This document shows, in pieces, positions 1 to 64,000 of a DNA stretch of 64,000 nucleotides. Numbering within the stretch: the first letter of the stretch is position 1; every line of letters starts with the position of its first letter. Position numbers and translations under genes: made by a program. The stretch spans positions 288,001 to 352,000 of the forward strand of contig CAXXTF010000002.1 in NCBI GenBank assembly GCA_963665775.2, written 5' to 3'. A model generated the notes under the pieces. It saw only the letters and a program-made list of their open reading frames with translations, was not told the origin of the DNA and searched no databases. Origin of the DNA: Dehalococcoidia bacterium. Its GTDB lineage: Bacteria; Chloroflexota; Dehalococcoidia; SM23-28-2; RBG-16-64-32.

Positions 1-19
1 GCTACGGTATCTGATACTA

Positions 20-1588
20 CTACCGAGAGCGTGGGCTGCCCCAGCCACCGCCGCCGGGCGTTTCGATGGTGAGCTGGTCGCCGGGAAAGAGCTTGAGCTC
101 AACCTTGGACGGCAACTCCACCGTCTCGCCGCTGGCGCGGCGGAGACGGCTGCGGCCGGGAGCGCCGTCGCTGCCGCCGGCCAGGCCCCAGGGGGGGCGC
201 CGCTGACGGTCGGTGAGCAGGGTCACGGTCACGGGGGCGAGGAACTCCCAGGTGCGGACGATGCCGCTGCCGCCTCGATGGTCGCCGTCACCGCCCGATC
301 CCTGGCGGATCGCGTACTGGACGATGCGGAAGGGGTAGGCCATCTCCAGCGCCTCGATCGGGGTGTTCAAGGTGTTCGTCATGTGTGTGTGGACCCCCGA
401 GGCGCCATGGGTGCGGGGACCAGCGCCGGCGCCGCCGCCCACCGTCTCGTAGTAGGCGAAGGGGCGGCTGCGCTGAGGGTCCCAGCCGCCGATGATGACG
501 TTGCTCATGGTGCCGGCGCTGGCGGCTGGGATGAGGTCCGGCAGGGCCTGGGCCAGAGCGCCCAGGACGGCGTCCACAATACGCTGGGAGGTCTCCACGT
601 TGCCGGCGGCCACGGCGCGGGGAGGTCGCGGGTTGACCACGCTACCCTCGGGCATGGTAAGGGAGACGGGCCGGAAGCAGCCGTTGTTGCTGGGGACGGG
701 CTCGTCCAAGAGGCAGCGAACGACGTAGTAGACGGCGGAGCGGGTGACGGCGGCCACAGCGTTGGCGGAGGAGAGGCGCTCGGCGGCGCTGCCGGTGAAG
801 TCGCAGTGGAGGGAGTCGTTCTGCACGGAGAGACGCACGCGGATGGCCACCGGCTCGTCGCTGAGGCCGTCGTCATCGAGAGCGTCCTGAAAGGCGTAGT
901 CGCCGTTGGGGATAGAGGCGATGGCGGCGCGGGTCATCCGCTCCGCATAGTCCATAAGGGCGTCCATCAGCCGCTGGGCGCGCCGAAGGCCGTAGCGCCC
1001 GACGATCTCGCGCAGCCGCTCCTCGCCCACCCGATGGGCCGCCGTCTGGGCATCCAGGTCGCCCCGGCGCTCCTCCGGGGTACGCATATTGCGCAGGAGG
1101 AGGTCGAGGACGGCGCGATTGAGGCGGCCGCGTTCGTACAGCTTGATGGGCGGGATGATGATCCCCTCCTGGAGCAGCTCCTCGGCCAGAGGCATGGAGC
1201 CGGGGGTCATGCCGCCGACGTCCGCCTGGTGGGCTCGGCTGGCGACGAACCCGACCAGCCGGCGACCTCTGAAGACGGGCGAAACCATGGTGATGTCCGG
1301 CAGGTGGGTGCCGCCGAGATAGGGGTCGTTGAGGATGACGACATCGTCGGGGGAGAACGGGGCGAGAGGCGCGGCGGCGGCGGGCATGGCGCCCAGGTGC
1401 ACGGGGATGTGGGCGGCCTGAGCCACCAGGCGGCCCTGGGGATCGAAGACGGCACAGGAGTAGTCGCGCCGCTCCTTGATGTTGGGAGAATGGGCGGTGC
1501 GCCCCAGGGTGACGCCCATCTCCTCGGCAACGGAGGCGAAGAGGGCGTTGGCGATAGTCAGCTCGGCGGGGTCGACGGCGGTAACCAT
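20..1588 (-). CDS. Hydantoinase B/oxoprolinase family protein
   Basis: Motifs [41 protein letters not shown]; start trimmed to MVTAVD at 1588. Confidence 0.93.
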
Positions 1589-1589
1589 G

Positions 1590-2375
1590 TCAGAAGGGCG
1601 GCTCGATCTCGACCTGGTTAAAACGAGAGTACCCCAAGAGTACAGAACCCTCCTGACCACCGCTCTCGTGGGGAGGGACCGTGAGGGCTATCCGCCGGAT
1701 GAAAAGATCGTCGGGGGAGAGCCAGACGTCGATGGTGGCAGGGTTCTCGTCGTAGAAGCTGAGGGTCGGTTCCTGGTTCTCGAGGCTCTCCTCGAAGGTG
1801 CGGTCTCGGCAAGTGGGCTCGTCGTCGCCAACGGTGGGGACGGAGCACTCCTCGCCGAAGGAGGTGATACCGGCGGCGGTCAAGACGCGGCGCTGGTTCT
1901 CCAGGACGGCGCGGATAAGGGTGACAGAGCCCCTTAGGTGGATTGTGGTGGCGCCCTCCAGTTCCTCAGTGCCCAGGACCTTAACATCGCTGGCCATCTC
2001 CAGGGCGACGAGGGGCCACTGGGGAAGGTAGGATGGAGAGGGTCCCAGCACAATGAATGGGGGCGCCTCATCCTCCACCCAGTCGCCGCAGCCCTGATCG
2101 ACCGCCGTACACTGGCGGGAGAACGCCCTTTCGCCGACGATGATCGCCTCATAAACTCGATCGTCGCCGGCGAGGAGCGTGCGGTAGCGATCGGGGGTGG
2201 CGAACTCGACGATTATCGGTGCCGCTTCTGCTCCGATGCCCATCTCCAGCCGGTAGGAGGAAAGGCCGTTCATGGCTGTGAGGGCATCCTCCACCAGGGC
2301 CGGGGCATCGTCCTTTCCGCAGGAGGCGGTCAAGACGAGCAGGATAGCCGCCACTGCCGCCGCTATCGTCTTCAT
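1590..2375 (-). CDS. Putative lipoprotein (LolA/LppX-like fold possible)
   Basis: Signal peptide with lipobox LTASC; ATG overlaps the upstream stop (ATGA); C-terminal YSRFNQVEIEPP. Confidence 0.7.
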   Translation of the reverse strand: MKTIAAAVAAILLVLTASCGKDDAPALVEDALTAMNGLSSYRLEMGIGAEAAPIIVEFATPDRYRTLLAGDDRVYEAIIVGERAFSRQCTAVDQGCGDWVEDEAPPFIVLGPSPSYLPQWPLVALEMASDVKVLGTEELEGATTIHLRGSVTLIRAVLENQRRVLTAAGITSFGEECSVPTVGDDEPTCRDRTFEESLENQEPTLSFYDENPATIDVWLSPDDLFIRRIALTVPPHESGGQEGSVLLGYSRFNQVEIEPPF

Positions 2376-4372
2376 GCCTGGCTCCGTTCTAGCACCAGGT
2401 TCCCCCACTGATCGACGGTTCCCTGCCAGCCGGGCGGTACTGCCGTCGTCGCGTCCATCTGTACCACGACCGCCGGGCCCTTCAGTCGGAAGCCGGGCTG
2501 GAGGCGCGTGCGATCGTACACCGCCGTCCGCTGGGGGCCGTCGAACCACACCTCGCGTTGACCGAGGAGGGGATCACCCGCGGCGGCTGGTGGAGACGTG
2601 AGGGGGAGCGCCTGGGCGGGCAAGATGAGCTTCAGCCGGACGCTTACCACCTCGACAGGGCGGCTGGAATCGCTGTGGCCGTAACGCTCGTGGTGGGCGG
2701 TGTGGAAGCGGGAGAGGAAGTGGGCGGGCGAGAGGGAGTCGACGGGGACGGAGAGCTCGTAGGACTGGCCCACGTAGCGCATCTCCAGGTAGCGTTGCGA
2801 GACGAGGGGAGCGGTGGCGAATCCTTCGTCTCGAAGCTCCTCCTCGCCGCGGCGGCGCAGGTCGTCAAAGAGGGGATGGAGTGCACCCTGATCTGAGCCT
2901 TCGGATGCCGCCTCGGGGCCGATGGCCAGCCCGGCGGCGGCGGACAGCTCCTTGGCCACGGGTGCAATCGCCATGCCGAGGGCGGAGAGGACGCCGGGGT
3001 GAGGGGGGACGAGCACCCGGGGGATACGTAGGGATTGGGCCAGGTCGCAGGCGTGGAGCGGGCCGGCGCCGCCGAAGGCTACAAGGGTGAAGAGGTGGGG
3101 GTCGTGGCCGCGCTCTACGGAGACGACGCGGAGGGCGCGCTCCATGTTCGTGTTGGCGACGCGGAGGACGGCGTCGGCAGCGAGGCGCGGATCGTGGGCG
3201 AACGGCCCGGCCAGCGGTTCCAGCGCCTGCAGCGACAGCTCAGAGCGGATGGCCATCCGGCCGCCCAGGAAGTGCTCCGGCGCGATACGGCCCAGAGCCA
3301 CCTGGGCGTCGGTTACTGTGGGCTCGTCGCCGCGGCCGTAGCAGGCGGGTCCGGGATCGGCGCCCGCGCTCTCGGGGCCGACCCTGAGGGCACCACCCGC
3401 GTCGAGGCGGGCGATGGAGCCGCCGCCGGCACCCACGCTGAGGACGTCGACCGTCGCCCCCCGGATGGGCAGATCGCCCACCTGCGTCTCGTCGCGCTCA
3501 AGGATGCGGCCGGGGCAGAGGGAGACATCGGTGGACGTGCCGCCCATGTCGATAGTGATGATGCGGTCGAAGCCGGCCCTGCCGGTGAGGGCGAAGGCGC
3601 CGGCCACACCGGCGGCTGGGCCGGAGACAGCGGTGCGGACGGCGAGGCGGCCGGCCGCTGCCGGGCTGATGCTGCCTCCGTTGGACGCCATGACCCGCAG
3701 CTGCCCTACCCCTCGCCGCTGAAGCCCGTCCTGCAGTCGAGATAGGTAGCGGGCGATGATCGGGCCGACGTAGGCGTTAGCGACGGTAGTGCTGGTGCGC
3801 TCGTACTCGCGGTGCTCGGGCAGCACCTCATGCGAGGGCGAGACCGGCAACCCGCGACGGCGGGCCGCCTCGGCTACCAGACGCTCGTGCCCCGGGTTCA
3901 GGAAAGAGAAGAGGAAGCAGACGGCGAGGGACTCGACGCCCTGACCTTGGAGGCTATCCAGGAGTTGCTCCGCCTGGGCAGGGTCCAGGGGCTGGAGCAC
4001 TCGGCCCTCGTGGTCCAGCCGCTCGTCCGCTTCCAGGCGGAGGGCGTCGGGGATAAGGGGCGGTGGTCGCTCCGGCTCTAGATCGTACAGTCGGGGGCGG
4101 TTCTGCCGACCGATGACCAGCACGTCCCGGAAGCCGCGACTGTTGATCAGGGCGGTGCGAGCGCCCTTTCGCTCGATGATGGCGTTGGTGGCCACGGTGG
4201 AGCCGTGCACGACCTGCTCTGGGCGGACATCCATCTCGGCCAGGCCGTCGAGCACGCCGCGAGCGGGGTCATCTGAGGTCGAGGCACGTTTGTAGACGCG
4301 GAGGCGGTCGTCCTCGATGAGGAAGAAGTCGGTGAAAGTGCCACCGATATCGATTCCCAGGACAGAGGGCAT
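2372..4372 (-). CDS. Hydantoinase A/oxoprolinase family protein
   Basis: GIDIGGTFTD, HGSTVATN, SGPAAG, DMGGTSTD, GPESAGADPGP motifs; start MPSVLG at 4372. Confidence 0.93.
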   Translation of the reverse strand: MPSVLGIDIGGTFTDFFLIEDDRLRVYKRASTSDDPARGVLDGLAEMDVRPEQVVHGSTVATNAIIERKGARTALINSRGFRDVLVIGRQNRPRLYDLEPERPPPLIPDALRLEADERLDHEGRVLQPLDPAQAEQLLDSLQGQGVESLAVCFLFSFLNPGHERLVAEAARRRGLPVSPSHEVLPEHREYERTSTTVANAYVGPIIARYLSRLQDGLQRRGVGQLRVMASNGGSISPAAAGRLAVRTAVSGPAAGVAGAFALTGRAGFDRIITIDMGGTSTDVSLCPGRILERDETQVGDLPIRGATVDVLSVGAGGGSIARLDAGGALRVGPESAGADPGPACYGRGDEPTVTDAQVALGRIAPEHFLGGRMAIRSELSLQALEPLAGPFAHDPRLAADAVLRVANTNMERALRVVSVERGHDPHLFTLVAFGGAGPLHACDLAQSLRIPRVLVPPHPGVLSALGMAIAPVAKELSAAAGLAIGPEAASEGSDQGALHPLFDDLRRRGEEELRDEGFATAPLVSQRYLEMRYVGQSYELSVPVDSLSPAHFLSRFHTAHHERYGHSDSSRPVEVVSVRLKLILPAQALPLTSPPAAAGDPLLGQREVWFDGPQRTAVYDRTRLQPGFRLKGPAVVVQMDATTAVPPGWQGTVDQWGNLVLERSQA

Positions 4373-4418
4373 GGTAAGGGCGATTATACGAGGTGAGCCG
4401 CAAGCGGCTCCCGCCGGA

Positions 4419-5420
4419 CTAACGCAGGTCCGCCAGCAACGCCTGGTTTCCCTCCCGGTTGGAGGCCAGGGAGATGTCCGCCAGGGCCGGGGGGCGCTCC
4501 GCCGAAACGCCCAGGTTCTCGTCCAGGGTCGGCTGGGACTCGTCGACAAGAAGGAGCCCGGTTACCTCGCGCCCCATGCCGCTGGCCGCCTCGATCAGGC
4601 GCAGGCCACTCATCGCCGCGTCGGGGCTGGTCGGGTCGTATTCCGCTGGGAGCTGTACCCTCTCATCGTCGGTGAGCACCTGATCTCTCATGTCGCGCCA
4701 GGCGTCCTGGATGTCCAGCACGTAGTTCTGTCGAAACCAATCCACGATGGGCCCGCTGCCCCGGAAGCCCGGCTCTCGATGGTAGGTCACGCAGGGGGAG
4801 AAGACGTCAAGCAGGGAGAAGCCGCGGGTGGAGATGGCCTGGTTCATGAGCTTGGTCAGATCCTTCTTGTTCCAGGAGACTCCCCTTGCTACGAAGGCGG
4901 CCCCAGCCGCTATCGCCAGGCGCAGCGGGTTCACGGGGCGGCCCTTCCTGCCCTCCGGTGTGGAGCCAGTCCGCAGCCCCACATGGGCCGTGGGCGACGC
5001 CTGCCCCTTGGTGAGACCATAGACCTGGTTGTTCATGACGATGAGGGTCATGTTGACGTTGCGGACGCAGGCGTGGACGAAGTGCTCCATACCGATCGCG
5101 TAGCTGTCGCCGTCTCCCCCAAAGTCCACGACAACCAGGCTGGGGTTTGCCATCGCCACCCCCATGGCCACGGGTATGGAGCGCCCGTGCTGACCGTGAT
5201 AGGAGTTGAGGCGGAGCATCTCCGGCTCCTTGCTGGAGCAGCCGATACCCGAGGCGATGAAGACGCTCTCTTTCGGTATCTCCAGGTCGTTGACGAGGGT
5301 GAGCATCGCCGTCTTGAATGCGGCCGTGACGCCGAAGTCGCCGCAGCCGCTACACCACCAGGCGCCCGGCCCCGTGATCTCCGCCTGGGTGATTGTCGGT
5401 GTTCCGGTGTCAACTGCCAT
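4419..5420 (-). CDS. 2-oxoacid:ferredoxin oxidoreductase beta subunit
   Basis: WCSGCGD, SGIGCS, TPP-binding GDGD...NN, YGLTKGQASPT. Confidence 0.92.
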   Translation of the reverse strand: MAVDTGTPTITQAEITGPGAWWCSGCGDFGVTAAFKTAMLTLVNDLEIPKESVFIASGIGCSSKEPEMLRLNSYHGQHGRSIPVAMGVAMANPSLVVVDFGGDGDSYAIGMEHFVHACVRNVNMTLIVMNNQVYGLTKGQASPTAHVGLRTGSTPEGRKGRPVNPLRLAIAAGAAFVARGVSWNKKDLTKLMNQAISTRGFSLLDVFSPCVTYHREPGFRGSGPIVDWFRQNYVLDIQDAWRDMRDQVLTDDERVQLPAEYDPTSPDAAMSGLRLIEAASGMGREVTGLLLVDESQPTLDENLGVSAERPPALADISLASNREGNQALLADLR

Positions 5421-5421
5421 T

Positions 5422-7257
5422 TCAGGCTTCCTCCTTGACTTCGCCGATGACGTAGCCTGGGGTCATGACCTTCCCATCATAGCGCAGGATGGAACGGAGC
5501 TTCTGCGGCATGGGGCCGGTGGCCTCTCGCTGGATCAGGCCCCGGAGCTGCGCCCCGGCGGAGTACTCCACCACGTAAACCCGCTGGCACTGCCGCACGA
5601 AGCGCTGAACCTCTTGGACAGGGAACGGCCATAGGGTGCGAAGCTCCAGGAATCCGGCCGGCTGACCCCGCGATGTCAGTTGCTCTATCGCCTCCTGTAT
5701 CGGGCCGTAGACGGAGCCGTAGCCGATGAAGCCGATGGGCGCATCCGGCGGCCCAAAGTGACGGGGAGACGGCAGGTCCTGGTCATCGCGTATCTGCACC
5801 ATCCGCTGAATCACCCGCTTCTCCACCATCAGGGAGCGGACCGCCGCTTCTTCCGTTATGTACCCCTCTTCGGTGTGCTCATTCGTATTGGTGTAGACGG
5901 TTGTCACTCCGGGCGTACCGGGTTTCACCCGGGTTGAGATGCCGTCGTCCGTCAGCTCGTAGCGGCGGTATCGCTTGCCGTTCCCTCCGTAGGCGAGGGC
6001 TACGGCTTCCGCGTCGAGGAGCTTCCCCCGGTCGATCACTATCCGAGAGGGGTCAAGACGCGGGATAGTGTAGTTGGACTGCGAAAGCACCTGGTCCAGC
6101 AGGAGAAAGACGGGGCACTGGTAACGGTCTGCCAGGTTAAAGACCAACCCCATTGTGTAGAAGGCGTCTTCCGGTTCGCTCGCGGCCAGGACTATCCGGG
6201 CGATATCTCCGTGGCTGCCGAACACGACCTCGTTCAGCTCTTCCTGTCCCACGCGTGTAGGCAGGCCGGTTGCCGGCCCGCCGCGCTGGGAAACGACCAC
6301 AACCATGGGCGTCTCCGTCATTCCGGCGCCAGAGATCGCCTCTTGCATGAGGGAGAAGCCGGGGCCAGCCGTGGCCGTCATAGCCCGTGCGCCGGCAACG
6401 CTGGCGCCGATGACGTGGTGGGCCGCTGCCATCTCGCTGTCGGCCTGGATCACCACGCCGCCGAAGGCGGCGAGCTTCTCCGACATGTACTCCAGGATCT
6501 CAGACGCCGGGGTGATCGGGTAGCCGGCGTAGAAGCGGCAGCCGGACATAATGGAGGCCGCCCCTACCGCCTCGTTGCCCAGGAGGAGCTGGCGCTCGTC
6601 TTCCGCTTGGGGGACGAAGGGCAATCGCATGTCCGGAAGCTGCCAACCCTGCTCCTCGGCGTATCGCCTGCCGGCCGACAAGGCCCTCGCGTTCAGGGTC
6701 AGGAGCTCGCTCCCCTCCCCGAAAGTCTTGCTGAGCCGGTGGAGGAACGCCTCCTCCGGAATGTCCAGAAGGTGGCCTAGCACACCCAGAGCGATGCTGC
6801 CCCGCAAGATATAGCGCTGGAACTGCTCCTTCGCCATCTGGCCCATGGGCAGCCCGAAGGCCCGTATTCCCTTGTCCCGTACCAGGTCGGCGACCATGTC
6901 GGGCGAGATCTCGAAGCTGGCGTTAGGGTAGTCGAGGCGAGGAGAGGTGTCGTACAGAAGAACCCCACCGTCCCTTAGACGGGCGATCGGTGGGATCCGG
7001 CCCTCCCCGTTCAGATCGAAGAGCGCCCCGCGATCGAACGCCTCCAGGATGTCGAACTCATCATCGGACCCGTAGATGGGCTGGTCGGCGGCCCGTAGGC
7101 CGAAGGCGCTATCGCGGGTCTGGATGTTGGAGTAGACCTCCTCACGCCACATGAACACCCAGGCGCCTCGGTCCTTCAGGGTCTGCCCCAGAGTGAAGAT
7201 GTTCGTGTTTGTGCCGTCGCCGGCACGACCTGCTCCACATATTTGGACGGCGCGCAC
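5422..7257 (-). CDS. 2-oxoacid:ferredoxin oxidoreductase alpha subunit (gamma-alpha fusion)
   Basis: YAGYPITPASE, TATAGPGFSLMQE, QRGGPATGLPT; adjacent to the beta subunit. Confidence 0.92.
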   Translation of the reverse strand: MRAVQICGAGRAGDGTNTNIFTLGQTLKDRGAWVFMWREEVYSNIQTRDSAFGLRAADQPIYGSDDEFDILEAFDRGALFDLNGEGRIPPIARLRDGGVLLYDTSPRLDYPNASFEISPDMVADLVRDKGIRAFGLPMGQMAKEQFQRYILRGSIALGVLGHLLDIPEEAFLHRLSKTFGEGSELLTLNARALSAGRRYAEEQGWQLPDMRLPFVPQAEDERQLLLGNEAVGAASIMSGCRFYAGYPITPASEILEYMSEKLAAFGGVVIQADSEMAAAHHVIGASVAGARAMTATAGPGFSLMQEAISGAGMTETPMVVVVSQRGGPATGLPTRVGQEELNEVVFGSHGDIARIVLAASEPEDAFYTMGLVFNLADRYQCPVFLLLDQVLSQSNYTIPRLDPSRIVIDRGKLLDAEAVALAYGGNGKRYRRYELTDDGISTRVKPGTPGVTTVYTNTNEHTEEGYITEEAAVRSLMVEKRVIQRMVQIRDDQDLPSPRHFGPPDAPIGFIGYGSVYGPIQEAIEQLTSRGQPAGFLELRTLWPFPVQEVQRFVRQCQRVYVVEYSAGAQLRGLIQREATGPMPQKLRSILRYDGKVMTPGYVIGEVKEEA

Positions 7258-7482
7258 GAACTCGCACTTCCTTCCCTAGGAATGGGCCATCGGTATTACC
7301 TTGGCCAGCGATAGGCTATCGGTATATCTAAGGGTAACAGGCCGGAGATGCTATAGCAATATCGGGGTAACTAGCCGAGAGTGCTACGCCCACGTTCTTG
7401 TGCCTGATCGCCCTATCGAGATACGCTAGGGCGGCCACAGGGCCGTCCAGCCGCGGCTCTAGACGCGAAAGAGGGTAATTCG

Positions 7483-7629
7483 ATGATTCGCAGCCTTAGC
7501 CGCAAGGTACCGAAGATCGCCGAATCGGCATGGCTAAGCGAGGCCGCCCATGTCGTTGGCTCTCCGGCGACGATAACGGAGGCGACGCCCGAACAGCTGG
7601 CGCAGTCTCCGGCAACAAGGTGGCGATGA
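7483..7629 (+). pseudogene. Internally deleted gamma-carbonic anhydrase (YrdA/PaaY-like) remnant, 48 aa
   Basis: Manual translation MIRSLSRKVPKIAESAWLSEAAHVVG|SPATITEATPEQLA joins family-typical N- and C-terminal motifs; RBS GAAAGAGG upstream. Confidence 0.65.
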
Positions 7630-7880
7630 TGACCCCTACGGACAGCTGCTCCGCCGTTACAAAGTACGGGGGCTGTGATACACCGCTCGCCACGTCCCGC
7701 GTTCTACTCGGTATCCGCTGACAGTAGACAGCGAGCGGCCCCCCATCGCTGGCCGGCGTTGCTTCACGCCCAACAACTATACGGAATAAACACCTGCCGG
7801 GCAGACGAGAGACGTAACGGGCAGCCGCCCTCTCCGGTCCTAATTGATAGACATCCAGGCCACACTAGGAGCGAGTAGCC

Positions 7881-8483
7881 TTGATTGAGCAGCACCAAGA
7901 GCTGTATATACCAGCCGACGAGCGCTCCCTGCGCCGCGCCCAGCGTAGGGTCCACGAGCTGGACAAGGGCGTCCGGGACTGGGCCCAATCCGTCATCGCT
8001 ATCCTCCCGAGAGGTCTGGCGATCCTGGAGGACGAGGCCCAGATTCTGGCCCTTTACCTTGCCCAGCAGCGACGCCTCAACCTGGAGATGGACGCCCGGA
8101 GCGGCGATGAGACCCTGCGCGGCCGTCTCGGCCGTATTATCCCCTTCCTCGCCGACGGCGAAGATGACTGGGATATGATGCGGGCCACCCACAAAATGGT
8201 CGCTGCCCGTCTGGAGACCGATACCGAGCAGGCTTGCCAGCGCTTCTGCGACAACCTCGGCGTACCGTCGGTCTGTGATCCTGCTATCGACTGGCGCGTC
8301 GCTATCCGCTACCTGGCCCAGGAGGTCCACCGCCTCGCCAGCCGGATGGGCGTCACGATCCGATACTCCGCTCCCCCTCAGCGTTTCGAGCTGGCCCTGG
8401 CCGCCCGCGACCTGGCCATCGAGGTCTCTGCCAAGAGGCGCGACATGCTCAAGATCTTCCTCCCCGACAGGGAATCCGCCTGA
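7881..8483 (+). CDS. Hypothetical protein
   Basis: 200-aa ORF with AGGAG RBS and high-GC3 codon usage. Confidence 0.65.
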   Translation: MIEQHQELYIPADERSLRRAQRRVHELDKGVRDWAQSVIAILPRGLAILEDEAQILALYLAQQRRLNLEMDARSGDETLRGRLGRIIPFLADGEDDWDMMRATHKMVAARLETDTEQACQRFCDNLGVPSVCDPAIDWRVAIRYLAQEVHRLASRMGVTIRYSAPPQRFELALAARDLAIEVSAKRRDMLKIFLPDRESA

Positions 8484-8653
8484 CGCCCGGCTAGACATCG
8501 GAGGCGGGAAGGCCGCCGCACACACCGCTGCTGACTCAGGGTTTACCCGCTCCCGCGTACTGGCAGGGACCGCGATCTGGTGCTCGGGAGCAGCCACCCG
8601 CGGCTCTGACTCAGCGTACTCCGTACCTGCTATACTGATATAGCCAATAGCGC

Positions 8654-8729
<76 letters not shown>

Positions 8730-8806
8730 GATTTTGTATCTAAATCTTAGACCCACCTGGTGCCGATGAGGTACCAGATGGTGCTTTGACAGCAACCCGA
8801 AGAAAA

Positions 8807-9928
8807 CTAACCCCTGAGGATGGCGTCCATCGCCAGAGCCGCCTGCCTATGCATCGCTGGCGTGGTGTGGCTGTAGAGGTCCAGGGTGACGGCAATGGTC
8901 GCGTGTCCCAGCATGTCTGACACGATCTTGGGGTGCATACCTTGACCCAGTAGCAGGGTAGCGGCCGTGTGTCTGAGGTCATGAAAACGGACTCGGGGCA
9001 GTCCAGCCCTCGCCAAGAGTGGTCTGAATGAGCGGTCGAGAAGGTTGGTTGCCTCGATTGGACGGCCCACCTGATTGGCGAACACCAGGTCGTTATCCTC
9101 CCAGGCAGTGCCCAGCCATAGTCGCTCAGCGGATTGTCGTGCCCGATGTTCTCGCAACGAGGCAATGGCGGCATCAGTTAGTGCGACCTGACGTCGGGAG
9201 CGTGCTGTCTTGGGCTCAGCGAAGGTGAAGCCGTCGCGGGTTTTCTGCAGCGTTGCCTTCACCTGTACGGTGCCGCCGCCCAGGTCCACATCCGGCCAGC
9301 GCAACGCTAGGAGTTCTCCCTGCCTCATGCCCGTAGTTACAGCCAGAACATAGAGTGCTTCTAACCTGTCTCCACGAGCGGCATCCAGGAGCTTCCGGAC
9401 TTGTTCGGAGGATAATGTAGACATCTCTCGGTGCTGGACCCTAGGCGGAGTCGCCAGACTGGCCACATTTCTGGTCGTCAGGCCCCAGCGCGTGGCCTGA
9501 GCAAGCGCGCCGTGCAGGACGGTATGTAGGTGCGCCACGCTAGTAGGCGACAGGCCAGCCTCCAGCCTGTTGGCGTAGAGGCGCTGTAAGTGCTGCGGGG
9601 TGAGCTTGGTCAATGCGACGCGACCGATCCCCGGTATTGCATGCAGTCGGACGTATTGCTCATACCTGATCCAGGTCCTGGGCCTGACTGCGGCCTTGGT
9701 GGTTTCCAGCCAGCTCTGCAAGAACTGACCCACGGTCTGGCGCTCACCGAGCACGGGCAGACCGTCCTGGCGGGCCTTCAGAGCCGCGTTCAGCTTCCGA
9801 GACACCTCCTGGCGGGTCGCGCCGTACAGGTGCTGGCGACGACCGTTATCGACGCTGACGCTGCCTACCCAGCGGCCATCGGAGCGCTTGTAGATGGAGC
9901 CCTCGCCGTTCGCTCTACGCTTCATCAT
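8807..9928 (-). CDS. Site-specific tyrosine integrase (ICEBs1/phage Int-like)
   Basis: RRANGEGSIYKR arm domain; catalytic TGMRQGE, EPKT, HDLRH, LGH, DLYSH; converges on the tRNA-Trp 3' end. Confidence 0.93.
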   Translation of the reverse strand: MMKRRANGEGSIYKRSDGRWVGSVSVDNGRRQHLYGATRQEVSRKLNAALKARQDGLPVLGERQTVGQFLQSWLETTKAAVRPRTWIRYEQYVRLHAIPGIGRVALTKLTPQHLQRLYANRLEAGLSPTSVAHLHTVLHGALAQATRWGLTTRNVASLATPPRVQHREMSTLSSEQVRKLLDAARGDRLEALYVLAVTTGMRQGELLALRWPDVDLGGGTVQVKATLQKTRDGFTFAEPKTARSRRQVALTDAAIASLREHRARQSAERLWLGTAWEDNDLVFANQVGRPIEATNLLDRSFRPLLARAGLPRVRFHDLRHTAATLLLGQGMHPKIVSDMLGHATIAVTLDLYSHTTPAMHRQAALAMDAILRG

Positions 9929-10992
9929 CGCTTCCCTCCGGCGGATCAACGGAAGGTATCCACATGGGATACGGGTGCAGTAGGCGCCGCAGAGCATTCT
10001 TGCAGTCTCGATCAAAGTTGGTGTCCGCCCTGTACTTCCACTGAGGAAAGGCCTTGTTCCAGGCAGCCATTCGGTCGCGGATTCGGTCTCCCGTTGGCCT
10101 CGTAGACACGAACATGGCGAGCCTGGTGTGCTTTTCCGTGATTTCTCGGTGCCTGCCAGATACATACTGCCGACGCATCCCTCGGTAGAATTTAGCAACG
10201 TCTGCCGGCGACATCGCTGGATCGATGGTGAGCTAGATGCGAGCGAGAGCCGAAATCGCGCTGTTTTCTCTGCTGTTGCCTTCGATCGTTTTGATCAGAG
10301 GAGTGTGACCGGTTAGCACGAAGTTGGTGGCCTGGGGAGCTTCCCAGCCGTATCCGGCAGCGAGTTTCCTAGAGAGCTGGCCGAGGCGATGGAGTGTTCC
10401 TCCCACCTTAATTCTTACTGAGCGGAAGGGGTCGTAATCTTCTTCATCCAAATACTCTAGCAAGAGGTATCCCTGAGGCACCGCTGGGCTCTGCTTCGAG
10501 ATGGTGAGCGGTGGACTCGTATAGACTTGATACTTATCAAACTGGACGTCATGTCCATCTGGCACCAGAACGCTCAACCAGATACTGGCAAGCCCTTCCT
10601 CATCTTTCATCCTCGAAACCCAGCTTGGGACATCCTTCGGACTAAGTAGGGTATCGCTTAGCACGTCGTCGCGGAACTGGATTACTTCTGGATGCTGACT
10701 TGCCCTCGCGGCAAGAAGTGACGAGATTACCTCCCGCCTCTCCGGTAGTCCCGTGGTTACGGATGACTGCTTCTTGGCAGAGATCATTTCAACGCGTTTG
10801 CGAGGCATAGGCACCGAGAATCCAAAGGCAGATAAGAGCTCTCTGGTTTCCTTAGCCAGGTCGCGAATCGTCCACTCGCCTTCGATGACCTCAGACAGAA
10901 AATCCTTATCCAGGTAGGTAGTTCCACGCCCGGTCCGGCAGTGGCGAGCCCAGCTCGTTTTCCAGGTCCCGGCGTAGGTCGTCAATTATCAT
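9915..10992 (-). pseudogene. Integrase-linked hypothetical protein, inactivated
   Basis: 4-bp duplication (aactacctacctg) near 10912-10921 shifts the frame after MIIDDLRRDLE; in-frame TAG at 10233-10235 between ALARI and LTIDPAMSP. Confidence 0.7.
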
Positions 10993-11094
10993 TGAAATGA
11001 TTCAGTATAACCTGTTTGATACAATATAAGTGTAATCGATCATATCCAATATACCGCATTGCTGGTGTGTTGGCAAGACCGGAGGAGGACTTCA

Positions 11095-11292
11095 ATGGAA
11101 AAAGCACTCTTGACTGTTGCCGAGGTGAGTGCTCGCCTCGGTCTGAGTAGGTCGCTCGTTTACCGGTACATCATGAGCGGGCAGATCCTGTCAATAAAGT
11201 GTGGACGTGCGCGTAGGGTTCCCGTGGCTGCGGTAGACGAGTTCGTGCGTCGTCTCCAAGAGGAGCAGGCGGACATCGAGCTTCCACGATGA
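11095..11292 (+). CDS. Excisionase / HTH_17 DNA-binding protein
   Basis: LLTVAEVSARLGLSRSLVYRYIMSGQILSIKCGRARRVP; GGAGG RBS. Confidence 0.88.
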   Translation: MEKALLTVAEVSARLGLSRSLVYRYIMSGQILSIKCGRARRVPVAAVDEFVRRLQEEQADIELPR

Positions 11293-12728
11293 TCGGGGAT
11301 AGTGACGACCCAGTCGGGGGTGACCCACCGGTTTCTTCGGTTAATTCGGTTAATTCGCCGGTTGTGTTCCCCCGGGGGGGTGCGGCCCCGATACCCGTAC
11401 CGGCCTTTCCCCTGGACGTGTTGCCAGGTCCGATGCGCAAGCTGACGGAAGAGGGGGCTGCCACGTTGGGCGTGCCGCCGGACCTTATAGCGGTGCCTCA
11501 ACTTACGTTCGCCGGGGCAACTATTGGTAACACCTGCCGAATCCAGCTGAAGCCTGGCTTTGAGCAGTACCCCACTCTATATGCTGGGACGATAGCCCCA
11601 CCGGGGGCCACCAAGTCTCCGGCGCTCGACCTCGCCCGTTATCCGCTCGATGTACTCCAAAAGGAGGCCTTCAACAAGCAGGGGAAAAGCGCTCCGCCTA
11701 GCATCGATCCACCCACAGGTCACTCAAAGAGTAAGGAGCACTACTTCTCCACCGACGCCACCACTGAAGCGATAGCCGAGATGCTCACCTACTCGGCTGG
11801 GCTTGTCCTGATCCGAGATGAACTTGTCGGCTGGGTCAAGTTGTTCGATGCCTACCGCGCCGGTCGAGGCGGAGACAGGCAGAACTGGCTGTCACTTTGG
11901 TCAGCAGCGTCTTTGAAGGTGGATAGGAAGACCGCTGACCCGATCTACGTGCCCAATCCAGTGGTCTGCGTCTGCGGTGGTATTCAGCCGGATGTGCTGC
12001 CGCAGTTAGCCCAGGAGGCTGGGCGGAGAGATGGGTTTATCGAGCGTATCCTGTGGGCATATCCAGAGACGAAAACGTCCTTGTGGACGGAGAGCACCGT
12101 ACCTCAGGGGACTAAAGACGCGGCAGTAGAGCTCTTTCGTAAGCTCCGTCAGGATAACCAGCAGACGGTGACACTGAGCGCCCCAGCTACCGCCCTCTGG
12201 GTTCCCTGGTACAACAGCAACGCCAAGCTGGTCGAGGGCGCCGTCGGCCTCATCGCTGGCGTGTACGAAAAGCTGCCCAACCAAGCGGCACGGATCGCTC
12301 TCATTCTCCACTGTCTAAGCCACCCTAACTCGCCATCAGGGATGCCGGTGGACGCTACTACGATGTCTGCAGCCCTTGAACTGGCGGAGTACTTTCGCGG
12401 CCATGCCATCAAGACCATGCCCCACTTTGGCATCGCAGCGATCGCCCCGAGCGGCGGCCTTGCAGTCCGGGCCATAGCAGTGTTGCGGAAGGCCGCACCG
12501 ACCTGGGTAGACCGAACCCAGCTTCATATCCAGCTCGGCGGGCATGCTACTGCCGCAGACTTGGACCAGGCGGTCTCCGATCTAAAGAGCTTGGGGTTGG
12601 CGGAGGATCGCACGGTGTCGGCGGGACCGGCCGGTGGGCGCCCGTCGGAACAATGGCGGGCAAAACCCATAGGCGAAGAAACCGAAGATACCGAAGAAAC
12701 CACAAAACCCCAGGCGCAGGTGCCGTGA
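11289..12728 (+). CDS. DUF3987/YfjI-family protein (replication-associated P-loop)
   Basis: FPLDVLP, PPGATKSP, DATTEA, RDEL.GW, GGIQP, DGFIER motifs. Confidence 0.85.
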   Translation: MIGDSDDPVGGDPPVSSVNSVNSPVVFPRGGAAPIPVPAFPLDVLPGPMRKLTEEGAATLGVPPDLIAVPQLTFAGATIGNTCRIQLKPGFEQYPTLYAGTIAPPGATKSPALDLARYPLDVLQKEAFNKQGKSAPPSIDPPTGHSKSKEHYFSTDATTEAIAEMLTYSAGLVLIRDELVGWVKLFDAYRAGRGGDRQNWLSLWSAASLKVDRKTADPIYVPNPVVCVCGGIQPDVLPQLAQEAGRRDGFIERILWAYPETKTSLWTESTVPQGTKDAAVELFRKLRQDNQQTVTLSAPATALWVPWYNSNAKLVEGAVGLIAGVYEKLPNQAARIALILHCLSHPNSPSGMPVDATTMSAALELAEYFRGHAIKTMPHFGIAAIAPSGGLAVRAIAVLRKAAPTWVDRTQLHIQLGGHATAADLDQAVSDLKSLGLAEDRTVSAGPAGGRPSEQWRAKPIGEETEDTEETTKPQAQVP

Positions 12729-12959
12729 TGTTGGATCAGCTAGGGGTGATTTCTATATCCACCAGTTGGATGAAATGTGTTAACGGCTCAAGGGTGTGCA
12801 CAGTACCGTCCCGGCGCGAACGTTGGTACCCAGTCATGGTCGGTCCGGGCCTGGTATGGCGCCCGCGGGCGTCCACATTATCAACGCAATGCGGAGGGCC
12901 TCCCATCCATGTGCGGTAGGATTGTACAACAACAGTCGGAGGGAGAGGTGAACGAGGGA

Positions 12960-13097
12960 ATGTATGGGTACAAGATCATAAACGCCGTGACTCACCACGG
13001 GCTGGAGAAGGAGTTGAACAAGCAGGCGGCACAGGGCTGGCGGGTTGTGGCGGGTTGCCATCTCAACACGCTCGTCCTTGAGCGGGCGAAGTCGTAA
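12960..13097 (+). CDS. Small DUF4177-like protein
   Basis: YKII...LEKELNKQAAQGWRVV...LVLER. Confidence 0.55.
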   Translation: MYGYKIINAVTHHGLEKELNKQAAQGWRVVAGCHLNTLVLERAKS

Positions 13098-13133
13098 GCA
13101 AAGGACAATCGATTGCATCAAGTAGATAATTAC

Positions 13134-13635
13134 CTAGAGGTGGTCCAAGAGGCCGTGGACAGGACCGGCATGGACCAGATCCCGATAACAGACCGGACCA
13201 GGCTGCTGAGCGACAACGGCCCCGGCTATGTATCCAGAGCCTTCAGAGACTACCTGGGTATGGTGGGCATCAAGCACATCCTGGCAACGCCCTTCCATCC
13301 TCAGACCAACGGCAAGCTGGAGCGCTACCACCAGACCCTCAAGCGTGATGTGAACCAACTGCCGTATGAGATGCCTTCAGACTTGGAGGCGGCCATCGTG
13401 GCCTTCGTCAGCTACTACAACTACCGACGCTATCACAAGGCCCTCGGCAACGTGACGCCCTCGGATGTCCTCAAGGGAAGGCGGCAGGAGATCCTACTAA
13501 GAAGAAAGGAGGTGCAGGCCCAAACAATCGAACGGCGAAGACAGCACAATAGGGCCATCAGGGAGCTTACGAGACCTCTATCCGACCCCCGATCTCTCGG
13601 GTCTCAAAGTGTCCCAATTTTGCTGGTTGCCATCA
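13134..13635 (+). mobile_element. 3' fragment of an IS3/IS481-superfamily element with its right end
   Basis: LLSDNGPGY, PFHPQTNGKLERYH, YNYRRYHKALGNVTP; terminus-like ...GTCCCAATTTTGCTGGTTGCCATCA. Confidence 0.8.
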
Positions 13636-13728
13636 ATGCTGGCTGATAGAATAACAGCTACAGGGTCCAGGTACGTAATGAGCTTGCCACCAAAGGCGGC
13701 GCCGCCCATATGAAGGAGGGAGTACTGT

Positions 13729-14463
13729 ATGGCTACCCAGGACTGGGGTCGGCTGTCGAGCGAACTGTCGGATGCGCTTGGCATCGACGTTCCGCCCATC
13801 GCGATCACTTTTTTAAGCTATATTCCGGAGGAGATCGCTGCCTTTGACGCACCGATGCCGCCGCCCACGCCTGATGGCCGCACGGGACGTGTCCCCGCTG
13901 GATGCGTCTTTTGGATGCTGTCGACACACCGCACTTTCACGACCCTGCCCCAGGACCACTTTAACTGCAGTGTAGGCAGTCTGACACACGGGCTCAAGAA
14001 GCTGGAGGAGGTGGCGAGAAACAGCGACGTCGCCGAACTCCTAGACTGCGGCTGGGTAACTCTGGATGTCGTCCAGCAGATCCCAACCGTCAATGAGCGT
14101 CCCGCCTCCATTGTCTATGGGCCCCTTTCCCAGGCGACGCTTGAGCCCGATGTCGTGCTATTGCGCATCAGCGCCAGGCAGCTGATGGTGCTCTCAGAGG
14201 CGCTCCCCGATCTGCGCATTGAAGGGAAGCCTCAGTGCCACATCGTGGCGATCGCGAAGGACCAGGCGGAGGTGGTGGCTAGCGTGGGTTGCCAGCTGAG
14301 CCGTGTTCGAACGGGCATGTCCAACTCGGAGATGACATGCGCCATCCCGGCCAACCGCCTCGCCGAGATCGTCGACCGTCTACACGCCACCGCCAGGGCG
14401 GACAACGCCGTGGCTCGCTACGCCGCCGAAGATTCACGGCGCTTCTCTACTCTAGAACCTTGA
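13729..14463 (+). CDS. DUF169 family protein
   Basis: PIAITF, AGCVFW, CSVGS, YGPL...PDVV, GCQLSR; GGAGG RBS. Confidence 0.8.
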   Translation: MATQDWGRLSSELSDALGIDVPPIAITFLSYIPEEIAAFDAPMPPPTPDGRTGRVPAGCVFWMLSTHRTFTTLPQDHFNCSVGSLTHGLKKLEEVARNSDVAELLDCGWVTLDVVQQIPTVNERPASIVYGPLSQATLEPDVVLLRISARQLMVLSEALPDLRIEGKPQCHIVAIAKDQAEVVASVGCQLSRVRTGMSNSEMTCAIPANRLAEIVDRLHATARADNAVARYAAEDSRRFSTLEP

Positions 14464-14532
14464 CTGGTCCGCGGGCGCGATCAGAGCCAACTCATGTGTA
14501 GTGACACCTTCAGGCCAGTGGTAAAAACATAC

Positions 14533-15130
14533 GGGATAAGTAGTTAGGGGCTTGACAAATAGGGGCGGGTCGCGTAGAATCCTATCACAGTCAGATAGGA
14601 GCGACGCGGAAATGGACCTCATCAAAGTCTTCCAGCGATTCCCCGACCACGAGTCCTGCATCGAGCACCTAGAGCGTGTCCGCTGGGGCGACACGCCGGC
14701 CTGCCCGCGCTGCGGGGCCATCAATGTAGCCCGCAAGGCCGAGAACGACCGGATAGGACGCTGGAACTGCCACGAGTGCAAGTCCAGCTTCAATGTCCTG
14801 TCGGGGACCATCTTCCAGAAGACGAAGATTCCCCTTCAGAAGTGGTTCCTCGCGATCTCGCTGGTACTGAACGCCAAGAAGGGCCTATCGTCCTACCAGT
14901 TAGCCCGCGACCTTGAACTGAACCAGAAGAGCGCATGGTATCTAGTGATGCGGGTACGGCGGGCTATGGTGGACGAGGGAACACTGCTGACCGGCATCGT
15001 AGAGGCGGACGAAGCCTACATCGGCGGGAAGCCGCGCAAGCCCAACAAGCGGGAAGACGACAGGCGAGGACCGCGCGGGCGTGGGACAGACAAGCTCCCA
15101 ATCATCGGAGCGGTGGAACGCGGCGGCAAG
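14533..15130 (+). mobile_element. Truncated IS1595-family element (transposase from 14612)
   Basis: Zn ribbon CPRC...CHEC, GTIFQKTKIPL, VEADEAYIGGK; left end GGGATAAGTAGTTA; C-terminus lost. Confidence 0.85.
14552..14580 (+). promoter_or_regulatory. Sigma70-like promoter of the IS1595 transposase
   Basis: TTGACA-17 bp-TAGAAT. Confidence 0.7.
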
Positions 15131-15327
15131 CTGGGCTACCGTCTCCTGGCCCTTCACCGCCTCTAGGCCTGCCCCTGCGTAGGCAAAGAGATTTTGCCCT
15201 TGAAAGCCGAGCTGTGCTTCCTTCGTCCTTTCGACATTTCCCAGTTCTTCCCGACAGCATCAGCGGCCCTTAGTTTAGGGGCAGGATTCTCTGTTAACTA
15301 CTTGTCTGCAATTTTGGCTCCCCCTCA
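15122..15327 (-). mobile_element. IS3-family left end plus degraded orfA
   Basis: TGAGGGGGAGCCAAAATTGCAGACA end; MSKGRRKHSSAFKGKI...LEAVKGQETVAQLAA. Confidence 0.75.
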
Positions 15328-15335
15328 GCCGGCTG

Positions 15336-16838
15336 CTATCCCGTTTCCTGATCCTGGTCCTGATCCCTGCGAGAGACAGTAACCTTGGGAGTCGGTAGAT
15401 CAAAATGAAACCTTACCGTGCCACCTGGCACCTCGTGATCACGGTTTAAGGGACGGGCTTTGGATTTATACTCGACCCCAGAAATGCTGAGAACCTTCAG
15501 ACTTTGCAGGTCGAGTCTAAGTATGCTGTCCCCGTGATTGCCTTGGGTTTCTGGGTCAACGGTCGTAGGATCTTCAACACTCGGTTCAGTTTCCGTAGGT
15601 GCTCTCTGGGGTTCAGTTTGGACGAGTGAATCCTTGTTCGATTCGGTTCCTGGCTGTGGAATACCCGGCCGTGGCGGTATCCTGACTCGAAGACTGGGAC
15701 CGGGTCCATCAGCCTCAACACTATGGGCACCGTTAAACAGTACTATGTTGTGTCCGCCCCCTCCGGTCTGGGCAGAACTGAAGATGATCCCATGGAGGCG
15801 AGGTTCGACCCGGTTGGCCAGATACTCGGACACAATCTGGGTTGCGATATATTCTCGAGCCTCCTCATGTGGCATGACAGGCCTGCTTATTTCTCCAACC
15901 AATTCCTTTAGGAACCTCTCTCGGCTTCGTTTTTCAATGTAATTGGGGTCAAAGTGACTGAAGTTGGAATACACGATCGACAGTGCTTCAAGATCGAGGA
16001 CGCGGATCGGGTTCAACAGGTCGAACTTCACAAGGACCACGAAGCTCCCCACAGGGGCACGAACCTCCGATACGCACGTGTCCTCTTCTAGGGCACCGTA
16101 GAAGACTGGAATACCCTCAGCGTTCATTCGGCCAGCGGCAGCCTTTTCCGAAGGGGGAGGACCGAGTTGACTACTCAAGGATTCGAGTATGGACCTAATT
16201 TCAGGCTCCGAATGGGCTGTCCGAGCTCGCCAGAAAGAGCTATCCTTGTCGCCCGGCGTTATTTCACGAACAACTGATTTGCCCCGGACGGTTTCGAGGG
16301 AAGCCAGGTTTTCGAAAATCCTGTCTAATGTGGCCGCAGGGGTGGCCCCGAAAAACCGGGCACGGGAACGAATTTCTTCCTTGAAGTCCCACCAAGCTGA
16401 GTGGAGGCCTGAGGTTGACACCTCAGGTTCTACATACAACATCCCACCGCTGGAGGGGTTGTCCTTGCCTTCCACGACATCTACCGTCTGAGCACACCTG
16501 TTGAACAAATGCTCCCTCACGTCCGCCGCGATACATTGTTCAATGCGAGCAACATCTTTTATAATGGTTTCAGCGTTGTCCGAGGCTTGCCTACATTGCT
16601 CCGTGAGGTCGTCCCGCGGGCGGAGTTCGAAATGCTCTTCCAGCACGCGACGGATGCGGTCGGACAGATCTTCTAGGGTTAATGTAGTCTTCGTCCCACG
16701 GCAATAGGTGCACTCCTCTCGGGTACCTTCTTTCTCCACCTGCTCGGCTAGAAACTTGTCGCCTATGCAGGCATGGCATACATACTGAGGCCTTTTAGGC
16801 TTCAAAGCGCTATCTCCAGTGGTTGTTGGCATATACAT
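15336..16838 (-). CDS. RES domain protein with N-terminal Cys-rich domain
   Basis: WRAR, GRMNAEGIPVFYGA, SEVR, YIATQ, GIIFSS, NIVLF; N-terminal CxxC pairs. Confidence 0.85.
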   Translation of the reverse strand: MYMPTTTGDSALKPKRPQYVCHACIGDKFLAEQVEKEGTREECTYCRGTKTTLTLEDLSDRIRRVLEEHFELRPRDDLTEQCRQASDNAETIIKDVARIEQCIAADVREHLFNRCAQTVDVVEGKDNPSSGGMLYVEPEVSTSGLHSAWWDFKEEIRSRARFFGATPAATLDRIFENLASLETVRGKSVVREITPGDKDSSFWRARTAHSEPEIRSILESLSSQLGPPPSEKAAAGRMNAEGIPVFYGALEEDTCVSEVRAPVGSFVVLVKFDLLNPIRVLDLEALSIVYSNFSHFDPNYIEKRSRERFLKELVGEISRPVMPHEEAREYIATQIVSEYLANRVEPRLHGIIFSSAQTGGGGHNIVLFNGAHSVEADGPGPSLRVRIPPRPGIPQPGTESNKDSLVQTEPQRAPTETEPSVEDPTTVDPETQGNHGDSILRLDLQSLKVLSISGVEYKSKARPLNRDHEVPGGTVRFHFDLPTPKVTVSRRDQDQDQETG

Positions 16839-17051
16839 CTACCATCAGGCATCCATTCGGTATCAGCCCAAGTCAGCTCGGCAGCTTCCTAAAGGCGAAG
16901 CAGGTCGTCCCGCATCACCGAGAGTAGCGCAACGCCCACCCTTGCCCGGGCTGCCGCCTACTGGAGATTCCCTGTGTCCGGATGGGCCGATTCGGGGAGC
17001 CGTGGCCGATGCCTTGATTGCCGCCAAGCTTTCACCGGGGTTTGAGTAGAG

Positions 17052-17166
17052 TGACCTGCCCCTATAAACGCTACCACAGGCTATGTTAGTGTGGCCATCG
17101 CCGTAGTCTCCAGGGATGGCGCGGTGGAGCCCGGCCATGGCACGATCGCTTGCGGTGCTGGCGGCC
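17052..17166 (-). mobile_element. IS3-family (IS407-like) right-end remnant
   Basis: Reverse strand ...CCACACTAACATAGCCTGTGGTAGCGTTTATAGGGGCAGGTCA; close copy at 34400-34515. Confidence 0.75.
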
Positions 17167-17358
17167 AGGAGGCTGGCCAGGGCTCGGTGGACGGTCGCGT
17201 GAGGCTCTCCCAGGATGCCTGCCAGCTCTGCGGAGTCGATGAACGGCATCCGGCTGAGGGAGTCGAGCAGTTGTCGGTCGGCGAGTGCCATATGTTGACC
17301 CTGGCAGAGTGCTGGCCGCGGCCACGCCCATCCTGTCAGAGCAAGCAAGACTCACCAT
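17160..17358 (-). pseudogene. N-terminal HTH fragment (possibly replication-relaxation family), truncated
   Basis: LLDSLSRMPFIDSAELAGILGEPHATVHRALASLL, cut by the IS remnant. Confidence 0.5.
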
Positions 17359-17364
17359 GAGATA

Positions 17365-17817
17365 CTAGCGGCGCGGATGTAACCGGAGCCATTCAACGGA
17401 CGCAAGTTGATTGAAAATCCCATCATACCCGTTGTCGTTGGGGACCCAACTCGGATAAAGCTCGACCGCATTGAACACCTGTTTGACCTGCTGGATTTCG
17501 TCGAAACTCAGGCGGCTCGATTGGCCTAACAGAATTTGCTGAATCTGTTGGTGAAACCACTGAAACTGAGCCTTCCGCACCTCATCTCTTGGGAATTTTC
17601 GGCCAATCGGATGGTCGGTAAGGTCTAGGTCGGAAGCACTGTAGATCATATCTCTCGACTGTTTAATCGTCTTGGCAAGATGCCGGATCTGCTCCCATCT
17701 TTCGTGGCTACCCTGGATCACGCTTTTCATCCAATGGAGCAGGCCCAATATGAGACCGGAGATTAGACCCGCCGAAGCCCCGATCGTTATGCCCTCCAAT
17801 AGCGTATCAATGGTCAA
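17365..17817 (-). CDS. Hypothetical membrane-anchored protein
   Basis: N-terminal TM segment, GGAGG RBS, lower GC. Confidence 0.6.
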   Translation of the reverse strand: MTIDTLLEGITIGASAGLISGLILGLLHWMKSVIQGSHERWEQIRHLAKTIKQSRDMIYSASDLDLTDHPIGRKFPRDEVRKAQFQWFHQQIQQILLGQSSRLSFDEIQQVKQVFNAVELYPSWVPNDNGYDGIFNQLASVEWLRLHPRR

Positions 17818-17875
17818 TCTGGCCTCCTTCCGTTACATGGCAGCGTGGTTGTGTGGGGAAGTACTAGCCCTGCGG

Positions 17876-19037
17876 TTAGATTGCAAGCTGAGCATCCCTC
17901 GGCCTCGCCTTGCCGCCATGCACCGACGGCTCAGCGCACCATTTGGCGGCCAAGCGGCGCACGGCTTCGTAGGTCTCCTCGTCGAAACCCAGGAGCTCGC
18001 GGACCACTCTTCGGTCCAGAAGAGCACGGTTGGGGTCGGTGTCCGCGAGGTATGCGGGCTTCAACTCCTTGTCCCGAAACTCGTCGAATATCATCTCCGC
18101 CATCACCAACTGCTCATCGCTCAGGGCACGGAAGTCCAGTACTGGGAGGGATTCGGCGGCGCGACTTGTAGTGGTCCCACGACCGGCATATTGTCTGTTG
18201 GAATGCCACCAGTGCATTAGTAATCCCAACGTGCTGTTGCTCCAGATAGAGAGCACAAGATCAAACCTCCTGTCCTCGAATTTCACAGTTGGCCACGCCC
18301 GACCACCGATACTCTCTCGCTCGGTGAAAGCCACTCCCAATGGTTGAGAGTTGAACCTGAAATCCAGATTGAGATGGGACCGACTGGAGGTTTCCCAAAG
18401 TGTTTGGGCTTTCGCTTCCATTCCCTGTCGGGTGACGAGTTGTGAATCAACCTCGCAAACCATCCGGGTTTCGTTCTTGGCGTTATGGCTCCATAGTGCT
18501 AGATACGTGGCTGTCGGGCTCGGTGCTGCCTGGTCGAAAGGGCCGCGGGGTCGTGGTCCCGTGATGTCTCGGTGATGCAGACCGGTTCGCGCGAAGTTGC
18601 CCAGCAATGTCATATTGATCCCGAAAGTAGAAGCATGACCAGGAAGCGATAGCTTCGCATCAGAGAGAGCGAATGCAGTTTGAGCAAGGGAAGCATCAGA
18701 TAACCGCACTGCACCACACGGGTCCCCGCTTTGCGGGAATGGGGCAGAGATAACCTCTCCTATCTTTTCCTCCCCGCTTATCAAGGGAGTCGCCCCATAG
18801 GGGCCATCTTCAATCCGCCTCACCGAGCCTAATGTGGCCATGGTCCTAGACACTTCGCTCGCTTGGATGAAGCCCGATGGCCGACGACTTAGAGACGCCA
18901 ATTGAACTCGCCGGTCTGGTGACTCGGAGGGTCTACACTTCCGGGCTATGATCAGGCACTCCGCCATGCCCGTATCCGCCGAGAACGCCAGATGGTCGTT
19001 TTCCGAAGCCGCGATGCTGACCACAGTAAGGTCGATA
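17876..19037 (-). pseudogene. C-terminal part of a large restriction-modification/DNA methyltransferase protein, 5' end removed at the IS3 boundary
   Basis: AFSADTGMAECLIIARK, WSNSTLGLL, LPVLDFRAL, WCAEPSVHGGK; the frame runs into the IS end. Confidence 0.6.
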
Positions 19038-20336
19038 TAGAGAAGTGGCTCCGGAAATCTGAACCGGGGGATAAGTGGGATCGCTGCCTGATTGAGGGCA
19101 TGATAGTGCTCTCGGAGACAGGAGCGAGAGATGAGCAGACGACCCCGCCGTAACCACTCGGCAGAGTTCAAGGCGAAGGTGGCTCTTGCCGCAGTGCGCG
19201 GCGACCGGACACTTTCGGAGCTGGCAAGCCAGTTCGATGTGCACCCGAACCAGATCACGCAATGGAAGACCCAGTTGCTGGATCGGGCGGCGCAGTTATT
19301 TGGCGCCGGGATAGGGCAGGCTGAAAAGCCGGTAGATATGAAGGTCCTTCACGCTAAGATCGGTGAGCTTGCGTTGGAGAACGATTTTTTAGAGGCCGCG
19401 CTCACGAAGGCGGGATTGCCGGGCGCAAGGCGATGATCGACCGCGATCACAAGCTGCCTCTCGCCCGCCAGGCAAAGGCAGTGGGCATCAGCCGCGGGAG
19501 CATCTACTACCGGCCGCGGCCGGTGGGCGAAGCCGGTCTCGGACTGATGCGCCGCATCGATGAGCTGCACCTTGAGTATCCGTTTGCAGGCAGTAGGATG
19601 ATGCGAGGCCTGCTCCGCCAGGAGGGACTCTCCTCCGGGCGTAGACACATCGCCACACTGATGCGGCGGATGGGCATCGAGGCGCTGTACCGCGCTGTAC
19701 CGCAAGCCCAACACCAGCCGGCGACGCCCCGGCCATACTGTGTATCCGTACCTGCTGCGCGGACTTGAGGTGAGCAGGCCCAACCAGGTGTGGGCAATGG
19801 ACATCACGTACATTCCGATGGCCAGGGGGTTCGTGTACCTAGCCGCAGTGATGGACTGGCATAGCCGCAAGGTGCTGGCCTGGCGGGTATCGGTCACAAT
19901 AGACACAGGCTTCTGCGTGGAGGCGCTCGAAGAATCCCTGGGACGCCACGGCGCGCCGGAGATATTCAACACAGATCAGGGAAGCCAGTTCACAAGTGAC
20001 GCCTTCACCGGCCTGCTGAAAGCCAATGGGATCCAGATCAGCATGGACGGGAGGGGAGGCTGGAAGGATAATGTGTTCGTCGAACGGCTGTGGAAGAGCG
20101 TCAAGTACGAGGAGGTGTACCTGAGAGCCTACGAATCGGTCCCGGAAGCCAGAACTGGACTCGGGCGGTACTTCGAGTTTTACAATGCCGGACGGCCCCA
20201 TTCGAGCCTTGGGGGAATGACGCCGGACCAGTTCTTTGACAGAGTGCCTGCCGAGTCCGAGGCGGCCTAACGCACGGCAGCGCGATTCCACTTATCAAAC
20301 CGGGCAGCGCTGTTCAGACAAACGAGACCACCTCTA
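19038..20336 (+). mobile_element. IS3-family element (orfA 19131-19436; orfB 19433-20270, frameshifted)
   Basis: RRNHSAEFKAKVAL; WAMDITY, NTDQGSQF, VERLW; imperfect terminal IRs; 10-bp duplication 19682-19701; no TSD seen. Confidence 0.92.
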
Positions 20337-20674
20337 ACAGTATATCTGAAGGAGAAGAGAGCCACCCTTCCAGCAACGCAACATCCAACCCCAAGGCCTC
20401 AGCATGACGACTCATTGTCATATCTTCCTCCAAATGATTGCCTGCAGCGACGTGCCGCGTTGTATCTAATCTATCGGCATATGCCCTATGCCGCAAACGA
20501 TTGATCCGGGGTCTGTTAGCCCGACTCAGACGGTCATCAAGCTTCTTCGTCCGCTGCCTTAATCGAATCCCTTCCTCGGTTTCATTCCCACCAATAGGGA
20601 CCTCTATGCTTTCGTTTCGGAACAGACGATACCGACCCCAGGCCGACGCCGAAGATGGTTTCTTGGGCCTGATT
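20337..20674 (-). pseudogene. Internal fragment of an unidentified gene
   Basis: About 110 open codons (RIRPKKPSSASAWGRYRLFRNE...) with no start, lower GC, between the IS3 end and the ABC permease. Confidence 0.4.
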
Positions 20675-21454
20675 CTAGCCTGTCAGCCATAACGTTCCGT
20701 TTCGCTTCGACTGTGCCTCAATAAGGCGAAAGATTAGGGCTCCGATGGCTGCATAGGACAGTCCGACTGCGAGCTCCATTAGAAGATCATCTCCCACGCT
20801 TCTGACATTTGCCCCCTGAATGGATTCTCGCAGTGCCGCTAGGCCGTGCGTGAGGGGCAAGGCGTGCCCGGACTCGCTCAATATCCCCGGCAGTTCGTCC
20901 CTGGGAATGACTACGCCTGTGAGCACCAGAGTCAGCCCAAGGCTGATTCCGAGCGAGTTGTTCCAGTTCCTAAACATCACCGCGAACATACTTACGAAGA
21001 GTGCGAAGCCGGTGCTGGCCACTCCTATCAGTAGGATCGAGCTTGACATGGCGAGCCAATCCGGAGACATATCCAGGTCGAGCAGGAGCCAGGCGACCAG
21101 CAGGCTCGTGGCCACGCTCATGAGTCCATTGGGCAGATGCAGCGCGCCCCTGCTGAAGAAGTTTGTCGTGCGGTTGACGGCGGAACCGAATAAAAAGGGC
21201 AGGGTGCCGAAGGCTCGATCATAGAAGAAGGACTGGGTGACCCCGGCGAGTATGATCGAGACGATTGAGTAGGCGGCCATCCCAACCATGTACTCCTGCG
21301 CCTCAGCGGAGCTGCGTGTGAACCTCCCAAGAATAGCGAACATCACGACGAACAGCACGGGTCGAAGAAAGACGTTGGAGATGTAAGCGGGCCAGCTCAG
21401 CCACGTGAAGAGGCCCTTATAACAGTAGTAGGCTTGAGCCAGGTAACTCGTCAT
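20675..21454 (-). CDS. ABC-2 type transporter permease
   Basis: Six TM segments, DRAFGTL, LPLTHGL. Confidence 0.85.
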   Translation of the reverse strand: MTSYLAQAYYCYKGLFTWLSWPAYISNVFLRPVLFVVMFAILGRFTRSSAEAQEYMVGMAAYSIVSIILAGVTQSFFYDRAFGTLPFLFGSAVNRTTNFFSRGALHLPNGLMSVATSLLVAWLLLDLDMSPDWLAMSSSILLIGVASTGFALFVSMFAVMFRNWNNSLGISLGLTLVLTGVVIPRDELPGILSESGHALPLTHGLAALRESIQGANVRSVGDDLLMELAVGLSYAAIGALIFRLIEAQSKRNGTLWLTG

Positions 21455-21466
21455 CAGAATAAGACA

Positions 21467-21792
21467 TCAATAGGTGCTGAGGATTCCGGTGACCCGAACC
21501 CGCTCCTCAACCTTCCTGAACATGAGATAGATCAGCATCAGATAAGCTCCTGTTAGGGCAAGCCCAGCACCCCAATCCCCGATTATGCGGAGTGTGTCTC
21601 CACCTTCTACCGAGCGGATGGCGGCGTCCATCGCCCATGAGGTGGGCAGAAACCGGCCGACTATCTCAAGGCCATCAGGCAGACGGGTGATCGGGTAGAG
21701 AAACCCGCTAAAGGTCACCCCAAAAGGCGTAATGGCGTTGAAGAAGCCGGACCTCCCACCTACCAAGACCATAAGGGGCGCGAACATGAAAC
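21467..21792 (-). pseudogene. ABC-2 permease C-terminal fragment
   Basis: FSGFLYPITRLP...LPTSWA; 5' part cut at the IS6-like IR. Confidence 0.75.
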
Positions 21793-21934
21793 GGATCTGT
21801 CAGATTTCGGGGTCCAGGCGTGGCCGGGACCGTAATCTTGGCCTCACGACGCCTGCCTTCAGATTCGGAGCGGGTCGGTTTCTCGCCCTCCAGCATGCCA
21901 CGATAGGGCTCAAGCCCTGAGATCTGACAGAACC
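21793..21934. mobile_element. 142-bp miniature IS6 derivative (MITE-like)
   Basis: GGATCTGTCAGATTTCGGGG ... GCCCTGAGATCTGACAGAACC match the IRs of the IS6 copies in this window. Confidence 0.7.
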
Positions 21935-22188
21935 GGTCGCCTCCGCGCTGGAACGGCTGGCCGGCAATCTGGCGGCAGAGATGGAGAGCAGGGACTGACA
22001 GTGGCCGCTTCGTGGTGGCGACCGCCGCGCCTTCATAGCGCGGCTCAGGCTGGTGAGATCGTGCTTCCAGCGAGGGAGAAGCTGATACGGCCTGGCGAGG
22101 GGATCTGTAAAGGGCATTGAAATCGACTTCCGCCTCTTATACTCTCACACCTGGACTACTATATCGGGTCGTGATGCTGGAGGATGCC

Positions 22189-24614
22189 ATGACGCTTGCT
22201 TGTGACGGCCTGAGGGTCCTGGACCTCGGCCAGGGATATGGGGCCATCCCGGGGATGATCCTGGCCGACTACGGGGCTCAGGTCACCAAAGTGGAGCCCC
22301 CCGGGGGAGAGACGTTTCGACATCTGCCTGCTTTCCTCCAGTGGAATCGGGGGAAGAAGAGCGTTGTCCTGGACCTGAAGACGGAGGAGGGCCGCCAGGC
22401 GGCCCAGGCCCTGGCCAGAGAGAGCGACGTAGTCATAGAGAACTTCCGGCCCGGGGTAGCCGAGCGGTTGGGCCTGGGCTACGAGGGGCTAGCTCAGGGG
22501 AACCGAGGGCTGGTCTACCTCTCGATCTCGGCCTTTGGTCAGAAGGGCAAGTACCGCCATTATAAAGGGTACGAGGGGATCGTTTCGGCCAAGTGTGGCC
22601 AGCATCTGCTGCAGTGCGGCTATCGCGGTTGGGCCTGGGACGATCCCCACTACGATGCCGTGTTCAAGTGCAGCTTCGGGTCGGCGATGCCGTGTTCAAG
22701 TGCAGCTTCGGGTCGGCGATCCAGGGGCTCATCGGCATCCTGGCTGCCCTCCACCTGAGAGACGAGGCCGGGGTGGGCCAGAAGGTGGAATCCACGATGG
22801 TTCAGGCCCTTTACGTCTACTCCTACGGCGGCATCCGCTTTCTCGACGATCCCGCCTTCTACCACCGTCTGGGTGGCGACCAGGGCAGGGACCCTCGAAA
22901 CAATATCAACCCAGGGTTCCGGATCGCCCAGTGTGCAGACGGGAAGTGGATTCAGTCGGGGAGTGCGTTGGGACGCATCTTCGATAACATGATGAGGGCG
23001 CTCGGCATCGAGGAGTATTTCACGGACCCCCGGTTCGAGGGCAGCTGGATTCCCCTTGCCGACGAGGACAAAGCCTATCTTATCTCCCGGGTAGATGAGG
23101 CCTACAAGACCAAGCCCCTGGAGGAGTGGGTCAGGATCTTCGACGAGCAGGATGTGGGCTATGCGCTCTTTGCCACTACCCAGGAGTTCATGGACTACCC
23201 CCAGCTGCTCCACAACGGCCACGTCATCGAGGTGGACGACCCCACGGTGGGGAGGATGAAGCAGGTCGGTCCGCTGGTGAAGTTCGTGGGGCAGGAGTGG
23301 AAGTTCCCGGGCCCGGCTCCGCAACTGGGCCAGCACACAAGGGAGGTGTTGGCCCGGGTTGAGCGCATAGCTCCGGCTGCTACCGCCCACGGCGCTGAGC
23401 CAGGCGCGGAGGTGAACGCCTCGCGCTTAGGGCCCCTCGCTGAAGGAGCCTTGAACGGCGTCACAGTAATCGACCTCTCTACTTATGCGGCGGCGCCCGG
23501 TGGCCCGGGGATCCTAAGGGACCTGGGGGCCCGGGTCATCAAGGTAGAACCGCCTGAGGGCGAGCCTATGAGCGGCAGTCTGGGGGACCTCTTCTTCCGG
23601 ATTCATCGGGGCAAGGAGCGAATCTGCCTCGACCTCAAGACTCCTGAGGGTAGAGAGATCCTGTACCAGCTTGTGGCTGGGGCCGACATCTTCGTCCACA
23701 ACTTTCGGCCTGGGGTGCCGGAGCGGCTAGGCCTGGACTACGAGGCCCTGAGGAAGGTCAACCCCCGCCTGGTCTACCTCTATGCAGCGGCCTTCGGATC
23801 CAGCGGGCCCGACGCCCGTCGGCCGGCGTTCGACCCGGTTGTCTCAGCTATGGCGGGCGCCCAAATCCTCCAGGCAGGTGAAGGTAATCCGCCCCAGGAC
23901 AAGCGTGTCAGCGACCACAGCGCCTATATGGGGGTGGCGGTGGCCGCGCTCTTGGGCCTGCAGGCCCGTGCGCGGAGCGGCGAGGGCCAATGCATGGAGA
24001 CCACCATGCTGTGCAGCGCTGCCTATCTATTCTCCGACGACTTCTTGCGCTACGGGGGCAAGCCGCCCCGGCCCACTCCCGACAAGGGACAGTACGGTCT
24101 GGGCTCCCTGTACCGCCTGTACCGGGCCGAAGAGGGGTGGCTGTTCCTGGCCGTCCTCACGGACGAGGAGTGGTCGGCCTTTTGCCAGGCGGTGGATCAC
24201 CCTGACTGGCGGGATGATCCTCGCTTCTCCAGCAAGGGGGAGCGAAAGGCCCATGATGAGGAGCTGACCGGCCTGTTGGAGCGGCTGTTCAAGGAGCGGG
24301 GCGCCCAGGAATGGGAGGAGCTGCTTCAGGCCAGGGATGTTGCCTGCGCTGTGGCCAGTGGAACGTGGCCCGATTTCCTCTTCGATGATTGGGACGGGGG
24401 GGACCCGCAGTGCACGGTTGCTTATAGCTACCCGGGGATAGGGCAGATGAGGCATTCGGGCATGAAGGTGTCGCTGCTGAAGACTCCGGGCAAGATCGGA
24501 TCGCCGCAGGTTCTGGGGGAGTCCACCAGGGCGGTGCTGGCGAAGTTGGGGTACAGCCCGGACCAGATGGACGATCTGAGGGCGAGGAACGTGGTCGCCT
24601 GGAAGGAGGCGTGA
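22189..24614 (+). pseudogene. Two-domain CaiB/BaiF (family III) CoA transferase, frameshifted
   Basis: GLRVLDL, KVEPPGG and NFRPGV each occur twice; 32-bp tandem duplication 22653-22716 breaks the frame. Confidence 0.85.
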
Positions 24615-24685
24615 ACGTCGGGGCTGGGTGAGGTGCCGGCAATACGCCCGCGCCACGGGCCGTCAACCGGGGCTGGTCCAATAGC

Positions 24686-24709
24686 GCACACTAAGCAGAC
24701 TTAGTGTGC
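24686..24709. other. Palindromic site S1 GCACACTAA-gcagac-TTAGTGTGC (putative recombination site)
   Basis: Perfect 9-bp IR with 6-bp spacer between convergent genes. Confidence 0.6.
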
Positions 24710-24784
24710 CGTGGGGTGCCGAAATTCCAGGCGTGTCTGGAGGGGGTTATGCCTCTCCCACAGGATTGAGCGAACTGCTCTTCC

Positions 24785-25570
24785 CTACGGGCGCTTTATC
24801 CCTGCCAGGGTGACGCCGCGGGTGTCAAAATCCTTGGCGTCCGACTCATGCTTGGAGCCGGAGAAGACATCGACCTCCGGGCCCCAGAGGATGTCCGTAA
24901 ATCCAACATGCTCAAGGACCCAACGCCACTCTGCTTCCAGCAGAGCACCGGCAATTCAGCCAGACCAAAGATCGATATCGTCCTTAGCGTCCTGAGGGAC
25001 CTCTTGGTGGACAACGATATCTGCGATCTGGAAACGGGCGCCGGACTTGAGGACGCGGTTGACCTCCTGCATGACCGCCACCTTGTCGGGGCAAAGGTTG
25101 ATGACGCCGTTGCTGATAACGACATCGATAGTCCCGTCGTCCGCGGGGAGCGCTTCGGCCAGACCAGGGCGGAAGTTGACGTTCGTCAGGCCCGCTTGTC
25201 GGGCGCTCTCGGCGGCCTTATCGAGCATGGCAGGGGTCATATCCACGGCGATCACCCGCCCGCTAGGTCCAACTTGGCGGGCGGCGATCAGTGTATCGAT
25301 GCCCGCGCCGCAGCCGATGTCGAGGACGGTCTCACCGGGGTGAAGTTCGCCCATGGAGAAGGGATTACCGGTGCCGGCGAAGGACTCGACCGTGGCGGGA
25401 GGAAGGGACGCGACGAGGGTGGGGTCGTAGCCGAGCATGCTAGCGAGGGGACGGCCCGTATGAAAGTGGAAGCCCTTCTCGGGTGTGAGGGCTACCTCGG
25501 CGTACTTATCGCTGATCTGAGACCGCAGCGCCTCAGCGTCGACACGTGCAGCCCGAACCTCATTGGCCAT
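24785..25570 (-). CDS. Arsenite methyltransferase-like selenoprotein (in-frame UGA at 24956-24958)
   Basis: SAM motif LDIGCGAG, SNGVINLCPDK; WSG-TGA-IAGAL aligns with ArsM WxGCIAGAL; the frame continues 56 codons; hairpin CTCTGCT-GGA-AGCAGAG follows the UGA. Confidence 0.88.
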
Positions 25571-25869
25571 GGCCAACTGCCTTGCTGGGTTTAACCTGGT
25601 GGGGTCTAAGCTTAGCACCGACGACCGATGGGATCAATCTTAAAGAGCCTGCGTGGGGACGGATTGCAGGCTCTGTCACTAGACGTCACGACCCACTATC
25701 GACAGACTCTGACTCAGGGGCGGCGGATATGGGCGAGGCGGCTACACGATGAAGTTATAATCTACCTTCGACGGGAGTGCGCTAAGGGTTCTCTCGCCGG
25801 CTACCATCCGAAGCAAGGAAGATCACCCGGCTAAGCGATTCCCGCTGGCCTCGGGGCGCTAAACTCCGT

Positions 25870-26131
25870 CTATTCAGACTGAGGATTGATCTCAGGAATG
25901 GGATTCGGCTCGACATGGAAGCTTGGCAGCCAATTTAGCCACGACGGGAAGTACCAATTGGTCTTCCCCAGCAGCTGCATGCTTGCCGGCACCAAGATTG
26001 AACGAACTATGGTGGCGTCTGCCAGGATCGCCACGCCGAGCCCGAAGCCCATCTGCTCGAACATTACGAGCTTTCCACTGGCGAACCCGCCAAACACGGC
26101 AACCATTATCAGAGCCGCGCCGGTGATGAGC
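25870..26131 (-). pseudogene. MMPL-family C-terminal fragment
   Basis: RLITGAALIMVAVFGGF...DATIVRSILVPASMQLLG..NWYFP. Confidence 0.8.
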
Positions 26132-26905
26132 CTACCCGGAGAGCGAGGCCTCGTCGCCGGAGACAGCATGAATGGTGCCGGCTTCGTCACGCACCAAGAG
26201 GCGGCCGCTGCTATCGATATCCTGCGCGATACCCTGTAGCGCCCCATGTCGACGGTGCACCACGACTCGGTTCCCAAGAGTATCGATCACCTCTCGCCAT
26301 CGCGCAGCGACATCGCCGCCCTGGACCCACTCCGCGTACCCCGCGTCTAGGCGCCGGAGCACCGCCAGAGCTGCGGATTCGGGATCGACGTACACTCCAG
26401 TCTCCGCCAGATGGCTCGTGGCGATATCATTGATTTCGGGGTGCCGGTCCAGGTCCAGCTTTAGGTTCAGCCCGATGCCAGCGACCATGGCAGTGGCACC
26501 AGACGGATCCGGCTGGCTCTCCACGAGGACGCCTCCCAGCTTCTTCCCTTCATGGTGCAGATCATTTGGCCACTTCACGGCTTCAAGGGCGCCAGTGAGG
26601 TCCTGGATCGCCCGGTGCGCTGCGAGCGTGGCGACCATGGTCAGCGCGGACACTTCGATCGCTGTGGAGGGCCGTAGGATCACCGATAGCAGGAGGGAGT
26701 CGCCCCTGTCCGAAACCCAGCGCCGGGCGAAGCGTCCACGGCCGTTGGATTGGAACATCGCTTGCACCGCCGTCCCATGCTCGGCTCCCTCGCCCACGAG
26801 CGCCCACGCGACATCCATCGTCGAGGTCACCTGGTCGTAGCCCTTAAGTGTTCGGCCGATGACGAGGGCGGGGTATGAACGTCTCCAGGCTGGTTCCGGA
26901 TCCAT
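26132..26905 (-). CDS. birA: Biotin-[acetyl-CoA-carboxylase] ligase (no HTH)
   Basis: QSNGRGRF, KWPND, KLGGVLVE, GIGLN. Confidence 0.9.
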   Translation of the reverse strand: MDPEPAWRRSYPALVIGRTLKGYDQVTSTMDVAWALVGEGAEHGTAVQAMFQSNGRGRFARRWVSDRGDSLLLSVILRPSTAIEVSALTMVATLAAHRAIQDLTGALEAVKWPNDLHHEGKKLGGVLVESQPDPSGATAMVAGIGLNLKLDLDRHPEINDIATSHLAETGVYVDPESAALAVLRRLDAGYAEWVQGGDVAARWREVIDTLGNRVVVHRRHGALQGIAQDIDSSGRLLVRDEAGTIHAVSGDEASLSG

Positions 26906-26913
26906 CGCGGAGC

Positions 26914-26942
26914 AGTTTATAGACCCTGACCCTGCGTGTCAA
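26914..26942 (-). promoter_or_regulatory. Leaderless sigma70-like promoter of birA
   Basis: TTGACA-17-TAAACT, 8 nt before the ATG. Confidence 0.6.
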
Positions 26943-27078
26943 ACCGGGGTTTGATTGTCAGCCTCCTCACCGGAGCCTGTCTCGACGTGCTCGAAGGTCG
27001 GGTCCGCTTGAGTTCTTGCGCTGAGGCGCATGGAGAGCGGAGGCTTCGATCTGGCACCGTTAAGAGAGGTCGGGGACG

Positions 27079-27125
27079 TGATGGGCTCTATTAAACGCTA
27101 CCACACGCTACGTTTGTGGAGCTAT
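27079..27125 (-). mobile_element. Diverged IS3-family right-end remnant
   Basis: TGATGGGCTCTATTAAACGCTACCACAC resembles the ends at 17052 and 34515. Confidence 0.55.
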
Positions 27126-27245
27126 GGCCGGCGAGCGCTGGTCCACGCGCACTTGAGAATAGAGGGCTGACAGCGAGTGCCGGGCGATTAGTGAGGGCAC
27201 CCTATCTCTGTGTGAGTCTAGCAGCGCTGTCCGCCACACGCTAGC

Positions 27246-27267
27246 AACACGATCGACACATAGTGTG
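27246..27267. other. Palindromic site S2 AACACGAT-cgacac-ATAGTGTG
   Basis: Same consensus as S1; spacer is the exact reverse complement of the S5 spacer. Confidence 0.55.
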
Positions 27268-27419
27268 TGTTCGCTGGGGTGCCTGCAACGTCTTGCGTGT
27301 GATCCGCTTGGGGGTCCGTCTCCTAGAGCTAAGTGCTCGGGCAATTAGCTGCGTCCCGATCCTGGAAACCGCTGCCGCTCGATATCGCTCGGATTATCCC
27401 GTGGTAGAATCGGGCCATT

Positions 27420-28724
27420 GTGGGAGACCGTGAGGAGATTCCCGTCCCCGCAACCGGGCAGCGCCATCTCGTCTTGGAGCCCCTGGGCACCCTGCGGCAT
27501 CGGGACTTCCGCCTGCTGTGGATGGGAACGCTGGCCTTAAGCAGCACCAACGTATTCCAGTTCTTCGCTATCGGCCTGCTTATACAAGAGCATTTCCCTC
27601 GCGTTCTGGGCCCCTCTTTCCCGGTGCTTTTGATACTGGGGGTCGTCGGCTTCATACGGGGCGCTGGTATGGTCATATTCACACTCCTGGGCGGTGTCCT
27701 CGCTGACCGTTACGACCGTCGAAACCTGGCCCTGATCACCCAGGGCGTCTCCGTTATCTTGATAGGGCTGTTCAGCCTCCTTCTTGCCCTGGGCTCGATT
27801 CAGCTGTGGCAGGTCCTATTACTGGTGTTTGCCACCTCCGCCGGCACTTCGTTCGGCCTGCCGGCCCGGCAAGCTCTATTGCCCCAGTTGGTGGAGCGGC
27901 GAGAGGTTCCGAGCGCGGTGGCCCTGTTCACGGCTGCCGTGCAGTCCTCCATTACCTACTCTTCCTTTCTCGCCGGCTGGTCTCTGGGAACTTTGGGCAT
28001 CGCCGCCACCTTCGCACTGAGCGGGGTGGGCAACGCCATCCTCTTCCTGGCCCTAATGTTCATGCGCCACAGGGGTGCAGGAGCGGCCGACTCCAGACAG
28101 CCGGGGATGCTTCTCCAGGTTCGCGAGGGGTTTCGCTACGGCCGCCGCAACCACACCGTCCTGGGCATCCTGATCGTGGTCTTCACGTTGAGCGCCGTCG
28201 GACTGTCGACGGTCGCCAACCTGACGCCCAACTGGATGTTTAGCGTCATGGACGTGAGCCCCACCACCTGGGGACTGCTGGCCACCATGTGGGGCGTCGG
28301 TAGCCTGGTTGCTGCTTACGGGATTTTGGCCTATCTTCGCCAATCGCGTCTCAGCGGACGGGTCTTCCTCGGCGCTTCTCTCTTCTTCTCCGTAATGCTC
28401 ATCGTCTGGGGCCTCAACCGCTCCGTTCTGGGATTGGGTGTGGTGCAGTTCACTATGGGCGGCAGCTACAGCGTCGTCTTGATCATAGGCGCCGCCATCA
28501 TCCAGACCCAGGTGCCCGATGAGATCCGGGGCCGGGTGATGTCCGTCTTCAACCTGGGCCAAGCCCTCTCGATGATCAACGGAATCACCGTGGGTGGCTT
28601 CGCTCAGGGAGTCGGAATTACCACGGCCTGGCCCCTCCTCGGAATCGTCCTCACGGTGGCCGTTATCGCTGGAGCCATCGCCTTGCCCCGCCTGCGCCAG
28701 GGCACTACCACAGGTCCCCCGTGA
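27420..28724 (+). CDS. MFS transporter (MFS_3/H+ antiporter-like)
   Basis: LRHRDFRLLW, GGVLADRYDRR, PARQALLP, RGRVMS; about 12 TM segments. Confidence 0.9.
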   Translation: MGDREEIPVPATGQRHLVLEPLGTLRHRDFRLLWMGTLALSSTNVFQFFAIGLLIQEHFPRVLGPSFPVLLILGVVGFIRGAGMVIFTLLGGVLADRYDRRNLALITQGVSVILIGLFSLLLALGSIQLWQVLLLVFATSAGTSFGLPARQALLPQLVERREVPSAVALFTAAVQSSITYSSFLAGWSLGTLGIAATFALSGVGNAILFLALMFMRHRGAGAADSRQPGMLLQVREGFRYGRRNHTVLGILIVVFTLSAVGLSTVANLTPNWMFSVMDVSPTTWGLLATMWGVGSLVAAYGILAYLRQSRLSGRVFLGASLFFSVMLIVWGLNRSVLGLGVVQFTMGGSYSVVLIIGAAIIQTQVPDEIRGRVMSVFNLGQALSMINGITVGGFAQGVGITTAWPLLGIVLTVAVIAGAIALPRLRQGTTTGPP

Positions 28725-28757
28725 CCGTGCCGAAGCTAAAGCGCCGTGACATGCGGT

Positions 28758-28961
28758 CTAGTGGCAAGCAAGAGCGGCCTCGGCCATATACCACGTCGTG
28801 TGCGAGAAGCGCTCGGGCTCCAGCTGGCAGATGGCGTAGGCACAGAAGACGCGGTCTCGTTCCAGACGAGGCAGGACCCGCGAGGCCTCGGTGAGCTGTC
28901 GGATGCGGTAGGTGACGTCGCCTTTGGTCGCCACCTCGGCAGGAGGCGCGTCATTCTCCAT
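28758..28961 (-). pseudogene. Truncated third copy of the GNAT-like gene
   Basis: N-terminus homologous to 38719 and 41384. Confidence 0.8.
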
Positions 28962-29101
28962 GCCGTCGATTGTAACTTAGCCGGTCGTCGAATGCGGCCC
29001 GGTGCGCCTTGGCCTACGGTTTTTCGGCCGAAGCATCACCGTGGCCGGTATACCTAGGTCTTGTAGGCTGCTCGCTTCTCTTAGCGCCCGAACGGTCGCA
29101 C

Positions 29102-29509
29102 TCAGCGTTCCAAGATGCGCAGCGTGCCCACCATTCCGTAGGCCTCGTGTCCTGGCAAGTGACAGATGTAGGCGTATTCGGCGGCCTGCTCGAATGTGAG
29201 CGTCGTTACGCGGGTCGAGAACGCCGGGACTGTTACCTCGGTTGGCACTTCCGCATGGACCGGCTCCGTCCCGGTGCGATGCCGTTCGTGCACCTCAGGC
29301 GGCCCAACGATCCACTCATGCTCGATCGGGTCGTCGTTGCGTAGCGTGATGGTTACAGGCACACCGGCTGGCACTGTAATGACCTCCGGAGTGAACTGCG
29401 AGTAGTGAATCGTTACGGTCACGCGAGTCGAGGTGCCATCGTCGCACCCGCTCACTACGAGTGTGGCGATGGCGGCCATCGCTAGAAGCATGCTTAGGCG
29501 CCAGGTCAC
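29102..29509 (-). CDS. Cupredoxin (blue copper) lipoprotein
   Basis: Lipobox VSGC; HEW plus CHLPGHEAYGM type-1 Cu ligands. Confidence 0.88.
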   Translation of the reverse strand: MTWRLSMLLAMAAIATLVVSGCDDGTSTRVTVTIHYSQFTPEVITVPAGVPVTITLRNDDPIEHEWIVGPPEVHERHRTGTEPVHAEVPTEVTVPAFSTRVTTLTFEQAAEYAYICHLPGHEAYGMVGTLRILER

Positions 29510-30546
29510 CGCCGGACCCCGCGAGGCTGGAGTCGCAGCACGAAGAGCGCGATGAGCATCCCGATCGATGCCGCAACCGCCGCCCAGACGAACGTCGAGG
29601 CGAGCCCATCGTTGTCGGCGGGAGCAAGATTTGGCAGGACGAGGCCGGCGGCCAGCGGCGACGGGTTGCTCTCGCCGCTGGTGTCAACGGCCAGGTCGAA
29701 CCGGAGGTCGGCCGCGGCACTGTCTACCTGAAGTTTCGTGAGCCAGGCTGACTGCGGTATCCAGCTCATCCCGGCATCCGCGCGGAGGTCATCGAGCAGT
29801 GTCGTTGTCGCCGCCTCGTTGTGTACTAGGGTAAGGCCGGGGCCAGGAGCTGGTAGAAGGGCGGGCTCGCGGTCCGTGAGAAGGTACACGTCGGCATTGA
29901 CGCGGTCTGCCGGCTGCTTGCCGAGGGCCAGGATGCGCAGCGGCACCCATGGGTTCGACGTCGGGATGGTGATGTGCACCGGAGTGCCATCCCCGATCTG
30001 CTGTCCGCGGGCGAGTGCGGCATCGCCATCGAAGACAGCCGCGAGGAAGATCGGGCTGCGCTCGGCATAGAAGTCCAGCACCTCGGGAGCATCCGGCGAG
30101 AGGCGGAATCCATGCTCCGTGGCCCAGGCCGCCACATCGGGGCCGCCGCCCTTGAGGACGGTGATGTCGAGCGCGTCGATTCGGACCTCTTGCAGCACGA
30201 CGGCGCCCAGGGCCCGCACACTGCGGGACTCAGCTTTGGCCACCAGCGGCTGTGTCTCGAGCGCCAGCCGCTGGAGCGTCCAATCGCCGCCGCGCTCAAC
30301 CTTTGACGGCACGTCAGGTAGGGGGATCAGGGTGCCGAACTCCCCGCCACCACCCTGAAACTCGAAGGCGGTGATGTAGTGCTCGACGCCTTCGTGGTAA
30401 GCGGCCAGCGTCGTGGTGCGGCCCAAGTTGACAGCTCCGTTTGAGCCGATCAGTCCGGCGCAGGCGCTTGCTGAACTTGGGCCCTGAATCAGTGATGCCG
30501 CCGCCACCGCGGCGAGGATGGGAATCGTTGTGATGAGTAGTCGCAT
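29506..30546 (-). CDS. DUF2330-like secreted/anchored protein
   Basis: Signal peptide ending ASACAG, LIPLP, C-terminal TM; coupled to the cupredoxin gene. Confidence 0.7.
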   Translation of the reverse strand: MRLLITTIPILAAVAAASLIQGPSSASACAGLIGSNGAVNLGRTTTLAAYHEGVEHYITAFEFQGGGGEFGTLIPLPDVPSKVERGGDWTLQRLALETQPLVAKAESRSVRALGAVVLQEVRIDALDITVLKGGGPDVAAWATEHGFRLSPDAPEVLDFYAERSPIFLAAVFDGDAALARGQQIGDGTPVHITIPTSNPWVPLRILALGKQPADRVNADVYLLTDREPALLPAPGPGLTLVHNEAATTTLLDDLRADAGMSWIPQSAWLTKLQVDSAAADLRFDLAVDTSGESNPSPLAAGLVLPNLAPADNDGLASTFVWAAVAASIGMLIALFVLRLQPRGVRR

Positions 30547-30985
30547 GGCGGCCTCCTTGTCGAAACACTCTGATACGACTAGGACGGAACCGGCTCGCAT
30601 TTGGTTCCGCACCCCCTGTTGGAGGATCCAAGGCTAGGATGAGTCATCCGCCGTCAGAGTGGAGTTGGCTTGGCGTCCCGGAGTGGCGAGACGGATGGGG
30701 GAACGCAAAGAGGCTCGATGGGGTCCGCGATCCGGGCCTCTATCTAGCCGGCCCTCCAGATACGCTCTGCTCCGAGCAACCAGGCGGAACGAAGTCTGTG
30801 CCAAACATCACGATGTTGACAGGAGGCGGTCTGGGAGTATTCTGGTTCCGCTAAGACACCTCTAACCACATCCGGTACTCATACGCCCGGCCGATCGGCA
30901 TCTAGGAGGTAGTGCATTAGGTAGCCTGGCGGAATAACAACGATCTTCCGGAAGAATGTCGGAATGAATAGAAAGGGGCAGCGAC

Positions 30986-32188
30986 GTGACCCCACCGTCA
31001 CCGCAGATATTCGATAACATACGTGTCCTCGATCTCATCACCCGCGAGGCGGGAGCAACGATAGCGACGTCATATCTGGCAGACATGGGCGCCGACGTGA
31101 TCAAGATCGATAGGCCCGGTGAACCGGAGCCGGCGATGGCCGGCCATTACGTCAAAGACGGCATTAACCTGCCGTACAAGGTGAAGGGTCGGAACAAGCG
31201 CCACATCACCTTGGACGTGAGCAAGCCCCAGGGCCGCGACATCTTCCACCGGCTCGTCGCCGACGCGGACGTGGTGGCTGAAAACTTCTCCCCCGGCACC
31301 ATGGAGGGATGGGGGCATGACTGGGAGACGCTCCGCTCCCTCAACCCCCGCCTGATCTTCTGTCGTATTTCGCCCTTCGGTCAGACGGGTCCCTACAAGG
31401 ACCGTCGAATAGACGGTCGCGGCGCCGAGGCGTTTGGGGGCCTGGCTCATCTAGATGGCGAGCCCGAACGTCAGCCGCTCCATTCGCAGGCTGATGTGGG
31501 GGGCACGATCGCCGGCATCTGGGCCGCTTACGGCACCATCCTGGCGCTGCTTCGTCGCGATGCTCAGGGCGGCCAGGGGCAGGTCATAGATGTCAGTCTG
31601 TGGGAGCCCATCTATCGCCAGCAGACGGGCCAGATCCCGGCCTACTCCGCCTCCGGCACGGCCCCCAAGCGCTCCGGCAGCCGCAAGAGCGGCGGCATCC
31701 CCTGGGTCGATACCCACGAGACCAAAGACGGCGGATTCTTCACCTACTCTGCCGTCACCCGCGCCAGCATGCGCGACCAGATGCTGGCCATGAACATGTT
31801 CCTCGACCCCCGCTTCAAGGACTTTCCGAGCGCCGCGCAAAACGCCGACGATTACCATGGAGAGGCGGTCAAGTGGATGAAGACGCGCACCCTGGACGAG
31901 GTGGATGACGCTTTCCAGAGGTACGAGTGCTCCAGCTCGCCGGTGACGAACGCCGAAACCTTGATCGACAACCCCCATCTCCTGGCGCGGGAGGACGTCA
32001 TCACGGTTGATGACCCGGATCTTGGCCCGGTCCGCATGCAGGGCATCGTTCCCAAGTTCTCCAAGACCCCCGGCCAGGTTCGCTGGTCCGGCGAGCGCCC
32101 GGGCGCCCGAAACGAGGAGGTTTATGGCCAGCTCCTGGGCCTGGGCAAGAAGGAGTTGGCGGAGCTCCAGAAGGCCGAAGTCATCTAG
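30986..32188 (+). CDS. CaiB/BaiF CoA transferase
   Basis: IRVLDL, LADMGADVIKI, RNKR, ENFSPG, FGQTGP. Confidence 0.9.
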   Translation: MTPPSPQIFDNIRVLDLITREAGATIATSYLADMGADVIKIDRPGEPEPAMAGHYVKDGINLPYKVKGRNKRHITLDVSKPQGRDIFHRLVADADVVAENFSPGTMEGWGHDWETLRSLNPRLIFCRISPFGQTGPYKDRRIDGRGAEAFGGLAHLDGEPERQPLHSQADVGGTIAGIWAAYGTILALLRRDAQGGQGQVIDVSLWEPIYRQQTGQIPAYSASGTAPKRSGSRKSGGIPWVDTHETKDGGFFTYSAVTRASMRDQMLAMNMFLDPRFKDFPSAAQNADDYHGEAVKWMKTRTLDEVDDAFQRYECSSSPVTNAETLIDNPHLLAREDVITVDDPDLGPVRMQGIVPKFSKTPGQVRWSGERPGARNEEVYGQLLGLGKKELAELQKAEVI

Positions 32189-32240
32189 CACCCGGCTAGA
32201 TGAGAGTGACAAAGATGATCGGATTGTTAAGGAGAAGATC

Positions 32241-33455
32241 ATGACCACGGAGCCCAACCGTCAGGTCCTGGAAGGCTACCGTATTCTGGATGTGGGCCAT
32301 ATCCTGGCCGGCCCTATGACCTCCAGCATGCTGGCCGACTTCGGGGCTGACGTCATCCATATCGAGAGTCCCGAGACGGGCGATTTCTTGCGACAGGTGC
32401 AGGGCAGGGCCGGAGAGCCCCGGCAATCGCGCGGCTACGACCTGATAAACCGCAACAAGCGGAACATCACCCTGGACATGCGAACCGACAAAGGCCGCGA
32501 GCTGTTTCACAGGCTGGTGGCCATCTCCGACGTGGTGACGGAGAACTTCCGTCCCTACGTAATGGACCGGTGGGGGAACGGCACGGAGGTCCTGAAGCAG
32601 ATCAACCCCCGCCTGATCTACTGTCGCCTCTCCGGTTTGGGTCAGACCGGCCCCGACCGGCACCGGCGTGCCTACGGGATGATCGGCGAGGCCTTCTCCG
32701 GCTGGTCCTGGCTGAACGGCTACGCTGACGGCCCGGTCATTCATTCAAGCTTCTCCCTGGGAGACACCAACCAATCTATCTGGGCGGCCACTGCCATCGT
32801 GTCGGCCCTCTACTGGCGGGACGCCCGGGGCGGCGGCGAGGGGATGGTCATCGACCAGGCGCTGTTCGAGCCCAACCTGCGTAGCTGGGAGCAGCTGCTG
32901 ATCACCTTCGATCAGAACGGCGTAGTCTCCGGCCGGTTGGGTTCCCATCATGAGGCGTCGCCTTACGCCGATGTCTGCAAGACCAAAGACGGCGAATACT
33001 TCTCCTATTCGGCCTTCACCTACGACGCCATTGAACGGCTTCTCCTCACCCTCGGCCTCAAGGATGACCCGCGTTTCAATGACTTGGACAGATGCATGGA
33101 GAACCGGGAGGCGTTCTGGGAGACGGCTGGACGCTGGTTCAAGGAGCGCACCCTGGCCGAAATCGTCGGACTGTTCGAGACGAATGAGGCGGTCGGCTGT
33201 CCCGTAATGAACGCCGAAACCCTGTATCACGATCCGCACATCAAAGCGCGGGAGATGGTCGTCAGCGTCCCCGATCCCGAGGGTGGCGCGAAGCCAATCG
33301 AGATGCAGGGGATCGTCCCCAAGCTCTCCGAGACGCCCGGAAAGATGCGCAACGCTACCGAGGACATGGGCAGCCGCAATGAGGAGATCTACAACGGCCT
33401 GCTGGGACTCAGCCGCGACGAGATCGCGGACCTGATGGCGGCCGGCGTCATCTAG
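32241..33455 (+). CDS. CaiB/BaiF CoA transferase
   Basis: LAGP, LADFGADVI, NRNKR, ENFRP, SLGD. Confidence 0.9.
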   Translation: MTTEPNRQVLEGYRILDVGHILAGPMTSSMLADFGADVIHIESPETGDFLRQVQGRAGEPRQSRGYDLINRNKRNITLDMRTDKGRELFHRLVAISDVVTENFRPYVMDRWGNGTEVLKQINPRLIYCRLSGLGQTGPDRHRRAYGMIGEAFSGWSWLNGYADGPVIHSSFSLGDTNQSIWAATAIVSALYWRDARGGGEGMVIDQALFEPNLRSWEQLLITFDQNGVVSGRLGSHHEASPYADVCKTKDGEYFSYSAFTYDAIERLLLTLGLKDDPRFNDLDRCMENREAFWETAGRWFKERTLAEIVGLFETNEAVGCPVMNAETLYHDPHIKAREMVVSVPDPEGGAKPIEMQGIVPKLSETPGKMRNATEDMGSRNEEIYNGLLGLSRDEIADLMAAGVI

Positions 33456-33467
33456 GTGGCCAGGGAG

Positions 33468-34256
33468 GGTTCTGTCAGAGCTCAGGGCGCGGGGGTAAGC
33501 TTGTCTCAATGTAGGAGAGGAGCTACCGATGAACTGCCCACATTGCCGATCGAAAGCAACCAGCAAACGGAAGCACCGCTCCACCCTGGGCTACCATAGG
33601 TTCTCGTGTAGGTCTTGCCACCGTCGCTTTAACGAGCGCACCGGTACGCCCTACAACGACCTCCAGTTCCCCACCGACATCGTCCTGTTGGCGGTCCTCT
33701 GGCGGTTACGCTACAAGCTTGGGTTCCGCGATGTCGCCGAACTGCTCCTTCAGCGAGGCTATGAGGTCACGCACGAAACGGTACGGGCCTGGGAGATCCG
33801 GTTTGCTCCTCTTCTGGCCGAACGACTGCATGCCCGGCGCCGCGGCCAGACAGGAAGCCGCTCCTGGTATCTAGATGAGACCTACGTGAAGGTCAGCGGT
33901 CGCTGGCGTTACCTATACCGCGTCATTGACCGGGACGGCAATCTCCTGGACTCGATGCTGAGTGAGAATCGAGACAGGTTAGCGGCCCGCCTCTTTCTGC
34001 GGCGGCTGGCCGACGTCACGACCCACAAGCCGTTGCGCCTCACCACTGACCAGCATCCGGCCTATGGGAAAGCGATCCGCTGGATACTGGGACGGAAGGT
34101 CTTGCACCGGCAGAGTCGGTACCTAAACAACCGTATCGAGCAGGACCATCGTACATCAAACAGCGCTCCTACCCCATGCTGGGGTTCAAGCGTATGGAGT
34201 CGGCGAAGCGCTTCTGCGCGGCGTTCGAAGAGTTGCGTCAGTATTTACGTATCCGC
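33468..34256 (+). mobile_element. IS6-family element, 3'-truncated and frameshifted
   Basis: IRL GGTTCTGTCAGA; WYLDETY, YLYR, NNRIEQDHR. Confidence 0.9.
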
Positions 34257-34332
34257 CGGCACGAGCGATGTAACCATCGAGCGTGAGGGCGAGGCTGGCG
34301 ACAAAGTCTGATTCGGGTTCGTAATGTTCCAT
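34257..34332 (-). pseudogene. RibD/DHFR-like N-terminal fragment
   Basis: MEHYEPESDFVASLALTLDGYIAR; cut at the IS6 junction. Confidence 0.5.
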
Positions 34333-34380
34333 GCAGCGATATTACTAGATCGAGGCGACGGACTACATTGAGGTGCGCGC

Positions 34381-34515
34381 GCACAGCGCTCTCGGCTACC
34401 GGCCGCCAGCACCGCAAGCGATCGTGCCATCGCCGGGCTCCACCGCGCCATCCCTGGAGACTACCGCGATGGCCACACTAACATATCGTGTGGTAGCTTA
34501 AAGGAGGGCAGGTCA
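34381..34515 (+). mobile_element. IS3-family (IS407-like) right-end remnant
   Basis: HSALGYRPPAPQ followed by ...GGGCAGGTCA. Confidence 0.8.
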
Positions 34516-34633
34516 GCAGGTTCTGCACTATGCGGATGTCGGCGCCTCGGTCCAGTAAGTGAGTGGCGAAGCTGTGGCGCAGGGTGTGGGTATGGACTCA
34601 CTTTCGTAGGGCCTTCCGCCCATACTTGCTCAC
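34516..34633 (-). pseudogene. XerC/D-type tyrosine recombinase catalytic fragment
   Basis: Manual translation [38 protein letters not shown]. Confidence 0.8.
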
Positions 34634-34857
34634 CGCCCGACCGACGAGGCATCGGGAGCCATGTCAGTCTGAATGATTCGCAGACTTCTCGCAGTCAAGA
34701 ACAAGTACGACCGGGCGAACATTTTCCAAATAAATCAGAACATTCCGCCCTCCAGATAAAGCGGGACTTAGTGAGCCCAGAGCTGAACCGACCAGGTGGG
34801 AGCGGTTGTCTACACAGCTCTCCAGTCTGGGTGGCGCACGCTAAAGGATCAACAGAC

Positions 34858-35208
34858 ATGAGCGAGGCGAGGTCAGAACAGGTAGCGATCGGGAGGCGGC
34901 TCCTACGGCGGGCGCGGCGGCTGGGCGTAATCGCCATAGGGTTCTTAGTCTTGACCATCGGGCTCATCCTTGCCGTACTGCCGATGATTCCGGGCGGCGC
35001 GGTCGGGATCCTTCTCGGCCTGACCATCCTATCAACCGAACTGGAGTGGGCGAGAAGGCTCAGGACGAGATTTATAACGACGGGCCGACGTTTTCTACCC
35101 CGGCTCTTCAGTCGAAGTCCGAACAACCGGATGAGGCTGCTGGGGCTCATCGTGATCATCGGGCTCGCGATGGCTGCGGTAATCGTGGCCGTGATGCTGA
35201 TCGCCTAG
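34858..35208 (+). CDS. PGPGW-like small membrane protein
   Basis: IPGG...LGLTILSTELEWARRL. Confidence 0.7.
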   Translation: MSEARSEQVAIGRRLLRRARRLGVIAIGFLVLTIGLILAVLPMIPGGAVGILLGLTILSTELEWARRLRTRFITTGRRFLPRLFSRSPNNRMRLLGLIVIIGLAMAAVIVAVMLIA

Positions 35209-35606
35209 ACGGACGTGGTAACGGCACCTTGGAAGCGCTGCGCCCTCACTTTCCGTAACCGCTGGAAAGCCAAATCGCCCTGCTGGAGGGCTTCTCGTCC
35301 ATAGTGCAGCGTCCTGCCCATATCACGTACGTATGGAGCTGCGCACGAAACTCATGCTGGCAAGGACAGTTAGATAGCTGCAACCAGCTCTCTCTTGCTC
35401 CTAGTTTCATGGTAAGGGCTTGTCACTGAAAGGCCCCTATAACCCCGAATAACCGCCGAATAAGCCATCATTAACGCCTCGCCGGGCGCGATACGGCCCC
35501 CTCTATGCGCCGGGCCCTGCTCTCGCGTCGGTCCCTGGTCTGACGCGCTCGTCAAAAGGGCCCCCGCTGAAACGGCTTGCCAGCGATCATGTCCTGAACG
35601 CGGTGG

Positions 35607-36584
35607 CTATTTCGCTATCACGGCGATTATGCCTTCGGGGCGCCAGCCGATGACAGCCGCACTCCCTTGGGTGATCTGATGAGCGCCTGAGCCGTCGGCC
35701 CTGGCCACCACTATGCCCAGTGTCTTCCTTCCTGGCTCGTAATCCGTGAAGGCCAGGGCTAGACCATCCGGGGACCAGGTGAGCCAGCCCCAGGCGGGCT
35801 CGGTCATGGCGCAGGTTGCCAATACAAGCGTCATGCTTTGGGAAAGGTCGGGGGACACCAAATCGATTTGGCAGTCGCCAACAACAGCCAGCCAGCTCCC
35901 ATCAGGCGACCATCGAGGGCGGAAGTACGGGAAGGCACCAACTTCCTCAAGAACCCATGCTGGCGCCTGGGCGATGAACAGCTGCCCTTCCCTCACAAGC
36001 GCAAGGCGCCCATCCCTCGACCACTCAATCATCCGTGGCCAACCTATCTCGCCCATGTCGAACCGCTTTCCTGTTTGCACTTCGACCACCACGAGCGTCC
36101 GGCCTTCCACGTCGGGAACGATCGCCGCCCAACGGCCGTCAGGCGATACATCGCCGACCCAACCCGGGCCGATATCTGTCACCGTGTCAGTGGTGGCGTC
36201 CACGACGCCGAGGTGGGGGCTGCCAAATCCAACAACGCCGAATCGGCTATCCGCCAATACGTGCGGAGCCCTTCCATCGAAGGTGGGCCGCTGCTCGTAC
36301 TCGCCGGTCTCGGGATTGACAGTGAACCAAGCCTCTCTACCATCGAGCTGAACAACGGAAATGTCCAACGGCACAGGGGTTGGCCCTGGTGTAGGCGTGG
36401 GCGTGGCAGGAGTTGGCGTCGGTATGGGTGTTGGCGTGGGAGCGGCGGTGGGCGGTGCGGTAGCTGCCGGTGTCTGCGTTGCGGTCAACGTCGGTGTAGA
36501 GGCGCTTTCTTCCGCGTCGCCGCAAGCGGCGGCCAGCAGCAGGGCCGCAAGGGCCAGGGCAAGCAGCGTGGCGAACTCTCGCAT
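35607..36584 (-). CDS. Lipoprotein with Pro/Thr linker and TolB/WD40-like propeller
   Basis: LAAAC lipobox, PT repeats, repeated (W)SPDG. Confidence 0.8.
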   Translation of the reverse strand: MREFATLLALALAALLLAAACGDAEESASTPTLTATQTPAATAPPTAAPTPTPIPTPTPATPTPTPGPTPVPLDISVVQLDGREAWFTVNPETGEYEQRPTFDGRAPHVLADSRFGVVGFGSPHLGVVDATTDTVTDIGPGWVGDVSPDGRWAAIVPDVEGRTLVVVEVQTGKRFDMGEIGWPRMIEWSRDGRLALVREGQLFIAQAPAWVLEEVGAFPYFRPRWSPDGSWLAVVGDCQIDLVSPDLSQSMTLVLATCAMTEPAWGWLTWSPDGLALAFTDYEPGRKTLGIVVARADGSGAHQITQGSAAVIGWRPEGIIAVIAK

Positions 36585-36594
36585 GACAGTCCTC

Positions 36595-37782
36595 CTACGG
36601 CCCGAAGACCAATCGGATGATGTCGTCGTCCTGGGGGATGTAGCGACTCCAGTTGTCCATAGCCTGGCCGTTCACGAACACCTGAAGGATGCCCTCGGAC
36701 CCATCATCGCACTGATCGCCGTTTCGCACGGTCTCACTCTGGCCTGGGATGCGCATCTCGTCCTGGGTAAGCCGGCCGCCACCGTATTCGAACCAGCGGA
36801 CGAGCCGTGCCCCGGAACCCTCCTCCGAAGGCAGAAAGGGGTGCAGGTGAATGACGCCAGCGCTGTGGGTATGGACGCCACCTCTGAAGCTGGGGATGTT
36901 TGGCTGGCGCTTGCCGCAGATAGAGATCTCATACGTAGCGTGCCGGTGGTCGCCAATGGTAGGCCGCGACCCGGTCGTTAGCGTTGGCGCTTCGATCTCG
37001 ATCGGCTCGTTGAAATCGAAGAAGCTCATGGTTGCGGTGGCGGTGACTAGGGCTCCCGTGGGAATGGCCACGTCAGAAATCATGTCGCCAGGCTCAATCG
37101 ATTTCCCTGACAAGACAATCTTCAGTTGCCGCACTAAGTAGTCGTCCGTTCCGATCCATATGTGGTATGCGCCGGTCACCTCCGCCTCTTGGTCGATGAT
37201 CTCCGCCTGCATGTCCCGTCGCTCCTCCGGACCGGTGGCAGCATCCCTCGTCTCAGTCGACACTGCGGCAGGGTCGAAGCTGATCCAATAGTGCCAAGAT
37301 TCCTCGCCATCGATCGCCTCGTCGGGCAACTTGGCCACGTCCGGGCCAGGTGACTTCATGAACTCAAGAATTCTCCCGAGCGGGAAGGCGTTGAAGAACG
37401 CCGTTGCGAATGACGGCTCGCCGTCCGTGGACTCAATGACGTCCCATTCGGGAGATTCAGGGTCCTTCCGGTACAGCGTCCCACCGATGACTATGGTTTC
37501 GCTTCCGTTATCCGTCCAGACTCGCAACCGATCGGGGGCGACGTACTCGCCGCCGAATCCTTGCTCCATATCGATCTCCCCCACTCCTTCCACGGTAGTG
37601 GAGGTCGAGGCGAGGAAGCGATAGGAGGCGACATCCTTTGTTGCTGCGTAAGCCTCCTGTATCACAATGCCAGGAGCCGGTGCTGGCGTGCCACCGTTGC
37701 CGGAGCCACAGCCCGTAATGATTAAGCAGAGAACGACGGTAAGGGCAGGGATTGCCAGGAAAGCAAGGGAGCGTGGTCTCAT
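36595..37782 (-). CDS. Lipoprotein, LppX/LolA-like domain plus C-terminal HxH domain
   Basis: ITGC lipobox; FFDFNEPIEIEAP; VHTHSAGVIHLHP. Confidence 0.7.
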   Translation of the reverse strand: MRPRSLAFLAIPALTVVLCLIITGCGSGNGGTPAPAPGIVIQEAYAATKDVASYRFLASTSTTVEGVGEIDMEQGFGGEYVAPDRLRVWTDNGSETIVIGGTLYRKDPESPEWDVIESTDGEPSFATAFFNAFPLGRILEFMKSPGPDVAKLPDEAIDGEESWHYWISFDPAAVSTETRDAATGPEERRDMQAEIIDQEAEVTGAYHIWIGTDDYLVRQLKIVLSGKSIEPGDMISDVAIPTGALVTATATMSFFDFNEPIEIEAPTLTTGSRPTIGDHRHATYEISICGKRQPNIPSFRGGVHTHSAGVIHLHPFLPSEEGSGARLVRWFEYGGGRLTQDEMRIPGQSETVRNGDQCDDGSEGILQVFVNGQAMDNWSRYIPQDDDIIRLVFGP

Positions 37783-37856
37783 CTTGGTTCTCTTGCACGC
37801 CGTCGCTGGAGAGGGGGCCCGACTTATTGTACCATTGCCTTGGAGCGTGATAAGGC

Positions 37857-38390
37857 ATGCGTTCTAGTCTCTTCTTAGTAGCGCTCGCCGTTGTGGTGGT
37901 TGCAATCGTCGCGGTGGCCATCGCCGTGGTGGTGCCTACTGACTCTGGCCAAGACAAGACACACATTGTTGCTGGTTCTGATAGCGACTTCGCAAGCGCC
38001 AGCGTGACATACTTTGAGGAAGAGCACATCTACTTGGTGCGTCTCGAAGACGGCAGCTTCATGGCTTTCTACGACCTGGACCCCCGGATGCAGGGGTTGG
38101 TGCAAACCGGAGCCGACAGGTACAGCCACTGTCGCGTCGAGTGGTCCTCCGAGCGCTACGGACACTTTGCCGACCGCTTGACCGTGCCCGGTTTCGTAGG
38201 GGGAGTCTTTCGGGAGCCTTGCCACGGTAGCACCTATGACGCTACCGGGCGGCTCGTCTTCGGACCTAGCCCCGGGGACCTCGACCCGCTGCCGATCACG
38301 ATACGGGGAGGCCGGGTTGTCGTGAATCTTGCTGACAGGCCATGCCCTGAGTTCTACGAGCCCCCTCGCGCCTGCGAGCAAATCCAATAG
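37857..38390 (+). CDS. Atypical Rieske-like membrane-anchored protein
   Basis: EPCHGSTYD...G...GPSPGDL (box II); box I degenerate. Confidence 0.7.
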   Translation: MRSSLFLVALAVVVVAIVAVAIAVVVPTDSGQDKTHIVAGSDSDFASASVTYFEEEHIYLVRLEDGSFMAFYDLDPRMQGLVQTGADRYSHCRVEWSSERYGHFADRLTVPGFVGGVFREPCHGSTYDATGRLVFGPSPGDLDPLPITIRGGRVVVNLADRPCPEFYEPPRACEQIQ

Positions 38391-38718
38391 GGGTTGGCCC
38401 CGCTGTGCCGGTCTACGCGGGTAGAACGCGCTGGCCCACGGGTCAACCGCGCATGGTGTACAAGAGGGTGTGAGCAGTCAGGCCGCCTGCCTCTAGTGCC
38501 TGCCTCGACGCCGGCTAATACCCCACGCGGACCAAGGCAAGCCCAAGCGCAGATGTGAACGACACCGCCTTCGCGAATGGCGAGTTGTGCGACGGTCTTT
38601 CTCTGGGCTGGGGGGCGCCGCCGGACTGGTGATTCGGCTGTAGTCCTATCGGGTACGCACTCTGTTTAGGGCTCCCGCTCCCCCGCATCTACCGGCTGCA
38701 TCAGGTACAATCAGCGGC

Positions 38719-41339
38719 ATGGAGAACGACCCGCCTCCTGCCGAGGTAGTGACCAAAGACGGTGTCACCTATCGCATCCGACGCCTGACAGAGGTCTCGC
38801 AGATTCTGCCACGCCTGGAGAAGGACCGCGCCTTCTGTGCCTACGCCATCTGCCAATTGGAGCCTGAGCGCTTCCCGCACACGAGATGGTACGTCGCGGA
38901 AGGCGAAGGTGGTGAGGCCCTCGTGATGCATGCCACCGGCAGCTTGAGGGGCAGCCTATACGGCTTTGGGGCGGACCTCTTCTGCGTGGGCCACGCTCAG
39001 GCACTCGATGCCATAGTGTCGCTTCATCCGGGCCCGCGCTATGTGTCGCGCCTGTGGGCTCAGGTCGAGCATGGCCCAATACTCAAGCGCCATTACTTCG
39101 TCTTGAGGGGCTCTCCCCTGTTATTCTTACAGTTTAGCCCGAATCCACCGAAGGACGGCCTTGGGGACAGTCCTTGAAGAAGCCATCGGGTGCTCCTCTG
39201 AATCTGGGATAATGGTTTTGGAACAGAAACCAGCCCGGAAACAAGGAGCACCCAATAGATGCTACCACAGAACAAACCCGACCGTATCCGCATCCTCTTT
39301 GACGACCATCGCCTGGTGGCCAATGCCGGCCTGCTCCTGCCAGCCACCCTAGCCCGGCACCTGGGCCTGCGGGAACTCGTCGACCATCACCTTGACCTCG
39401 GCGGAGCGCCGGGACGGGCGAACACTGGGGACAAGATGCTGACGCTGGTCGCTTCCGCGCTGGCAGGCGGCGACTGCATCGACGACGCCGATGCGCTGCG
39501 CGCTGGTGGGACGGTCGGTGTTCTAGGCTGCGTGGTCAAGGCGCCATCCACCCTGGGGACCTTCCTGCGCAGCTTTCGGTGGGGGCATGTCCGTCAACTC
39601 GACCGCGTGAGCCGCCAGTTGTTGGCCCGGGCCTGGGCCGCTGGGGCCGGACCCGGCGACTCGCCCCTGACCATCGACCTGGACTCGACCATCTGCGAGA
39701 CCTATGGACTGGCCAAGGAGGGAGCGCGCCACCACGGCTATACCGGCGCCCGCGGCTATCACCCGCTGCTGGCCATTGCCGCCGGCACCGGCGAGGTGCT
39801 GATGTCCCGGCTGCGCGAGGGCCGGGCCAACACCGCCCGTGGCGCCGCCCACTTCCTGCGTGAGACGGTGGGGCGGGTGCGCTACGGCGGGGCCAGGGGA
39901 CAACTCACGGTGCGGGCCGACAGCGGCTTCTACGCCCACACTGTCGTTGCCGCCTGCCGGGAAATGGATGTCCGCTTCTCTATCACCATCCGCCAGCGCG
40001 CCAGCCTGCGGGACCTGATCGAGGCGATACCAGAGGAGGACTGGACTCCCATTCCCTACTGGATGGACGGCGCCGCCGATGTCGCCGAGACGACTTACAC
40101 CCCGTTCCAGACCAAGCCGGACGCCGCGCCGGTGCGGCTCATTGTCCGGCGGGTGAAGCCGACGCCCGGTTCCCAGCTCGCCTTCTTCGCCAGATACAGC
40201 TATCACGCCTTCATCACCGACCGCGATGGGGAGACGCTGGAACTGGAGGCTGATCATCGCCGCCACGCCGAGGTCGAGAACGCCATACGCGACCTCAAGT
40301 ACGGCGTCGGGCTGAACCACATGCCGTCGGGGCGCTTCGCCGCCAACGGCGCCTGGCTGGCGGTCCAGGTGATGGCGCATAACCTGGCCCGCTGGACAGC
40401 CCGCATCGGCCTGGGTCAGCAGATCGTGACCACCAAGACCCTCAGGCGGCGGGTCTTCGCTCTGGTGGGACGGATCACCCGCTCGGCGCGCCGCCTCACT
40501 TTGCATCTCCCCCGGCGCTGGCCTTGGGAAACCCAGTTCAGTCGCGCCTTGGCCCGGCTGCAAGCCATTCCATTCCCGGCCTGACGGCCAGCCTGCAACT
40601 GACCCAACGTCCCCGCAATCTCGCGCCACCCCGGTCGCGAGAGTCCCCTGCTGCGTATCCTCTCGCCATCCCGCGCATCGCAACTCCCGCATAGGGCCTT
40701 AGGGGCCCTGTGCGGCGACTGAAGACCGTCCGCCGGCCTCCCATCTACCCCAAGACCCCAGGCCATCTCCCCTGTAGCTCCCTCACCCACCCCCTTCCGC
40801 TGTCCTCACGCCGTCCATCCGTGTCCTTCGGTGGATTCGGGTTTAGTACTAGCCCCGACCAGAGCCCAGATGGCAATCCGGCCAGGCGGCTTTCCGGTGC
40901 TGATATTGGCGAAATCAACCGTCTGCGTCGTGCAGCAGGCTACTTTGGGCTATTTCGCGGAGAGCTTATCAATCGGGGCCTCTGGTTCGGTTTGTTTGAG
41001 GACGGCCACCTGGTCGCGCTCGCTGGCACTGAGGTCATGTCGCCGACGTATGGAATCTCGCTGGGTGGCCGCACGCTGGTCCACCCTAATTACAGGGGTC
41101 GCCGCTACGCCGACCTAGTGGCAACAGCTGCGAGAAGCGAAGCAGACAGAAGAATCCGTATTCAGGTGGCTACAATCGACCCTGAGAACACTCCAGCCCC
41201 ACAGCGGAGAAGGCGCCTCAGTGAAGCAGCTGGGCAGGTGCTCGACACCTCGGCCCTCCGTCGCGACCCAGTGGGCCTGGCCAGCCTCATCCGGCGGGTG
41301 CTGGCACGGCGAAGGGCGCGTAACGGCGCATATCGGTAA
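38719..41339 (+). pseudogene. GNAT-like acetyltransferase interrupted by IS1380
   Basis: Paralog of 41384; the frame resumes after the IS (LVHPNYRGRRYA). Confidence 0.85.
39138..40841 (+). mobile_element. IS1380-family element (transposase 39259-40584)
   Basis: 19-bp IRs CCCGAATCCACCGAAGGAC; TTTAG duplicated on both sides; IDLDST, RADSGF. Confidence 0.95.
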
Positions 41340-41383
41340 GCCTAAAACGCCCAGGCTCATCTACCAGGTGTACAATCGACGGC

Positions 41384-42349
41384 ATGGAGAATGACCCGCC
41401 TCCTACTGAGGTGGTGAGCAAAGACGGCGTTACCTACCGCATCTGGCGTCTGACTGAGGTCTCGCAGATTCTGCCTCGACTGGAGAAGGACCGCGCCTTC
41501 TGTGCCTACGCCATCTGCCAATTGGAGCCTGAGCGCTTCCCGCACACGAGATGGTACGTCGCGGAAGGCGAAGGTGGTGAGGCCCTGGTGATGCATGCCA
41601 CCGGCAGCTTGAGGGGCAGCCTATACGGCTTTGGGGCCGACCTCTTCTGCATGGGCGAATCGGCCGCTCTGGACGCCATGCTGTCCCTTCATCCGGGTCA
41701 ACGCTATCTGTCGCGCCTGTGGGCGCAGGTCGAGCACGGACCTGTACTCAAGCGGCATCTTCGATTGGTAGAGGATGGCCCCAAGCTTCTAATACGAGAT
41801 CGCAGCGAAGAGGTCGGGGCGATTGATCCTCCGGCAGTGCGACTGACCGGCGCCGATATCGGGGAGATCAATCGACTTTTTAGATCGGGTGGAGGCTCCT
41901 TGGGTCTCTATAGGCGTGAACTAATAGACCGCGGCCACTGGTATGGATGGGTTGAAGACGGGCGTCTTGTTGCCTTCCTGTCCTACGAGACCGTCTCGCC
42001 GAGCTGCGGGATTGCCATTCACGGCAGGGGCCTAACCCACCCCGAGTACCGGGGAAGGCACTATATTAGAGATCTCTTGGCCACCGCCAGGGGTAGAGAT
42101 TCCTCAGCAAAGTACCCTATGCGTGTGTTCACGGTTGACCCCGCAAATGCCGCTATGATGCGCCGGCGGAGCCGTCCGCGGCCGGGGCTGATTACTGAAG
42201 ATGTTGGGGAGGTCCTGGAGACGAGGGCCTACCGTCGCGACCCGGTGGGCCTGGTCAGCCTCATCCGGCGCGTCCTGGCACGACGAAAAGCGCGGAAGAG
42301 CGAGACTAGCGATGTCGCCGCAGTGGGGCATCGGGGCGGCCCAGATTAG
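41384..42349 (+). CDS. GNAT-family acetyltransferase
   Basis: LTHPEYRGRHY acetyl-CoA-binding motif. Confidence 0.75.
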   Translation: MENDPPPTEVVSKDGVTYRIWRLTEVSQILPRLEKDRAFCAYAICQLEPERFPHTRWYVAEGEGGEALVMHATGSLRGSLYGFGADLFCMGESAALDAMLSLHPGQRYLSRLWAQVEHGPVLKRHLRLVEDGPKLLIRDRSEEVGAIDPPAVRLTGADIGEINRLFRSGGGSLGLYRRELIDRGHWYGWVEDGRLVAFLSYETVSPSCGIAIHGRGLTHPEYRGRHYIRDLLATARGRDSSAKYPMRVFTVDPANAAMMRRRSRPRPGLITEDVGEVLETRAYRRDPVGLVSLIRRVLARRKARKSETSDVAAVGHRGGPD

Positions 42350-42588
42350 CGCTTGGGTACGGACTCTGTTTCGGGCCCCCGCTCCACCCCGCCCCTCCCC
42401 CGAGGTCTCCCCAAGACACCGTGCCTTCCTGCTCCTGTGGCAGCAGTAGAGACGGGAGCGGTAGAGGCCGACCAAAATGTCCATTAGAAAACGGGCCGAA
42501 CAGTCCGAGAGTCGCTGAAGACTTACGGTTTCCCACCGTAGCATCTATATGTTATCAATTGACGGGTTGGACGAAAGGAGATAGCGCT

Positions 42589-43071
42589 ATGGCCAGCTCG
42601 TCAGTTACAGGCGAGCGAACGCCCGGAGCCACCGCCAGCATCCAGATCGAGGCGTCACCGGAAGCGGTCTGGGATGTCGTCTCGGATGGTAATCGACTGT
42701 CCGAGTGGCTGAAGCCGATCGCTGAGGTGCGGGGCGTAGCCGCGGCCGGCGAACTGGCGGCAGGAAGCGAAGTCAAGGTCAAAATGGTCGGTAGGGTCCC
42801 GCCGGGGCAGAAGTTCGCCACCTACGAGGCGGTGCCGGGCCAGAAGCTCAGCGCCAGGGTGGGGCCAGCCTTCGCCCATGCGCTGGGCATCGCGATGCGT
42901 GTCGAACTGACGCTGGAGCCCCGTGGACACGCAACAACCGCCACCGTTGGGTTCACCTGCACCCCGATCATGGGGCCGCTGCAGGCGAGGATTTCGGGCA
43001 TTAACCTCGATGAGCATGCCCAGAGCACGGTACAGCGGCTGAAAGAGGCGGCGGAGACGGCAGCCAACTAG
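42589..43071 (+). CDS. SRPBCC (polyketide cyclase-like) protein
   Basis: IEASPEAVWDVVSD...W; C-terminal LKEAAE. Confidence 0.8.
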   Translation: MASSSVTGERTPGATASIQIEASPEAVWDVVSDGNRLSEWLKPIAEVRGVAAAGELAAGSEVKVKMVGRVPPGQKFATYEAVPGQKLSARVGPAFAHALGIAMRVELTLEPRGHATTATVGFTCTPIMGPLQARISGINLDEHAQSTVQRLKEAAETAAN

Positions 43072-43091
43072 TCACTTGGCGGAGCTAGACG

Positions 43092-45401
43092 ATGATTGCA
43101 TTTCGTCCCCCGCGACTTGACTCGATCGGATCAGCCATCGTCGATCTCGGCATACGCCGGCCGCGCTGGGTCATTACCGCGGCGATCGTCATCACTGTAA
43201 TTCTGGCTGCCGCAACAGTCCGGATTGAGATCGACACCGACCCGGAGAACATGCTCCCTAGCGATGATCCGGTGCGCGTCCTGAACGAGAGGATACGTGA
43301 CGACTTCGGCACCAGGAATATGATCGTACTCGGCATTGTGGACGAGGGCGGCGTACTCACGCCCGAGACTATCGGGGCCGCGTCGCCACTAGTCGATGAG
43401 ATTGCCACGCTGAACGGCGTGGTGTCTGAGGAGATCGTCAGCTTCAAGTCGGCCGCTGACGTCCCATCCGGTGAGCTTTCGCAGCAAGATGTCGACGGCA
43501 TTTCCGCCGCGGTCAACGAGAACGCGCTATTCGCGGGACGGGTCATCTCGCCCAACGAACAGGGGCTCGCTATATATGTTCCGCTGGAGAGCAAGGGTGA
43601 CGCCAACGACGTTTCGTCCTCCATCGAGGGCCTCGTAAACAATAGCGACCTGCCAGACACCGCGGAAACCTATCTAGCCGGTCTCCCCCTCGCGGAGGAA
43701 GCATTTGGCCGCGACATGTTCATCCAGATGGGCCTCCTCGCGCCCCTGGCCGGCGGCCTCATCTTTCTGCTAATGCTCTATTTCTTCCGAAGGCTTACGC
43801 TGATTGTTCCGGCCATGGTGGTCGCCATGTTCAGCGTCATCTGGACCATGGGGCTGCTTATCGGCACCGGGTTCACGGTGCATATCATGGCCTCCATGAT
43901 CCCCATCTTCTTGATGCCCATCGCCATCCTCGATAGTGTCCACGTCCTCAGCGAGTTCTTCGATCGCTATCCTCACTACCGGGACAGGCGCGAGACCTTG
44001 CGGGCCGTCTACAAGGAGCTGTTCGTCCCCATCACCTTCACGTCGATCACCACCGCGGTCGCCTTCGCATCTCTCGCCGTAGCGCCCATCCCACCCGTGC
44101 AGGTCTTCGGACTCTTCGTCGCCTTTGGGGTCTTCGCGGCCTGGCTGCTCACCATGCTGTTCATACCAGCCTTCGTGATGCTGCTGGACGAGGAGGGCCT
44201 CAAGCGCGGACTTTCCGGTAAGGTTGAGGGAGGCAGCCGTGTCTTGTCCGGCAGCCTGCGGTCGATTGGTGGCTTCGCAACCAGCAGGTCGCGCTTGATT
44301 CTCCCCGCCTTTATCCTGCTCAGCGTGGTCGCTGTCCCCGGTGTCCTCCAGATAACCGTCAATGACAACCCCGTCCGTTGGTTCAAGTCCGGGAGCGAGA
44401 TTCGTCAGGCCACCGAGGTGCTCACTGAGCACTTTCCCGGGACTTACAATGCGAGCCTCCTCGTCGAGGCTGATCGTCCCGGCACTTTGACTGATCCGGG
44501 CGTGGCGACTTCACTGGCAGAGCTCCAAGACAGGTTGGAGCGAAACGACGTCGTCGGCCTCACGACTTCGTACGTCGACGTGGTCACGACTGAGAGCTAT
44601 TTCGCCGGTGGCCGCGATGAGGCGTCGAGAACTATCCCCGAGGACCAGGCGGGAATAGAGCGATCCTTGGTCTCGGCCGCTGCCTCCCCTAACCTCGCGG
44701 CCGTTAGCAGCTTGATTACCAGTGACTATCGAAGGGCCAATATCCAGATCCTCATGAAGGATGGGGACAACCAAGCGATGCAGCGAGTAGTCGACGACGC
44801 CGAGGCTCACCTCAAACAGCAGCCGCTTGCCGCCGGCGTGAGTGCCGAATGGGCTGGAGAGACCTATCTTAACCTCGTCTGGCAGGACAAGATGGTCTCG
44901 GGTATGCTGACGGCCTTTCTTGGTACCTTTATCGTCGTGCTGGTGCTAATGATTCTTCTCTTCCGCTCGCTCCGTTGGGCACTATTAGCGATGTTACCCA
45001 TGTCAGTCACAATCCTGCTCGTATACGGTACTGTGGGCTTCATCGGTAAGGATTACGATATGCCGTTAGCGGTTCTCTCCACGCTGGTGCTGGGAATCGG
45101 AGTCGACTTCGCTATTCACTTCATTCAGCGGTACCGCGGGCTGCTGGCCGAGACCGGATCGGCCGCTGCCGCCCTGAGCCGGTTCTTCGAGGAGCCAGCA
45201 CGAGCGCTCACCAGGAATGCACTCATCGTCGCCATCGGCTTCGTCCCGCTGGTCTTCGCCTCGCTAGTACCCTACATAGTCGTTGGCGTGCTTCTGGCGT
45301 CGATCATGCTCCTCAGCTGGCTGACAACGCTTATCTTGCTTCCTGCGGTGATCTCGTTGCTCCAGCGTGAGGTGAGCTCAGGCGGGCCAGTCCAAGGGTA
45401 A
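43092..45401 (+). CDS. RND/MMPL family transporter
   Basis: IDTDPENMLP, TSITTAVAF, LGIGVDFAIHF; two TM repeats. Confidence 0.9.
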   Translation: MIAFRPPRLDSIGSAIVDLGIRRPRWVITAAIVITVILAAATVRIEIDTDPENMLPSDDPVRVLNERIRDDFGTRNMIVLGIVDEGGVLTPETIGAASPLVDEIATLNGVVSEEIVSFKSAADVPSGELSQQDVDGISAAVNENALFAGRVISPNEQGLAIYVPLESKGDANDVSSSIEGLVNNSDLPDTAETYLAGLPLAEEAFGRDMFIQMGLLAPLAGGLIFLLMLYFFRRLTLIVPAMVVAMFSVIWTMGLLIGTGFTVHIMASMIPIFLMPIAILDSVHVLSEFFDRYPHYRDRRETLRAVYKELFVPITFTSITTAVAFASLAVAPIPPVQVFGLFVAFGVFAAWLLTMLFIPAFVMLLDEEGLKRGLSGKVEGGSRVLSGSLRSIGGFATSRSRLILPAFILLSVVAVPGVLQITVNDNPVRWFKSGSEIRQATEVLTEHFPGTYNASLLVEADRPGTLTDPGVATSLAELQDRLERNDVVGLTTSYVDVVTTESYFAGGRDEASRTIPEDQAGIERSLVSAAASPNLAAVSSLITSDYRRANIQILMKDGDNQAMQRVVDDAEAHLKQQPLAAGVSAEWAGETYLNLVWQDKMVSGMLTAFLGTFIVVLVLMILLFRSLRWALLAMLPMSVTILLVYGTVGFIGKDYDMPLAVLSTLVLGIGVDFAIHFIQRYRGLLAETGSAAAALSRFFEEPARALTRNALIVAIGFVPLVFASLVPYIVVGVLLASIMLLSWLTTLILLPAVISLLQREVSSGGPVQG

Positions 45402-45507
45402 GCATCTGGAATCGCGGCGAGCTCAGTGTGGGGCGCCAAAACACCCTCCGTATCTGCAGCGAGTCAAGCGCTTCGCGCACCCCCCTACTTTACGTAACCA
45501 GTATAGT

Positions 45508-45819
45508 TGAGAGGGTGCAAAACTAATTCGTATCTGAGGACGCGGATGGTGGATCGGAGGCCAGCTCTCGGGTAGCGTTCGCTACAAGGAGGATCTGGCC
45601 AATGAATATCTACTCTCTTTGCTCATCGGCACCATAGGTAACGCCTTGCGAGCGCGGCAGGACGTCGAACGTGAGAACCTGGCCCTGCGCCATCAGCTCG
45701 CGATCCTGATACGCTCGGCGCGGCGCCCGCGCCTTGAACCGGCGGACCGCCTGCTCTGGTGCTGGCTCTCGCGCCGCTGGTCGCGCTGACGCTCAGCCGT
45801 TGTCGTCGTCCAACCCGAC
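45508..45819 (+). mobile_element. Degenerate 5' part of an IS related to 45820-46991
   Basis: IR-like TGAGAGGGTGCAAAACTAATTCGTAT; ENLALRHQL...RLEPADRLLW with an internal stop. Confidence 0.7.
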
Positions 45820-46991
45820 TGTAGGGGGCCAATTGTCATCCGTATTTGAAACAGGTCAAGCAGCCAGCCATTCGTACTCGTGATGTAGTCCCCCCAGCAC
45901 CGGCCGGGCAACGATCCGCCCGACCCGCGGCGGGCTAGCCCGTGCAGGTGGCCCGGTAGGAGTCTCAAGATCCAGAGTGCGATGAGGTCGCCCGTTGTTG
46001 TAGTGGACCTCGTACTCCCCCAGCACGGCACGAAGATGCCTCTCATTGATGATGATCAGGTGATCTAGGCACTCTCTGCGGAGTGTGCGTATCACGCGTT
46101 CGGCGATGGCGTTCGCCTTGGGAGCTCGGATCGGGGTGAGAATGACTTTGATACCCAGCCGGGCCGCCCTTGGGTTGAAGCTTTCGCCATAGCAGCAGTC
46201 GCGATCACGGATGAGGTGCTTCGGCTGCTTACCCCAGGGTGTGGCCTCGATGAGCGGTCGCCATACCCACGCGGCATTAGGGTGAGCAGTCACGTTCAGA
46301 TGAACCAACCGGCGCCGGCTATGAGAGATGAAAAGGAACACGTAAAGAGTCTTAAGGGCCAGCGTCTGAACAGTGAAGAAGTCGGCGGCCCAGATAGGGG
46401 GCGCGTGGTTCTTGAGAAAGGTTCGCCAGGACTGAGATGGCGGGCCGCGCCATCTTGATCGGCGGTAGCGCCGCACCGTTCGAGAGCTGATGTCGTAGCC
46501 GAGCTTGCGGAGTTCTCCCACTATGCGGAGGCTGCCCCAGCGGGGATTCTCGCGGGCCAGGCGTCGGATGAGGTCGCGGACCTGCGTCGGAATGCGTGAT
46601 CGGCCCGGAGATCTGTTGGACCGGCACTTCCAGGTCCAATACCGTCGCCAGGCGGTGCGTTGCCAGCGGATGACCGTCTCCGGCTGGACGAGAATCACCG
46701 CCGATTGCCAGCGAGACCAGAGCCTTGAGAGGAACGACCAGAACAGGCGGTCAGCGGGTTCCAGGCGGGTCATACGGTTGGCGGGAAAGGACGGCGAGTT
46801 GCTGTCGGAGGGCAATATTCTCCAGGACGAGGTGTCGCTGAGATCTAAGGGTGGCGCGCAGGGCAGAGCAGAGGAGCAGAGAGTACGTGATCAATGGCAG
46901 GCCTCCGTGGAGAAATATTGCCTCCACGTTGGCCAAATCAGATCAGTGCGTCAACCTCCTCTAGATACGGATGACATTTTGCCCCCCTACA
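45820..46991 (-). mobile_element. IS481/IS3-superfamily (rve) element with a frameshifted transposase
   Basis: TGT...ACA ~26-bp IRs; WAADFFTV, IRDRD, PKANAIAER. Confidence 0.88.
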
Positions 46992-47089
46992 GTATTGAGC
47001 CCAGCCACCCCCTCACTCTTTCCTAGCGATTCCACTGTGGGCGCGTTCTACCCGAGTAGAGCAGCGCGCCGCTTTCGTATCTGCAATCT

Positions 47090-47131
47090 TGGAGGCGACG
47101 GTGGGAATCGAAAGCACGATCTGGGTCTTGC
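47090..47131 (-). pseudogene. Degenerate tRNA-Cys 3' fragment (att scar)
   Basis: Reverse strand GCAAGACCCAGATCGTGCTTTCGATTCCCACCGTCGCCTCCA: GCA anticodon, T-arm, TCCA end. Confidence 0.7.
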
Positions 47132-47158
47132 CCTCCCTTAGACTTTGAGATTCTGGCA

Positions 47159-48763
47159 TCATTCTCTCTGGCTAAGATGCCAGCTATCGTCCTCTTCGCT
47201 GTAGACGAACTTACTGTCGAACACCTGAAAAATCTTATCCCGCTGCGGCCGCTCTTTGCTGAAAGCTGAGACCCCTTCAGTATCCTTAGGCGTCGGTAGC
47301 CCCAGGATATCAGTCAAAGTTGGGCCGAAGTCTATATGCTGGTAGTCCACGTCGGACACATAGTTACCGAAGCCAGGAGCGCGGATCACCAACGGCACGT
47401 GCGCGATGAAGTCTGGCAGGGGTGTCTGCGGCCCAGGGACGACGGGCCGCGGTCCGTGGTCGCTTGTAAGGATAATGACGGCCTCATCGTAAATTCCCTC
47501 TCTCTTTAACTTGATCACCAGCTCGCCAACCAAAACGTCAACGTACATCGACTGTTGTCGATATTTCTCCGGCTCATAGTTCTCACCTTCGGGGCAAGGA
47601 CACCCAGTGCTGATGGCCTTCCCTCCTCTGTTGAAGGATAACGGGTGATGAGGCAATAACAGGTGCAACACATGGATGCGCCCTAACGCCTCTCGGCCCT
47701 TGATATCATCTAGAAACACGCTAAATTGTCTCTTGGTGAACGTATGGAACCCCTGGAAATCCGTGGACGGGTACGCCCAGCCCAGGCGATCCAGAAGCCA
47801 ACCCATTGGGCGGCTGATGACTGTCTCCACTGGTTTAGGGATTGCCTGGTAGAAAGATCGTAGAGCCAGGTTGCCCGGGACTTGCAGCTGATAGTTCTCG
47901 GTCAAGTAGCCATAGCCACGACACGTCATAATTTTGCCACAATCGTTGATGTACCCTTGCTCCACAAATCGGAACTGGGTGTAGAGCCTGATGTCAAAAT
48001 GCTCGGCCAGCGATTTGACTGGGTCGATTATGGTTGGGAGGACGTACAGAGTCCAATAGTCGTTGGTGGTAGCATTGGTAAACCAGATCCCGTCCTGTGC
48101 CAGTGCGGCGATGTTAGGGAAGCTCACCGCGTCCAGCTTACGCTCCTCAAGGAGCACGTCATAACCCAACTCGTCGAATACAAGTATGAAAACGGCCGGC
48201 TGAGATTCCGAGCGTGATGCTGTCACCACCTCCTGGCCGTGCGTCTCCGGGAGGCCGCCACCCGCTGTTACCTGAAATGGAATGAGGACCGTCATGGCTA
48301 TCGCCACTGGGAACATATAGGAGAAGAACAAGGCCACGCCTCTGAATAAACCGATCACGAGGCCGACTATAGCTGCAAGGAACGTCAGGTCGACAAGCAC
48401 CAGGAGGGCCAAGCTCGGTGATCTCACAGAATCCCTGAAGTCCTCCGCCGGACCCCAGTAGAGTTGCAACTGGCGCAGGATAAGTAGGAGGGCCATGGCA
48501 AATAGCACAGAGCGGAAGACCCGAAGACGCTTGCCTGAGCGGTCCCGCGCAGCAATGAGGCGATCAGTCGATAAGAGCACGAGAGCAGGCAAGACCTGCA
48601 CCAGAACGATTGTATAGACCACCGCGGTCTTCGGAACTAGCATTGCCTCTGGGATGGGAAAGGCATTCTTTATGAACTCGAGGGATGCGAGGCTTACGGT
48701 GCTGAAGATGATCAGCGCTGCGTACAGCAGCTCTCTATAGCCAGATAGCTCGCTCACTCTCAT
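47159..48763 (-). CDS. Membrane sulfatase-like (alkaline phosphatase superfamily) protein
   Basis: N-terminal TMs; ILVFDEL, LPHHP, TSDHG, HVPLVI. Confidence 0.8.
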   Translation of the reverse strand: MRVSELSGYRELLYAALIIFSTVSLASLEFIKNAFPIPEAMLVPKTAVVYTIVLVQVLPALVLLSTDRLIAARDRSGKRLRVFRSVLFAMALLLILRQLQLYWGPAEDFRDSVRSPSLALLVLVDLTFLAAIVGLVIGLFRGVALFFSYMFPVAIAMTVLIPFQVTAGGGLPETHGQEVVTASRSESQPAVFILVFDELGYDVLLEERKLDAVSFPNIAALAQDGIWFTNATTNDYWTLYVLPTIIDPVKSLAEHFDIRLYTQFRFVEQGYINDCGKIMTCRGYGYLTENYQLQVPGNLALRSFYQAIPKPVETVISRPMGWLLDRLGWAYPSTDFQGFHTFTKRQFSVFLDDIKGREALGRIHVLHLLLPHHPLSFNRGGKAISTGCPCPEGENYEPEKYRQQSMYVDVLVGELVIKLKREGIYDEAVIILTSDHGPRPVVPGPQTPLPDFIAHVPLVIRAPGFGNYVSDVDYQHIDFGPTLTDILGLPTPKDTEGVSAFSKERPQRDKIFQVFDSKFVYSEEDDSWHLSQRE

Positions 48764-48766
48764 GAG

Positions 48767-50043
48767 CTAACGGTACTTACGGGAAACCAGGTAGAGGATC
48801 CGCTCTGACTTGGGAATGCAAGCCACGTCAGTTATTTCAAAGTGCTCTCTGAGAGCTTCTTCGAAGGCGGCTTGCGCATAGCCGCTGTACACGTCTTGAC
48901 GGGTGCGCAGCAGCGCTTGCACCATCGGGTCACTCTTCGGTACGAATTCCACAACGCCCGCCTCAGCGATAGTGGAGAGCCACTCCACGATTTTACTGAG
49001 GGGAACGTTGCCTCTGATGGCCAGATGATGCACCAGGGCAAGGCAGAGGGCGAAATCGGCGACGCTGCGATCTTCCAGGGCCTGCCTCTCCTTCTGGGCC
49101 CACCCCTGGCCAGGCGAAGGGTTAAGAAAGTCAACTATCAACGGCAGGACATTGGTGTGTTGGTTCCTTATCCTCTCGTATAAGCTGCCAACCGCCGCCT
49201 CGTCGCTGTCCATGGCTACCACGTATTCAGCGCAGCGCGAAGCCATCACGCTATAGCGCCCCACATTGCAACCTAAGTCCCAAACCATTCGTGGCCTCGC
49301 CCTCGCCAGAGTATCCTCTACGAACCGGTCCTTGAATTGAAGCGCTTCCGGCTCATAGTGACACTGCTCCTCGTAGTTCAGCCAGGGAGAGGGAGCCACA
49401 CGTGGCCGTTTCAACCCAGTCACGCTCTTCTTCAATCTATTAGCAAGGCCCGTGATGACACCCTTGGGGATGCGTTGCTCTCGAAGGGACGGCACCTTAA
49501 TGCCGCGTGATGAATATCTCCGACTGAGCCACGCCTGGAGGACGACGTCGATAAAGACGCTCTTTCGCAGTTTGTGTCTCAGCGGCAGGAGTCTACTAAG
49601 GTGGGTTGGTTCAATCCCGTCCAGACAGCTACGCATCCACATCTGAAACGGGACGCCAGTGTAGGACTGGAGAAGTAACGGATTAAGAAACATGCGACAG
49701 AACTGGGAATAGCCGATCCACGGCATCCCCTCCTCGTATCGCTCAAAGGATCCCACGTCGATGAGCTGAGGGTTCGGGCCCACAAACTGGATGTTGTAAG
49801 GCGTTGCGTCCTTAAGGATGAAGTCCTCGTCCAAGGCCACTTGTAGAATTTCCAGGGAGCGGATTGCGGCCGCCCTTAACATCTCGAAGGGCCACTCCTC
49901 ACGAATGAGTCCAGGAGCCCGGTCTCAATCAAGGCCGTAAATTCCGCCGCGTGTTGGAAAGTGAAATAGCGGTATACTCGGCGATCGTCCAGCAAGACCC
50001 CTCCTGCCGGGTCTCGAAAGGAACCTGGGTCCGGATGTACCAT
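48767..50043 (-). pseudogene. NoeA-like SAM methyltransferase with an internal deletion/frameshift
   Basis: PGSFRDP N-terminus joins EWPFEML out of frame near 49900; KDATPYNIQF, WDLGCN. Confidence 0.75.
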
Positions 50044-50140
50044 CCGTTTTCAGCTCGCGCCAAGGGCTGGGATGACGTAACCAGGGGTAGAGCTTGGCAG
50101 AAACCGTGCCTTGGCCGAAGCGTGGCTTAGTTCCAGCCGT

Positions 50141-50356
50141 CTAACGGTGCGGGAAGGCCTCTTTCCCCTTCTCTTCACGTGGTTCCTCGCTGGTAGCCAA
50201 TGTCTCTTCGGTCTCTGGCGTGTATCTGCGGAACAGCGAGAAAAAACGCCCCCAGAGAAGCTTGATCGCCACTAGACCACCGACGATACCGCCAAGCAAC
50301 ATTTGGAGGCCCAGGCCCGCAGCCGTTGGATCAATATAGAGGACGTAGTCAGACAA
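50141..50356 (-). CDS. Small membrane protein (YIDP motif)
   Basis: YIDPTAAGLGLQMLLGG; first gene of the methyltransferase-sulfatase cluster. Confidence 0.7.
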   Translation of the reverse strand: MSDYVLYIDPTAAGLGLQMLLGGIVGGLVAIKLLWGRFFSLFRRYTPETEETLATSEEPREEKGKEAFPHR

Positions 50357-50445
50357 TCCTCACCTCGCTGTCAACCTTCATCTATCTACTATGTACAGGA
50401 GAAAGGCGCACTTACTGGACGAAGGATATCCTTATCGCGCCTTAG

Positions 50446-52149
50446 CCCGAATCCACCGAAGGACACGGATGGACGGCGTGAGGACAGCGGAAGGGGGTGG
50501 GTGAGGGAGCTACAGGGGAGATGGCCTGGGGTCTTGGGGTAGATGGGAGGCCGGCGGACGGTCTTCAGTCGCCGCACAGGGCCCCTAAGGCCCTATGCGG
50601 GAGTTGCGATGCGCGGGATGGCGAGAGGATACGCAGCAGGGGACTCTCGCGACCGGGGTGGCGCGAGATTGCGGGGACGTTGGGTCAGTTGCAGGCTGGC
50701 CGTCAGGCCGGGAATGGAATGGCTTGCAGCCGGGCCAAGGCGCGACTGAACTGGGTTTCCCAAGGCCAGCGCCGGGGGAGATGCAAAGTGAGGCGGCGCG
50801 CCGAGCGGGTGATCCGTCCCACCAGAGCGAAGACCCGCCGCCTGAGGGTCTTGGTGGTCACGATCTGCTGACCCAGGCCGATGCGGGCTGTCCAGCGGGC
50901 CAGGTTATGCGCCATCACCTGGCCCGCCAGCCAGGCGCCGTTGGCGGCGAAGCGCCCCGACGGCATGTGGTTCAGCCCGACGCCGTACTTGAGGTCGCGT
51001 ATGGCGTTCTCGACCTCGGCGTGGCGGCGATGATCGGCCTCCAGTTCCAGCGTCTCCCCATCGCGGTCGGTGATGAAGGCGTGATAGCTGTATCTGGCGA
51101 AGAGGGCGAGCTGGGAACCGGGCGTCGGCTTCACCCGCCGGACAATGAGCCGCACCGGCGCGGCGTCCGGCTTGGTCTGGAACGGGGTGTAAGTCGTCTC
51201 GGCGACATCGGCGGCGCCGTCCATCCAGTAGGGAATGGGAGTCCAGTCCTCCTCTGGTATCGCCTCGATCAGGTCCCGCAGGCTGGCGCGCTGGCGGATG
51301 GTGATAGAGAAGCGGACATCCATTTCCCGGCAGGCGGCAACGACAGTGTGGGCGTAGAAGCCGCTGTCGGCCCGCACCGTGAGTTGTCCCCTGGCCCCGC
51401 CGTAGCGCACCCGCCCCACCGTCTCACGCAGGAAGTGGGCGGCGCCACGGGCGGTGTTGGCCCGGCCCTCGCGCAGCCGGGACATCAGCACCTCGCCGGT
51501 GCCGGCGGCAATGGCCAGCAGCGGGTGATAGCCGCGGGCGCCGGTATAGCCGTGGTGGCGCGCTCCCTCCTTGGCCAGTCCATAGGTCTCGCAGATGGTC
51601 GAGTCCAGGTCGATGGTCAGGGGCGAGTCGCCGGGTCCGGCCCCAGCGGCCCAGGCCCGGGCCAACAACTGGCGGCTCACGCGGTCGAGTTGACGGACAT
51701 GCCCCCACCGGAAGCTGCGCAGGAAGGTCCCCAGGGTGGATGGCGCCTTGACCACGCAGCCTAGAACACCGACCGTCCCACCAGCGCGCAGCGCATCGGC
51801 GTCGTCGATGCAGTCGCCGCCTGCCAGCGCGGAAGCGACCAGCGTCAGCATCTTGTCCCCAGTGTTCGCCCGTCCCGGCGCTCCGCCGAGGTCAAGGTGA
51901 TGGTCGACGAGTTCCCGCAGGCCCAGGTGCCGGGCTAGGGTGGCTGGCAGGAGCAGGCCGGCATTGGCCACCAGGCGATGGTCGTCAAAGAGGATGCGGA
52001 TACGGTCGGGTTTGTTCTGTGGCAGCATCTATTGGGTGCTCCTTGTTTCCGGGCTGGTTTCTGTTCCAAAACCATTATCCCAGATTCAGAGGAGCACCCG
52101 ATGGCTTCTTCAAGGACTGTCCCCAAGGCCGTCCTTCGGTGGATTCGGG
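50446..52149 (-). mobile_element. IS1380-family element, second copy (transposase 50703-52028)
   Basis: Near-identical to 39138-40841; flanks CTTAG/CTAAG do not match. Confidence 0.95.
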
Positions 52150-52420
52150 CTAAGCCTAGCCAAACCGTATCAACTCCCCCGCCGAAGATCAAGTATTGTA
52201 TTCGCGTCGGCCCATCCCAAGCCCTCTCGTACACCTTCTGCTACTGCGTCTGGGTAACGCGGAGGCAGGTTGCGTAAAGAAGCTGCCGAAGTAAGAAGTA
52301 AGATGATAACTGACCGCGTTTCGCTCGTCCTCCCCGTATCTGAGCCACAGCGCACAGGGCGAGATGCCTCCTAAGCAGCATCTTTGATCTACGGGCTGCC
52401 GCGACATCCGTGGCTGCCAA

Positions 52421-52440
52421 ACACTATCAGGTCATGGTGT
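52421..52440. other. Palindromic site S6 ACACTAT-caggtc-ATGGTGT
   Basis: One mismatch to the consensus; overlaps the stop codon of 52432-52690. Confidence 0.5.
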
Positions 52441-52690
52441 CCCGTTCCCGGCAGACGCACTGCCTACAAACTCACTTGACCAGTGAAGTGCGCCGCCCCA
52501 GTCGAAGTCGCTGTCCTCAATAAGCGGCAAGACGTCCCGGTATCTGCGACGTAGCTCGTCCCTATGAGTCCAGCCGTCATCGCGGCCGATGACTTTGAGC
52601 TGCGGGGGCGGCGATCGGCTAAGCGTCTCGTAGAAAAGAAACCTAGCGGCAAAATCGGCGGATGGAAGCGAGTAGCCTATAAAGATCACC
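52432..52690 (-). pseudogene. SIR2-like domain C-terminal fragment, cut by IS6
   Basis: IFIGYSLPSADF motif. Confidence 0.6.
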
Positions 52691-53069
52691 GGTTCTGTCA
52701 GAACTCAGGGCGCGGGGGTAAGCTTGTCTCAATGTAGGAGAGGAGCTACCGATGAACTGCCCGCATTGCCGATCGACGGCCACCAGCAAACGGAAGTACC
52801 GCACCGCCCTGGGCTACCATAGGTTCTCGTGTAGGTCTTGCCACCATCGATTCAACGAACGTACCCGTACGCCCTACAACGACCTCCAGTTCCCCAGCGA
52901 TGTCGTCCTGTTGGCGGTACTCTGGCGGCTGCGCTACAAGCTCGGGTTCCGCGATGTCGCCGAACTGCTCCTCCAGCGCGGTTATGAGGTCACGCACGAG
53001 ACGGTGCGAGCCTGGGAGTTCCGGTTTGCTCCTCTTCTGGGCGAACGACTGCATGCCCGGCGCCGCGGC
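52691..53069 (+). mobile_element. IS6-family 5' fragment
   Basis: IRL plus MNCPHC...; fused to the recombinase fragment. Confidence 0.88.
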
Positions 53070-53541
53070 GCACGACGCGCTCCTTGTTCCCCTTGCCGAT
53101 GACCCGCACGTAGTCGTAGCGGGAGCTGGGGTCAATCTGCATCGATAGAAACTCGGACGCCCTGAGCCCCGTGTCGAACAGCACCATGATGATGGTGTGG
53201 TCCCGCACTCCCATCTTCACCTTGATATCGCAGGAACGCAGTAGCGTTTGGACATCCTCGACAGTCAGCGCAGGTATGATGCGGTTCGGTATCCGAGGCG
53301 AGGGGATGGCTTTGACCGGATTGTCGGGCCGCTCGCCCTGAATCACGAGCCAGCCGAAGAAGCGACGTAGGGAACGATACCGTTGAGCCACGGTGGCGGG
53401 TGCCGGTTTCTTATCGCCAAGCTTGTACTCTTGCAAGAAGTGACGAATATGCTCAGCCGTCACGACTGTGGGGTCATCACCAGGTAGCCCCATCTCTGCC
53501 AAGAACGCCCGGAGCTGGTCAGAGGCCAACCGTTGGACCAC
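53070..53541 (-). pseudogene. XerD-like tyrosine recombinase, truncated at both ends
   Basis: RSLRRFFGWL, DNP, RDHTII..FDTGLRASE, GKGNKER; HxxR and Tyr motifs absent. Confidence 0.85.
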
Positions 53542-53614
53542 CTGCTGCTTACTCCGGGAGTCTAGCCATCAATGGCGGGGGCCACGGGGGCGCCAGCCCC
53601 TTACATCTAAGTGA

Positions 53615-53661
53615 TGGAGGGCCCGGTGGGATTCGAACCCACGACTCTCGGATTAAAAGTC
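53615..53661 (-). pseudogene. tRNA-Lys(TTT) 3' half (att core)
   Basis: Reverse strand GACTTTTAATCCGAGAGTCGTGGGTTCGAATCCCACCGGGCCCTCCA; no 5' half. Confidence 0.88.
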
Positions 53662-53670
53662 ACGCTCTCG

Positions 53671-53872
53671 GGGCCTCATTGCTAAGGCCTCAAATTCGAA
53701 AACTGGGGTGAGACTGGGGTAAGAACAGGGTGAAATCGGGACCTCGCTGAGGGGCCCAATTGCTAATAGGCTGGATTCAAAACTGTGGTAAGCCTGCCGT
53801 GAATCTTCGGTGGATTTACGTGAGCGATCGCCTCCGCCGCGAGGGCCTTAATTGCTAAGGTAATTGTTAAGG
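53671..53872. repeat. Four direct ATTG(C/T)TAA repeats, putative integrase-binding sites
   Basis: At 53678, 53759, 53851 and 53863; three are preceded by GGGCC. Confidence 0.6.
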
Positions 53873-53889
53873 CGCTAGATTCAGAATCT

Positions 53890-54906
53890 TCAGGCTAATC
53901 GGGCGTTCCCAGAAATCAGACTACCCTCCCCCAGCCTCCCTTTCAATCGATCTGCCGGGCTGAACAGGACGTGCGCCTGCGCCGCTTTTTCAGCGTCGTA
54001 GGTCGCCGTGTAGCGCCGTAGCATCGCCGGCGTGGAGTGGCCAAGAAGCGCCTGTACGTCAATCTCCCTCGCTTGCTGCTCGATGGCCCAGGTGGCGAAG
54101 GTGTGGCGGAAGCGATGCGGATGTACGTGATGTAGAGAGGCCTTCTGGTCCAGCCTCTGGAAGATGGTCCGCAGGGCAGTCCGGCACAGTTGTCCGCCCC
54201 GGCAGGTCAGAAATAGCGGCCCGGGGCCACCGCTTCGGAATCGTCCCAGGTAGTGCTGGATGGCCCGGCGCGCCTCATCCCCAAACCGGACCACCCGCTG
54301 TTTGTTCCCCTTCCCGTGACTGACGTGCATGCGCCCACGCTCAAAGTCGACCTCATCCAGCAGAAGGTTACACAACTCGGTCGCCCGGAGGCCGGTGTCC
54401 AGTAGGACAAGGATGAGGGCCCGGTCTCTGCCCCCTTTGTGGGTCGAGGGATCGCAGTAGGCGAGAAGGCGCAGGACATCCTCCTGGGAGAAGGGCCGAA
54501 TCACCTTCTGAGGCACCTTGATGTTCTTCACCTTGGAGAACGGGTTCGTGGCGACGTAATCGTGACGCAGGAGCCAGGAGAAGAATGCCCTGGTCTCCCG
54601 CTGCCTCCGCCACTGGGTCATGGCGGAAACGCCAGTATCGGCCACGCACCCCAGGAACTGGTAGACGTGGGCAGCAGTGAAGGAGGCTGGATCCTCGGGT
54701 AGTCTCTTCTGCCCGATGACATTCGTGAAAATACCAAGGGTCTCCCGATAAGACCGGATGGTCTCCTCCGACTTCCCCTTGATGCGACAGGAGGTGAGGT
54801 AGAGTTCGATGACCTCCGTCAGGTCCCGCTGGTGGCTGCCGTTGCCGTCGCCGTTTCTCTCTATGCTCTCCCCCACACTTAGATAAGAAGGCCGTGTTGC
54901 ATTCAT
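53890..54906 (-). CDS. XerC/D-like tyrosine recombinase, intact catalytic set
   Basis: TGLRATE, GKGNK, HRFRH, LLGH, RRY; no obvious IntI-specific insertion. Confidence 0.92.
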   Translation of the reverse strand: MNATRPSYLSVGESIERNGDGNGSHQRDLTEVIELYLTSCRIKGKSEETIRSYRETLGIFTNVIGQKRLPEDPASFTAAHVYQFLGCVADTGVSAMTQWRRQRETRAFFSWLLRHDYVATNPFSKVKNIKVPQKVIRPFSQEDVLRLLAYCDPSTHKGGRDRALILVLLDTGLRATELCNLLLDEVDFERGRMHVSHGKGNKQRVVRFGDEARRAIQHYLGRFRSGGPGPLFLTCRGGQLCRTALRTIFQRLDQKASLHHVHPHRFRHTFATWAIEQQAREIDVQALLGHSTPAMLRRYTATYDAEKAAQAHVLFSPADRLKGRLGEGSLISGNARLA

Positions 54907-55123
54907 CACTCTGCTGCGGCGGCAAGTCAAGCGCAGGAGCGAATCGGGCGGATTGGCCCAATTCAGGCTGCCGGAGAGGGGTCGGCACACACTAGAACGA
55001 GCGAGGTGCGCACACAGGCGCGCTACCTTTTCAGCTTCGGATGTATTTTGGCCCCCCACAATCGCTCACTGCCCTTTAGCCGGATGTATGATTGTGCCAC
55101 CTATCTGTCCAAAGGAGGCTGCC

Positions 55124-55264
55124 ATGCAGGGTTACTGCCTGAAGTGCAAGGCGACCAGAGAAATGCGTGACGCAAAGGCGGTCACCCTCAAGAACGGACG
55201 GCCAGCAACCCAGGGGTCATGCCCGGTCTGTGGAGGCAAGATGTCCCGAATAGGCAAGGCGTAG
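55124..55264 (+). CDS. DUF5679-like Zn-ribbon protein
   Basis: YCLKCK...KNGRPA..G.CPVCG; GGAGG RBS. Confidence 0.8.
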   Translation: MQGYCLKCKATREMRDAKAVTLKNGRPATQGSCPVCGGKMSRIGKA

Positions 55265-55383
55265 AGCCTTCCTCTAGCCGCCACACGACCCCAATCTAAT
55301 CCTGCCGGTCGTCACGGCCCATTCAGACAGTGTCGCGCTGGCTCTCCAGGCTTACGATAGCGACGGAGTATTACCCCCCACCC

Positions 55384-55412
55384 TTGACAATGCACAGCTA
55401 TATGCTTATACT
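55384..55412 (+). promoter_or_regulatory. Leaderless sigma70 promoter
   Basis: TTGACA-17-TATACT, ATG 6 nt downstream. Confidence 0.75.
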
Positions 55413-55418
55413 CGCCAC

Positions 55419-55778
55419 ATGCGAAGAAAACCGGGCGCCCTAATACCCCTTGAAATATCTATCCTAGGGGCAGGCATTGACCTGAAACTAGGTGGAGTGG
55501 AAGAGTTCCACGGGTTCGGTATCGCCAAGGAGATTAGGGATCGCAAGGGCGCGCGTTTGCTGACAGCCCATGGGACGCTGTATAGGGCCTTGGGCCGCAT
55601 GGAGAAGGCGGGCCTACTGGTCAGCCAATGGGAGGACCCGAACTTGGCCACCAGCGAGAACCGCCCGCGGCGTCGCATGTACCGCGTCACAGCGGCTGGT
55701 GAAGGGGCGCTCTCGAAGGCTCAGTCCGCGAGGCAGCGGCAGACGCTGAAGCTAGAAAGGGGACCGGTCACATCATGA
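55419..55778 (+). CDS. PadR-family transcriptional regulator
   Basis: HGFGI, GTLYRALGRME, RRMYRVT. Confidence 0.9.
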   Translation: MRRKPGALIPLEISILGAGIDLKLGGVEEFHGFGIAKEIRDRKGARLLTAHGTLYRALGRMEKAGLLVSQWEDPNLATSENRPRRRMYRVTAAGEGALSKAQSARQRQTLKLERGPVTS

Positions 55779-56407
55779 AGTCATTCACGAGCGCCTGGTC
55801 TATGAGACTCGTCCGTTGGTGGCTAAACCTCTACACCGCCGGTCTGCCTTCCGAGGTCAAATGTGAGCGACTGGCCGAGATCGAGTATGACGTCTGGGAG
55901 CATGAACGCAATGGTGAGGCAGAGGGTCAGCGCTCTGACGTGATACAGGGCGAGATATTCTTCCGGTTCCTAACGGGCATACCCGCCGACCTGCTGTGGC
56001 GGCGGGAGCAGGCAGGAGCCGAGAGACGCTCCAAAGAGGGCAACATGGTCTTAAAACAGAGTGGAAACGCGACAACGTCGATGGGTTTCATCCTCGCGGG
56101 AGTGCTTCTGGCGGCAATATATATGATCGGCGGCGTGTCGGTTTCGCTCGGATGGGCAAATAATGGTGACATACCAAGATTCTGGTGGGCGTTCATAGGC
56201 TTGCTACCAGGCGCCATGATTCTGGTGGGACTCTGGGCGAGTATGCGGTCACCACTGCTCGGCGGCATCCTGATAACGGTCGGAGCGGTGCCCCTGGCCA
56301 TTATGTTTTACTGGACCATAATCCTACCCCTCCTGGCCATGACGGTAGTGATATTTGGCGTCGTCAGAGCCATTGAGTTCGCCAGAGAACGTCGTACCCC
56401 ATCATAA
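55775..56407 (+). CDS. PadR-associated membrane protein
   Basis: Coupled to PadR; four C-terminal TMs. Confidence 0.75.
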   Translation: MKSFTSAWSMRLVRWWLNLYTAGLPSEVKCERLAEIEYDVWEHERNGEAEGQRSDVIQGEIFFRFLTGIPADLLWRREQAGAERRSKEGNMVLKQSGNATTSMGFILAGVLLAAIYMIGGVSVSLGWANNGDIPRFWWAFIGLLPGAMILVGLWASMRSPLLGGILITVGAVPLAIMFYWTIILPLLAMTVVIFGVVRAIEFARERRTPS

Positions 56408-56436
56408 CCTCGTCAGGAGGTCTCGCGATTAAAGGA

Positions 56437-57915
56437 ATGACCGCGGCACTCACGTGCGTCCTGCTGCTGGCGCTCGGCACGTTCGCCACCGCCTGCGGTG
56501 ACAGTGATGAACTTACACTTAAGGAGTACTTCCAGCGGGTTGAGGAGATACTTGGTGACTCCGATAACCGGGCCGAGGCGCTGGAAGGCGCGTTCCCCGG
56601 AGCCTTCGAGGAGCCCGCCGCAACTAGCGACTTTTTCAGGGCATCAGCAACCATCTTCGGCGAGGCCAACGATAAGATGGACGACATCGATGCGCCGACC
56701 GAGGTTCAAGAGGCCCATAACAAATTCGTGGCCGCCACGGTAGGTTTACTGGATGTCACAGAAAGCATCGCCGACGGGCTCGCAGATGTGGGTTTAGCCT
56801 CCGAGTTTGGAGGGCTGCTCGAGCTCAAACAGCCGGAGTTTGACGCGGCTAACGAACGGATGGAAGCCGCTTGCCGAGCGCTGCAGTCAATCGCTGACGA
56901 TAACGGCATCGCCATCGACCTGGGGAGCGTCGATCGGGACTGTGATGCCCTGCAAGTCGACGCCTCAGGAGCACCTGTCCCACTAGAGACCCCAGCGCCC
57001 CCGGTAGTCAGGCGAACACCGCCGCCTCAGCTCCTCATCGTTGGCAACCAGATACAGAACACTTATGGAGAGCGTGTGGTGTTGCGTGGGGTGGCCATTG
57101 ACCAGCCAACTCTCCTGGCTAATTCCCCGAGGGTGGGGCACTTCGCCGCTGAAGACTACCGTGTCCTGGCTGATGACTGGGGCGCCAACATTATCAGGGT
57201 ACCAGTTTATCCGCGTTCCTGGACATCGGACCCGCTGTACATGGAGAAGTATCTTGATCCTCTTGTCCAGTGGGGAGGGGAGTCCGGCATCTACATCTTC
57301 CTGGGCTGGCGCGCCCACGGCAACCCAGTGACTGGCCAGGAGGAGAAGCCTTATCTCAGTCCCGACCTGGAGCTAGCAGAGTCGGCCCTCACGGCCATGG
57401 CCGAACGATATCGGGACAAACCGTGGGTGCTCTACGGCACATTCAACGAGCCGACCTATATCTCTTGGTCAGAATGGAGGCCAGTAGCGGAACGGCTGGT
57501 TGATACCGTCCACGAGGTCAACCCCGAGGTTGTGGTCTTTGTCTCCGGTGTTGATTGGGGCTACGACCTCAAAGGGGCCATCAAAGACCCCGTACGCCGA
57601 AATAACATCATCTATGAGACGCATCCGTACCCCGGCAAGGGCGAAGGATGGAAGGGTGTACTGGACGAACTCAGAAAGACCACCCCTGTCTTCCTCGGCG
57701 AATGGGGATTTGAACCTGGCGCCGAAGATAGAAACCTTCGCGGAACCGCCGAGAAGTACGGAGACCCCTTGCTCCAATATGCAAAGGAACGCAACATCGG
57801 CTGGACGGCCTGGCAGTGGCGCCTCCGCTATTCCGAGCTTGGCATGCTGGAGTCCTGGGATGGCTACAAACCGACCGAATGGGGGCTCTTTATCAAAGAA
57901 GGCTTGTCTCAGTAG
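56437..57915 (+). CDS. Lipoprotein fused to a glycoside hydrolase family 5 domain
   Basis: ATAC lipobox; GANIIRVP, FNEP (acid/base), HPY, LGEWG (nucleophile), WTAW. Confidence 0.85.
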   Translation: MTAALTCVLLLALGTFATACGDSDELTLKEYFQRVEEILGDSDNRAEALEGAFPGAFEEPAATSDFFRASATIFGEANDKMDDIDAPTEVQEAHNKFVAATVGLLDVTESIADGLADVGLASEFGGLLELKQPEFDAANERMEAACRALQSIADDNGIAIDLGSVDRDCDALQVDASGAPVPLETPAPPVVRRTPPPQLLIVGNQIQNTYGERVVLRGVAIDQPTLLANSPRVGHFAAEDYRVLADDWGANIIRVPVYPRSWTSDPLYMEKYLDPLVQWGGESGIYIFLGWRAHGNPVTGQEEKPYLSPDLELAESALTAMAERYRDKPWVLYGTFNEPTYISWSEWRPVAERLVDTVHEVNPEVVVFVSGVDWGYDLKGAIKDPVRRNNIIYETHPYPGKGEGWKGVLDELRKTTPVFLGEWGFEPGAEDRNLRGTAEKYGDPLLQYAKERNIGWTAWQWRLRYSELGMLESWDGYKPTEWGLFIKEGLSQ

Positions 57916-57948
57916 AAACCTACAAAGGGTTGTAAATGGCCATCAAAC

Positions 57949-57972
57949 GCGCACTATGGCTGAATAGTGATC
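57949..57972. other. Palindromic site S3 GCGCACTAT-ggctga-ATAGTGATC
   Basis: Between the GH5 stop and the PIN gene. Confidence 0.55.
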
Positions 57973-58019
57973 CGAGATGTGAATCGAGCTAAAGCTGGCT
58001 CCTGCTATATACTTCCGGC

Positions 58020-58475
58020 ATGATGTCGGAAGCCGAACACCGCTTGCGGATCGCCATCGACACCAATGTTCTCGTCGCGGCCTTAACTAACTCGGGCGGG
58101 GCCGCAGCGCGGGTCGTCGACGGCTGGGTGGAAGATCGGCTGGATGTCGTCTCCTCAGAGGCCACCCTCCGCGAAGCCAAACTCATTCTTGATTCGCAGT
58201 GGCTGAGACGGATCGTACCGCGCGGCAGGATAGACGCGCTTCTCGAGATGCTCTGGACGCGGTCGATACGGGTGAGTGGAGATCCAATCGAGGGGCTACC
58301 CCTCAAAGACGAAGGCGACCGGAAACTCGTGGAGGCGGCTATACAGGGCAGCGCCTCTTATCTTATTACGGCTGATGCAGAGCTGTTGAAGTATCGAGGC
58401 TACCGGGCGGCAGAGTTCATTAAGCCAACCGAGTTCCTGAAGCTATTCCAATTAGACGTGGCGCGTGAACCTTGA
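58020..58475 (+). CDS. PIN-domain protein (putative toxin)
   Basis: IDTNVLVAA, DEGD, LITADAELL. Confidence 0.88.
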   Translation: MMSEAEHRLRIAIDTNVLVAALTNSGGAAARVVDGWVEDRLDVVSSEATLREAKLILDSQWLRRIVPRGRIDALLEMLWTRSIRVSGDPIEGLPLKDEGDRKLVEAAIQGSASYLITADAELLKYRGYRAAEFIKPTEFLKLFQLDVAREP

Positions 58476-59506
58476 GCAAGGTATCTCGGTTCGAGCGGCT
58501 AAAGAGTAGCCTCGGCAGCCTCCTGCTATCGGCCCTCGCCTTCGTGGCGCTTGTGGCTACAGCCTGCGGTAGTAACGGCACCGTCTCGACCCCGACCCCG
58601 TCGCTCAGCGCCACGCCCGCCACACCGGCGCAGGGCACTTGGCGGGAGTTGGCGCCGATGCCGACGCCGCGGTCTGAGGTGGCGGTCGCTGAGCTGGACG
58701 GTCTGCTCTATGTCGTCGGCGGATTAAACCAGGTTGGTGCTCCGACCGCCACGGTAGAAGTCTACGATCCGGCTACGGACACATGGATGGCGGTAATGCT
58801 ACTCCCGCGCCCTCGTCACCACGCGGCTGCAGCTGGATTTGGCGGCAGGCTCTACGTGATCGGTGGGTTCGAGCAGAGCTTTAGCGACCCCCAGGCGACG
58901 CTGTTCGTGTACGATCCGGCTTCCGACTTCTGGAATGAGAAGGCTCCTATGCCGACCGCCCGAGCCGCCCTCGTCGCCGCCCAGATCAACGGCCGGATCT
59001 ACGCTATCGGTGGCGTCGCTGTTTCCGGAGGCGCTAACTCGGATGCCGTCGAGGTCTACGACCCGGCTTCGGACACATGGATGGCGGCAGCGCCACTCCC
59101 GACGGCGCGGGATCACCTAGCAGTGGGCGTTGTGGATGGCAAGATCTATGTAGTAGGGGGCCGCGCCTCACTCGACTTCAACCGCAACCTAGGCCAGAAC
59201 GAGGAGTACGACCCGACGACGGATCTCTGGATCGAAAGAACGCCGCTTCCGACTGCCCGCAGCGGGATAGCAGCAGCGGTCGTGGACGGGCGCCTATATG
59301 TGGTCGGCGGTGAGGGCTCCCAGGGAACTTTTGACGAGAACGAGGCGTACGATCCAGCTACTGACTCATGGGAGGCGCTATCGCCGCTCCCGACGGCACG
59401 GCACGGGATGGGGGCGACCACTGTCGACGGCACCATGTACGTGCCAGGCGGCGGGCCCACGGCCGGCCTCTCGGTTACTGGTGCGAATGAGGCGTTCACG
59501 CCGTAA
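58472..59506 (+). CDS. Kelch-repeat lipoprotein
   Basis: Six YVxGG...YDP..W repeats; ATAC lipobox. Confidence 0.92.
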   Translation: MSKVSRFERLKSSLGSLLLSALAFVALVATACGSNGTVSTPTPSLSATPATPAQGTWRELAPMPTPRSEVAVAELDGLLYVVGGLNQVGAPTATVEVYDPATDTWMAVMLLPRPRHHAAAAGFGGRLYVIGGFEQSFSDPQATLFVYDPASDFWNEKAPMPTARAALVAAQINGRIYAIGGVAVSGGANSDAVEVYDPASDTWMAAAPLPTARDHLAVGVVDGKIYVVGGRASLDFNRNLGQNEEYDPTTDLWIERTPLPTARSGIAAAVVDGRLYVVGGEGSQGTFDENEAYDPATDSWEALSPLPTARHGMGATTVDGTMYVPGGGPTAGLSVTGANEAFTP

Positions 59507-59516
59507 GCCTACGGTC

Positions 59517-59538
59517 TACACTAAGTTCCCATCGTGTT
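59517..59538. other. Palindromic site S4 TACACTAA-gttccc-ATCGTGTT
   Basis: 10 bp after the Kelch stop. Confidence 0.55.
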
Positions 59539-59609
59539 TGCCGCGGTAAGTGATATTGACGTTGTGAAGATTCGCCTGTTTAATTCATAAGGAGGAAGGA
59601 GGTCTCGTC

Positions 59610-59903
59610 ATGTTCGCGCAGTCAGTGAGAGTGCAGATTCAGCCTGGTAAGCTGGACGACGCGGTTCGCATCTTCACCGAATCCGTGCTGCCTGCTGCCA
59701 GGCAGCAACCGGGCTTCAAGGATGGCTACTTTCTGGTCGACCGGGAGAACAACAGAGCGATAGGATTAGCCCTCTACGAGACCAAGGCCGACGTAGAGGC
59801 GCTCGTGAACAGCGGCTTCTACCAGGAGAACGTTGCCAAGTTCGCCGCCGTCTTCGCGGGGCCGCCCGAGCGCGAGGTGTACGAGGTCGCGGCTCAGGCA
59901 TAG
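59610..59903 (+). CDS. ABM (antibiotic biosynthesis monooxygenase-like) protein
   Basis: QPGKLD, QPGF, EVYEV; strong RBS. Confidence 0.85.
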   Translation: MFAQSVRVQIQPGKLDDAVRIFTESVLPAARQQPGFKDGYFLVDRENNRAIGLALYETKADVEALVNSGFYQENVAKFAAVFAGPPEREVYEVAAQA

Positions 59904-59940
59904 GTCATGAGCCACGTGCGGAGGCAGGATCCGCGAGACT

Positions 59941-60098
59941 CAGGCGATCGAGAACGGTGTCCCGATCTACGTCTGAGGGGGCTGCTCGACTGCCCGTGGG
60001 GTGGTCGAGCCGACCTCCAGGGAAAGAACGCTAAGTTGACCAACCCTCAAGAGTCTGCCGACCTGGTCGCCGCGGCCGACCGGGTGGTTTCAACCTAG
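59941..60098 (+). pseudogene. DsrE-like selenoprotein C-terminal fragment (UxxC)
   Basis: ENGVPIYV-TGA-GGCSTARGV, then a 1-nt frameshift to DLQGKNAK...ADRVVST; long hairpin after the UGA. Confidence 0.75.
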
Positions 60099-60191
60099 GC
60101 CGCGGCCGAGCGAGGGGCCGCGCGCCTCGACTTTGCGGTTTTTTTGCGACCACTATTTGCAGGCGATCTAGCGCATAAGGGAATGCCTGCC

Positions 60192-60215
60192 CAACACTAT
60201 GTGTCGATAGTGTGC
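60192..60215. other. Palindromic site S5 CAACACTAT-gtgtcg-ATAGTGTGC
   Basis: After the DsrE fragment, before the xanthine dehydrogenase gene. Confidence 0.6.
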
Positions 60216-60475
60216 ACGGCGGTTGGACTGCGGATTGCAGCATCAGGTGCGACCATGTCGCCTCCAAGCCCCTTCGCTTGTGTCTTGCTCAAGACCGGGG
60301 CCCACGCTACTGAGACACGGATTGGGCGACGGTGTCCTACAGATCGGGACTGCTCCCGCACGTTGGATGAAGATTAGGCTAGTAAGTTAGGGAAGCGTAA
60401 ACATATAATTAGAGACAAACCATAGCTACAGAGGGCGGCCCTTAAGGCTGACCAAAAGGTTAGAGGGAGTGTGGC

Positions 60476-62767
60476 GTGACGACGATAACCGAAGCCAAGG
60501 GACTAAGTGAATTCAGTGTAGTAGGCACCCGGCCTATCCGCCACGATGGCGTGGACAAGGTGACGGGCAAGGCCAGGTTCGCGGCAGATATCCATTTGCC
60601 TGGCATGCTTTTCGGAAAGATGCTGCGCAGTCCCCATGCCCACGCCCGGATTCGCTCCATCAACACCAGCAGGGCGGAGGCCCTGCCTGGAGTGAAAGCG
60701 GTAGCGACAGCCCAGGACTTCCCAATCATCGAGAATCGAGTTCTGGACGTCTCGGAGACCCAGCAGAACGTCCGGATGCTGGCCGAGAACGTTTTGGCCC
60801 ATAGCAAAGTGCTGTACAAAGGGCATGCGGTGGCTGCGGTGGCGGCCACAGACCCCTACATTGCCGAGGAGGCCATTAACCTCCTCGAAGTCGACTACGA
60901 GGTGCTCCCCAGCGCTCTGACACTGCAGGACGCCATGAAGCCGGATGCACCCCTGCTCTATGACGAGATGACGACAAGGTTTCGAATCGAGCGGTTTGGG
61001 CGCGGGGAGGACACTGGTGTCAAGAGCAACATTGCTGCCCACATCCAATTCAAGCGGGGCGACCTGGAGCAGGGATTTAAGGAAGCCGATGTGATCGTCG
61101 AGCGGGAGTTCACCACTCAGACTGTTCACCAAGGCTACATAGAGCCCCATGCCTCGACAGCCGACTGGGCGCCCGACGGCCACCTCACGATCTGGACCAG
61201 CACCCAGAGCAGTTTCGGCATTCGGGACGCCACGGCTGCCATTCTGGACATCCCCGAATCGAGCGTGAAGGTCATTCCGATGGAGATCGGCGGTGGCTTT
61301 GGCGGCAAGCTCATTACGTACCTGGACCCTGTAGCTGCGATTCTATCAAGAAAGAGTGGACGTCCCGTTAAGATCGCCATGAGCCGAAAAGAGGTCTTCG
61401 AAGGTTCCGGCCCAACATCCGCCGCCCACCTGCGATGCAAGATCGGTGCTACCAGGGAGGGGCGCATCACGGCGGCGCAGCTCTATCTGGCCTACGAAGC
61501 GGGGGCTTTCCCGGGATCGCCGGTCGGCAGTGGGGCTCTGGCAGGCCTCGGGCCTTACAAGCTAGACAATATGCTGGTGGACGGCTACGACGTCGTTTGC
61601 AACAAGCAGAAGGTGCAGGCCTATCGGGCACCGGGGATGCCCCATGGTTGCTTGGCCGTGGAGAGCGTCATCGATGAGCTAGCGGATAAGCTGGGGATGG
61701 ACTCACTGGACTTTCGGCTTAAGAACGTAGTCCATGAGGGGGACCGGATGCCTACCAATGTGGCATACCCCCGTATCGGCTGCGAGGAGTTAGAGATGGC
61801 GATGAAGGCTCACCCACACTACACTGCCCCTCTGGAAGGACCCAACCGGGGCCGTGGGGTGGCCGTGGGCTTCAGGCAAAACGGCGGTGGTGCTACCTCA
61901 GTCACCATGAACCTCAACAAAGACGGTACGGTCAGCCTCGTGAGCGGCGCCGTGGACATCGGTGGCAGCCGGGTCACTACGGCGATGGCCGCCGCCGAGG
62001 TCCTGGGGTTGCGGGCCGAGGACGTGATACCCAGCGTTGCCGACACCGACTCGGTGGGCAGGGCCGGGGTTACGGGGGGCAGCCGGGTCACCTTCGACAA
62101 TACCTGGGCAGCCACCCTCGCCGCTGAGGAGGTCGCAAGACAGGTGCAGGGACGGGCGGCCCTCTTCTGGGAGGTGCAGCCGGGCGATGTGGAGTTTAGG
62201 GGCAGCGTCTTCACCTGCACCAAGGATCCAGAGAAGCGAATGACCTTCAAGGAGGTGGCCGCTAACCTCATGAGCACAGGCGGTCCCATCACCTGCTCTA
62301 CCGTCAACAGGGAGACGGGTGTCGGCCCCACCTTCGGCGGCATGATCGTGGACGTAGAGGTTGATCCGGAGACTGGGAAGGTTCAGATCCTGCGCTGCAC
62401 CAGCTTCATGGATGTTGGCCAAGCTATTCATCCCAGCTATGCTGAGGGGCAACTCCAGGGCGGCGTCGTGCAGGGTATTGGCTGGGCACTCTGGGAGGAG
62501 TACTTCTACTCGCAGGATGGCACCATGCTCAACTCGAGTTTCCTGGACTACCGGATGCCCACAAGCTGGGATGTCCCTATGATCGATACGGTTTTGGTGG
62601 AGGTGCCTCACCATCGCCACCCCCTAGGGGTACGGGGAGTGGGCGAGATACCGATCGTAATGCCGCCAGCCGCAGTCGCGAATGCCGTTTCCGATGCCAT
62701 TGGCGTTCGCATGACGGCACTGCCCATGAATCCCGGTGCAGTATTACAGGCAATGGAGGACAGGTAA
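60476..62767 (+). CDS. Xanthine dehydrogenase/CoxL family molybdopterin-binding subunit
   Basis: DKVTG, LRSPHAHARI, GGGFGGK, AYRAPG, GQLQGG, GVGE. Confidence 0.93.
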   Translation: MTTITEAKGLSEFSVVGTRPIRHDGVDKVTGKARFAADIHLPGMLFGKMLRSPHAHARIRSINTSRAEALPGVKAVATAQDFPIIENRVLDVSETQQNVRMLAENVLAHSKVLYKGHAVAAVAATDPYIAEEAINLLEVDYEVLPSALTLQDAMKPDAPLLYDEMTTRFRIERFGRGEDTGVKSNIAAHIQFKRGDLEQGFKEADVIVEREFTTQTVHQGYIEPHASTADWAPDGHLTIWTSTQSSFGIRDATAAILDIPESSVKVIPMEIGGGFGGKLITYLDPVAAILSRKSGRPVKIAMSRKEVFEGSGPTSAAHLRCKIGATREGRITAAQLYLAYEAGAFPGSPVGSGALAGLGPYKLDNMLVDGYDVVCNKQKVQAYRAPGMPHGCLAVESVIDELADKLGMDSLDFRLKNVVHEGDRMPTNVAYPRIGCEELEMAMKAHPHYTAPLEGPNRGRGVAVGFRQNGGGATSVTMNLNKDGTVSLVSGAVDIGGSRVTTAMAAAEVLGLRAEDVIPSVADTDSVGRAGVTGGSRVTFDNTWAATLAAEEVARQVQGRAALFWEVQPGDVEFRGSVFTCTKDPEKRMTFKEVAANLMSTGGPITCSTVNRETGVGPTFGGMIVDVEVDPETGKVQILRCTSFMDVGQAIHPSYAEGQLQGGVVQGIGWALWEEYFYSQDGTMLNSSFLDYRMPTSWDVPMIDTVLVEVPHHRHPLGVRGVGEIPIVMPPAAVANAVSDAIGVRMTALPMNPGAVLQAMEDR

Positions 62768-62769
62768 CC

Positions 62770-63716
62770 GGTTCTGTCAGAACTCAGGGCGCCAATGCCG
62801 CGGAGATGAATCTCGGTTCGAAATCCGAACCGATTACGCCGCTGCCATCTCCGCCGTCAACGCTTTCTATCTCTCTAGGAAGACTCGACGTCTCTCTGGC
62901 AACGACACCTGCTTGCCAATGGGCGGGCGGATGCGCAAGTACTGACGCAACTCTTCGAACGCCGAGCAGAAGCGCTTCGCCGACTCCATTCGCTTGAACC
63001 CCAGCATGGGGTAGTAGCGCTGTTTTATGGCCCGATGGTCCTGCTCGATACGATTGTTCAGGTACCGGCTCTGCCGGTGCAAGACCTTCCGTCCCAGTAT
63101 CCAGCGGATCGCCTTTCCGTAGGCCGGATGCTGATCGGTGGTGAGGCGCAACGGCTTGTGGGTCGTGACGTCGGCCAGCCGCCGTAGAAAGAGACGGGCA
63201 GCCGCTCTATCCCTTCGCTCACTCAGCATCGAGTCCAGGAGATTGCCGTCCGGGTCAATGGCGCGGTACAGGTAACGCCAACGACCGCTGACCTTCACGT
63301 AGGTCTCATCTAGATACCAGGAGAGACCTCTTGTCTGGCCGCGCCGCCGGGTACGCAGTTGTTCGCCCAGAAGAGGAGCAAACCGGAACTCCCAGGCCCG
63401 TACCGTCTCGTGCGTGACCTCGTAGCCTCGCTGAAGGAGCAGTTCGGCGACATCGCGGAACCCGAGCTTGTAGCGCAGCCGCCAGAGGACCGCCAACAGG
63501 ACGATGTCGGTGGGGAACTGGAGCTCGTTGTATGGCGTGCCGGTGCGCTCGTTAAAGCGACGGTGGCAAGACCTACACGAGAACCTATGGTAGCCCAGGG
63601 TGGAGCGGTGCTTCCGTTTGCTGGTTGCTGTGGATCGGCAATGCGGGCAGTTCATGGGTAGCTCCTCTCCTACATTGAGACAAGCTTACCCCCGCGCCCT
63701 GAGTTCTGACAGAACC
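62770..63716 (-). mobile_element. IS6-family element with both IRs (transposase 62867-63655)
   Basis: IRs GGTTCTGTCAGAACTCAGGGCGC at both ends; DDE motifs; no TSD. Confidence 0.93.
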
Positions 63717-63804
63717 AAAAAAGTACTCCGCTTCTAAGGGCGCCCTAAAAGGACTCCGCACGGTGATATACTGAGTGGAGAGTCCGGCCGAACTGGAGGG
63801 TGTC

Positions 63805-63972
63805 ATGTTCAAGCCGATCGTGCGGCTGTTCCGAACGGTGATCGGGCACAGGCCTGACCTTAAGGAAAACCCAGAAGAGTATCACAGGGTCTTGGAGCAC
63901 CGGAGGAAGGCGGAGAGCTCGATGGACAGGGTCATGGCGGAGATTCGCGTCCGTCGCGGCCGCTTCTTCTAG
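63805..63972 (+). CDS. Small hypothetical protein
   Basis: GGAGG RBS, 55 aa. Confidence 0.5.
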   Translation: MFKPIVRLFRTVIGHRPDLKENPEEYHRVLEHRRKAESSMDRVMAEIRVRRGRFF

Positions 63973-64000
63973 CGCGCTCTTATTCACCCCCAGTTGGCAT

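Follow-up and report, generated by a model that had tools for sequence, protein, structure and literature searches.

The closest known systems to the elements described here are the dif modules of Acinetobacter and the integrons. In Acinetobacter, as set out in one report (PMC13141974), short double-stranded pdif sites with a 6-bp spacer bound small modules that carry their own promoters, Xer recombination takes place between partner sites with identical or near-identical spacers, and one module can be traded when a cointegrate forms and is then resolved. The sites that we describe are likewise short and double-stranded, have 6-bp spacers and bound small gene modules, and in our comparative data their flanks reassort among sites of the same spacer only. 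They differ from pdif in several respects, the first being that our elements are chromosomal, in Dehalococcoidia, whereas those of Acinetobacter lie on Rep_3 plasmids. The 28-bp pdif site has distinct 11-bp XerC and XerD arms, whereas the arms here are 7 bp long and near-symmetric; successive pdif sites switch orientation, giving C and D modules, whereas ours stand in same-polarity runs. Host XerC and XerD act on pdif, but here a dedicated recombinase gene adjoins the first site and a large serine recombinase is encoded close by, and the order of the spacer classes is conserved from genus to genus.

As in integrons, the first site adjoins the start of a tyrosine recombinase gene that is transcribed away from it, variable genes are confined to the first-site side of that gene, and integrase-less arrays comparable to CALINs occur elsewhere in the genome, including the window (the whole stretch of 64,000 nucleotides that was analysed). 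Unlike attC, an imperfect palindrome of 57-141 bp that folds from a single strand, the sites here are 20-bp duplex palindromes with no extension. Integron cassettes are mostly promoterless and share one orientation and a common promoter, whereas the genes here point either way and have upstream regions of their own. Site classes, too, are positional rather than cassette-specific, and the recombinase does not match integron-integrase models.

We consider it probable that the 20-bp elements are the core sites of an undescribed recombinase system, through which modules are swapped between fixed slots in uncultured Dehalococcoidia. The two 7-bp inverted arms would bind a recombinase dimer, and strands would be exchanged in the 6-bp centre. 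About a dozen mutually incompatible centre classes would stand in fixed order and orientation along one element, whose platform would comprise the gene for a 312-aa Xer-like recombinase, a first site upstream of it, two unknown genes and a large serine recombinase. Recombination would be restricted to sites of the same class, so that a single crossover joining two element copies, or a pair of crossovers at two different classes, would swap everything in between. Each slot would hold varied modules of one to three genes with their own promoter, and the scaffold would be left intact. Exchange may proceed by cointegrate formation and resolution, and the serine recombinase presumably moves the whole element. 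The more specific proposal of a natural multi-slot cassette exchange, with one recombinase, common arms and about ten incompatible 6-bp addresses in fixed order, is tentative, and we rate it slightly below an even chance. If true, Dehalococcoidia elements trade single cargo modules slot by slot across genera, and a third, independently evolved gene-capture logic, with a serine recombinase for moving the whole element, stands beside integrons and dif modules. A literature search found no published description of such a system.

The preliminary description of this DNA had proposed six sites in the window as junctions of gene modules, with short double-stranded core sites of tyrosine-recombinase type and without IntI, and this core idea holds. 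All six sites exist, with the spacers and strands claimed for them, and their 20-bp cores lie 0-2 bp from where they had been placed. The exact pattern ACACTAWNNNNNNWTMGTGT matches four of the six in the window and nothing in 100 dinucleotide-preserving shuffles. When up to two mismatches are allowed, ACACTA-N8-TAGTGT finds all six and one further match in the window, at 7862, which is likely due to chance; shuffled controls under the same rule gave a mean of 0.59 matches and a maximum of 3. The site consensus is ACACTAW-N6-WTMGTGT. Its conserved information is limited to exactly 20 bp in a 7-6-7 layout of near-symmetric arms (ACACTAW / ACACKAW) around the spacer, whose G at position 1 sets the polarity of the site. 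There is no conserved base outside the 20 bp, where the complementarity of flanking positions is 0.18-0.39, base composition predicting about 0.26. The features of the window are as follows.

24688..24707, minus strand: core site of class GTCTGC (ACACTAA GTCTGC TTAGTGT on the minus strand), arm-matrix score 23.8
24708..27246, no strand assigned: module (GTCTGC-GTGTCG slot) bounded by the 24688 and 27247 sites
24956-25618, minus strand: methyltransferase (Pfam), in the GTCTGC-GTGTCG slot
25744..25763, minus strand: decayed site (AGATTAT AACTTC ATCGTGT on the minus strand), score 14.1
25870-26277, minus strand: MMPL fragment (Pfam), in the same slot
26132-26905, minus strand: biotin-protein ligase (Pfam), in the same slot
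27247..27266, minus strand: core site of class GTGTCG, arm-matrix score 24.7
52421..52440, minus strand: core site of class GACCTG (CAGGTC on the plus strand), score 22.8
53890..55059, minus strand: 389-aa Xer-like tyrosine recombinase (Pfam/NCBIfam), inside the 52441-57950 segment
57951..57970, plus strand: core site of class GGCTGA, two arm mismatches, score 17.8
57971..59517, plus strand: two-gene module with a PIN-domain protein (58020-58475) and a Kelch-repeat protein (58472-59506) (Pfam)
59518..59537, plus strand: core site of class GTTCCC, 11 bp past the Kelch stop codon, score 23.0
59538..60193, plus strand: single-gene module with a 97-aa ABM (antibiotic biosynthesis monooxygenase-like) protein (59610-59903)
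60194..60213, plus strand: core site of class GTGTCG, perfect arms, score 27.1

The window carries integrase-less array fragments in an IS-riddled, tRNA-adjacent island: GTGTCG/decayed GACTTC/GTCTGC on the minus strand, GGCTGA/GTTCCC/GTGTCG on the plus strand and a lone CAGGTC site. The decayed site occupies the GACTTC slot of the canonical order, between the GTGTCG and GTCTGC sites; at its score level about 6 of 66 matches are expected by chance. The plus-strand order recurs in two other arrays, one at C2:973-981 kb and one at C2:1019-1020 kb. The pair GTCTGC-GTGTCG holds a CoA-transferase, pirin/glyoxalase, thiolase or an unknown gene in other arrays.

The placement of the sites had been described as mostly close to stop codons, and this stands in part. 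The 24688 site is flanked by convergent CoA-transferase and methyltransferase genes, the 52421 site overlaps the stop of an 85-aa ORF (which has no family match and was dropped by a crude gene caller), and the 57951 and 59518 sites follow stops closely, the former 35 bp past that of a GH5 cellulase gene and ahead of the PIN gene start. The 27247 site, between divergent biotin-ligase and MFS-transporter genes, has no credible stop nearby, and the 60194 site lies 290 bp past one.

A spacer-blind arm matrix gave 54 matches with a score of at least 16 in the genome against 1 in the reversed genome, and the genome total is about 60 sites. In a genome that is about 80% coding, 61 of 66 arm-matrix matches lie outside genes. 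The 66 matches carry 26 distinct spacers, and 12 recurring classes account for 52 of them. Identical 20-mers are also present in other genera, as well as in a second family within the order. For class order and orientation, 53 pairs were concordant and 13 discordant, whereas 500 shuffles averaged 26 concordant pairs and never exceeded 37; the statistic overstates independence because the arrays are related by descent. Genes within the same slot differ between arrays despite the conserved class order; slot genes are found on either strand and are separated by gaps of 50-350 bp. Judged by the spacer G, the polarity of successive sites is +,+,+,-,-,-,-,- in the array at C2:241-254 kb and + throughout in that at C2:973-981 kb.

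The preliminary description had proposed a test for enrichment near Xer-like genes, and a dedicated non-IntI recombinase is linked to the arrays. This protein, P0001, is a 312-aa Xer-like tyrosine recombinase with a Phage_integrase domain (Pfam, 3.7e-19) and motifs RRRS, GKGGK, HILRH, LDHS and VYLRR, read by eye, which we take to be catalytic. Its assignment as IntI or as XerC/D was rejected because its scores fall far below the model cut-offs: 49.7 bits against 265 for the integron integrase model TIGR02249, 31 against 435 for NF011946, and 99 and 106 against 335 and 330 for XerC and XerD. A PDB match to IntI4 covers the N-terminal half only (E 6e-7). P0001, P0002 and a truncated third copy each have the first site 39 bp upstream, and two arrays start there; upstream of array-linked recombinases in general, the distance is 39-105 bp. 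Downstream of the gene stand two unknown genes and then the large serine recombinase. In loci from other genomes, sites are concentrated on one side: 24 MAG loci with the recombinase hold 42 sites upstream (in 173 kb) and 6 downstream, and 80 metagenome loci hold 52 and 5, giving 94 sites against 11 over all 104 loci, with 0-1 in reversed controls. At least three sites are present in 11/13 genomes with the recombinase and in 7/52 without it. Tight spacing of the first site to the P0001-family start recurs in 8/24 MAG loci and 16/56 metagenome loci. Nearly all genes upstream are unique, whereas those downstream are conserved. The sites combine inverted arms and a 6-bp centre, within the 6-8 bp usual for tyrosine-recombinase core sites, with an adjacent intact tyrosine recombinase. 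The P0001 family is the probable enzyme that would act on them.

It is unlikely, in our view, that the sites are real but served by another enzyme, be it host XerC/XerD, one of the 337-389-aa Xer-like paralogues or the serine recombinase, with P0001 as a passenger or regulator. Another enzyme would suit the presence of three or more sites in the 7/52 genomes with no detected P0001-like gene, although these are MAGs that are 69-96% complete. It would also suit the lack of a P0001 gene close to the arrays of the window, the GAGTTA site that precedes the Xer-like paralogue at C2:1438444 by 95 bp, and the linkage of the large serine recombinase in 19/26 loci. The tight first-site spacing, in this genome and in the outside loci, and the enrichment on the upstream side only speak for P0001 instead, and the near-symmetric 7-mer arms are unlike the two distinct arms bound by XerC and XerD. 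The 389-aa recombinase at 53890, first put forward as the enzyme, is not supported as such: it is 26% identical to P0001, and the loci of its family, which is not linked to the sites, hold 4 of them in 276 kb. Serine recombinases need identity at a central dinucleotide only, and the att sites of large ones measure about 40-50 bp, which is a poor fit to 20-bp conservation and classes defined by the whole spacer.

Comparison of the flanks bears on how the sites recombine. Flanks are shared by 21/121 same-spacer pairs and by 0/2024 different-spacer pairs. Among the same-class pairs, 18 have exactly one flank in common and 3 have both, all three inside a methylase gene. Gapped alignment, at a score reached by 0/2000 random pairs, gave 9 flank families and no pair with both flanks in common. 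The preliminary description had envisaged recombination with little spacer homology, and this part is not supported: flank sharing among same-spacer sites only, together with the fixed class order, is what a requirement for spacer identity predicts. A 7-6-7 layout that requires identical 6-bp spacers would match the behaviour of Xer/pdif recombination (PMC13141974). Against exchange, the arm beside the common flank is identical in just 12/18 pairs. In the trio C2:980367 (L1 + ACACTAA/ATAGCCT + R1), C2:353958 (L1 + ACACTAA/ATAGTGT + R2) and C2:247526 (L3 + CCACTAT/ATAGCCT + R1), the sequences place the apparent switch between the arms. One-sided sharing is seen for two of the six window sites. 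The 27247 site has a single flank in common with its GTGTCG counterpart at C1:814592, and blastn aligns the two from window position 27249; the 57951 site and its right flank are 88-92% identical to G058:C76 and G058:C134 from the site onwards, and the left neighbour differs. The other four have no informative partner, and the 24688 site shares no flank with any other site of this genome.

Homology breakpoints, which had been proposed as a test, coincide with sites both within the genome and between MAGs, identity falling from 95-100% to unrelated exactly at sites. The duplication C1:782060-785035 = C2:218803-221778 begins at a site, and C1:776554-778331 = C2:196617-194822 finishes at one. Between MAGs, of 159 points at which nucleotide matches end, 9 are no more than 5 bp from a site, and shifted site positions give 0-2. 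Some duplication ends are off-site: a CoA-transferase paralogue stops 71 bp short of the site, at 24617, the end at C1:776554 is 155 bp away from its site, and the far end of the C2:355531 duplication has no site. Among the junctions listed for assembled contigs from three runs in two studies, none was an alternative junction at a site, and the array arrangement was the same. A duplicated 1048-bp module (C2:246503-247544 = C2:981415-980368, 96.7%) has sites at both ends, flanked in both locations by GTGTGG and GTCTGC/GTCCGC. This arrangement resembles recombinase-mediated cassette exchange (RMCE) with heterospecific lox or FRT sites, in which sites with the same arms and different spacers do not cross-react and a segment between two different spacers can be exchanged into a matching pair of sites at another location. 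Unlike that laboratory design, with its two or three spacer variants, the scaffold here is natural and ordered, with about ten classes that are presumably incompatible.

An integron-like process, in which a spacer-tolerant recombinase excises single circles with cassette-borne sites and inserts them beside the integrase, would also place the recombinase gene facing the first site with variable genes confined to that side, and cassette-borne sites would likewise give one-sided flank sharing with the same site sequence. It would suit the class of the integrase-proximal site, which differs between loci (CTTGAC, TGCAAT, CGCGCC, TGCGCC, CAGGTC). We nevertheless find this reading quite improbable. 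For the class GTGTCG, several unrelated flanks occur on either side (three families to the left and one to the right, combined as L2+R1, L2+x and y+R1), class order is fixed across genomes, and the 1048-bp duplicate keeps the same two different end classes in both places. Furthermore, the recombinase is not of the IntI type, the sites lack an extended palindrome of the attC kind, and genes point in both directions.

Slot-wise exchange is likewise preferred to the very remote idea that the sites are operators of an accessory regulon or RNA hairpins/terminators with flank patterns as a by-product of duplication, for although they are palindromic 20-mers in intergenic DNA, some of them 50-150 bp upstream of gene starts (57951, 59518 and 27247, for example), and a PadR-family regulator is encoded at 55419-55778, identity changes abruptly exactly at sites, discrete spacer classes stand in fixed order on one side of a recombinase gene, 15/61 sites lie between convergent genes (31 being tandem and 15 divergent) with no depletion relative to the 17% of intergenic gaps genome-wide, five of the six window sites are, as RNA, no more stably folded than shuffled sequence, none of the sites coincides with a terminator-like one, and an Rfam search gave no match.

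Several window features have counterparts elsewhere. CAGGTC, the class of the 52421 site, is the most widespread near the recombinase in other genomes (12/24 genome loci and 8 metagenome matches). The ABM match at 59610-59903, at 22.9 bits, is slightly below the Pfam curated cut-off of 23.1. The 20-mer class of the 59518 site is also present in G017, G048 and G022, and in genomes of genus g3 a GGCAGA site comes next after the Kelch homologues, with a GTTCCC site behind it.

All six dif-like sites were recovered by a pattern search allowing up to two mismatches to ACACTA-N8-TAGTGT, together with one probable chance match at 7862 (shuffle mean 0.59), while the exact pattern ACACTAW-N6-WTMGTGT matched four of the six and nothing in 100 shuffles. 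This confirms the sites reported in the preliminary description, and their spacers and strands are as given there. Window coordinates of the 20-bp cores are listed below.

Sites in the window (core, strand, spacer)
24688, minus strand, GTCTGC
27247, minus strand, GTGTCG
52421, lone CAGGTC site
57951, plus strand, GGCTGA
59518, plus strand, GTTCCC
60194, plus strand, GTGTCG

The genome (2.35 Mb in two contigs, C1 and C2, with the window at C2:288001-352000) contains 30 sites at up to one mismatch. Using a spacer-blind matrix built from the arms alone, we see 54 matches scoring at least 16 and 66 scoring at least 14, compared to 1 and 6, respectively, in the reversed genome. By crude gene calls, 61 of the 66 lie outside genes, in a genome that is approximately 80% coding. 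Site clusters are found at C1:767-782 kb and at C2:218-259, 312-354 (the window), 918-920, 970-1020 and 1435-1441 kb. Information content is limited to exactly 20 bp: inverted arms of 7 bp (ACACTAW, with ACACGAW frequent on the right) flank a 6-bp centre that almost always begins with G. Neither flank complementarity beyond chance nor an extended attC-like palindrome was found around the sites. The ends of insertion sequences (IS) were rejected as a source of the motif, which is absent from the 1.7-kb IS copies at 39134-40846 and 50439-52154; site 52421 lies 267 bp past the end of the latter.

Two arrays begin at a gene encoding a 312-aa Xer-like tyrosine recombinase.

Array-linked recombinases
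C1:766482-767420, P0001, 312-aa tyrosine recombinase, starts an array
C2:240060-240998, P0002, 312-aa tyrosine recombinase, starts an array

In both arrays the recombinase gene points away from the sites, the first of which (spacer class CTTGAC) precedes the start codon by 39 bp. A third, truncated copy is found at C2:60835-60969. P0001 scores well short of all NCBIfam cut-offs (bits against cut-off: XerD 106/330, XerC 99/335, integron integrase 50/265), and among solved structures XerD is closest to it (E 1e-13). Downstream, in the same direction, are the conserved genes c2 (401 aa) and c3 (413 aa), together with a gene for a large serine recombinase of 538 aa (Resolvase, Recombinase and Zn_ribbon_recom domains). 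In many loci c2 and c3 lie between the tyrosine and large serine recombinases, as at C2:237502-239945 (L064:9502-11945); Pfam and PADLOC gave no match for either, and the proteins resembling them in the Atlas are all hypothetical, some of them from phages. The recombinase family comprises more than 120 protein clusters at ~75% identity in metagenomes.

The preliminary description had proposed scanning related genomes and testing for enrichment near Xer-like genes. Of 41 relatives, 11 carry the exact polar pattern and none its reversed control. Across 65 genomes of the order, sites are seen in two families (f1, 32/42; f6, 12/13) and in 0/9 genomes of f2-f5, with the classes GTCTGC, GTGTGG, GTTCCC, GACTTC, GGCGCA and GGCTGA recurring. 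A P0001-like gene (E ≤1e-60) is present in 13 of the 65; at least three sites are found in 11 of these 13 compared to 7 of the 52 without the gene, many of these MAGs being incomplete. Enrichment is one-sided: 24 MAG loci labelled Dehalococcoidia or Chloroflexota (P0001-like proteins at 67-79% identity) gave 42 sites in 173 kb upstream of the gene and 6 in 200 kb downstream, and 80 metagenome contigs gave 52 in 207 kb and 5 in 196 kb, with 0-1 matches in reversed-sequence controls. A site lies within ~120 bp of the gene start in 16 of the 56 metagenome loci with enough upstream DNA. Upstream genes are nearly all locus-unique, and those downstream are conserved: c2, c3 and the serine recombinase, with core genes (relA/spoT, for example) beyond them. 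This linkage makes P0001 the candidate enzyme for the sites, and the large serine recombinase may move the element as a whole. Another enzyme may act on the sites instead. The one originally proposed, the window's own Xer-like recombinase at 53890-55059, is rejected: it shares 26% identity with P0001, and its family is not site-linked (4 sites in 276 kb over 17 loci).

Among the 66 matches there are 26 distinct spacers; 12 recurring classes contain 52 of the sites, and the CGACAC/GTGTCG class alone has 10. Exactly one 40-bp flank is common in 18 of 121 same-class pairs and both flanks in 3, all of one class and within a methylase gene. No common flank was seen in any of 2024 different-class pairs. 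Within a class, left and right flanks are shared independently of each other. Gapped alignment gave nine flank families and no pair with both flanks common, and none of 2000 random pairs reached the score used.

Flank combinations (L, left; R, right)
C2:977217, class GTGTCG, L2 + R1
C1:683709, class GTGTCG, L2 + other
C1:313251, class GTGTCG, other + R1
C2:980367, trio member, L1, ACACTAA, GTCCGC, ATAGCCT, R1
C2:353958, trio member, L1, ACACTAA, GTCTGC, ATAGTGT, R2
C2:247526, trio member, L3, CCACTAT, GTCTGC, ATAGCCT, R1

The GTGTCG combinations indicate that both sides reassort around one centre. In the trio, each flank moves together with its adjoining arm, and the switch falls between the arms. 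Recombination likely needs spacer identity; the little spacer homology originally suggested is at odds with the absence of common flanks between classes and with the fixed class order described below.

Duplicated segments from genome self-comparison also tend to end at sites.

Duplications and their ends
C2:246503-247544 = C2:981415-980368, 1048-bp hydrolase module, 96.7%, sites at both ends
C1:782060-785035 = C2:218803-221778, start at a site
C1:776554-778331 = C2:196617-194822, end at a site

As exceptions, the homology of a CoA-transferase paralogue ends at window position 24617, 71 bp before the site, and two further duplication ends have no site. The window's CoA-transferase gene (family III, 673 aa, 22593-24614) has a 92% paralogue at C2:442907-445271, with homology stopping 3 bp past the stop codon, beside an IS copy; five CoA-transferase paralogues lie in or near arrays. 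Between MAG loci, 9 of 159 nucleotide-match ends fall within 5 bp of a site, compared to 0-2 with shifted site positions, in line with the earlier expectation of breakpoints at sites. A 1.08-kb module common to L035 and L042 (two outside loci) at 95.6% ends in a TGCAAT site. Window site 57951 and its right flank show 88-92% identity to two contigs of a related genome (G058) from the site onward, with a different left neighbour there.

A ParB_N plus N6/N4 DNA-methylase gene is present in four copies (C2:231306-234964, 258944-260221, 966238-970127 and 983824-985173). Each copy contains a well-scoring CCGGCA site ~60-120 bp short of the 3' end of the gene, and 13-47 bp separate this site from several of the homology ends. 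A primase-like protein (804-868 aa) adjoins the methylase in at least two copies (C2:232550-234964 and C2:966238-968844).

Towards the recombinase gene, the class order is GAGTTA, GGCTGA, (GTTCCC), GTGTCG, GACTTC, GTCTGC, GTGTGG, CAGGTC, TGCGCC, CTTGAC. Oriented class pairs, counted over this genome's arrays plus 16 outside loci, were concordant in 53 cases and discordant in 13, compared to a mean of 26 and a maximum of 37 concordant in 500 shuffles, a statistic that overstates significance because arrays of common descent are not independent. Despite the common order, the contents of the slots between classes differ between arrays.

Slot contents
CTTGAC-GGCGCA: 334-aa protein of no known function, or metallo-beta-lactamase-fold protein
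GGCGCA-GACCTG: alpha/beta hydrolase, CoA-transferase, or protein of no known function
GTGTGG-GTCTGC: beta-lactamase-like protein or alpha/beta hydrolase
GTCTGC-GACTTC: CoA-transferase, or pirin + glyoxalase
GACTTC-GTGTCG: 245-aa protein of no known function, or thiolase

Modules are ~0.5-7.5 kb and usually hold 1-3 genes on either strand; PADLOC gave no convincing defence match for 12 cargo proteins.

If the sites were instead operators of a regulon, the sharp one-sided identity and the recombinase linkage would be left unexplained, and 15 of the 61 sites are flanked by convergent genes, compared to 17% of gaps genome-wide; this explanation fits poorly. Classes that reassort on both sides, and the fixed class order, contradict an integron-like system whose spacer-tolerant sites travel with the cassettes. 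RNA hairpins or terminators are excluded, with z-scores of -0.42 to +0.93 at five sites (only 24688, with 10-bp arms, reaches -2.53), no terminator-like match at any site, and a tRNA as the sole Rfam match in the window.

We consider it quite probable that the sites are recombination junctions of a system exchanging modules slot by slot. The core of the earlier interpretation stands, without its spacer tolerance and its enzyme. A recombinase dimer would bind the two arms and exchange strands across the 6-bp centre, recombining identical centres only. A single crossover between two element copies would fuse them, and a second at another class would resolve the fusion with the modules in between swapped. 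The array is present as assembled contigs in six sequencing runs of two studies, of which three were compared, plus a fourth with a small share of the sequence. Across the sites these contigs have the reference arrangement, and their only breaks are at modules duplicated within the genome itself. No recombination products were seen in these assembled contigs, nor alternative junctions among the joints listed, rare recombinants being outside the reach of such contigs.

GTGTCG sites stand as direct repeats at C2:218802, C2:250106 and C2:315247. The first two enclose 31 kb containing an array and its full platform (methylase, primase-like gene, serine recombinase, c3, c2 and tyrosine recombinase), the layout that integration of a circular element at a GTGTCG site would leave. 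A GAGTTA site follows both of these sites, directly after 250106 and with a GGCTGA site in between at 218802.

To our knowledge, site-specific recombination that reshuffles small gene modules is well described only for integrons and for dif modules, and most of what is known of either comes from Proteobacteria and antibiotic resistance. The system described here differs from both in defining features. As in integrons, the recombinase faces the first site and variable genes lie on one side, but there is no IntI and no attC. Dif modules likewise have a 6-bp spacer, same-spacer partners and modules with their own promoters, whereas XerC/XerD-type 11-bp arms and alternating orientation are lacking here. 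For Acinetobacter plasmids, one study reports recombination between pdif sites whose 6-bp spacers are the same or nearly so, and proposes the same route of fusion then resolution for single-module exchange (PMC13141974). A literature search largely confined to openly accessible articles gave no published description of such a system in Chloroflexota, and no match for about ten classes in fixed order next to a dedicated recombinase that is paired with a large serine recombinase. The system has its own recombinase family, site architecture and ordered spacer 'addresses', and its hosts are uncultured Dehalococcoidia of sediments and soils. Such exchange would account for the renewal of accessory enzymes (hydrolases, CoA-transferases, oxidoreductases, transporters) in these small genomes. 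Spacer incompatibility, if true, would offer ready-made orthogonal recombination sites for one enzyme.

The 64-kb window has no P0001-type gene, the nearest being 47 kb before its start. A decayed AACTTC (25744, minus strand) lies where GACTTC is expected between GTGTCG and GTCTGC, and the plus-strand sites read GGCTGA, GTTCCC, GTGTCG; the window sites are integrase-less array pieces still in class order. No site lies within ~1.5 kb of the homologues that the window's methyltransferase has in five other genomes, so this gene may belong to the resident DNA and not to the cargo. IS copies are numerous in the region, which starts at a tRNA gene (8654-8726) beside an integrase. A 5-kb segment (8680-13635) begins inside the tRNA gene, encodes this 463-aa tyrosine integrase (8807-10198, minus strand) and has a 99.4% duplicate at C1:846897-851842; it resembles the end of an integrated island on the tRNA side, marking the start of the window's variable region. 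The 1.71-kb IS (441-aa DDE_Tnp_1_4 transposase; inverted copies at 39134-40846, plus, and 50439-52154, minus) has ~18 copies at ~99.5% identity on both contigs, indicating recent activity. A 163-bp repeat (34354-34518; ~17 genome copies, 91-92% identity) may be MITE-like. Another repeat family (28775-28987, 38703-39100 and 41341-41763; ~10 copies, 76-89% identity) spans the 5' part of 319-321-aa ORFs without Pfam match, such as 41384-42349.

Follow-up and report, generated by a model that had tools for sequence, protein, structure and literature searches.

Symmetric sites with ordered spacers on islands of Dehalococcoidia: probable crossover points of an address-coded cassette exchange

The closest described relatives of the system reported here are the dif modules of Acinetobacter. 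According to the portions of the source papers at hand, these form rows of unrelated accessory modules with short shared sites and a variable 6-bp spacer, need identical or near-identical spacers, and are replaced between the same flanking spacers (PMC13141974, PMC12907356); the spacer-match rule and the replacement of a single module through a cointegrate are described in one of them (PMC13141974). The present system resembles them in these features, the spacer-match rule being a prediction here. Its modules, too, lie between sites that they have in common and whose 6-bp spacer varies. There are also differences. The Acinetobacter pdif and cdif sites, as described in the same portions of those papers, follow an 11-6-11 layout with one XerC and one XerD arm and alternate in orientation (PMC13141974, PMC12907356), whereas instead of alternating 11-bp arms we found symmetric 7-mers, with 87 of 95 neighbouring sites in the same direction and 8 in the opposite one. 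Their spacers, again as far as described there, repeat within a plasmid, with common inversions and deletions and shuffled configurations as a result (PMC13141974, PMC12907356), whereas those described here are distinct, point one way and keep their order across families. Finally, host enzymes are described as acting on the Acinetobacter sites, whereas here a dedicated recombinase, in a predicted role, heads the array on chromosomal islands.

As in our system, the tyrosine recombinase of an integron is transcribed away from a variable row of small genes that are unrelated to one another, and a site lies by its promoter; here, this is true of the recombinase TR-A described below. Yet the system is not an integron. 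The IntI model TIGR02249 gave 68.6 bits for Int-B, the intact recombinase of the window (the whole stretch of 64,000 nucleotides analysed here), and 49.7 bits for TR-A, against a cut-off of 265; the R-to-H spacing is 90 residues in Int-B and 98 in TR-A, compared with 131 in IntI1 and 96 in XerD, and in a quick tree IntI1 falls outside both the Int-B and the TR-A clade, which are separate from one another. No RYYYAAC..GTTRRRY pair within 30–140 nt, as expected of attC ends, was found on either strand of 55001–60500. A previous sequence-only reading of the window had likewise seen neither an IntI insertion nor attC folds, and had proposed an independently evolved cassette platform. This proposal holds insofar as the platform is non-integron and has its own sites, but on present evidence neither the enzyme it named (Int-B) nor the attI-style stacking geometry can be maintained. 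The co-orientation of genes that it noted is true within the window but, unlike that expected from an integron Pc promoter, fails across 28 modules of the genome holding the window (G000; other G and L numbers denote relatives and loci of this analysis), where 31 genes follow the spacer direction and 24 oppose it. Furthermore, the position of a module appears to be set here by address and not by order of arrival.

In engineered recombinase-mediated cassette exchange with heterospecific lox or FRT sites, a module between two sites of different spacer is not excised but swapped with a donor carrying the same pair. The principle would be the same here, although that system is engineered and usually has two sites, whereas ours is a natural chain of about 10–12 addresses. 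As to island integration, the Dehalococcoides ssrA islands lie in tandem, with duplicated 3' ends of the target RNA at their borders, and their integration modules contain genes for serine recombinase, ParB and methyltransferase, the histories of module and cargo being discordant; in the part of the source at hand, internal sites or a second recombinase dividing the cargo are not described (PMC3146451). The islands of G000 similarly carry ParB-methyltransferase and primase-like genes, and, taken together with its tRNA-Lys piece, Int-B is an ordinary case within the broad kind of tRNA- or tmRNA-targeting islands. In the literature searched, which did not extend to subscription literature and preprint supplements, we found no address-coded system of the type proposed below.

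Sites and spacer order

The plus-strand gene order given by the sequence-only reading was confirmed. To the right of Int-B lie genes for DUF5679 (55124–55264), PadR, a membrane protein of 210 aa matching no family over cut-off, and a GH5 lipoprotein; this cargo (55124–57915) contains no family site, the best score being <6. It is followed by S3 (57951–57970, minus strand; GCACTAT-GGCTGA-ATAGTGA, 20.7 bits), a class-9 site with the spacer TCAGCC on the minus strand. The slot 8-9 module (57971–59517, plus) comprises PIN (58020–58475) and Kelch lipoprotein (58472–59506) genes and ends at S4 (59518–59537, minus; ACACTAA-GTTCCC-ATCGTGT, 22.9 bits), a class-8 site whose spacer, GGGAAC on the minus strand, is also found in G017, G031 and G040. 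The slot 7-8 module (59538–60193, plus) holds an ABM-like gene (59610–59903), assigned with a score just below cut-off, and a frameshifted DsrE remnant (~59914–60098; E 7.6e-4 with TGA read as U), and ends at S5 (60194–60213, minus; ACACTAT-GTGTCG-ATAGTGT, 26.3 bits), of class 7 with CGACAC on the minus strand. The lone xanthine-dehydrogenase-family molybdopterin large subunit (60476–62767, plus) lies in a slot interrupted by an IS6 copy (62769–63716). S3–S5, which had been picked out from the letters alone, are real: 53890–60475 holds 3 sites of at least 14 bits compared with a mean of 0.02 (maximum 1) in 300 shuffles, scored with a matrix whose training set included S3–S5. Contigs of two sequencing runs, which may be of the source sample itself, show no difference across 57849–60650.

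A second array piece at 24688–27266 (plus) carries a class-5 site at 24688, a 6-like site at 25744 (GAAGTT, 12.4 bits) and a class-7 site at 27247, in canonical order. The window is best explained as holding the far end (slots 9-8-7) of an array that has been scrambled by IS6. A class-3 site (GACCTG on the minus strand; 52421–52440, minus, 23.6 bits), left of the att fragment, is part of a neighbouring decayed island.

Beyond what had been read from the window, S3–S5 form one of many arrays with ordered spacers in the genome. Throughout G000, the family follows the consensus ACACTAT-N6-ATAGTGT: each site consists of two inverted 7-bp arms (ACAC[T/G]AT), to which the information content is restricted, flanking an asymmetric 6-bp spacer. 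A matrix scan of G000 yielded 56 sites at 6-bp spacing versus 2–7 at other spacings, with scoring matrices trained on part of the sites they scored, and near-matches number 45 at spacer 6 versus 1, 3 and 2 at spacers 5, 7 and 8. The strict pattern occurs in 18 of 41 relatives (reversed control, 0 of 41), and of the 58 sites assigned to a class, 53 fall outside called genes, the coding density being 80%.

About ten distinct non-palindromic spacers recur in one direction and one order, and within G000, 44 of the 45 spacer pairs differ by at least two positions. Outside G000, exact spacers gave 44 concordant and 2 discordant pairs (of 46, in 15 runs), against a mean of 23 and a maximum of 39 concordant in 20000 shuffles, a test that overstates the case because the arrays are relatives of one another and most were chosen through TR-A. 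With one mismatch allowed, 83 pairs are concordant and 8 discordant (29 runs). In one complete genome, the 48 kb upstream of TR-A carry 12 sites, each with a spacer of its own. The distal order is lineage-dependent, class 8 preceding class 6 in G031 and G040 and class 10 preceding class 6 in L167, and class 10 is reversed after class 9 in L183 and L188. A metagenome scan for class 9 returned seven short contigs, with 7-9 kept in one and class 10 reversed in two; on viral contigs there are 4 loci on 3 contigs with 2–5 sites each, too few to count.

Some candidates were set aside. A class 11/13 ‘site’ was left out of the order tests, as its four copies lie inside the 3' end of the ParB-methyltransferase gene, where a protein motif may create the palindrome. 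The GACCTG pattern with one mismatch, used as a class survey, picked up ordinary coding sequence in 104 of 201 genomes; it was uninformative and gave way to the strict pattern. The single strict matches from genus g30 represent another, long palindrome.

TR-A at the array heads

A second tyrosine recombinase, TR-A (310 aa), lies divergently at the array head; its intact copies in G000 are at C1:766482-767414 and C2:240060-240992, both outside the window. It is to TR-A, and not to Int-B, that the sites are linked. For the best 80 of 254 loci with TR-A homologues, 129 sites occur in 643 kb upstream of the gene versus 28 in 655 kb on the downstream side, and a site is located at most 170 nt upstream, in the promoter region, at 36 of 79 TR-A loci, compared with 1 of 21 Int-B loci and 5 of 379 control windows; controls with spacer 5 or 7 gave 0 of 79 upstream of TR-A. 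Counted from the result tables, 8 of 16 TR-A genomes have at least two strict sites versus 7 of 184 TR-A-negative genomes, the reversed control giving 8 of 200. The remaining 8 of the 16 have fewer than two, and many TR-A loci, e.g. L121, L124, L127, L128, L131 and L134, have no site at threshold. Conversely, G055, the strongest exception, has broken TR-A pieces beside its site cluster, while no TR-A match was found in genus g3 (G002, G017, G023; 3–6 strict sites each in assemblies of 240–420 contigs that are 81–86% complete) or in G110, G168 and G179 (3–4 sites).

TR-A scores below both Xer equivalog cut-offs (XerC 99 versus 335, XerD 106 versus 330), and its AlphaFold model (pLDDT 66, pTM 0.45) is matched by Foldseek to generic tyrosine recombinases, XerD first. 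As an upper bound, 3900 proteins among the 7999 candidates scored match the TR-A family at E<=1e-40. A Ca. Chlorohelix plasmid carries a TR-A-like gene (37%); sites with spacer 6 are not enriched there (4 versus 2–5 at other spacings), and it falls outside the system as defined.

In view of the 6-bp spacer, which Xer sites share, and of the genomes with sites but no TR-A match, the sites might be of dif type and worked by host Xer, as in the Acinetobacter dif modules, with TR-A a passenger or only a regulator; G000 does have a gene (C1:734636) that groups with E. coli XerC/XerD (SH-aLRT 97, quick tree). We consider this unlikely. The arms are symmetric, with no C/D polarity, and the motif is unlike the dif predicted for Dehalococcoides, given as CTTTTTTATTC-TATAAA-CTATTTAAATC in the part of the source at hand (PMC3025954). 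The dif of G000 itself was not located, the search with an XerD-arm pattern giving one weak match away from the skew terminus. Moreover, most of the 184 TR-A-negative genomes stay at control level although they need a dif, while the sites crowd upstream of TR-A. Recombination by host XerC/XerD is indirectly disfavoured by the linkage of the sites to TR-A.

Module turnover between the sites

The cargo between equal addresses is largely unrelated: slot 3-4 holds 13 modules in 12 unrelated groups, slot 2-3 10 modules in 9 and slot 4-5 7 in 7. Module pairs that do share cargo occupy the same or a nested slot in 6 of 9 cases and different slots in 3 of 9. Among locus pairs, a protein is common to the upstream flanks in 30 of 2211 cases and to the downstream flanks in 248 of 2346. 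The breakpoints fall at the sites. A 1048-nt module, 96.7% identical, exactly fills the interval between site 4 and site 5 at two places whose neighbours differ, and an alternative 4-5 module likewise stops at site 5. A 5007-nt contig from a separate study agrees with the window from 57952 (S3) onward, starting at contig base 3738; in this contig, other DNA appears to abut the PIN-Kelch module precisely at S3, although the comparison gave the longest pieces only and the first 3737 bases might still match the window.

Altogether, S3–S5 are probably crossover sites of an address-coded cassette exchange on islands of Dehalococcoidia and other Chloroflexota, in which TR-A swaps the modules. Since the spacers behave as ordered addresses and not as interchangeable attC-like ends, exchange within slots fits better than attI stacking. 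TR-A, which heads the array with a site in its promoter region, is proposed to bind and cut the sites and may regulate itself. Because tyrosine recombinases need matching spacers, and those of one array all differ and point one way, sites of the same array should not delete or invert each other's modules. A site would recombine only with the equal address on another island copy, be it a tandem neighbour, an excised circle or an incoming element, and two crossovers at addresses i and j would exchange all that lies between them; cargo would therefore turn over slot by slot while the address order is kept. The islands themselves would move by their own integrases, putatively the large serine recombinases beside TR-A and, at the far end in the window, Int-B, and the window array would be served by TR-A in trans.

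A variant in which the sites are real recombination sites acting singly, small circles entering and leaving at a matching spacer and the order being the inherited skeleton of one ancestral island, is very unlikely. A few arrays do hold one spacer twice (8-8 and 12-12 in G031c; 3/3-like in L105), as single integrations would leave, and very short slots exist (77 nt in L117). However, each integration would duplicate a spacer, and duplicates are rare; most modules lie between two different spacers and could not circularise alone under the spacer-match rule, and replacing a slot without duplication needs two crossovers.

Evenly balanced, in our judgement, is the wider proposal that address-coded exchange constitutes a self-contained addressing system, with one small recombinase and 10–12 orthogonal spacers, extending across Chloroflexota families into Actinomycetota bins. 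Unrelated islands would exchange modules or blocks only at matched addresses, without deletion or inversion, and this would add a third cassette logic to those of integrons and dif modules. If true, bacteria would possess recombinase-mediated cassette exchange in a natural form, guided by a conserved address code, with slots being swapped between distant genomes within a stable frame; this would explain the hypervariable islands of uncultured Chloroflexota. The double-crossover model of dif-module movement could then be tested with a single enzyme, and genome engineering would gain a 310-aa recombinase, 20-bp sites and about ten naturally separated spacers for multiplex cassette exchange.

Int-B and the promoters of the window locus

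Int-B (53890–54876 or 53890–54903; minus strand) is intact, as the sequence-only reading had it: an XerC/D-like tyrosine recombinase with PF00589, a SAM domain and the catalytic R164, K189, H254, R257, H280 and Y. It scores below both Xer equivalog cut-offs (XerC 177 versus 335, XerD 167 versus 330). To its left lie four direct repeats (A)ATTG(C/T)TAA(G/T) (53678–53871, strand not assigned), which may be arm- or accessory-type sites, and then the att core of the island (53592–53661, minus), made of the 3' 47 nt of tRNA-Lys(TTT) and 23 nt downstream (92.9% over 70 nt); the whole tRNA-Lys(TTT) is found elsewhere in the genome (C2:1423856). Further left, a truncated third tyrosine recombinase (52990–53541, minus) is cut on one side by an IS6 piece (52691–53069) and on the other by att-flanking DNA. 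Int-B thus adjoins the duplicated 3' end of a tRNA, as tRNA-targeting integrases adjoin their target or its duplicate. Its orthologues lie beside tRNA-Lys(TTT) or a 3' piece of it in 5 of 7 cases at >=64% identity outside G000 and in 8 of 18 overall, as do all three intact close copies in G000 (3 of 3, target tRNA or 3' piece). Most likely, Int-B is only a tRNA-Lys island integrase.

That Int-B is instead the cassette recombinase, building the array from an attI-like half-site, as had been suggested from its intactness and its divergence from the cargo, has very little probability. The supposed half-site (54987–55008, plus) scores −14.7 bits, is not a family member and is not an attI, but belongs to upstream DNA conserved in five copies or remnants of the Int-B region. 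One Int-B paralogue does have a true class-10 site about 150 nt upstream (C2:1438329), and in G017 and G023 one site lies within 700 nt of Int-B-like genes; yet a promoter-region site occurs at 1 of 21 Int-B loci. The variable arrays expected around Int-B orthologues were found in 0 of 14 stretches (11 with no site, 3 with one), and the complete genome G019 has five Int-B copies and no strict site. The tRNA-Lys att pieces account for the job of Int-B, and its clade is separate from that of TR-A.

Least credible is that the palindromes are not crossovers but operators of an island or host transcription factor, or nucleoid-loading sites: one site overlaps a TTGAC box upstream of TR-A and 46 of 68 are flanked by a gene start on one side or both, but an operator does not account for a spacer that is conserved, ordered and non-repeating, for the homology that stops at a site to the base or for the 13 of 68 sites between convergent genes.

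The cassettes had further been thought to carry their own promoters, which a promoter scan did not bear out (2 sites versus 2.1 expected). One of the two is strong, TTGACA-17-TATACT, and precedes padR. By eye, a TTGACG-17-TTTAAT arrangement can also be seen after S4 (59556–59584).

Palindromic sites and their ordered spacers

Gene calls and profile search recovered in the window all the genes that the sequence-only reading had named there. Its three sites, S3 (57951; GCACTAT-GGCTGA-ATAGTGA, class 9), S4 (59518; ACACTAA-GTTCCC-ATCGTGT, class 8) and S5 (60194; ACACTAT-GTGTCG-ATAGTGT, class 7), consist of 6 bp flanked by two inverted 7-bp arms and score 20.7–26.3 bits with the matrix, against a mean of 0.02 such sites in shuffles of the same region. 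In the source genome (G000; 2.35 Mb, 63% GC, two contigs), the family ACACTAT-N6-ATAGTGT has 45 matches with at most two mismatches at spacer 6 versus 1, 3 and 2 at spacers 5, 7 and 8, a matrix scan gives 56 versus 2–7 at other spacings, and the sequence information is restricted to the arms. About ten spacers recur, none palindromic: GTCAAG (class 1), GGCGCA (2), GACCTG (3), CCACAC (4), GCAGAC (5), GAAGTC (6), CGACAC (7), GGGAAC (8), TCAGCC (9) and TAACTC (10). Within clusters they keep a single direction and a single order; S3-S4-S5 run 9-8-7, i.e. the array read backwards, and a second array piece in the window runs 5-6-7. Fifty-three of 58 classified sites fall outside called genes, and 42 of 1065 repeated-segment pairs end within 40 nt of a site.

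Further site-like elements were also observed. A class-6-like site with the palindromic spacer GACGTC (C1:629751-629792) lies inside a long perfect palindrome that ends a 1.4-kb repeat common with C2:459277-460707. ParB-N6/N4 methyltransferase genes of the island backbone (L003:15306-16550, L005:2944-4221) contain a site-like palindrome some 60 nt ahead of the stop, with arms kept and spacers differing between genomes (CCGGCA, TCGACA, CCGGGC); it may be a terminal site embedded in the gene or arise by coincidence from the coding sequence. In other lineages the family arms occur with recurring spacer sets peculiar to those lineages (GACCAA, CGCGGC, CACCCG; TCTCAC, CACCGG, CTGGCC; loci L154, L160, L163, L190, L191; L200; L201-L202), which suggests several address codes.

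Constant order and changing cargo

Arrays of G015, G029, G031 (three), G033 and G040, from two families, have identical spacers in identical order. Across 116 non-G000 sequences (2.0 Mb, chosen mostly by the presence of TR-A, a second tyrosine recombinase), exact spacers gave 44 concordant versus 2 discordant pairs (20000 shuffles averaged 23 and reached at most 39) and spacers with one mismatch allowed gave 83 versus 8, a statistic that kinship among the arrays inflates. Distal order differs by lineage, with 8 before 6, 10 before 6, and class 10 reversed in two contigs; one complete genome holds 12 sites with 12 distinct spacers in 48 kb.

The modules between sites, by comparison of 91 of them, fell into 12 unrelated groups among 13 in slot 3-4, 9 among 10 in slot 2-3 and 7 among 7 in slot 4-5. 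Nine pairs share cargo (12 backbone pairs left out); for six of them the slots are identical or nested, for three they are neither. Within G000, a 1048-nt module (96.7% identity) fills precisely the interval between sites 4 and 5 in two locations whose neighbours differ, and a third array carries a different 4-5 module. A 5007-nt contig from another study, about 92% identical to the window through PIN and Kelch, starts to match at window 57952, the second base of S3 (contig base 3738), and its first part has no window match among the matches listed, in a comparison that covered four of 17 sequencing runs. The array had been described as co-oriented, yet module genes of the genome run both ways (31 versus 24). 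That cassettes carry their own promoters is plausible and partly shown: the padR promoter is clear, but it is the sole clear one by scan.

Recombinases at the arrays

We consider TR-A-driven exchange the likely explanation of the arrays. Among the 22 PF00589 matches of G000 are two near-identical TR-A genes of 310 aa, divergent, about 45 nt from a class-1 site, which start the runs 1-2-3-4-5-7 and 1-2-3-4-5-6-(7)-10. TR-A is present in 7 of 41 relatives and, with up to 11 candidates scored in each genome, in at least 16 of the 200 members of the class. It matches 254 places in the genome collection, the best 80 of which were examined and come from Dehalococcoidia, Chloroflexia-titled bins, Tepidiformaceae, Limnocylindrales and some Actinomycetota. 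Around these best 80 of 254 loci there are 129 sites in 643 kb upstream versus 28 in 655 kb downstream, with 14–28 for control spacings on both sides together. A site lies within 170 nt upstream at 36 of 79 TR-A loci; for control windows the figure is 5 of 379, and for loci of Int-B, the window's minus-strand recombinase (53890-54876), it is 1 of 21. Of 16 genomes with TR-A, 8 carry at least two strict sites, versus 7 of the 184 other genomes (reversed control, 8 of 200). In G055, the strongest exception, broken TR-A pieces adjoin the site cluster. At many TR-A loci no site was found at threshold, and in genus g3, G110, G168 and G179, with 3–6 sites each, no TR-A match was found.

Upstream of TR-A in L102, L103, L117 and L094, a class-2 site directly abuts the -35-like box GAAGTCAAG, as would be expected for an empty first slot; in G000 the same box is itself the spacer of a site. 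In L050 (G040:C221:13901-33900; array order 5-8-6-new spacer), a 59%-identical TR-A relative stands at the array's opposite end, pointing outward.

TR-A and Int-B each group as a clade of their own in a quick tree (SH-aLRT 99 and 100); IntI1 falls outside both, as does the G000 gene that groups with E. coli XerC/D. Both enzymes fall below the IntI and XerC/D profile cut-offs. That host Xer works the sites is unlikely. Their motif differs from the dif that PMC3025954 predicts for Dehalococcoides, and a search for the genome's own dif did not locate it. The commonest shared genes downstream of TR-A begin like large serine recombinases, and one island gene of that kind was confirmed by Pfam. These islands thus have an integrase of their own, which leaves TR-A free for another job. 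Single-site integration as the sites' only role is quite improbable.

Int-B working the sites is slightly less probable still, and it is probably not their cognate enzyme. Beyond Int-B come four short repeats and the 3'-terminal 47 nt of tRNA-Lys(TTT), an arrangement repeated at both of its close intact paralogues; the island of one paralogue begins at the whole tRNA-Lys. Of 18 copies outside G000, eight have tRNA-Lys(TTT) or a fragment of it no more than about 600 nt away; among the seven that are at least 64% identical, five do. The variable arrays expected beside its orthologues did not appear in 14 stretches of up to 20 kb (11 without a site, three with one), and G019 has five copies and zero strict sites. 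As counter-evidence, a true class-10 site stands roughly 150 nt upstream of one paralogue, a position that fits with Int-B marking an array's far end. Operator function is the least credible account of the sites.

Proposed exchange model and known systems

Strand exchange by tyrosine recombinases takes place inside the spacer and requires the two spacers to match. Such matching is shown for pdif sites in PMC13141974. For TR-A-driven exchange we infer every enzymatic step. With spacers all distinct and co-directional, an array would be inert against itself, and equal addresses on another island copy could recombine; a single crossover would fuse or split islands, and two at different addresses would swap the block between them. 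Address-matched crossovers would account for the pattern observed: a fixed frame whose content changes, junctions placed at the sites, and the rarity of spacer duplicates and of almost empty slots. Placement of a site in the promoter region of TR-A points to self-repression. On this reading the window holds the distal end of an array carried by a tRNA-Lys island; it is broken by IS6 and would be served in trans.

The system is not an integron. The attI-like half-site first proposed (54987-55008) scores -14.7 as a family member and lies in upstream DNA that five copies of the integrase region, or remnants of it, have in common; as had been noted, attC-type ends are absent from the stretch searched and the IntI insertion is absent from Int-B, as from TR-A. 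The arrays would work like Acinetobacter dif modules (PMC13141974 and PMC12907356) but fall outside them by short symmetric arms, non-alternating orientation, non-repeating spacers and a motif that differs from the predicted Dehalococcoides dif. The island frames resemble Dehalococcoides ssrA islands (PMC3146451). Full-text literature searches turned up no account of an ordered-spacer array equipped with a dedicated recombinase; subscription journals and preprint supplements lay outside them and could hold one. The arrays are real and of the dif-module kind but of a new form; the chances that they constitute a distinct address-coded exchange system are evenly balanced.

The DsrE remnant (59914-60098) lacks its start and is frameshifted; an in-frame TGA, in IPIYV*GGC, resembles a selenocysteine codon, and G000 has tRNA-Sec. 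Upstream of DUF5679, the 36 nt at 55029-55064 match, inverted, 45816-45851, the end of an rve-type IS (45856-46815), and are by sequence an IS-end remnant in the Int-B upstream region. The window's islands are broken up by several IS6 copies (52691-53069, 33468-34151, 62769-63716) and by an identical inverted pair of IS1380-type elements (39134-40846 and 50441-52153).
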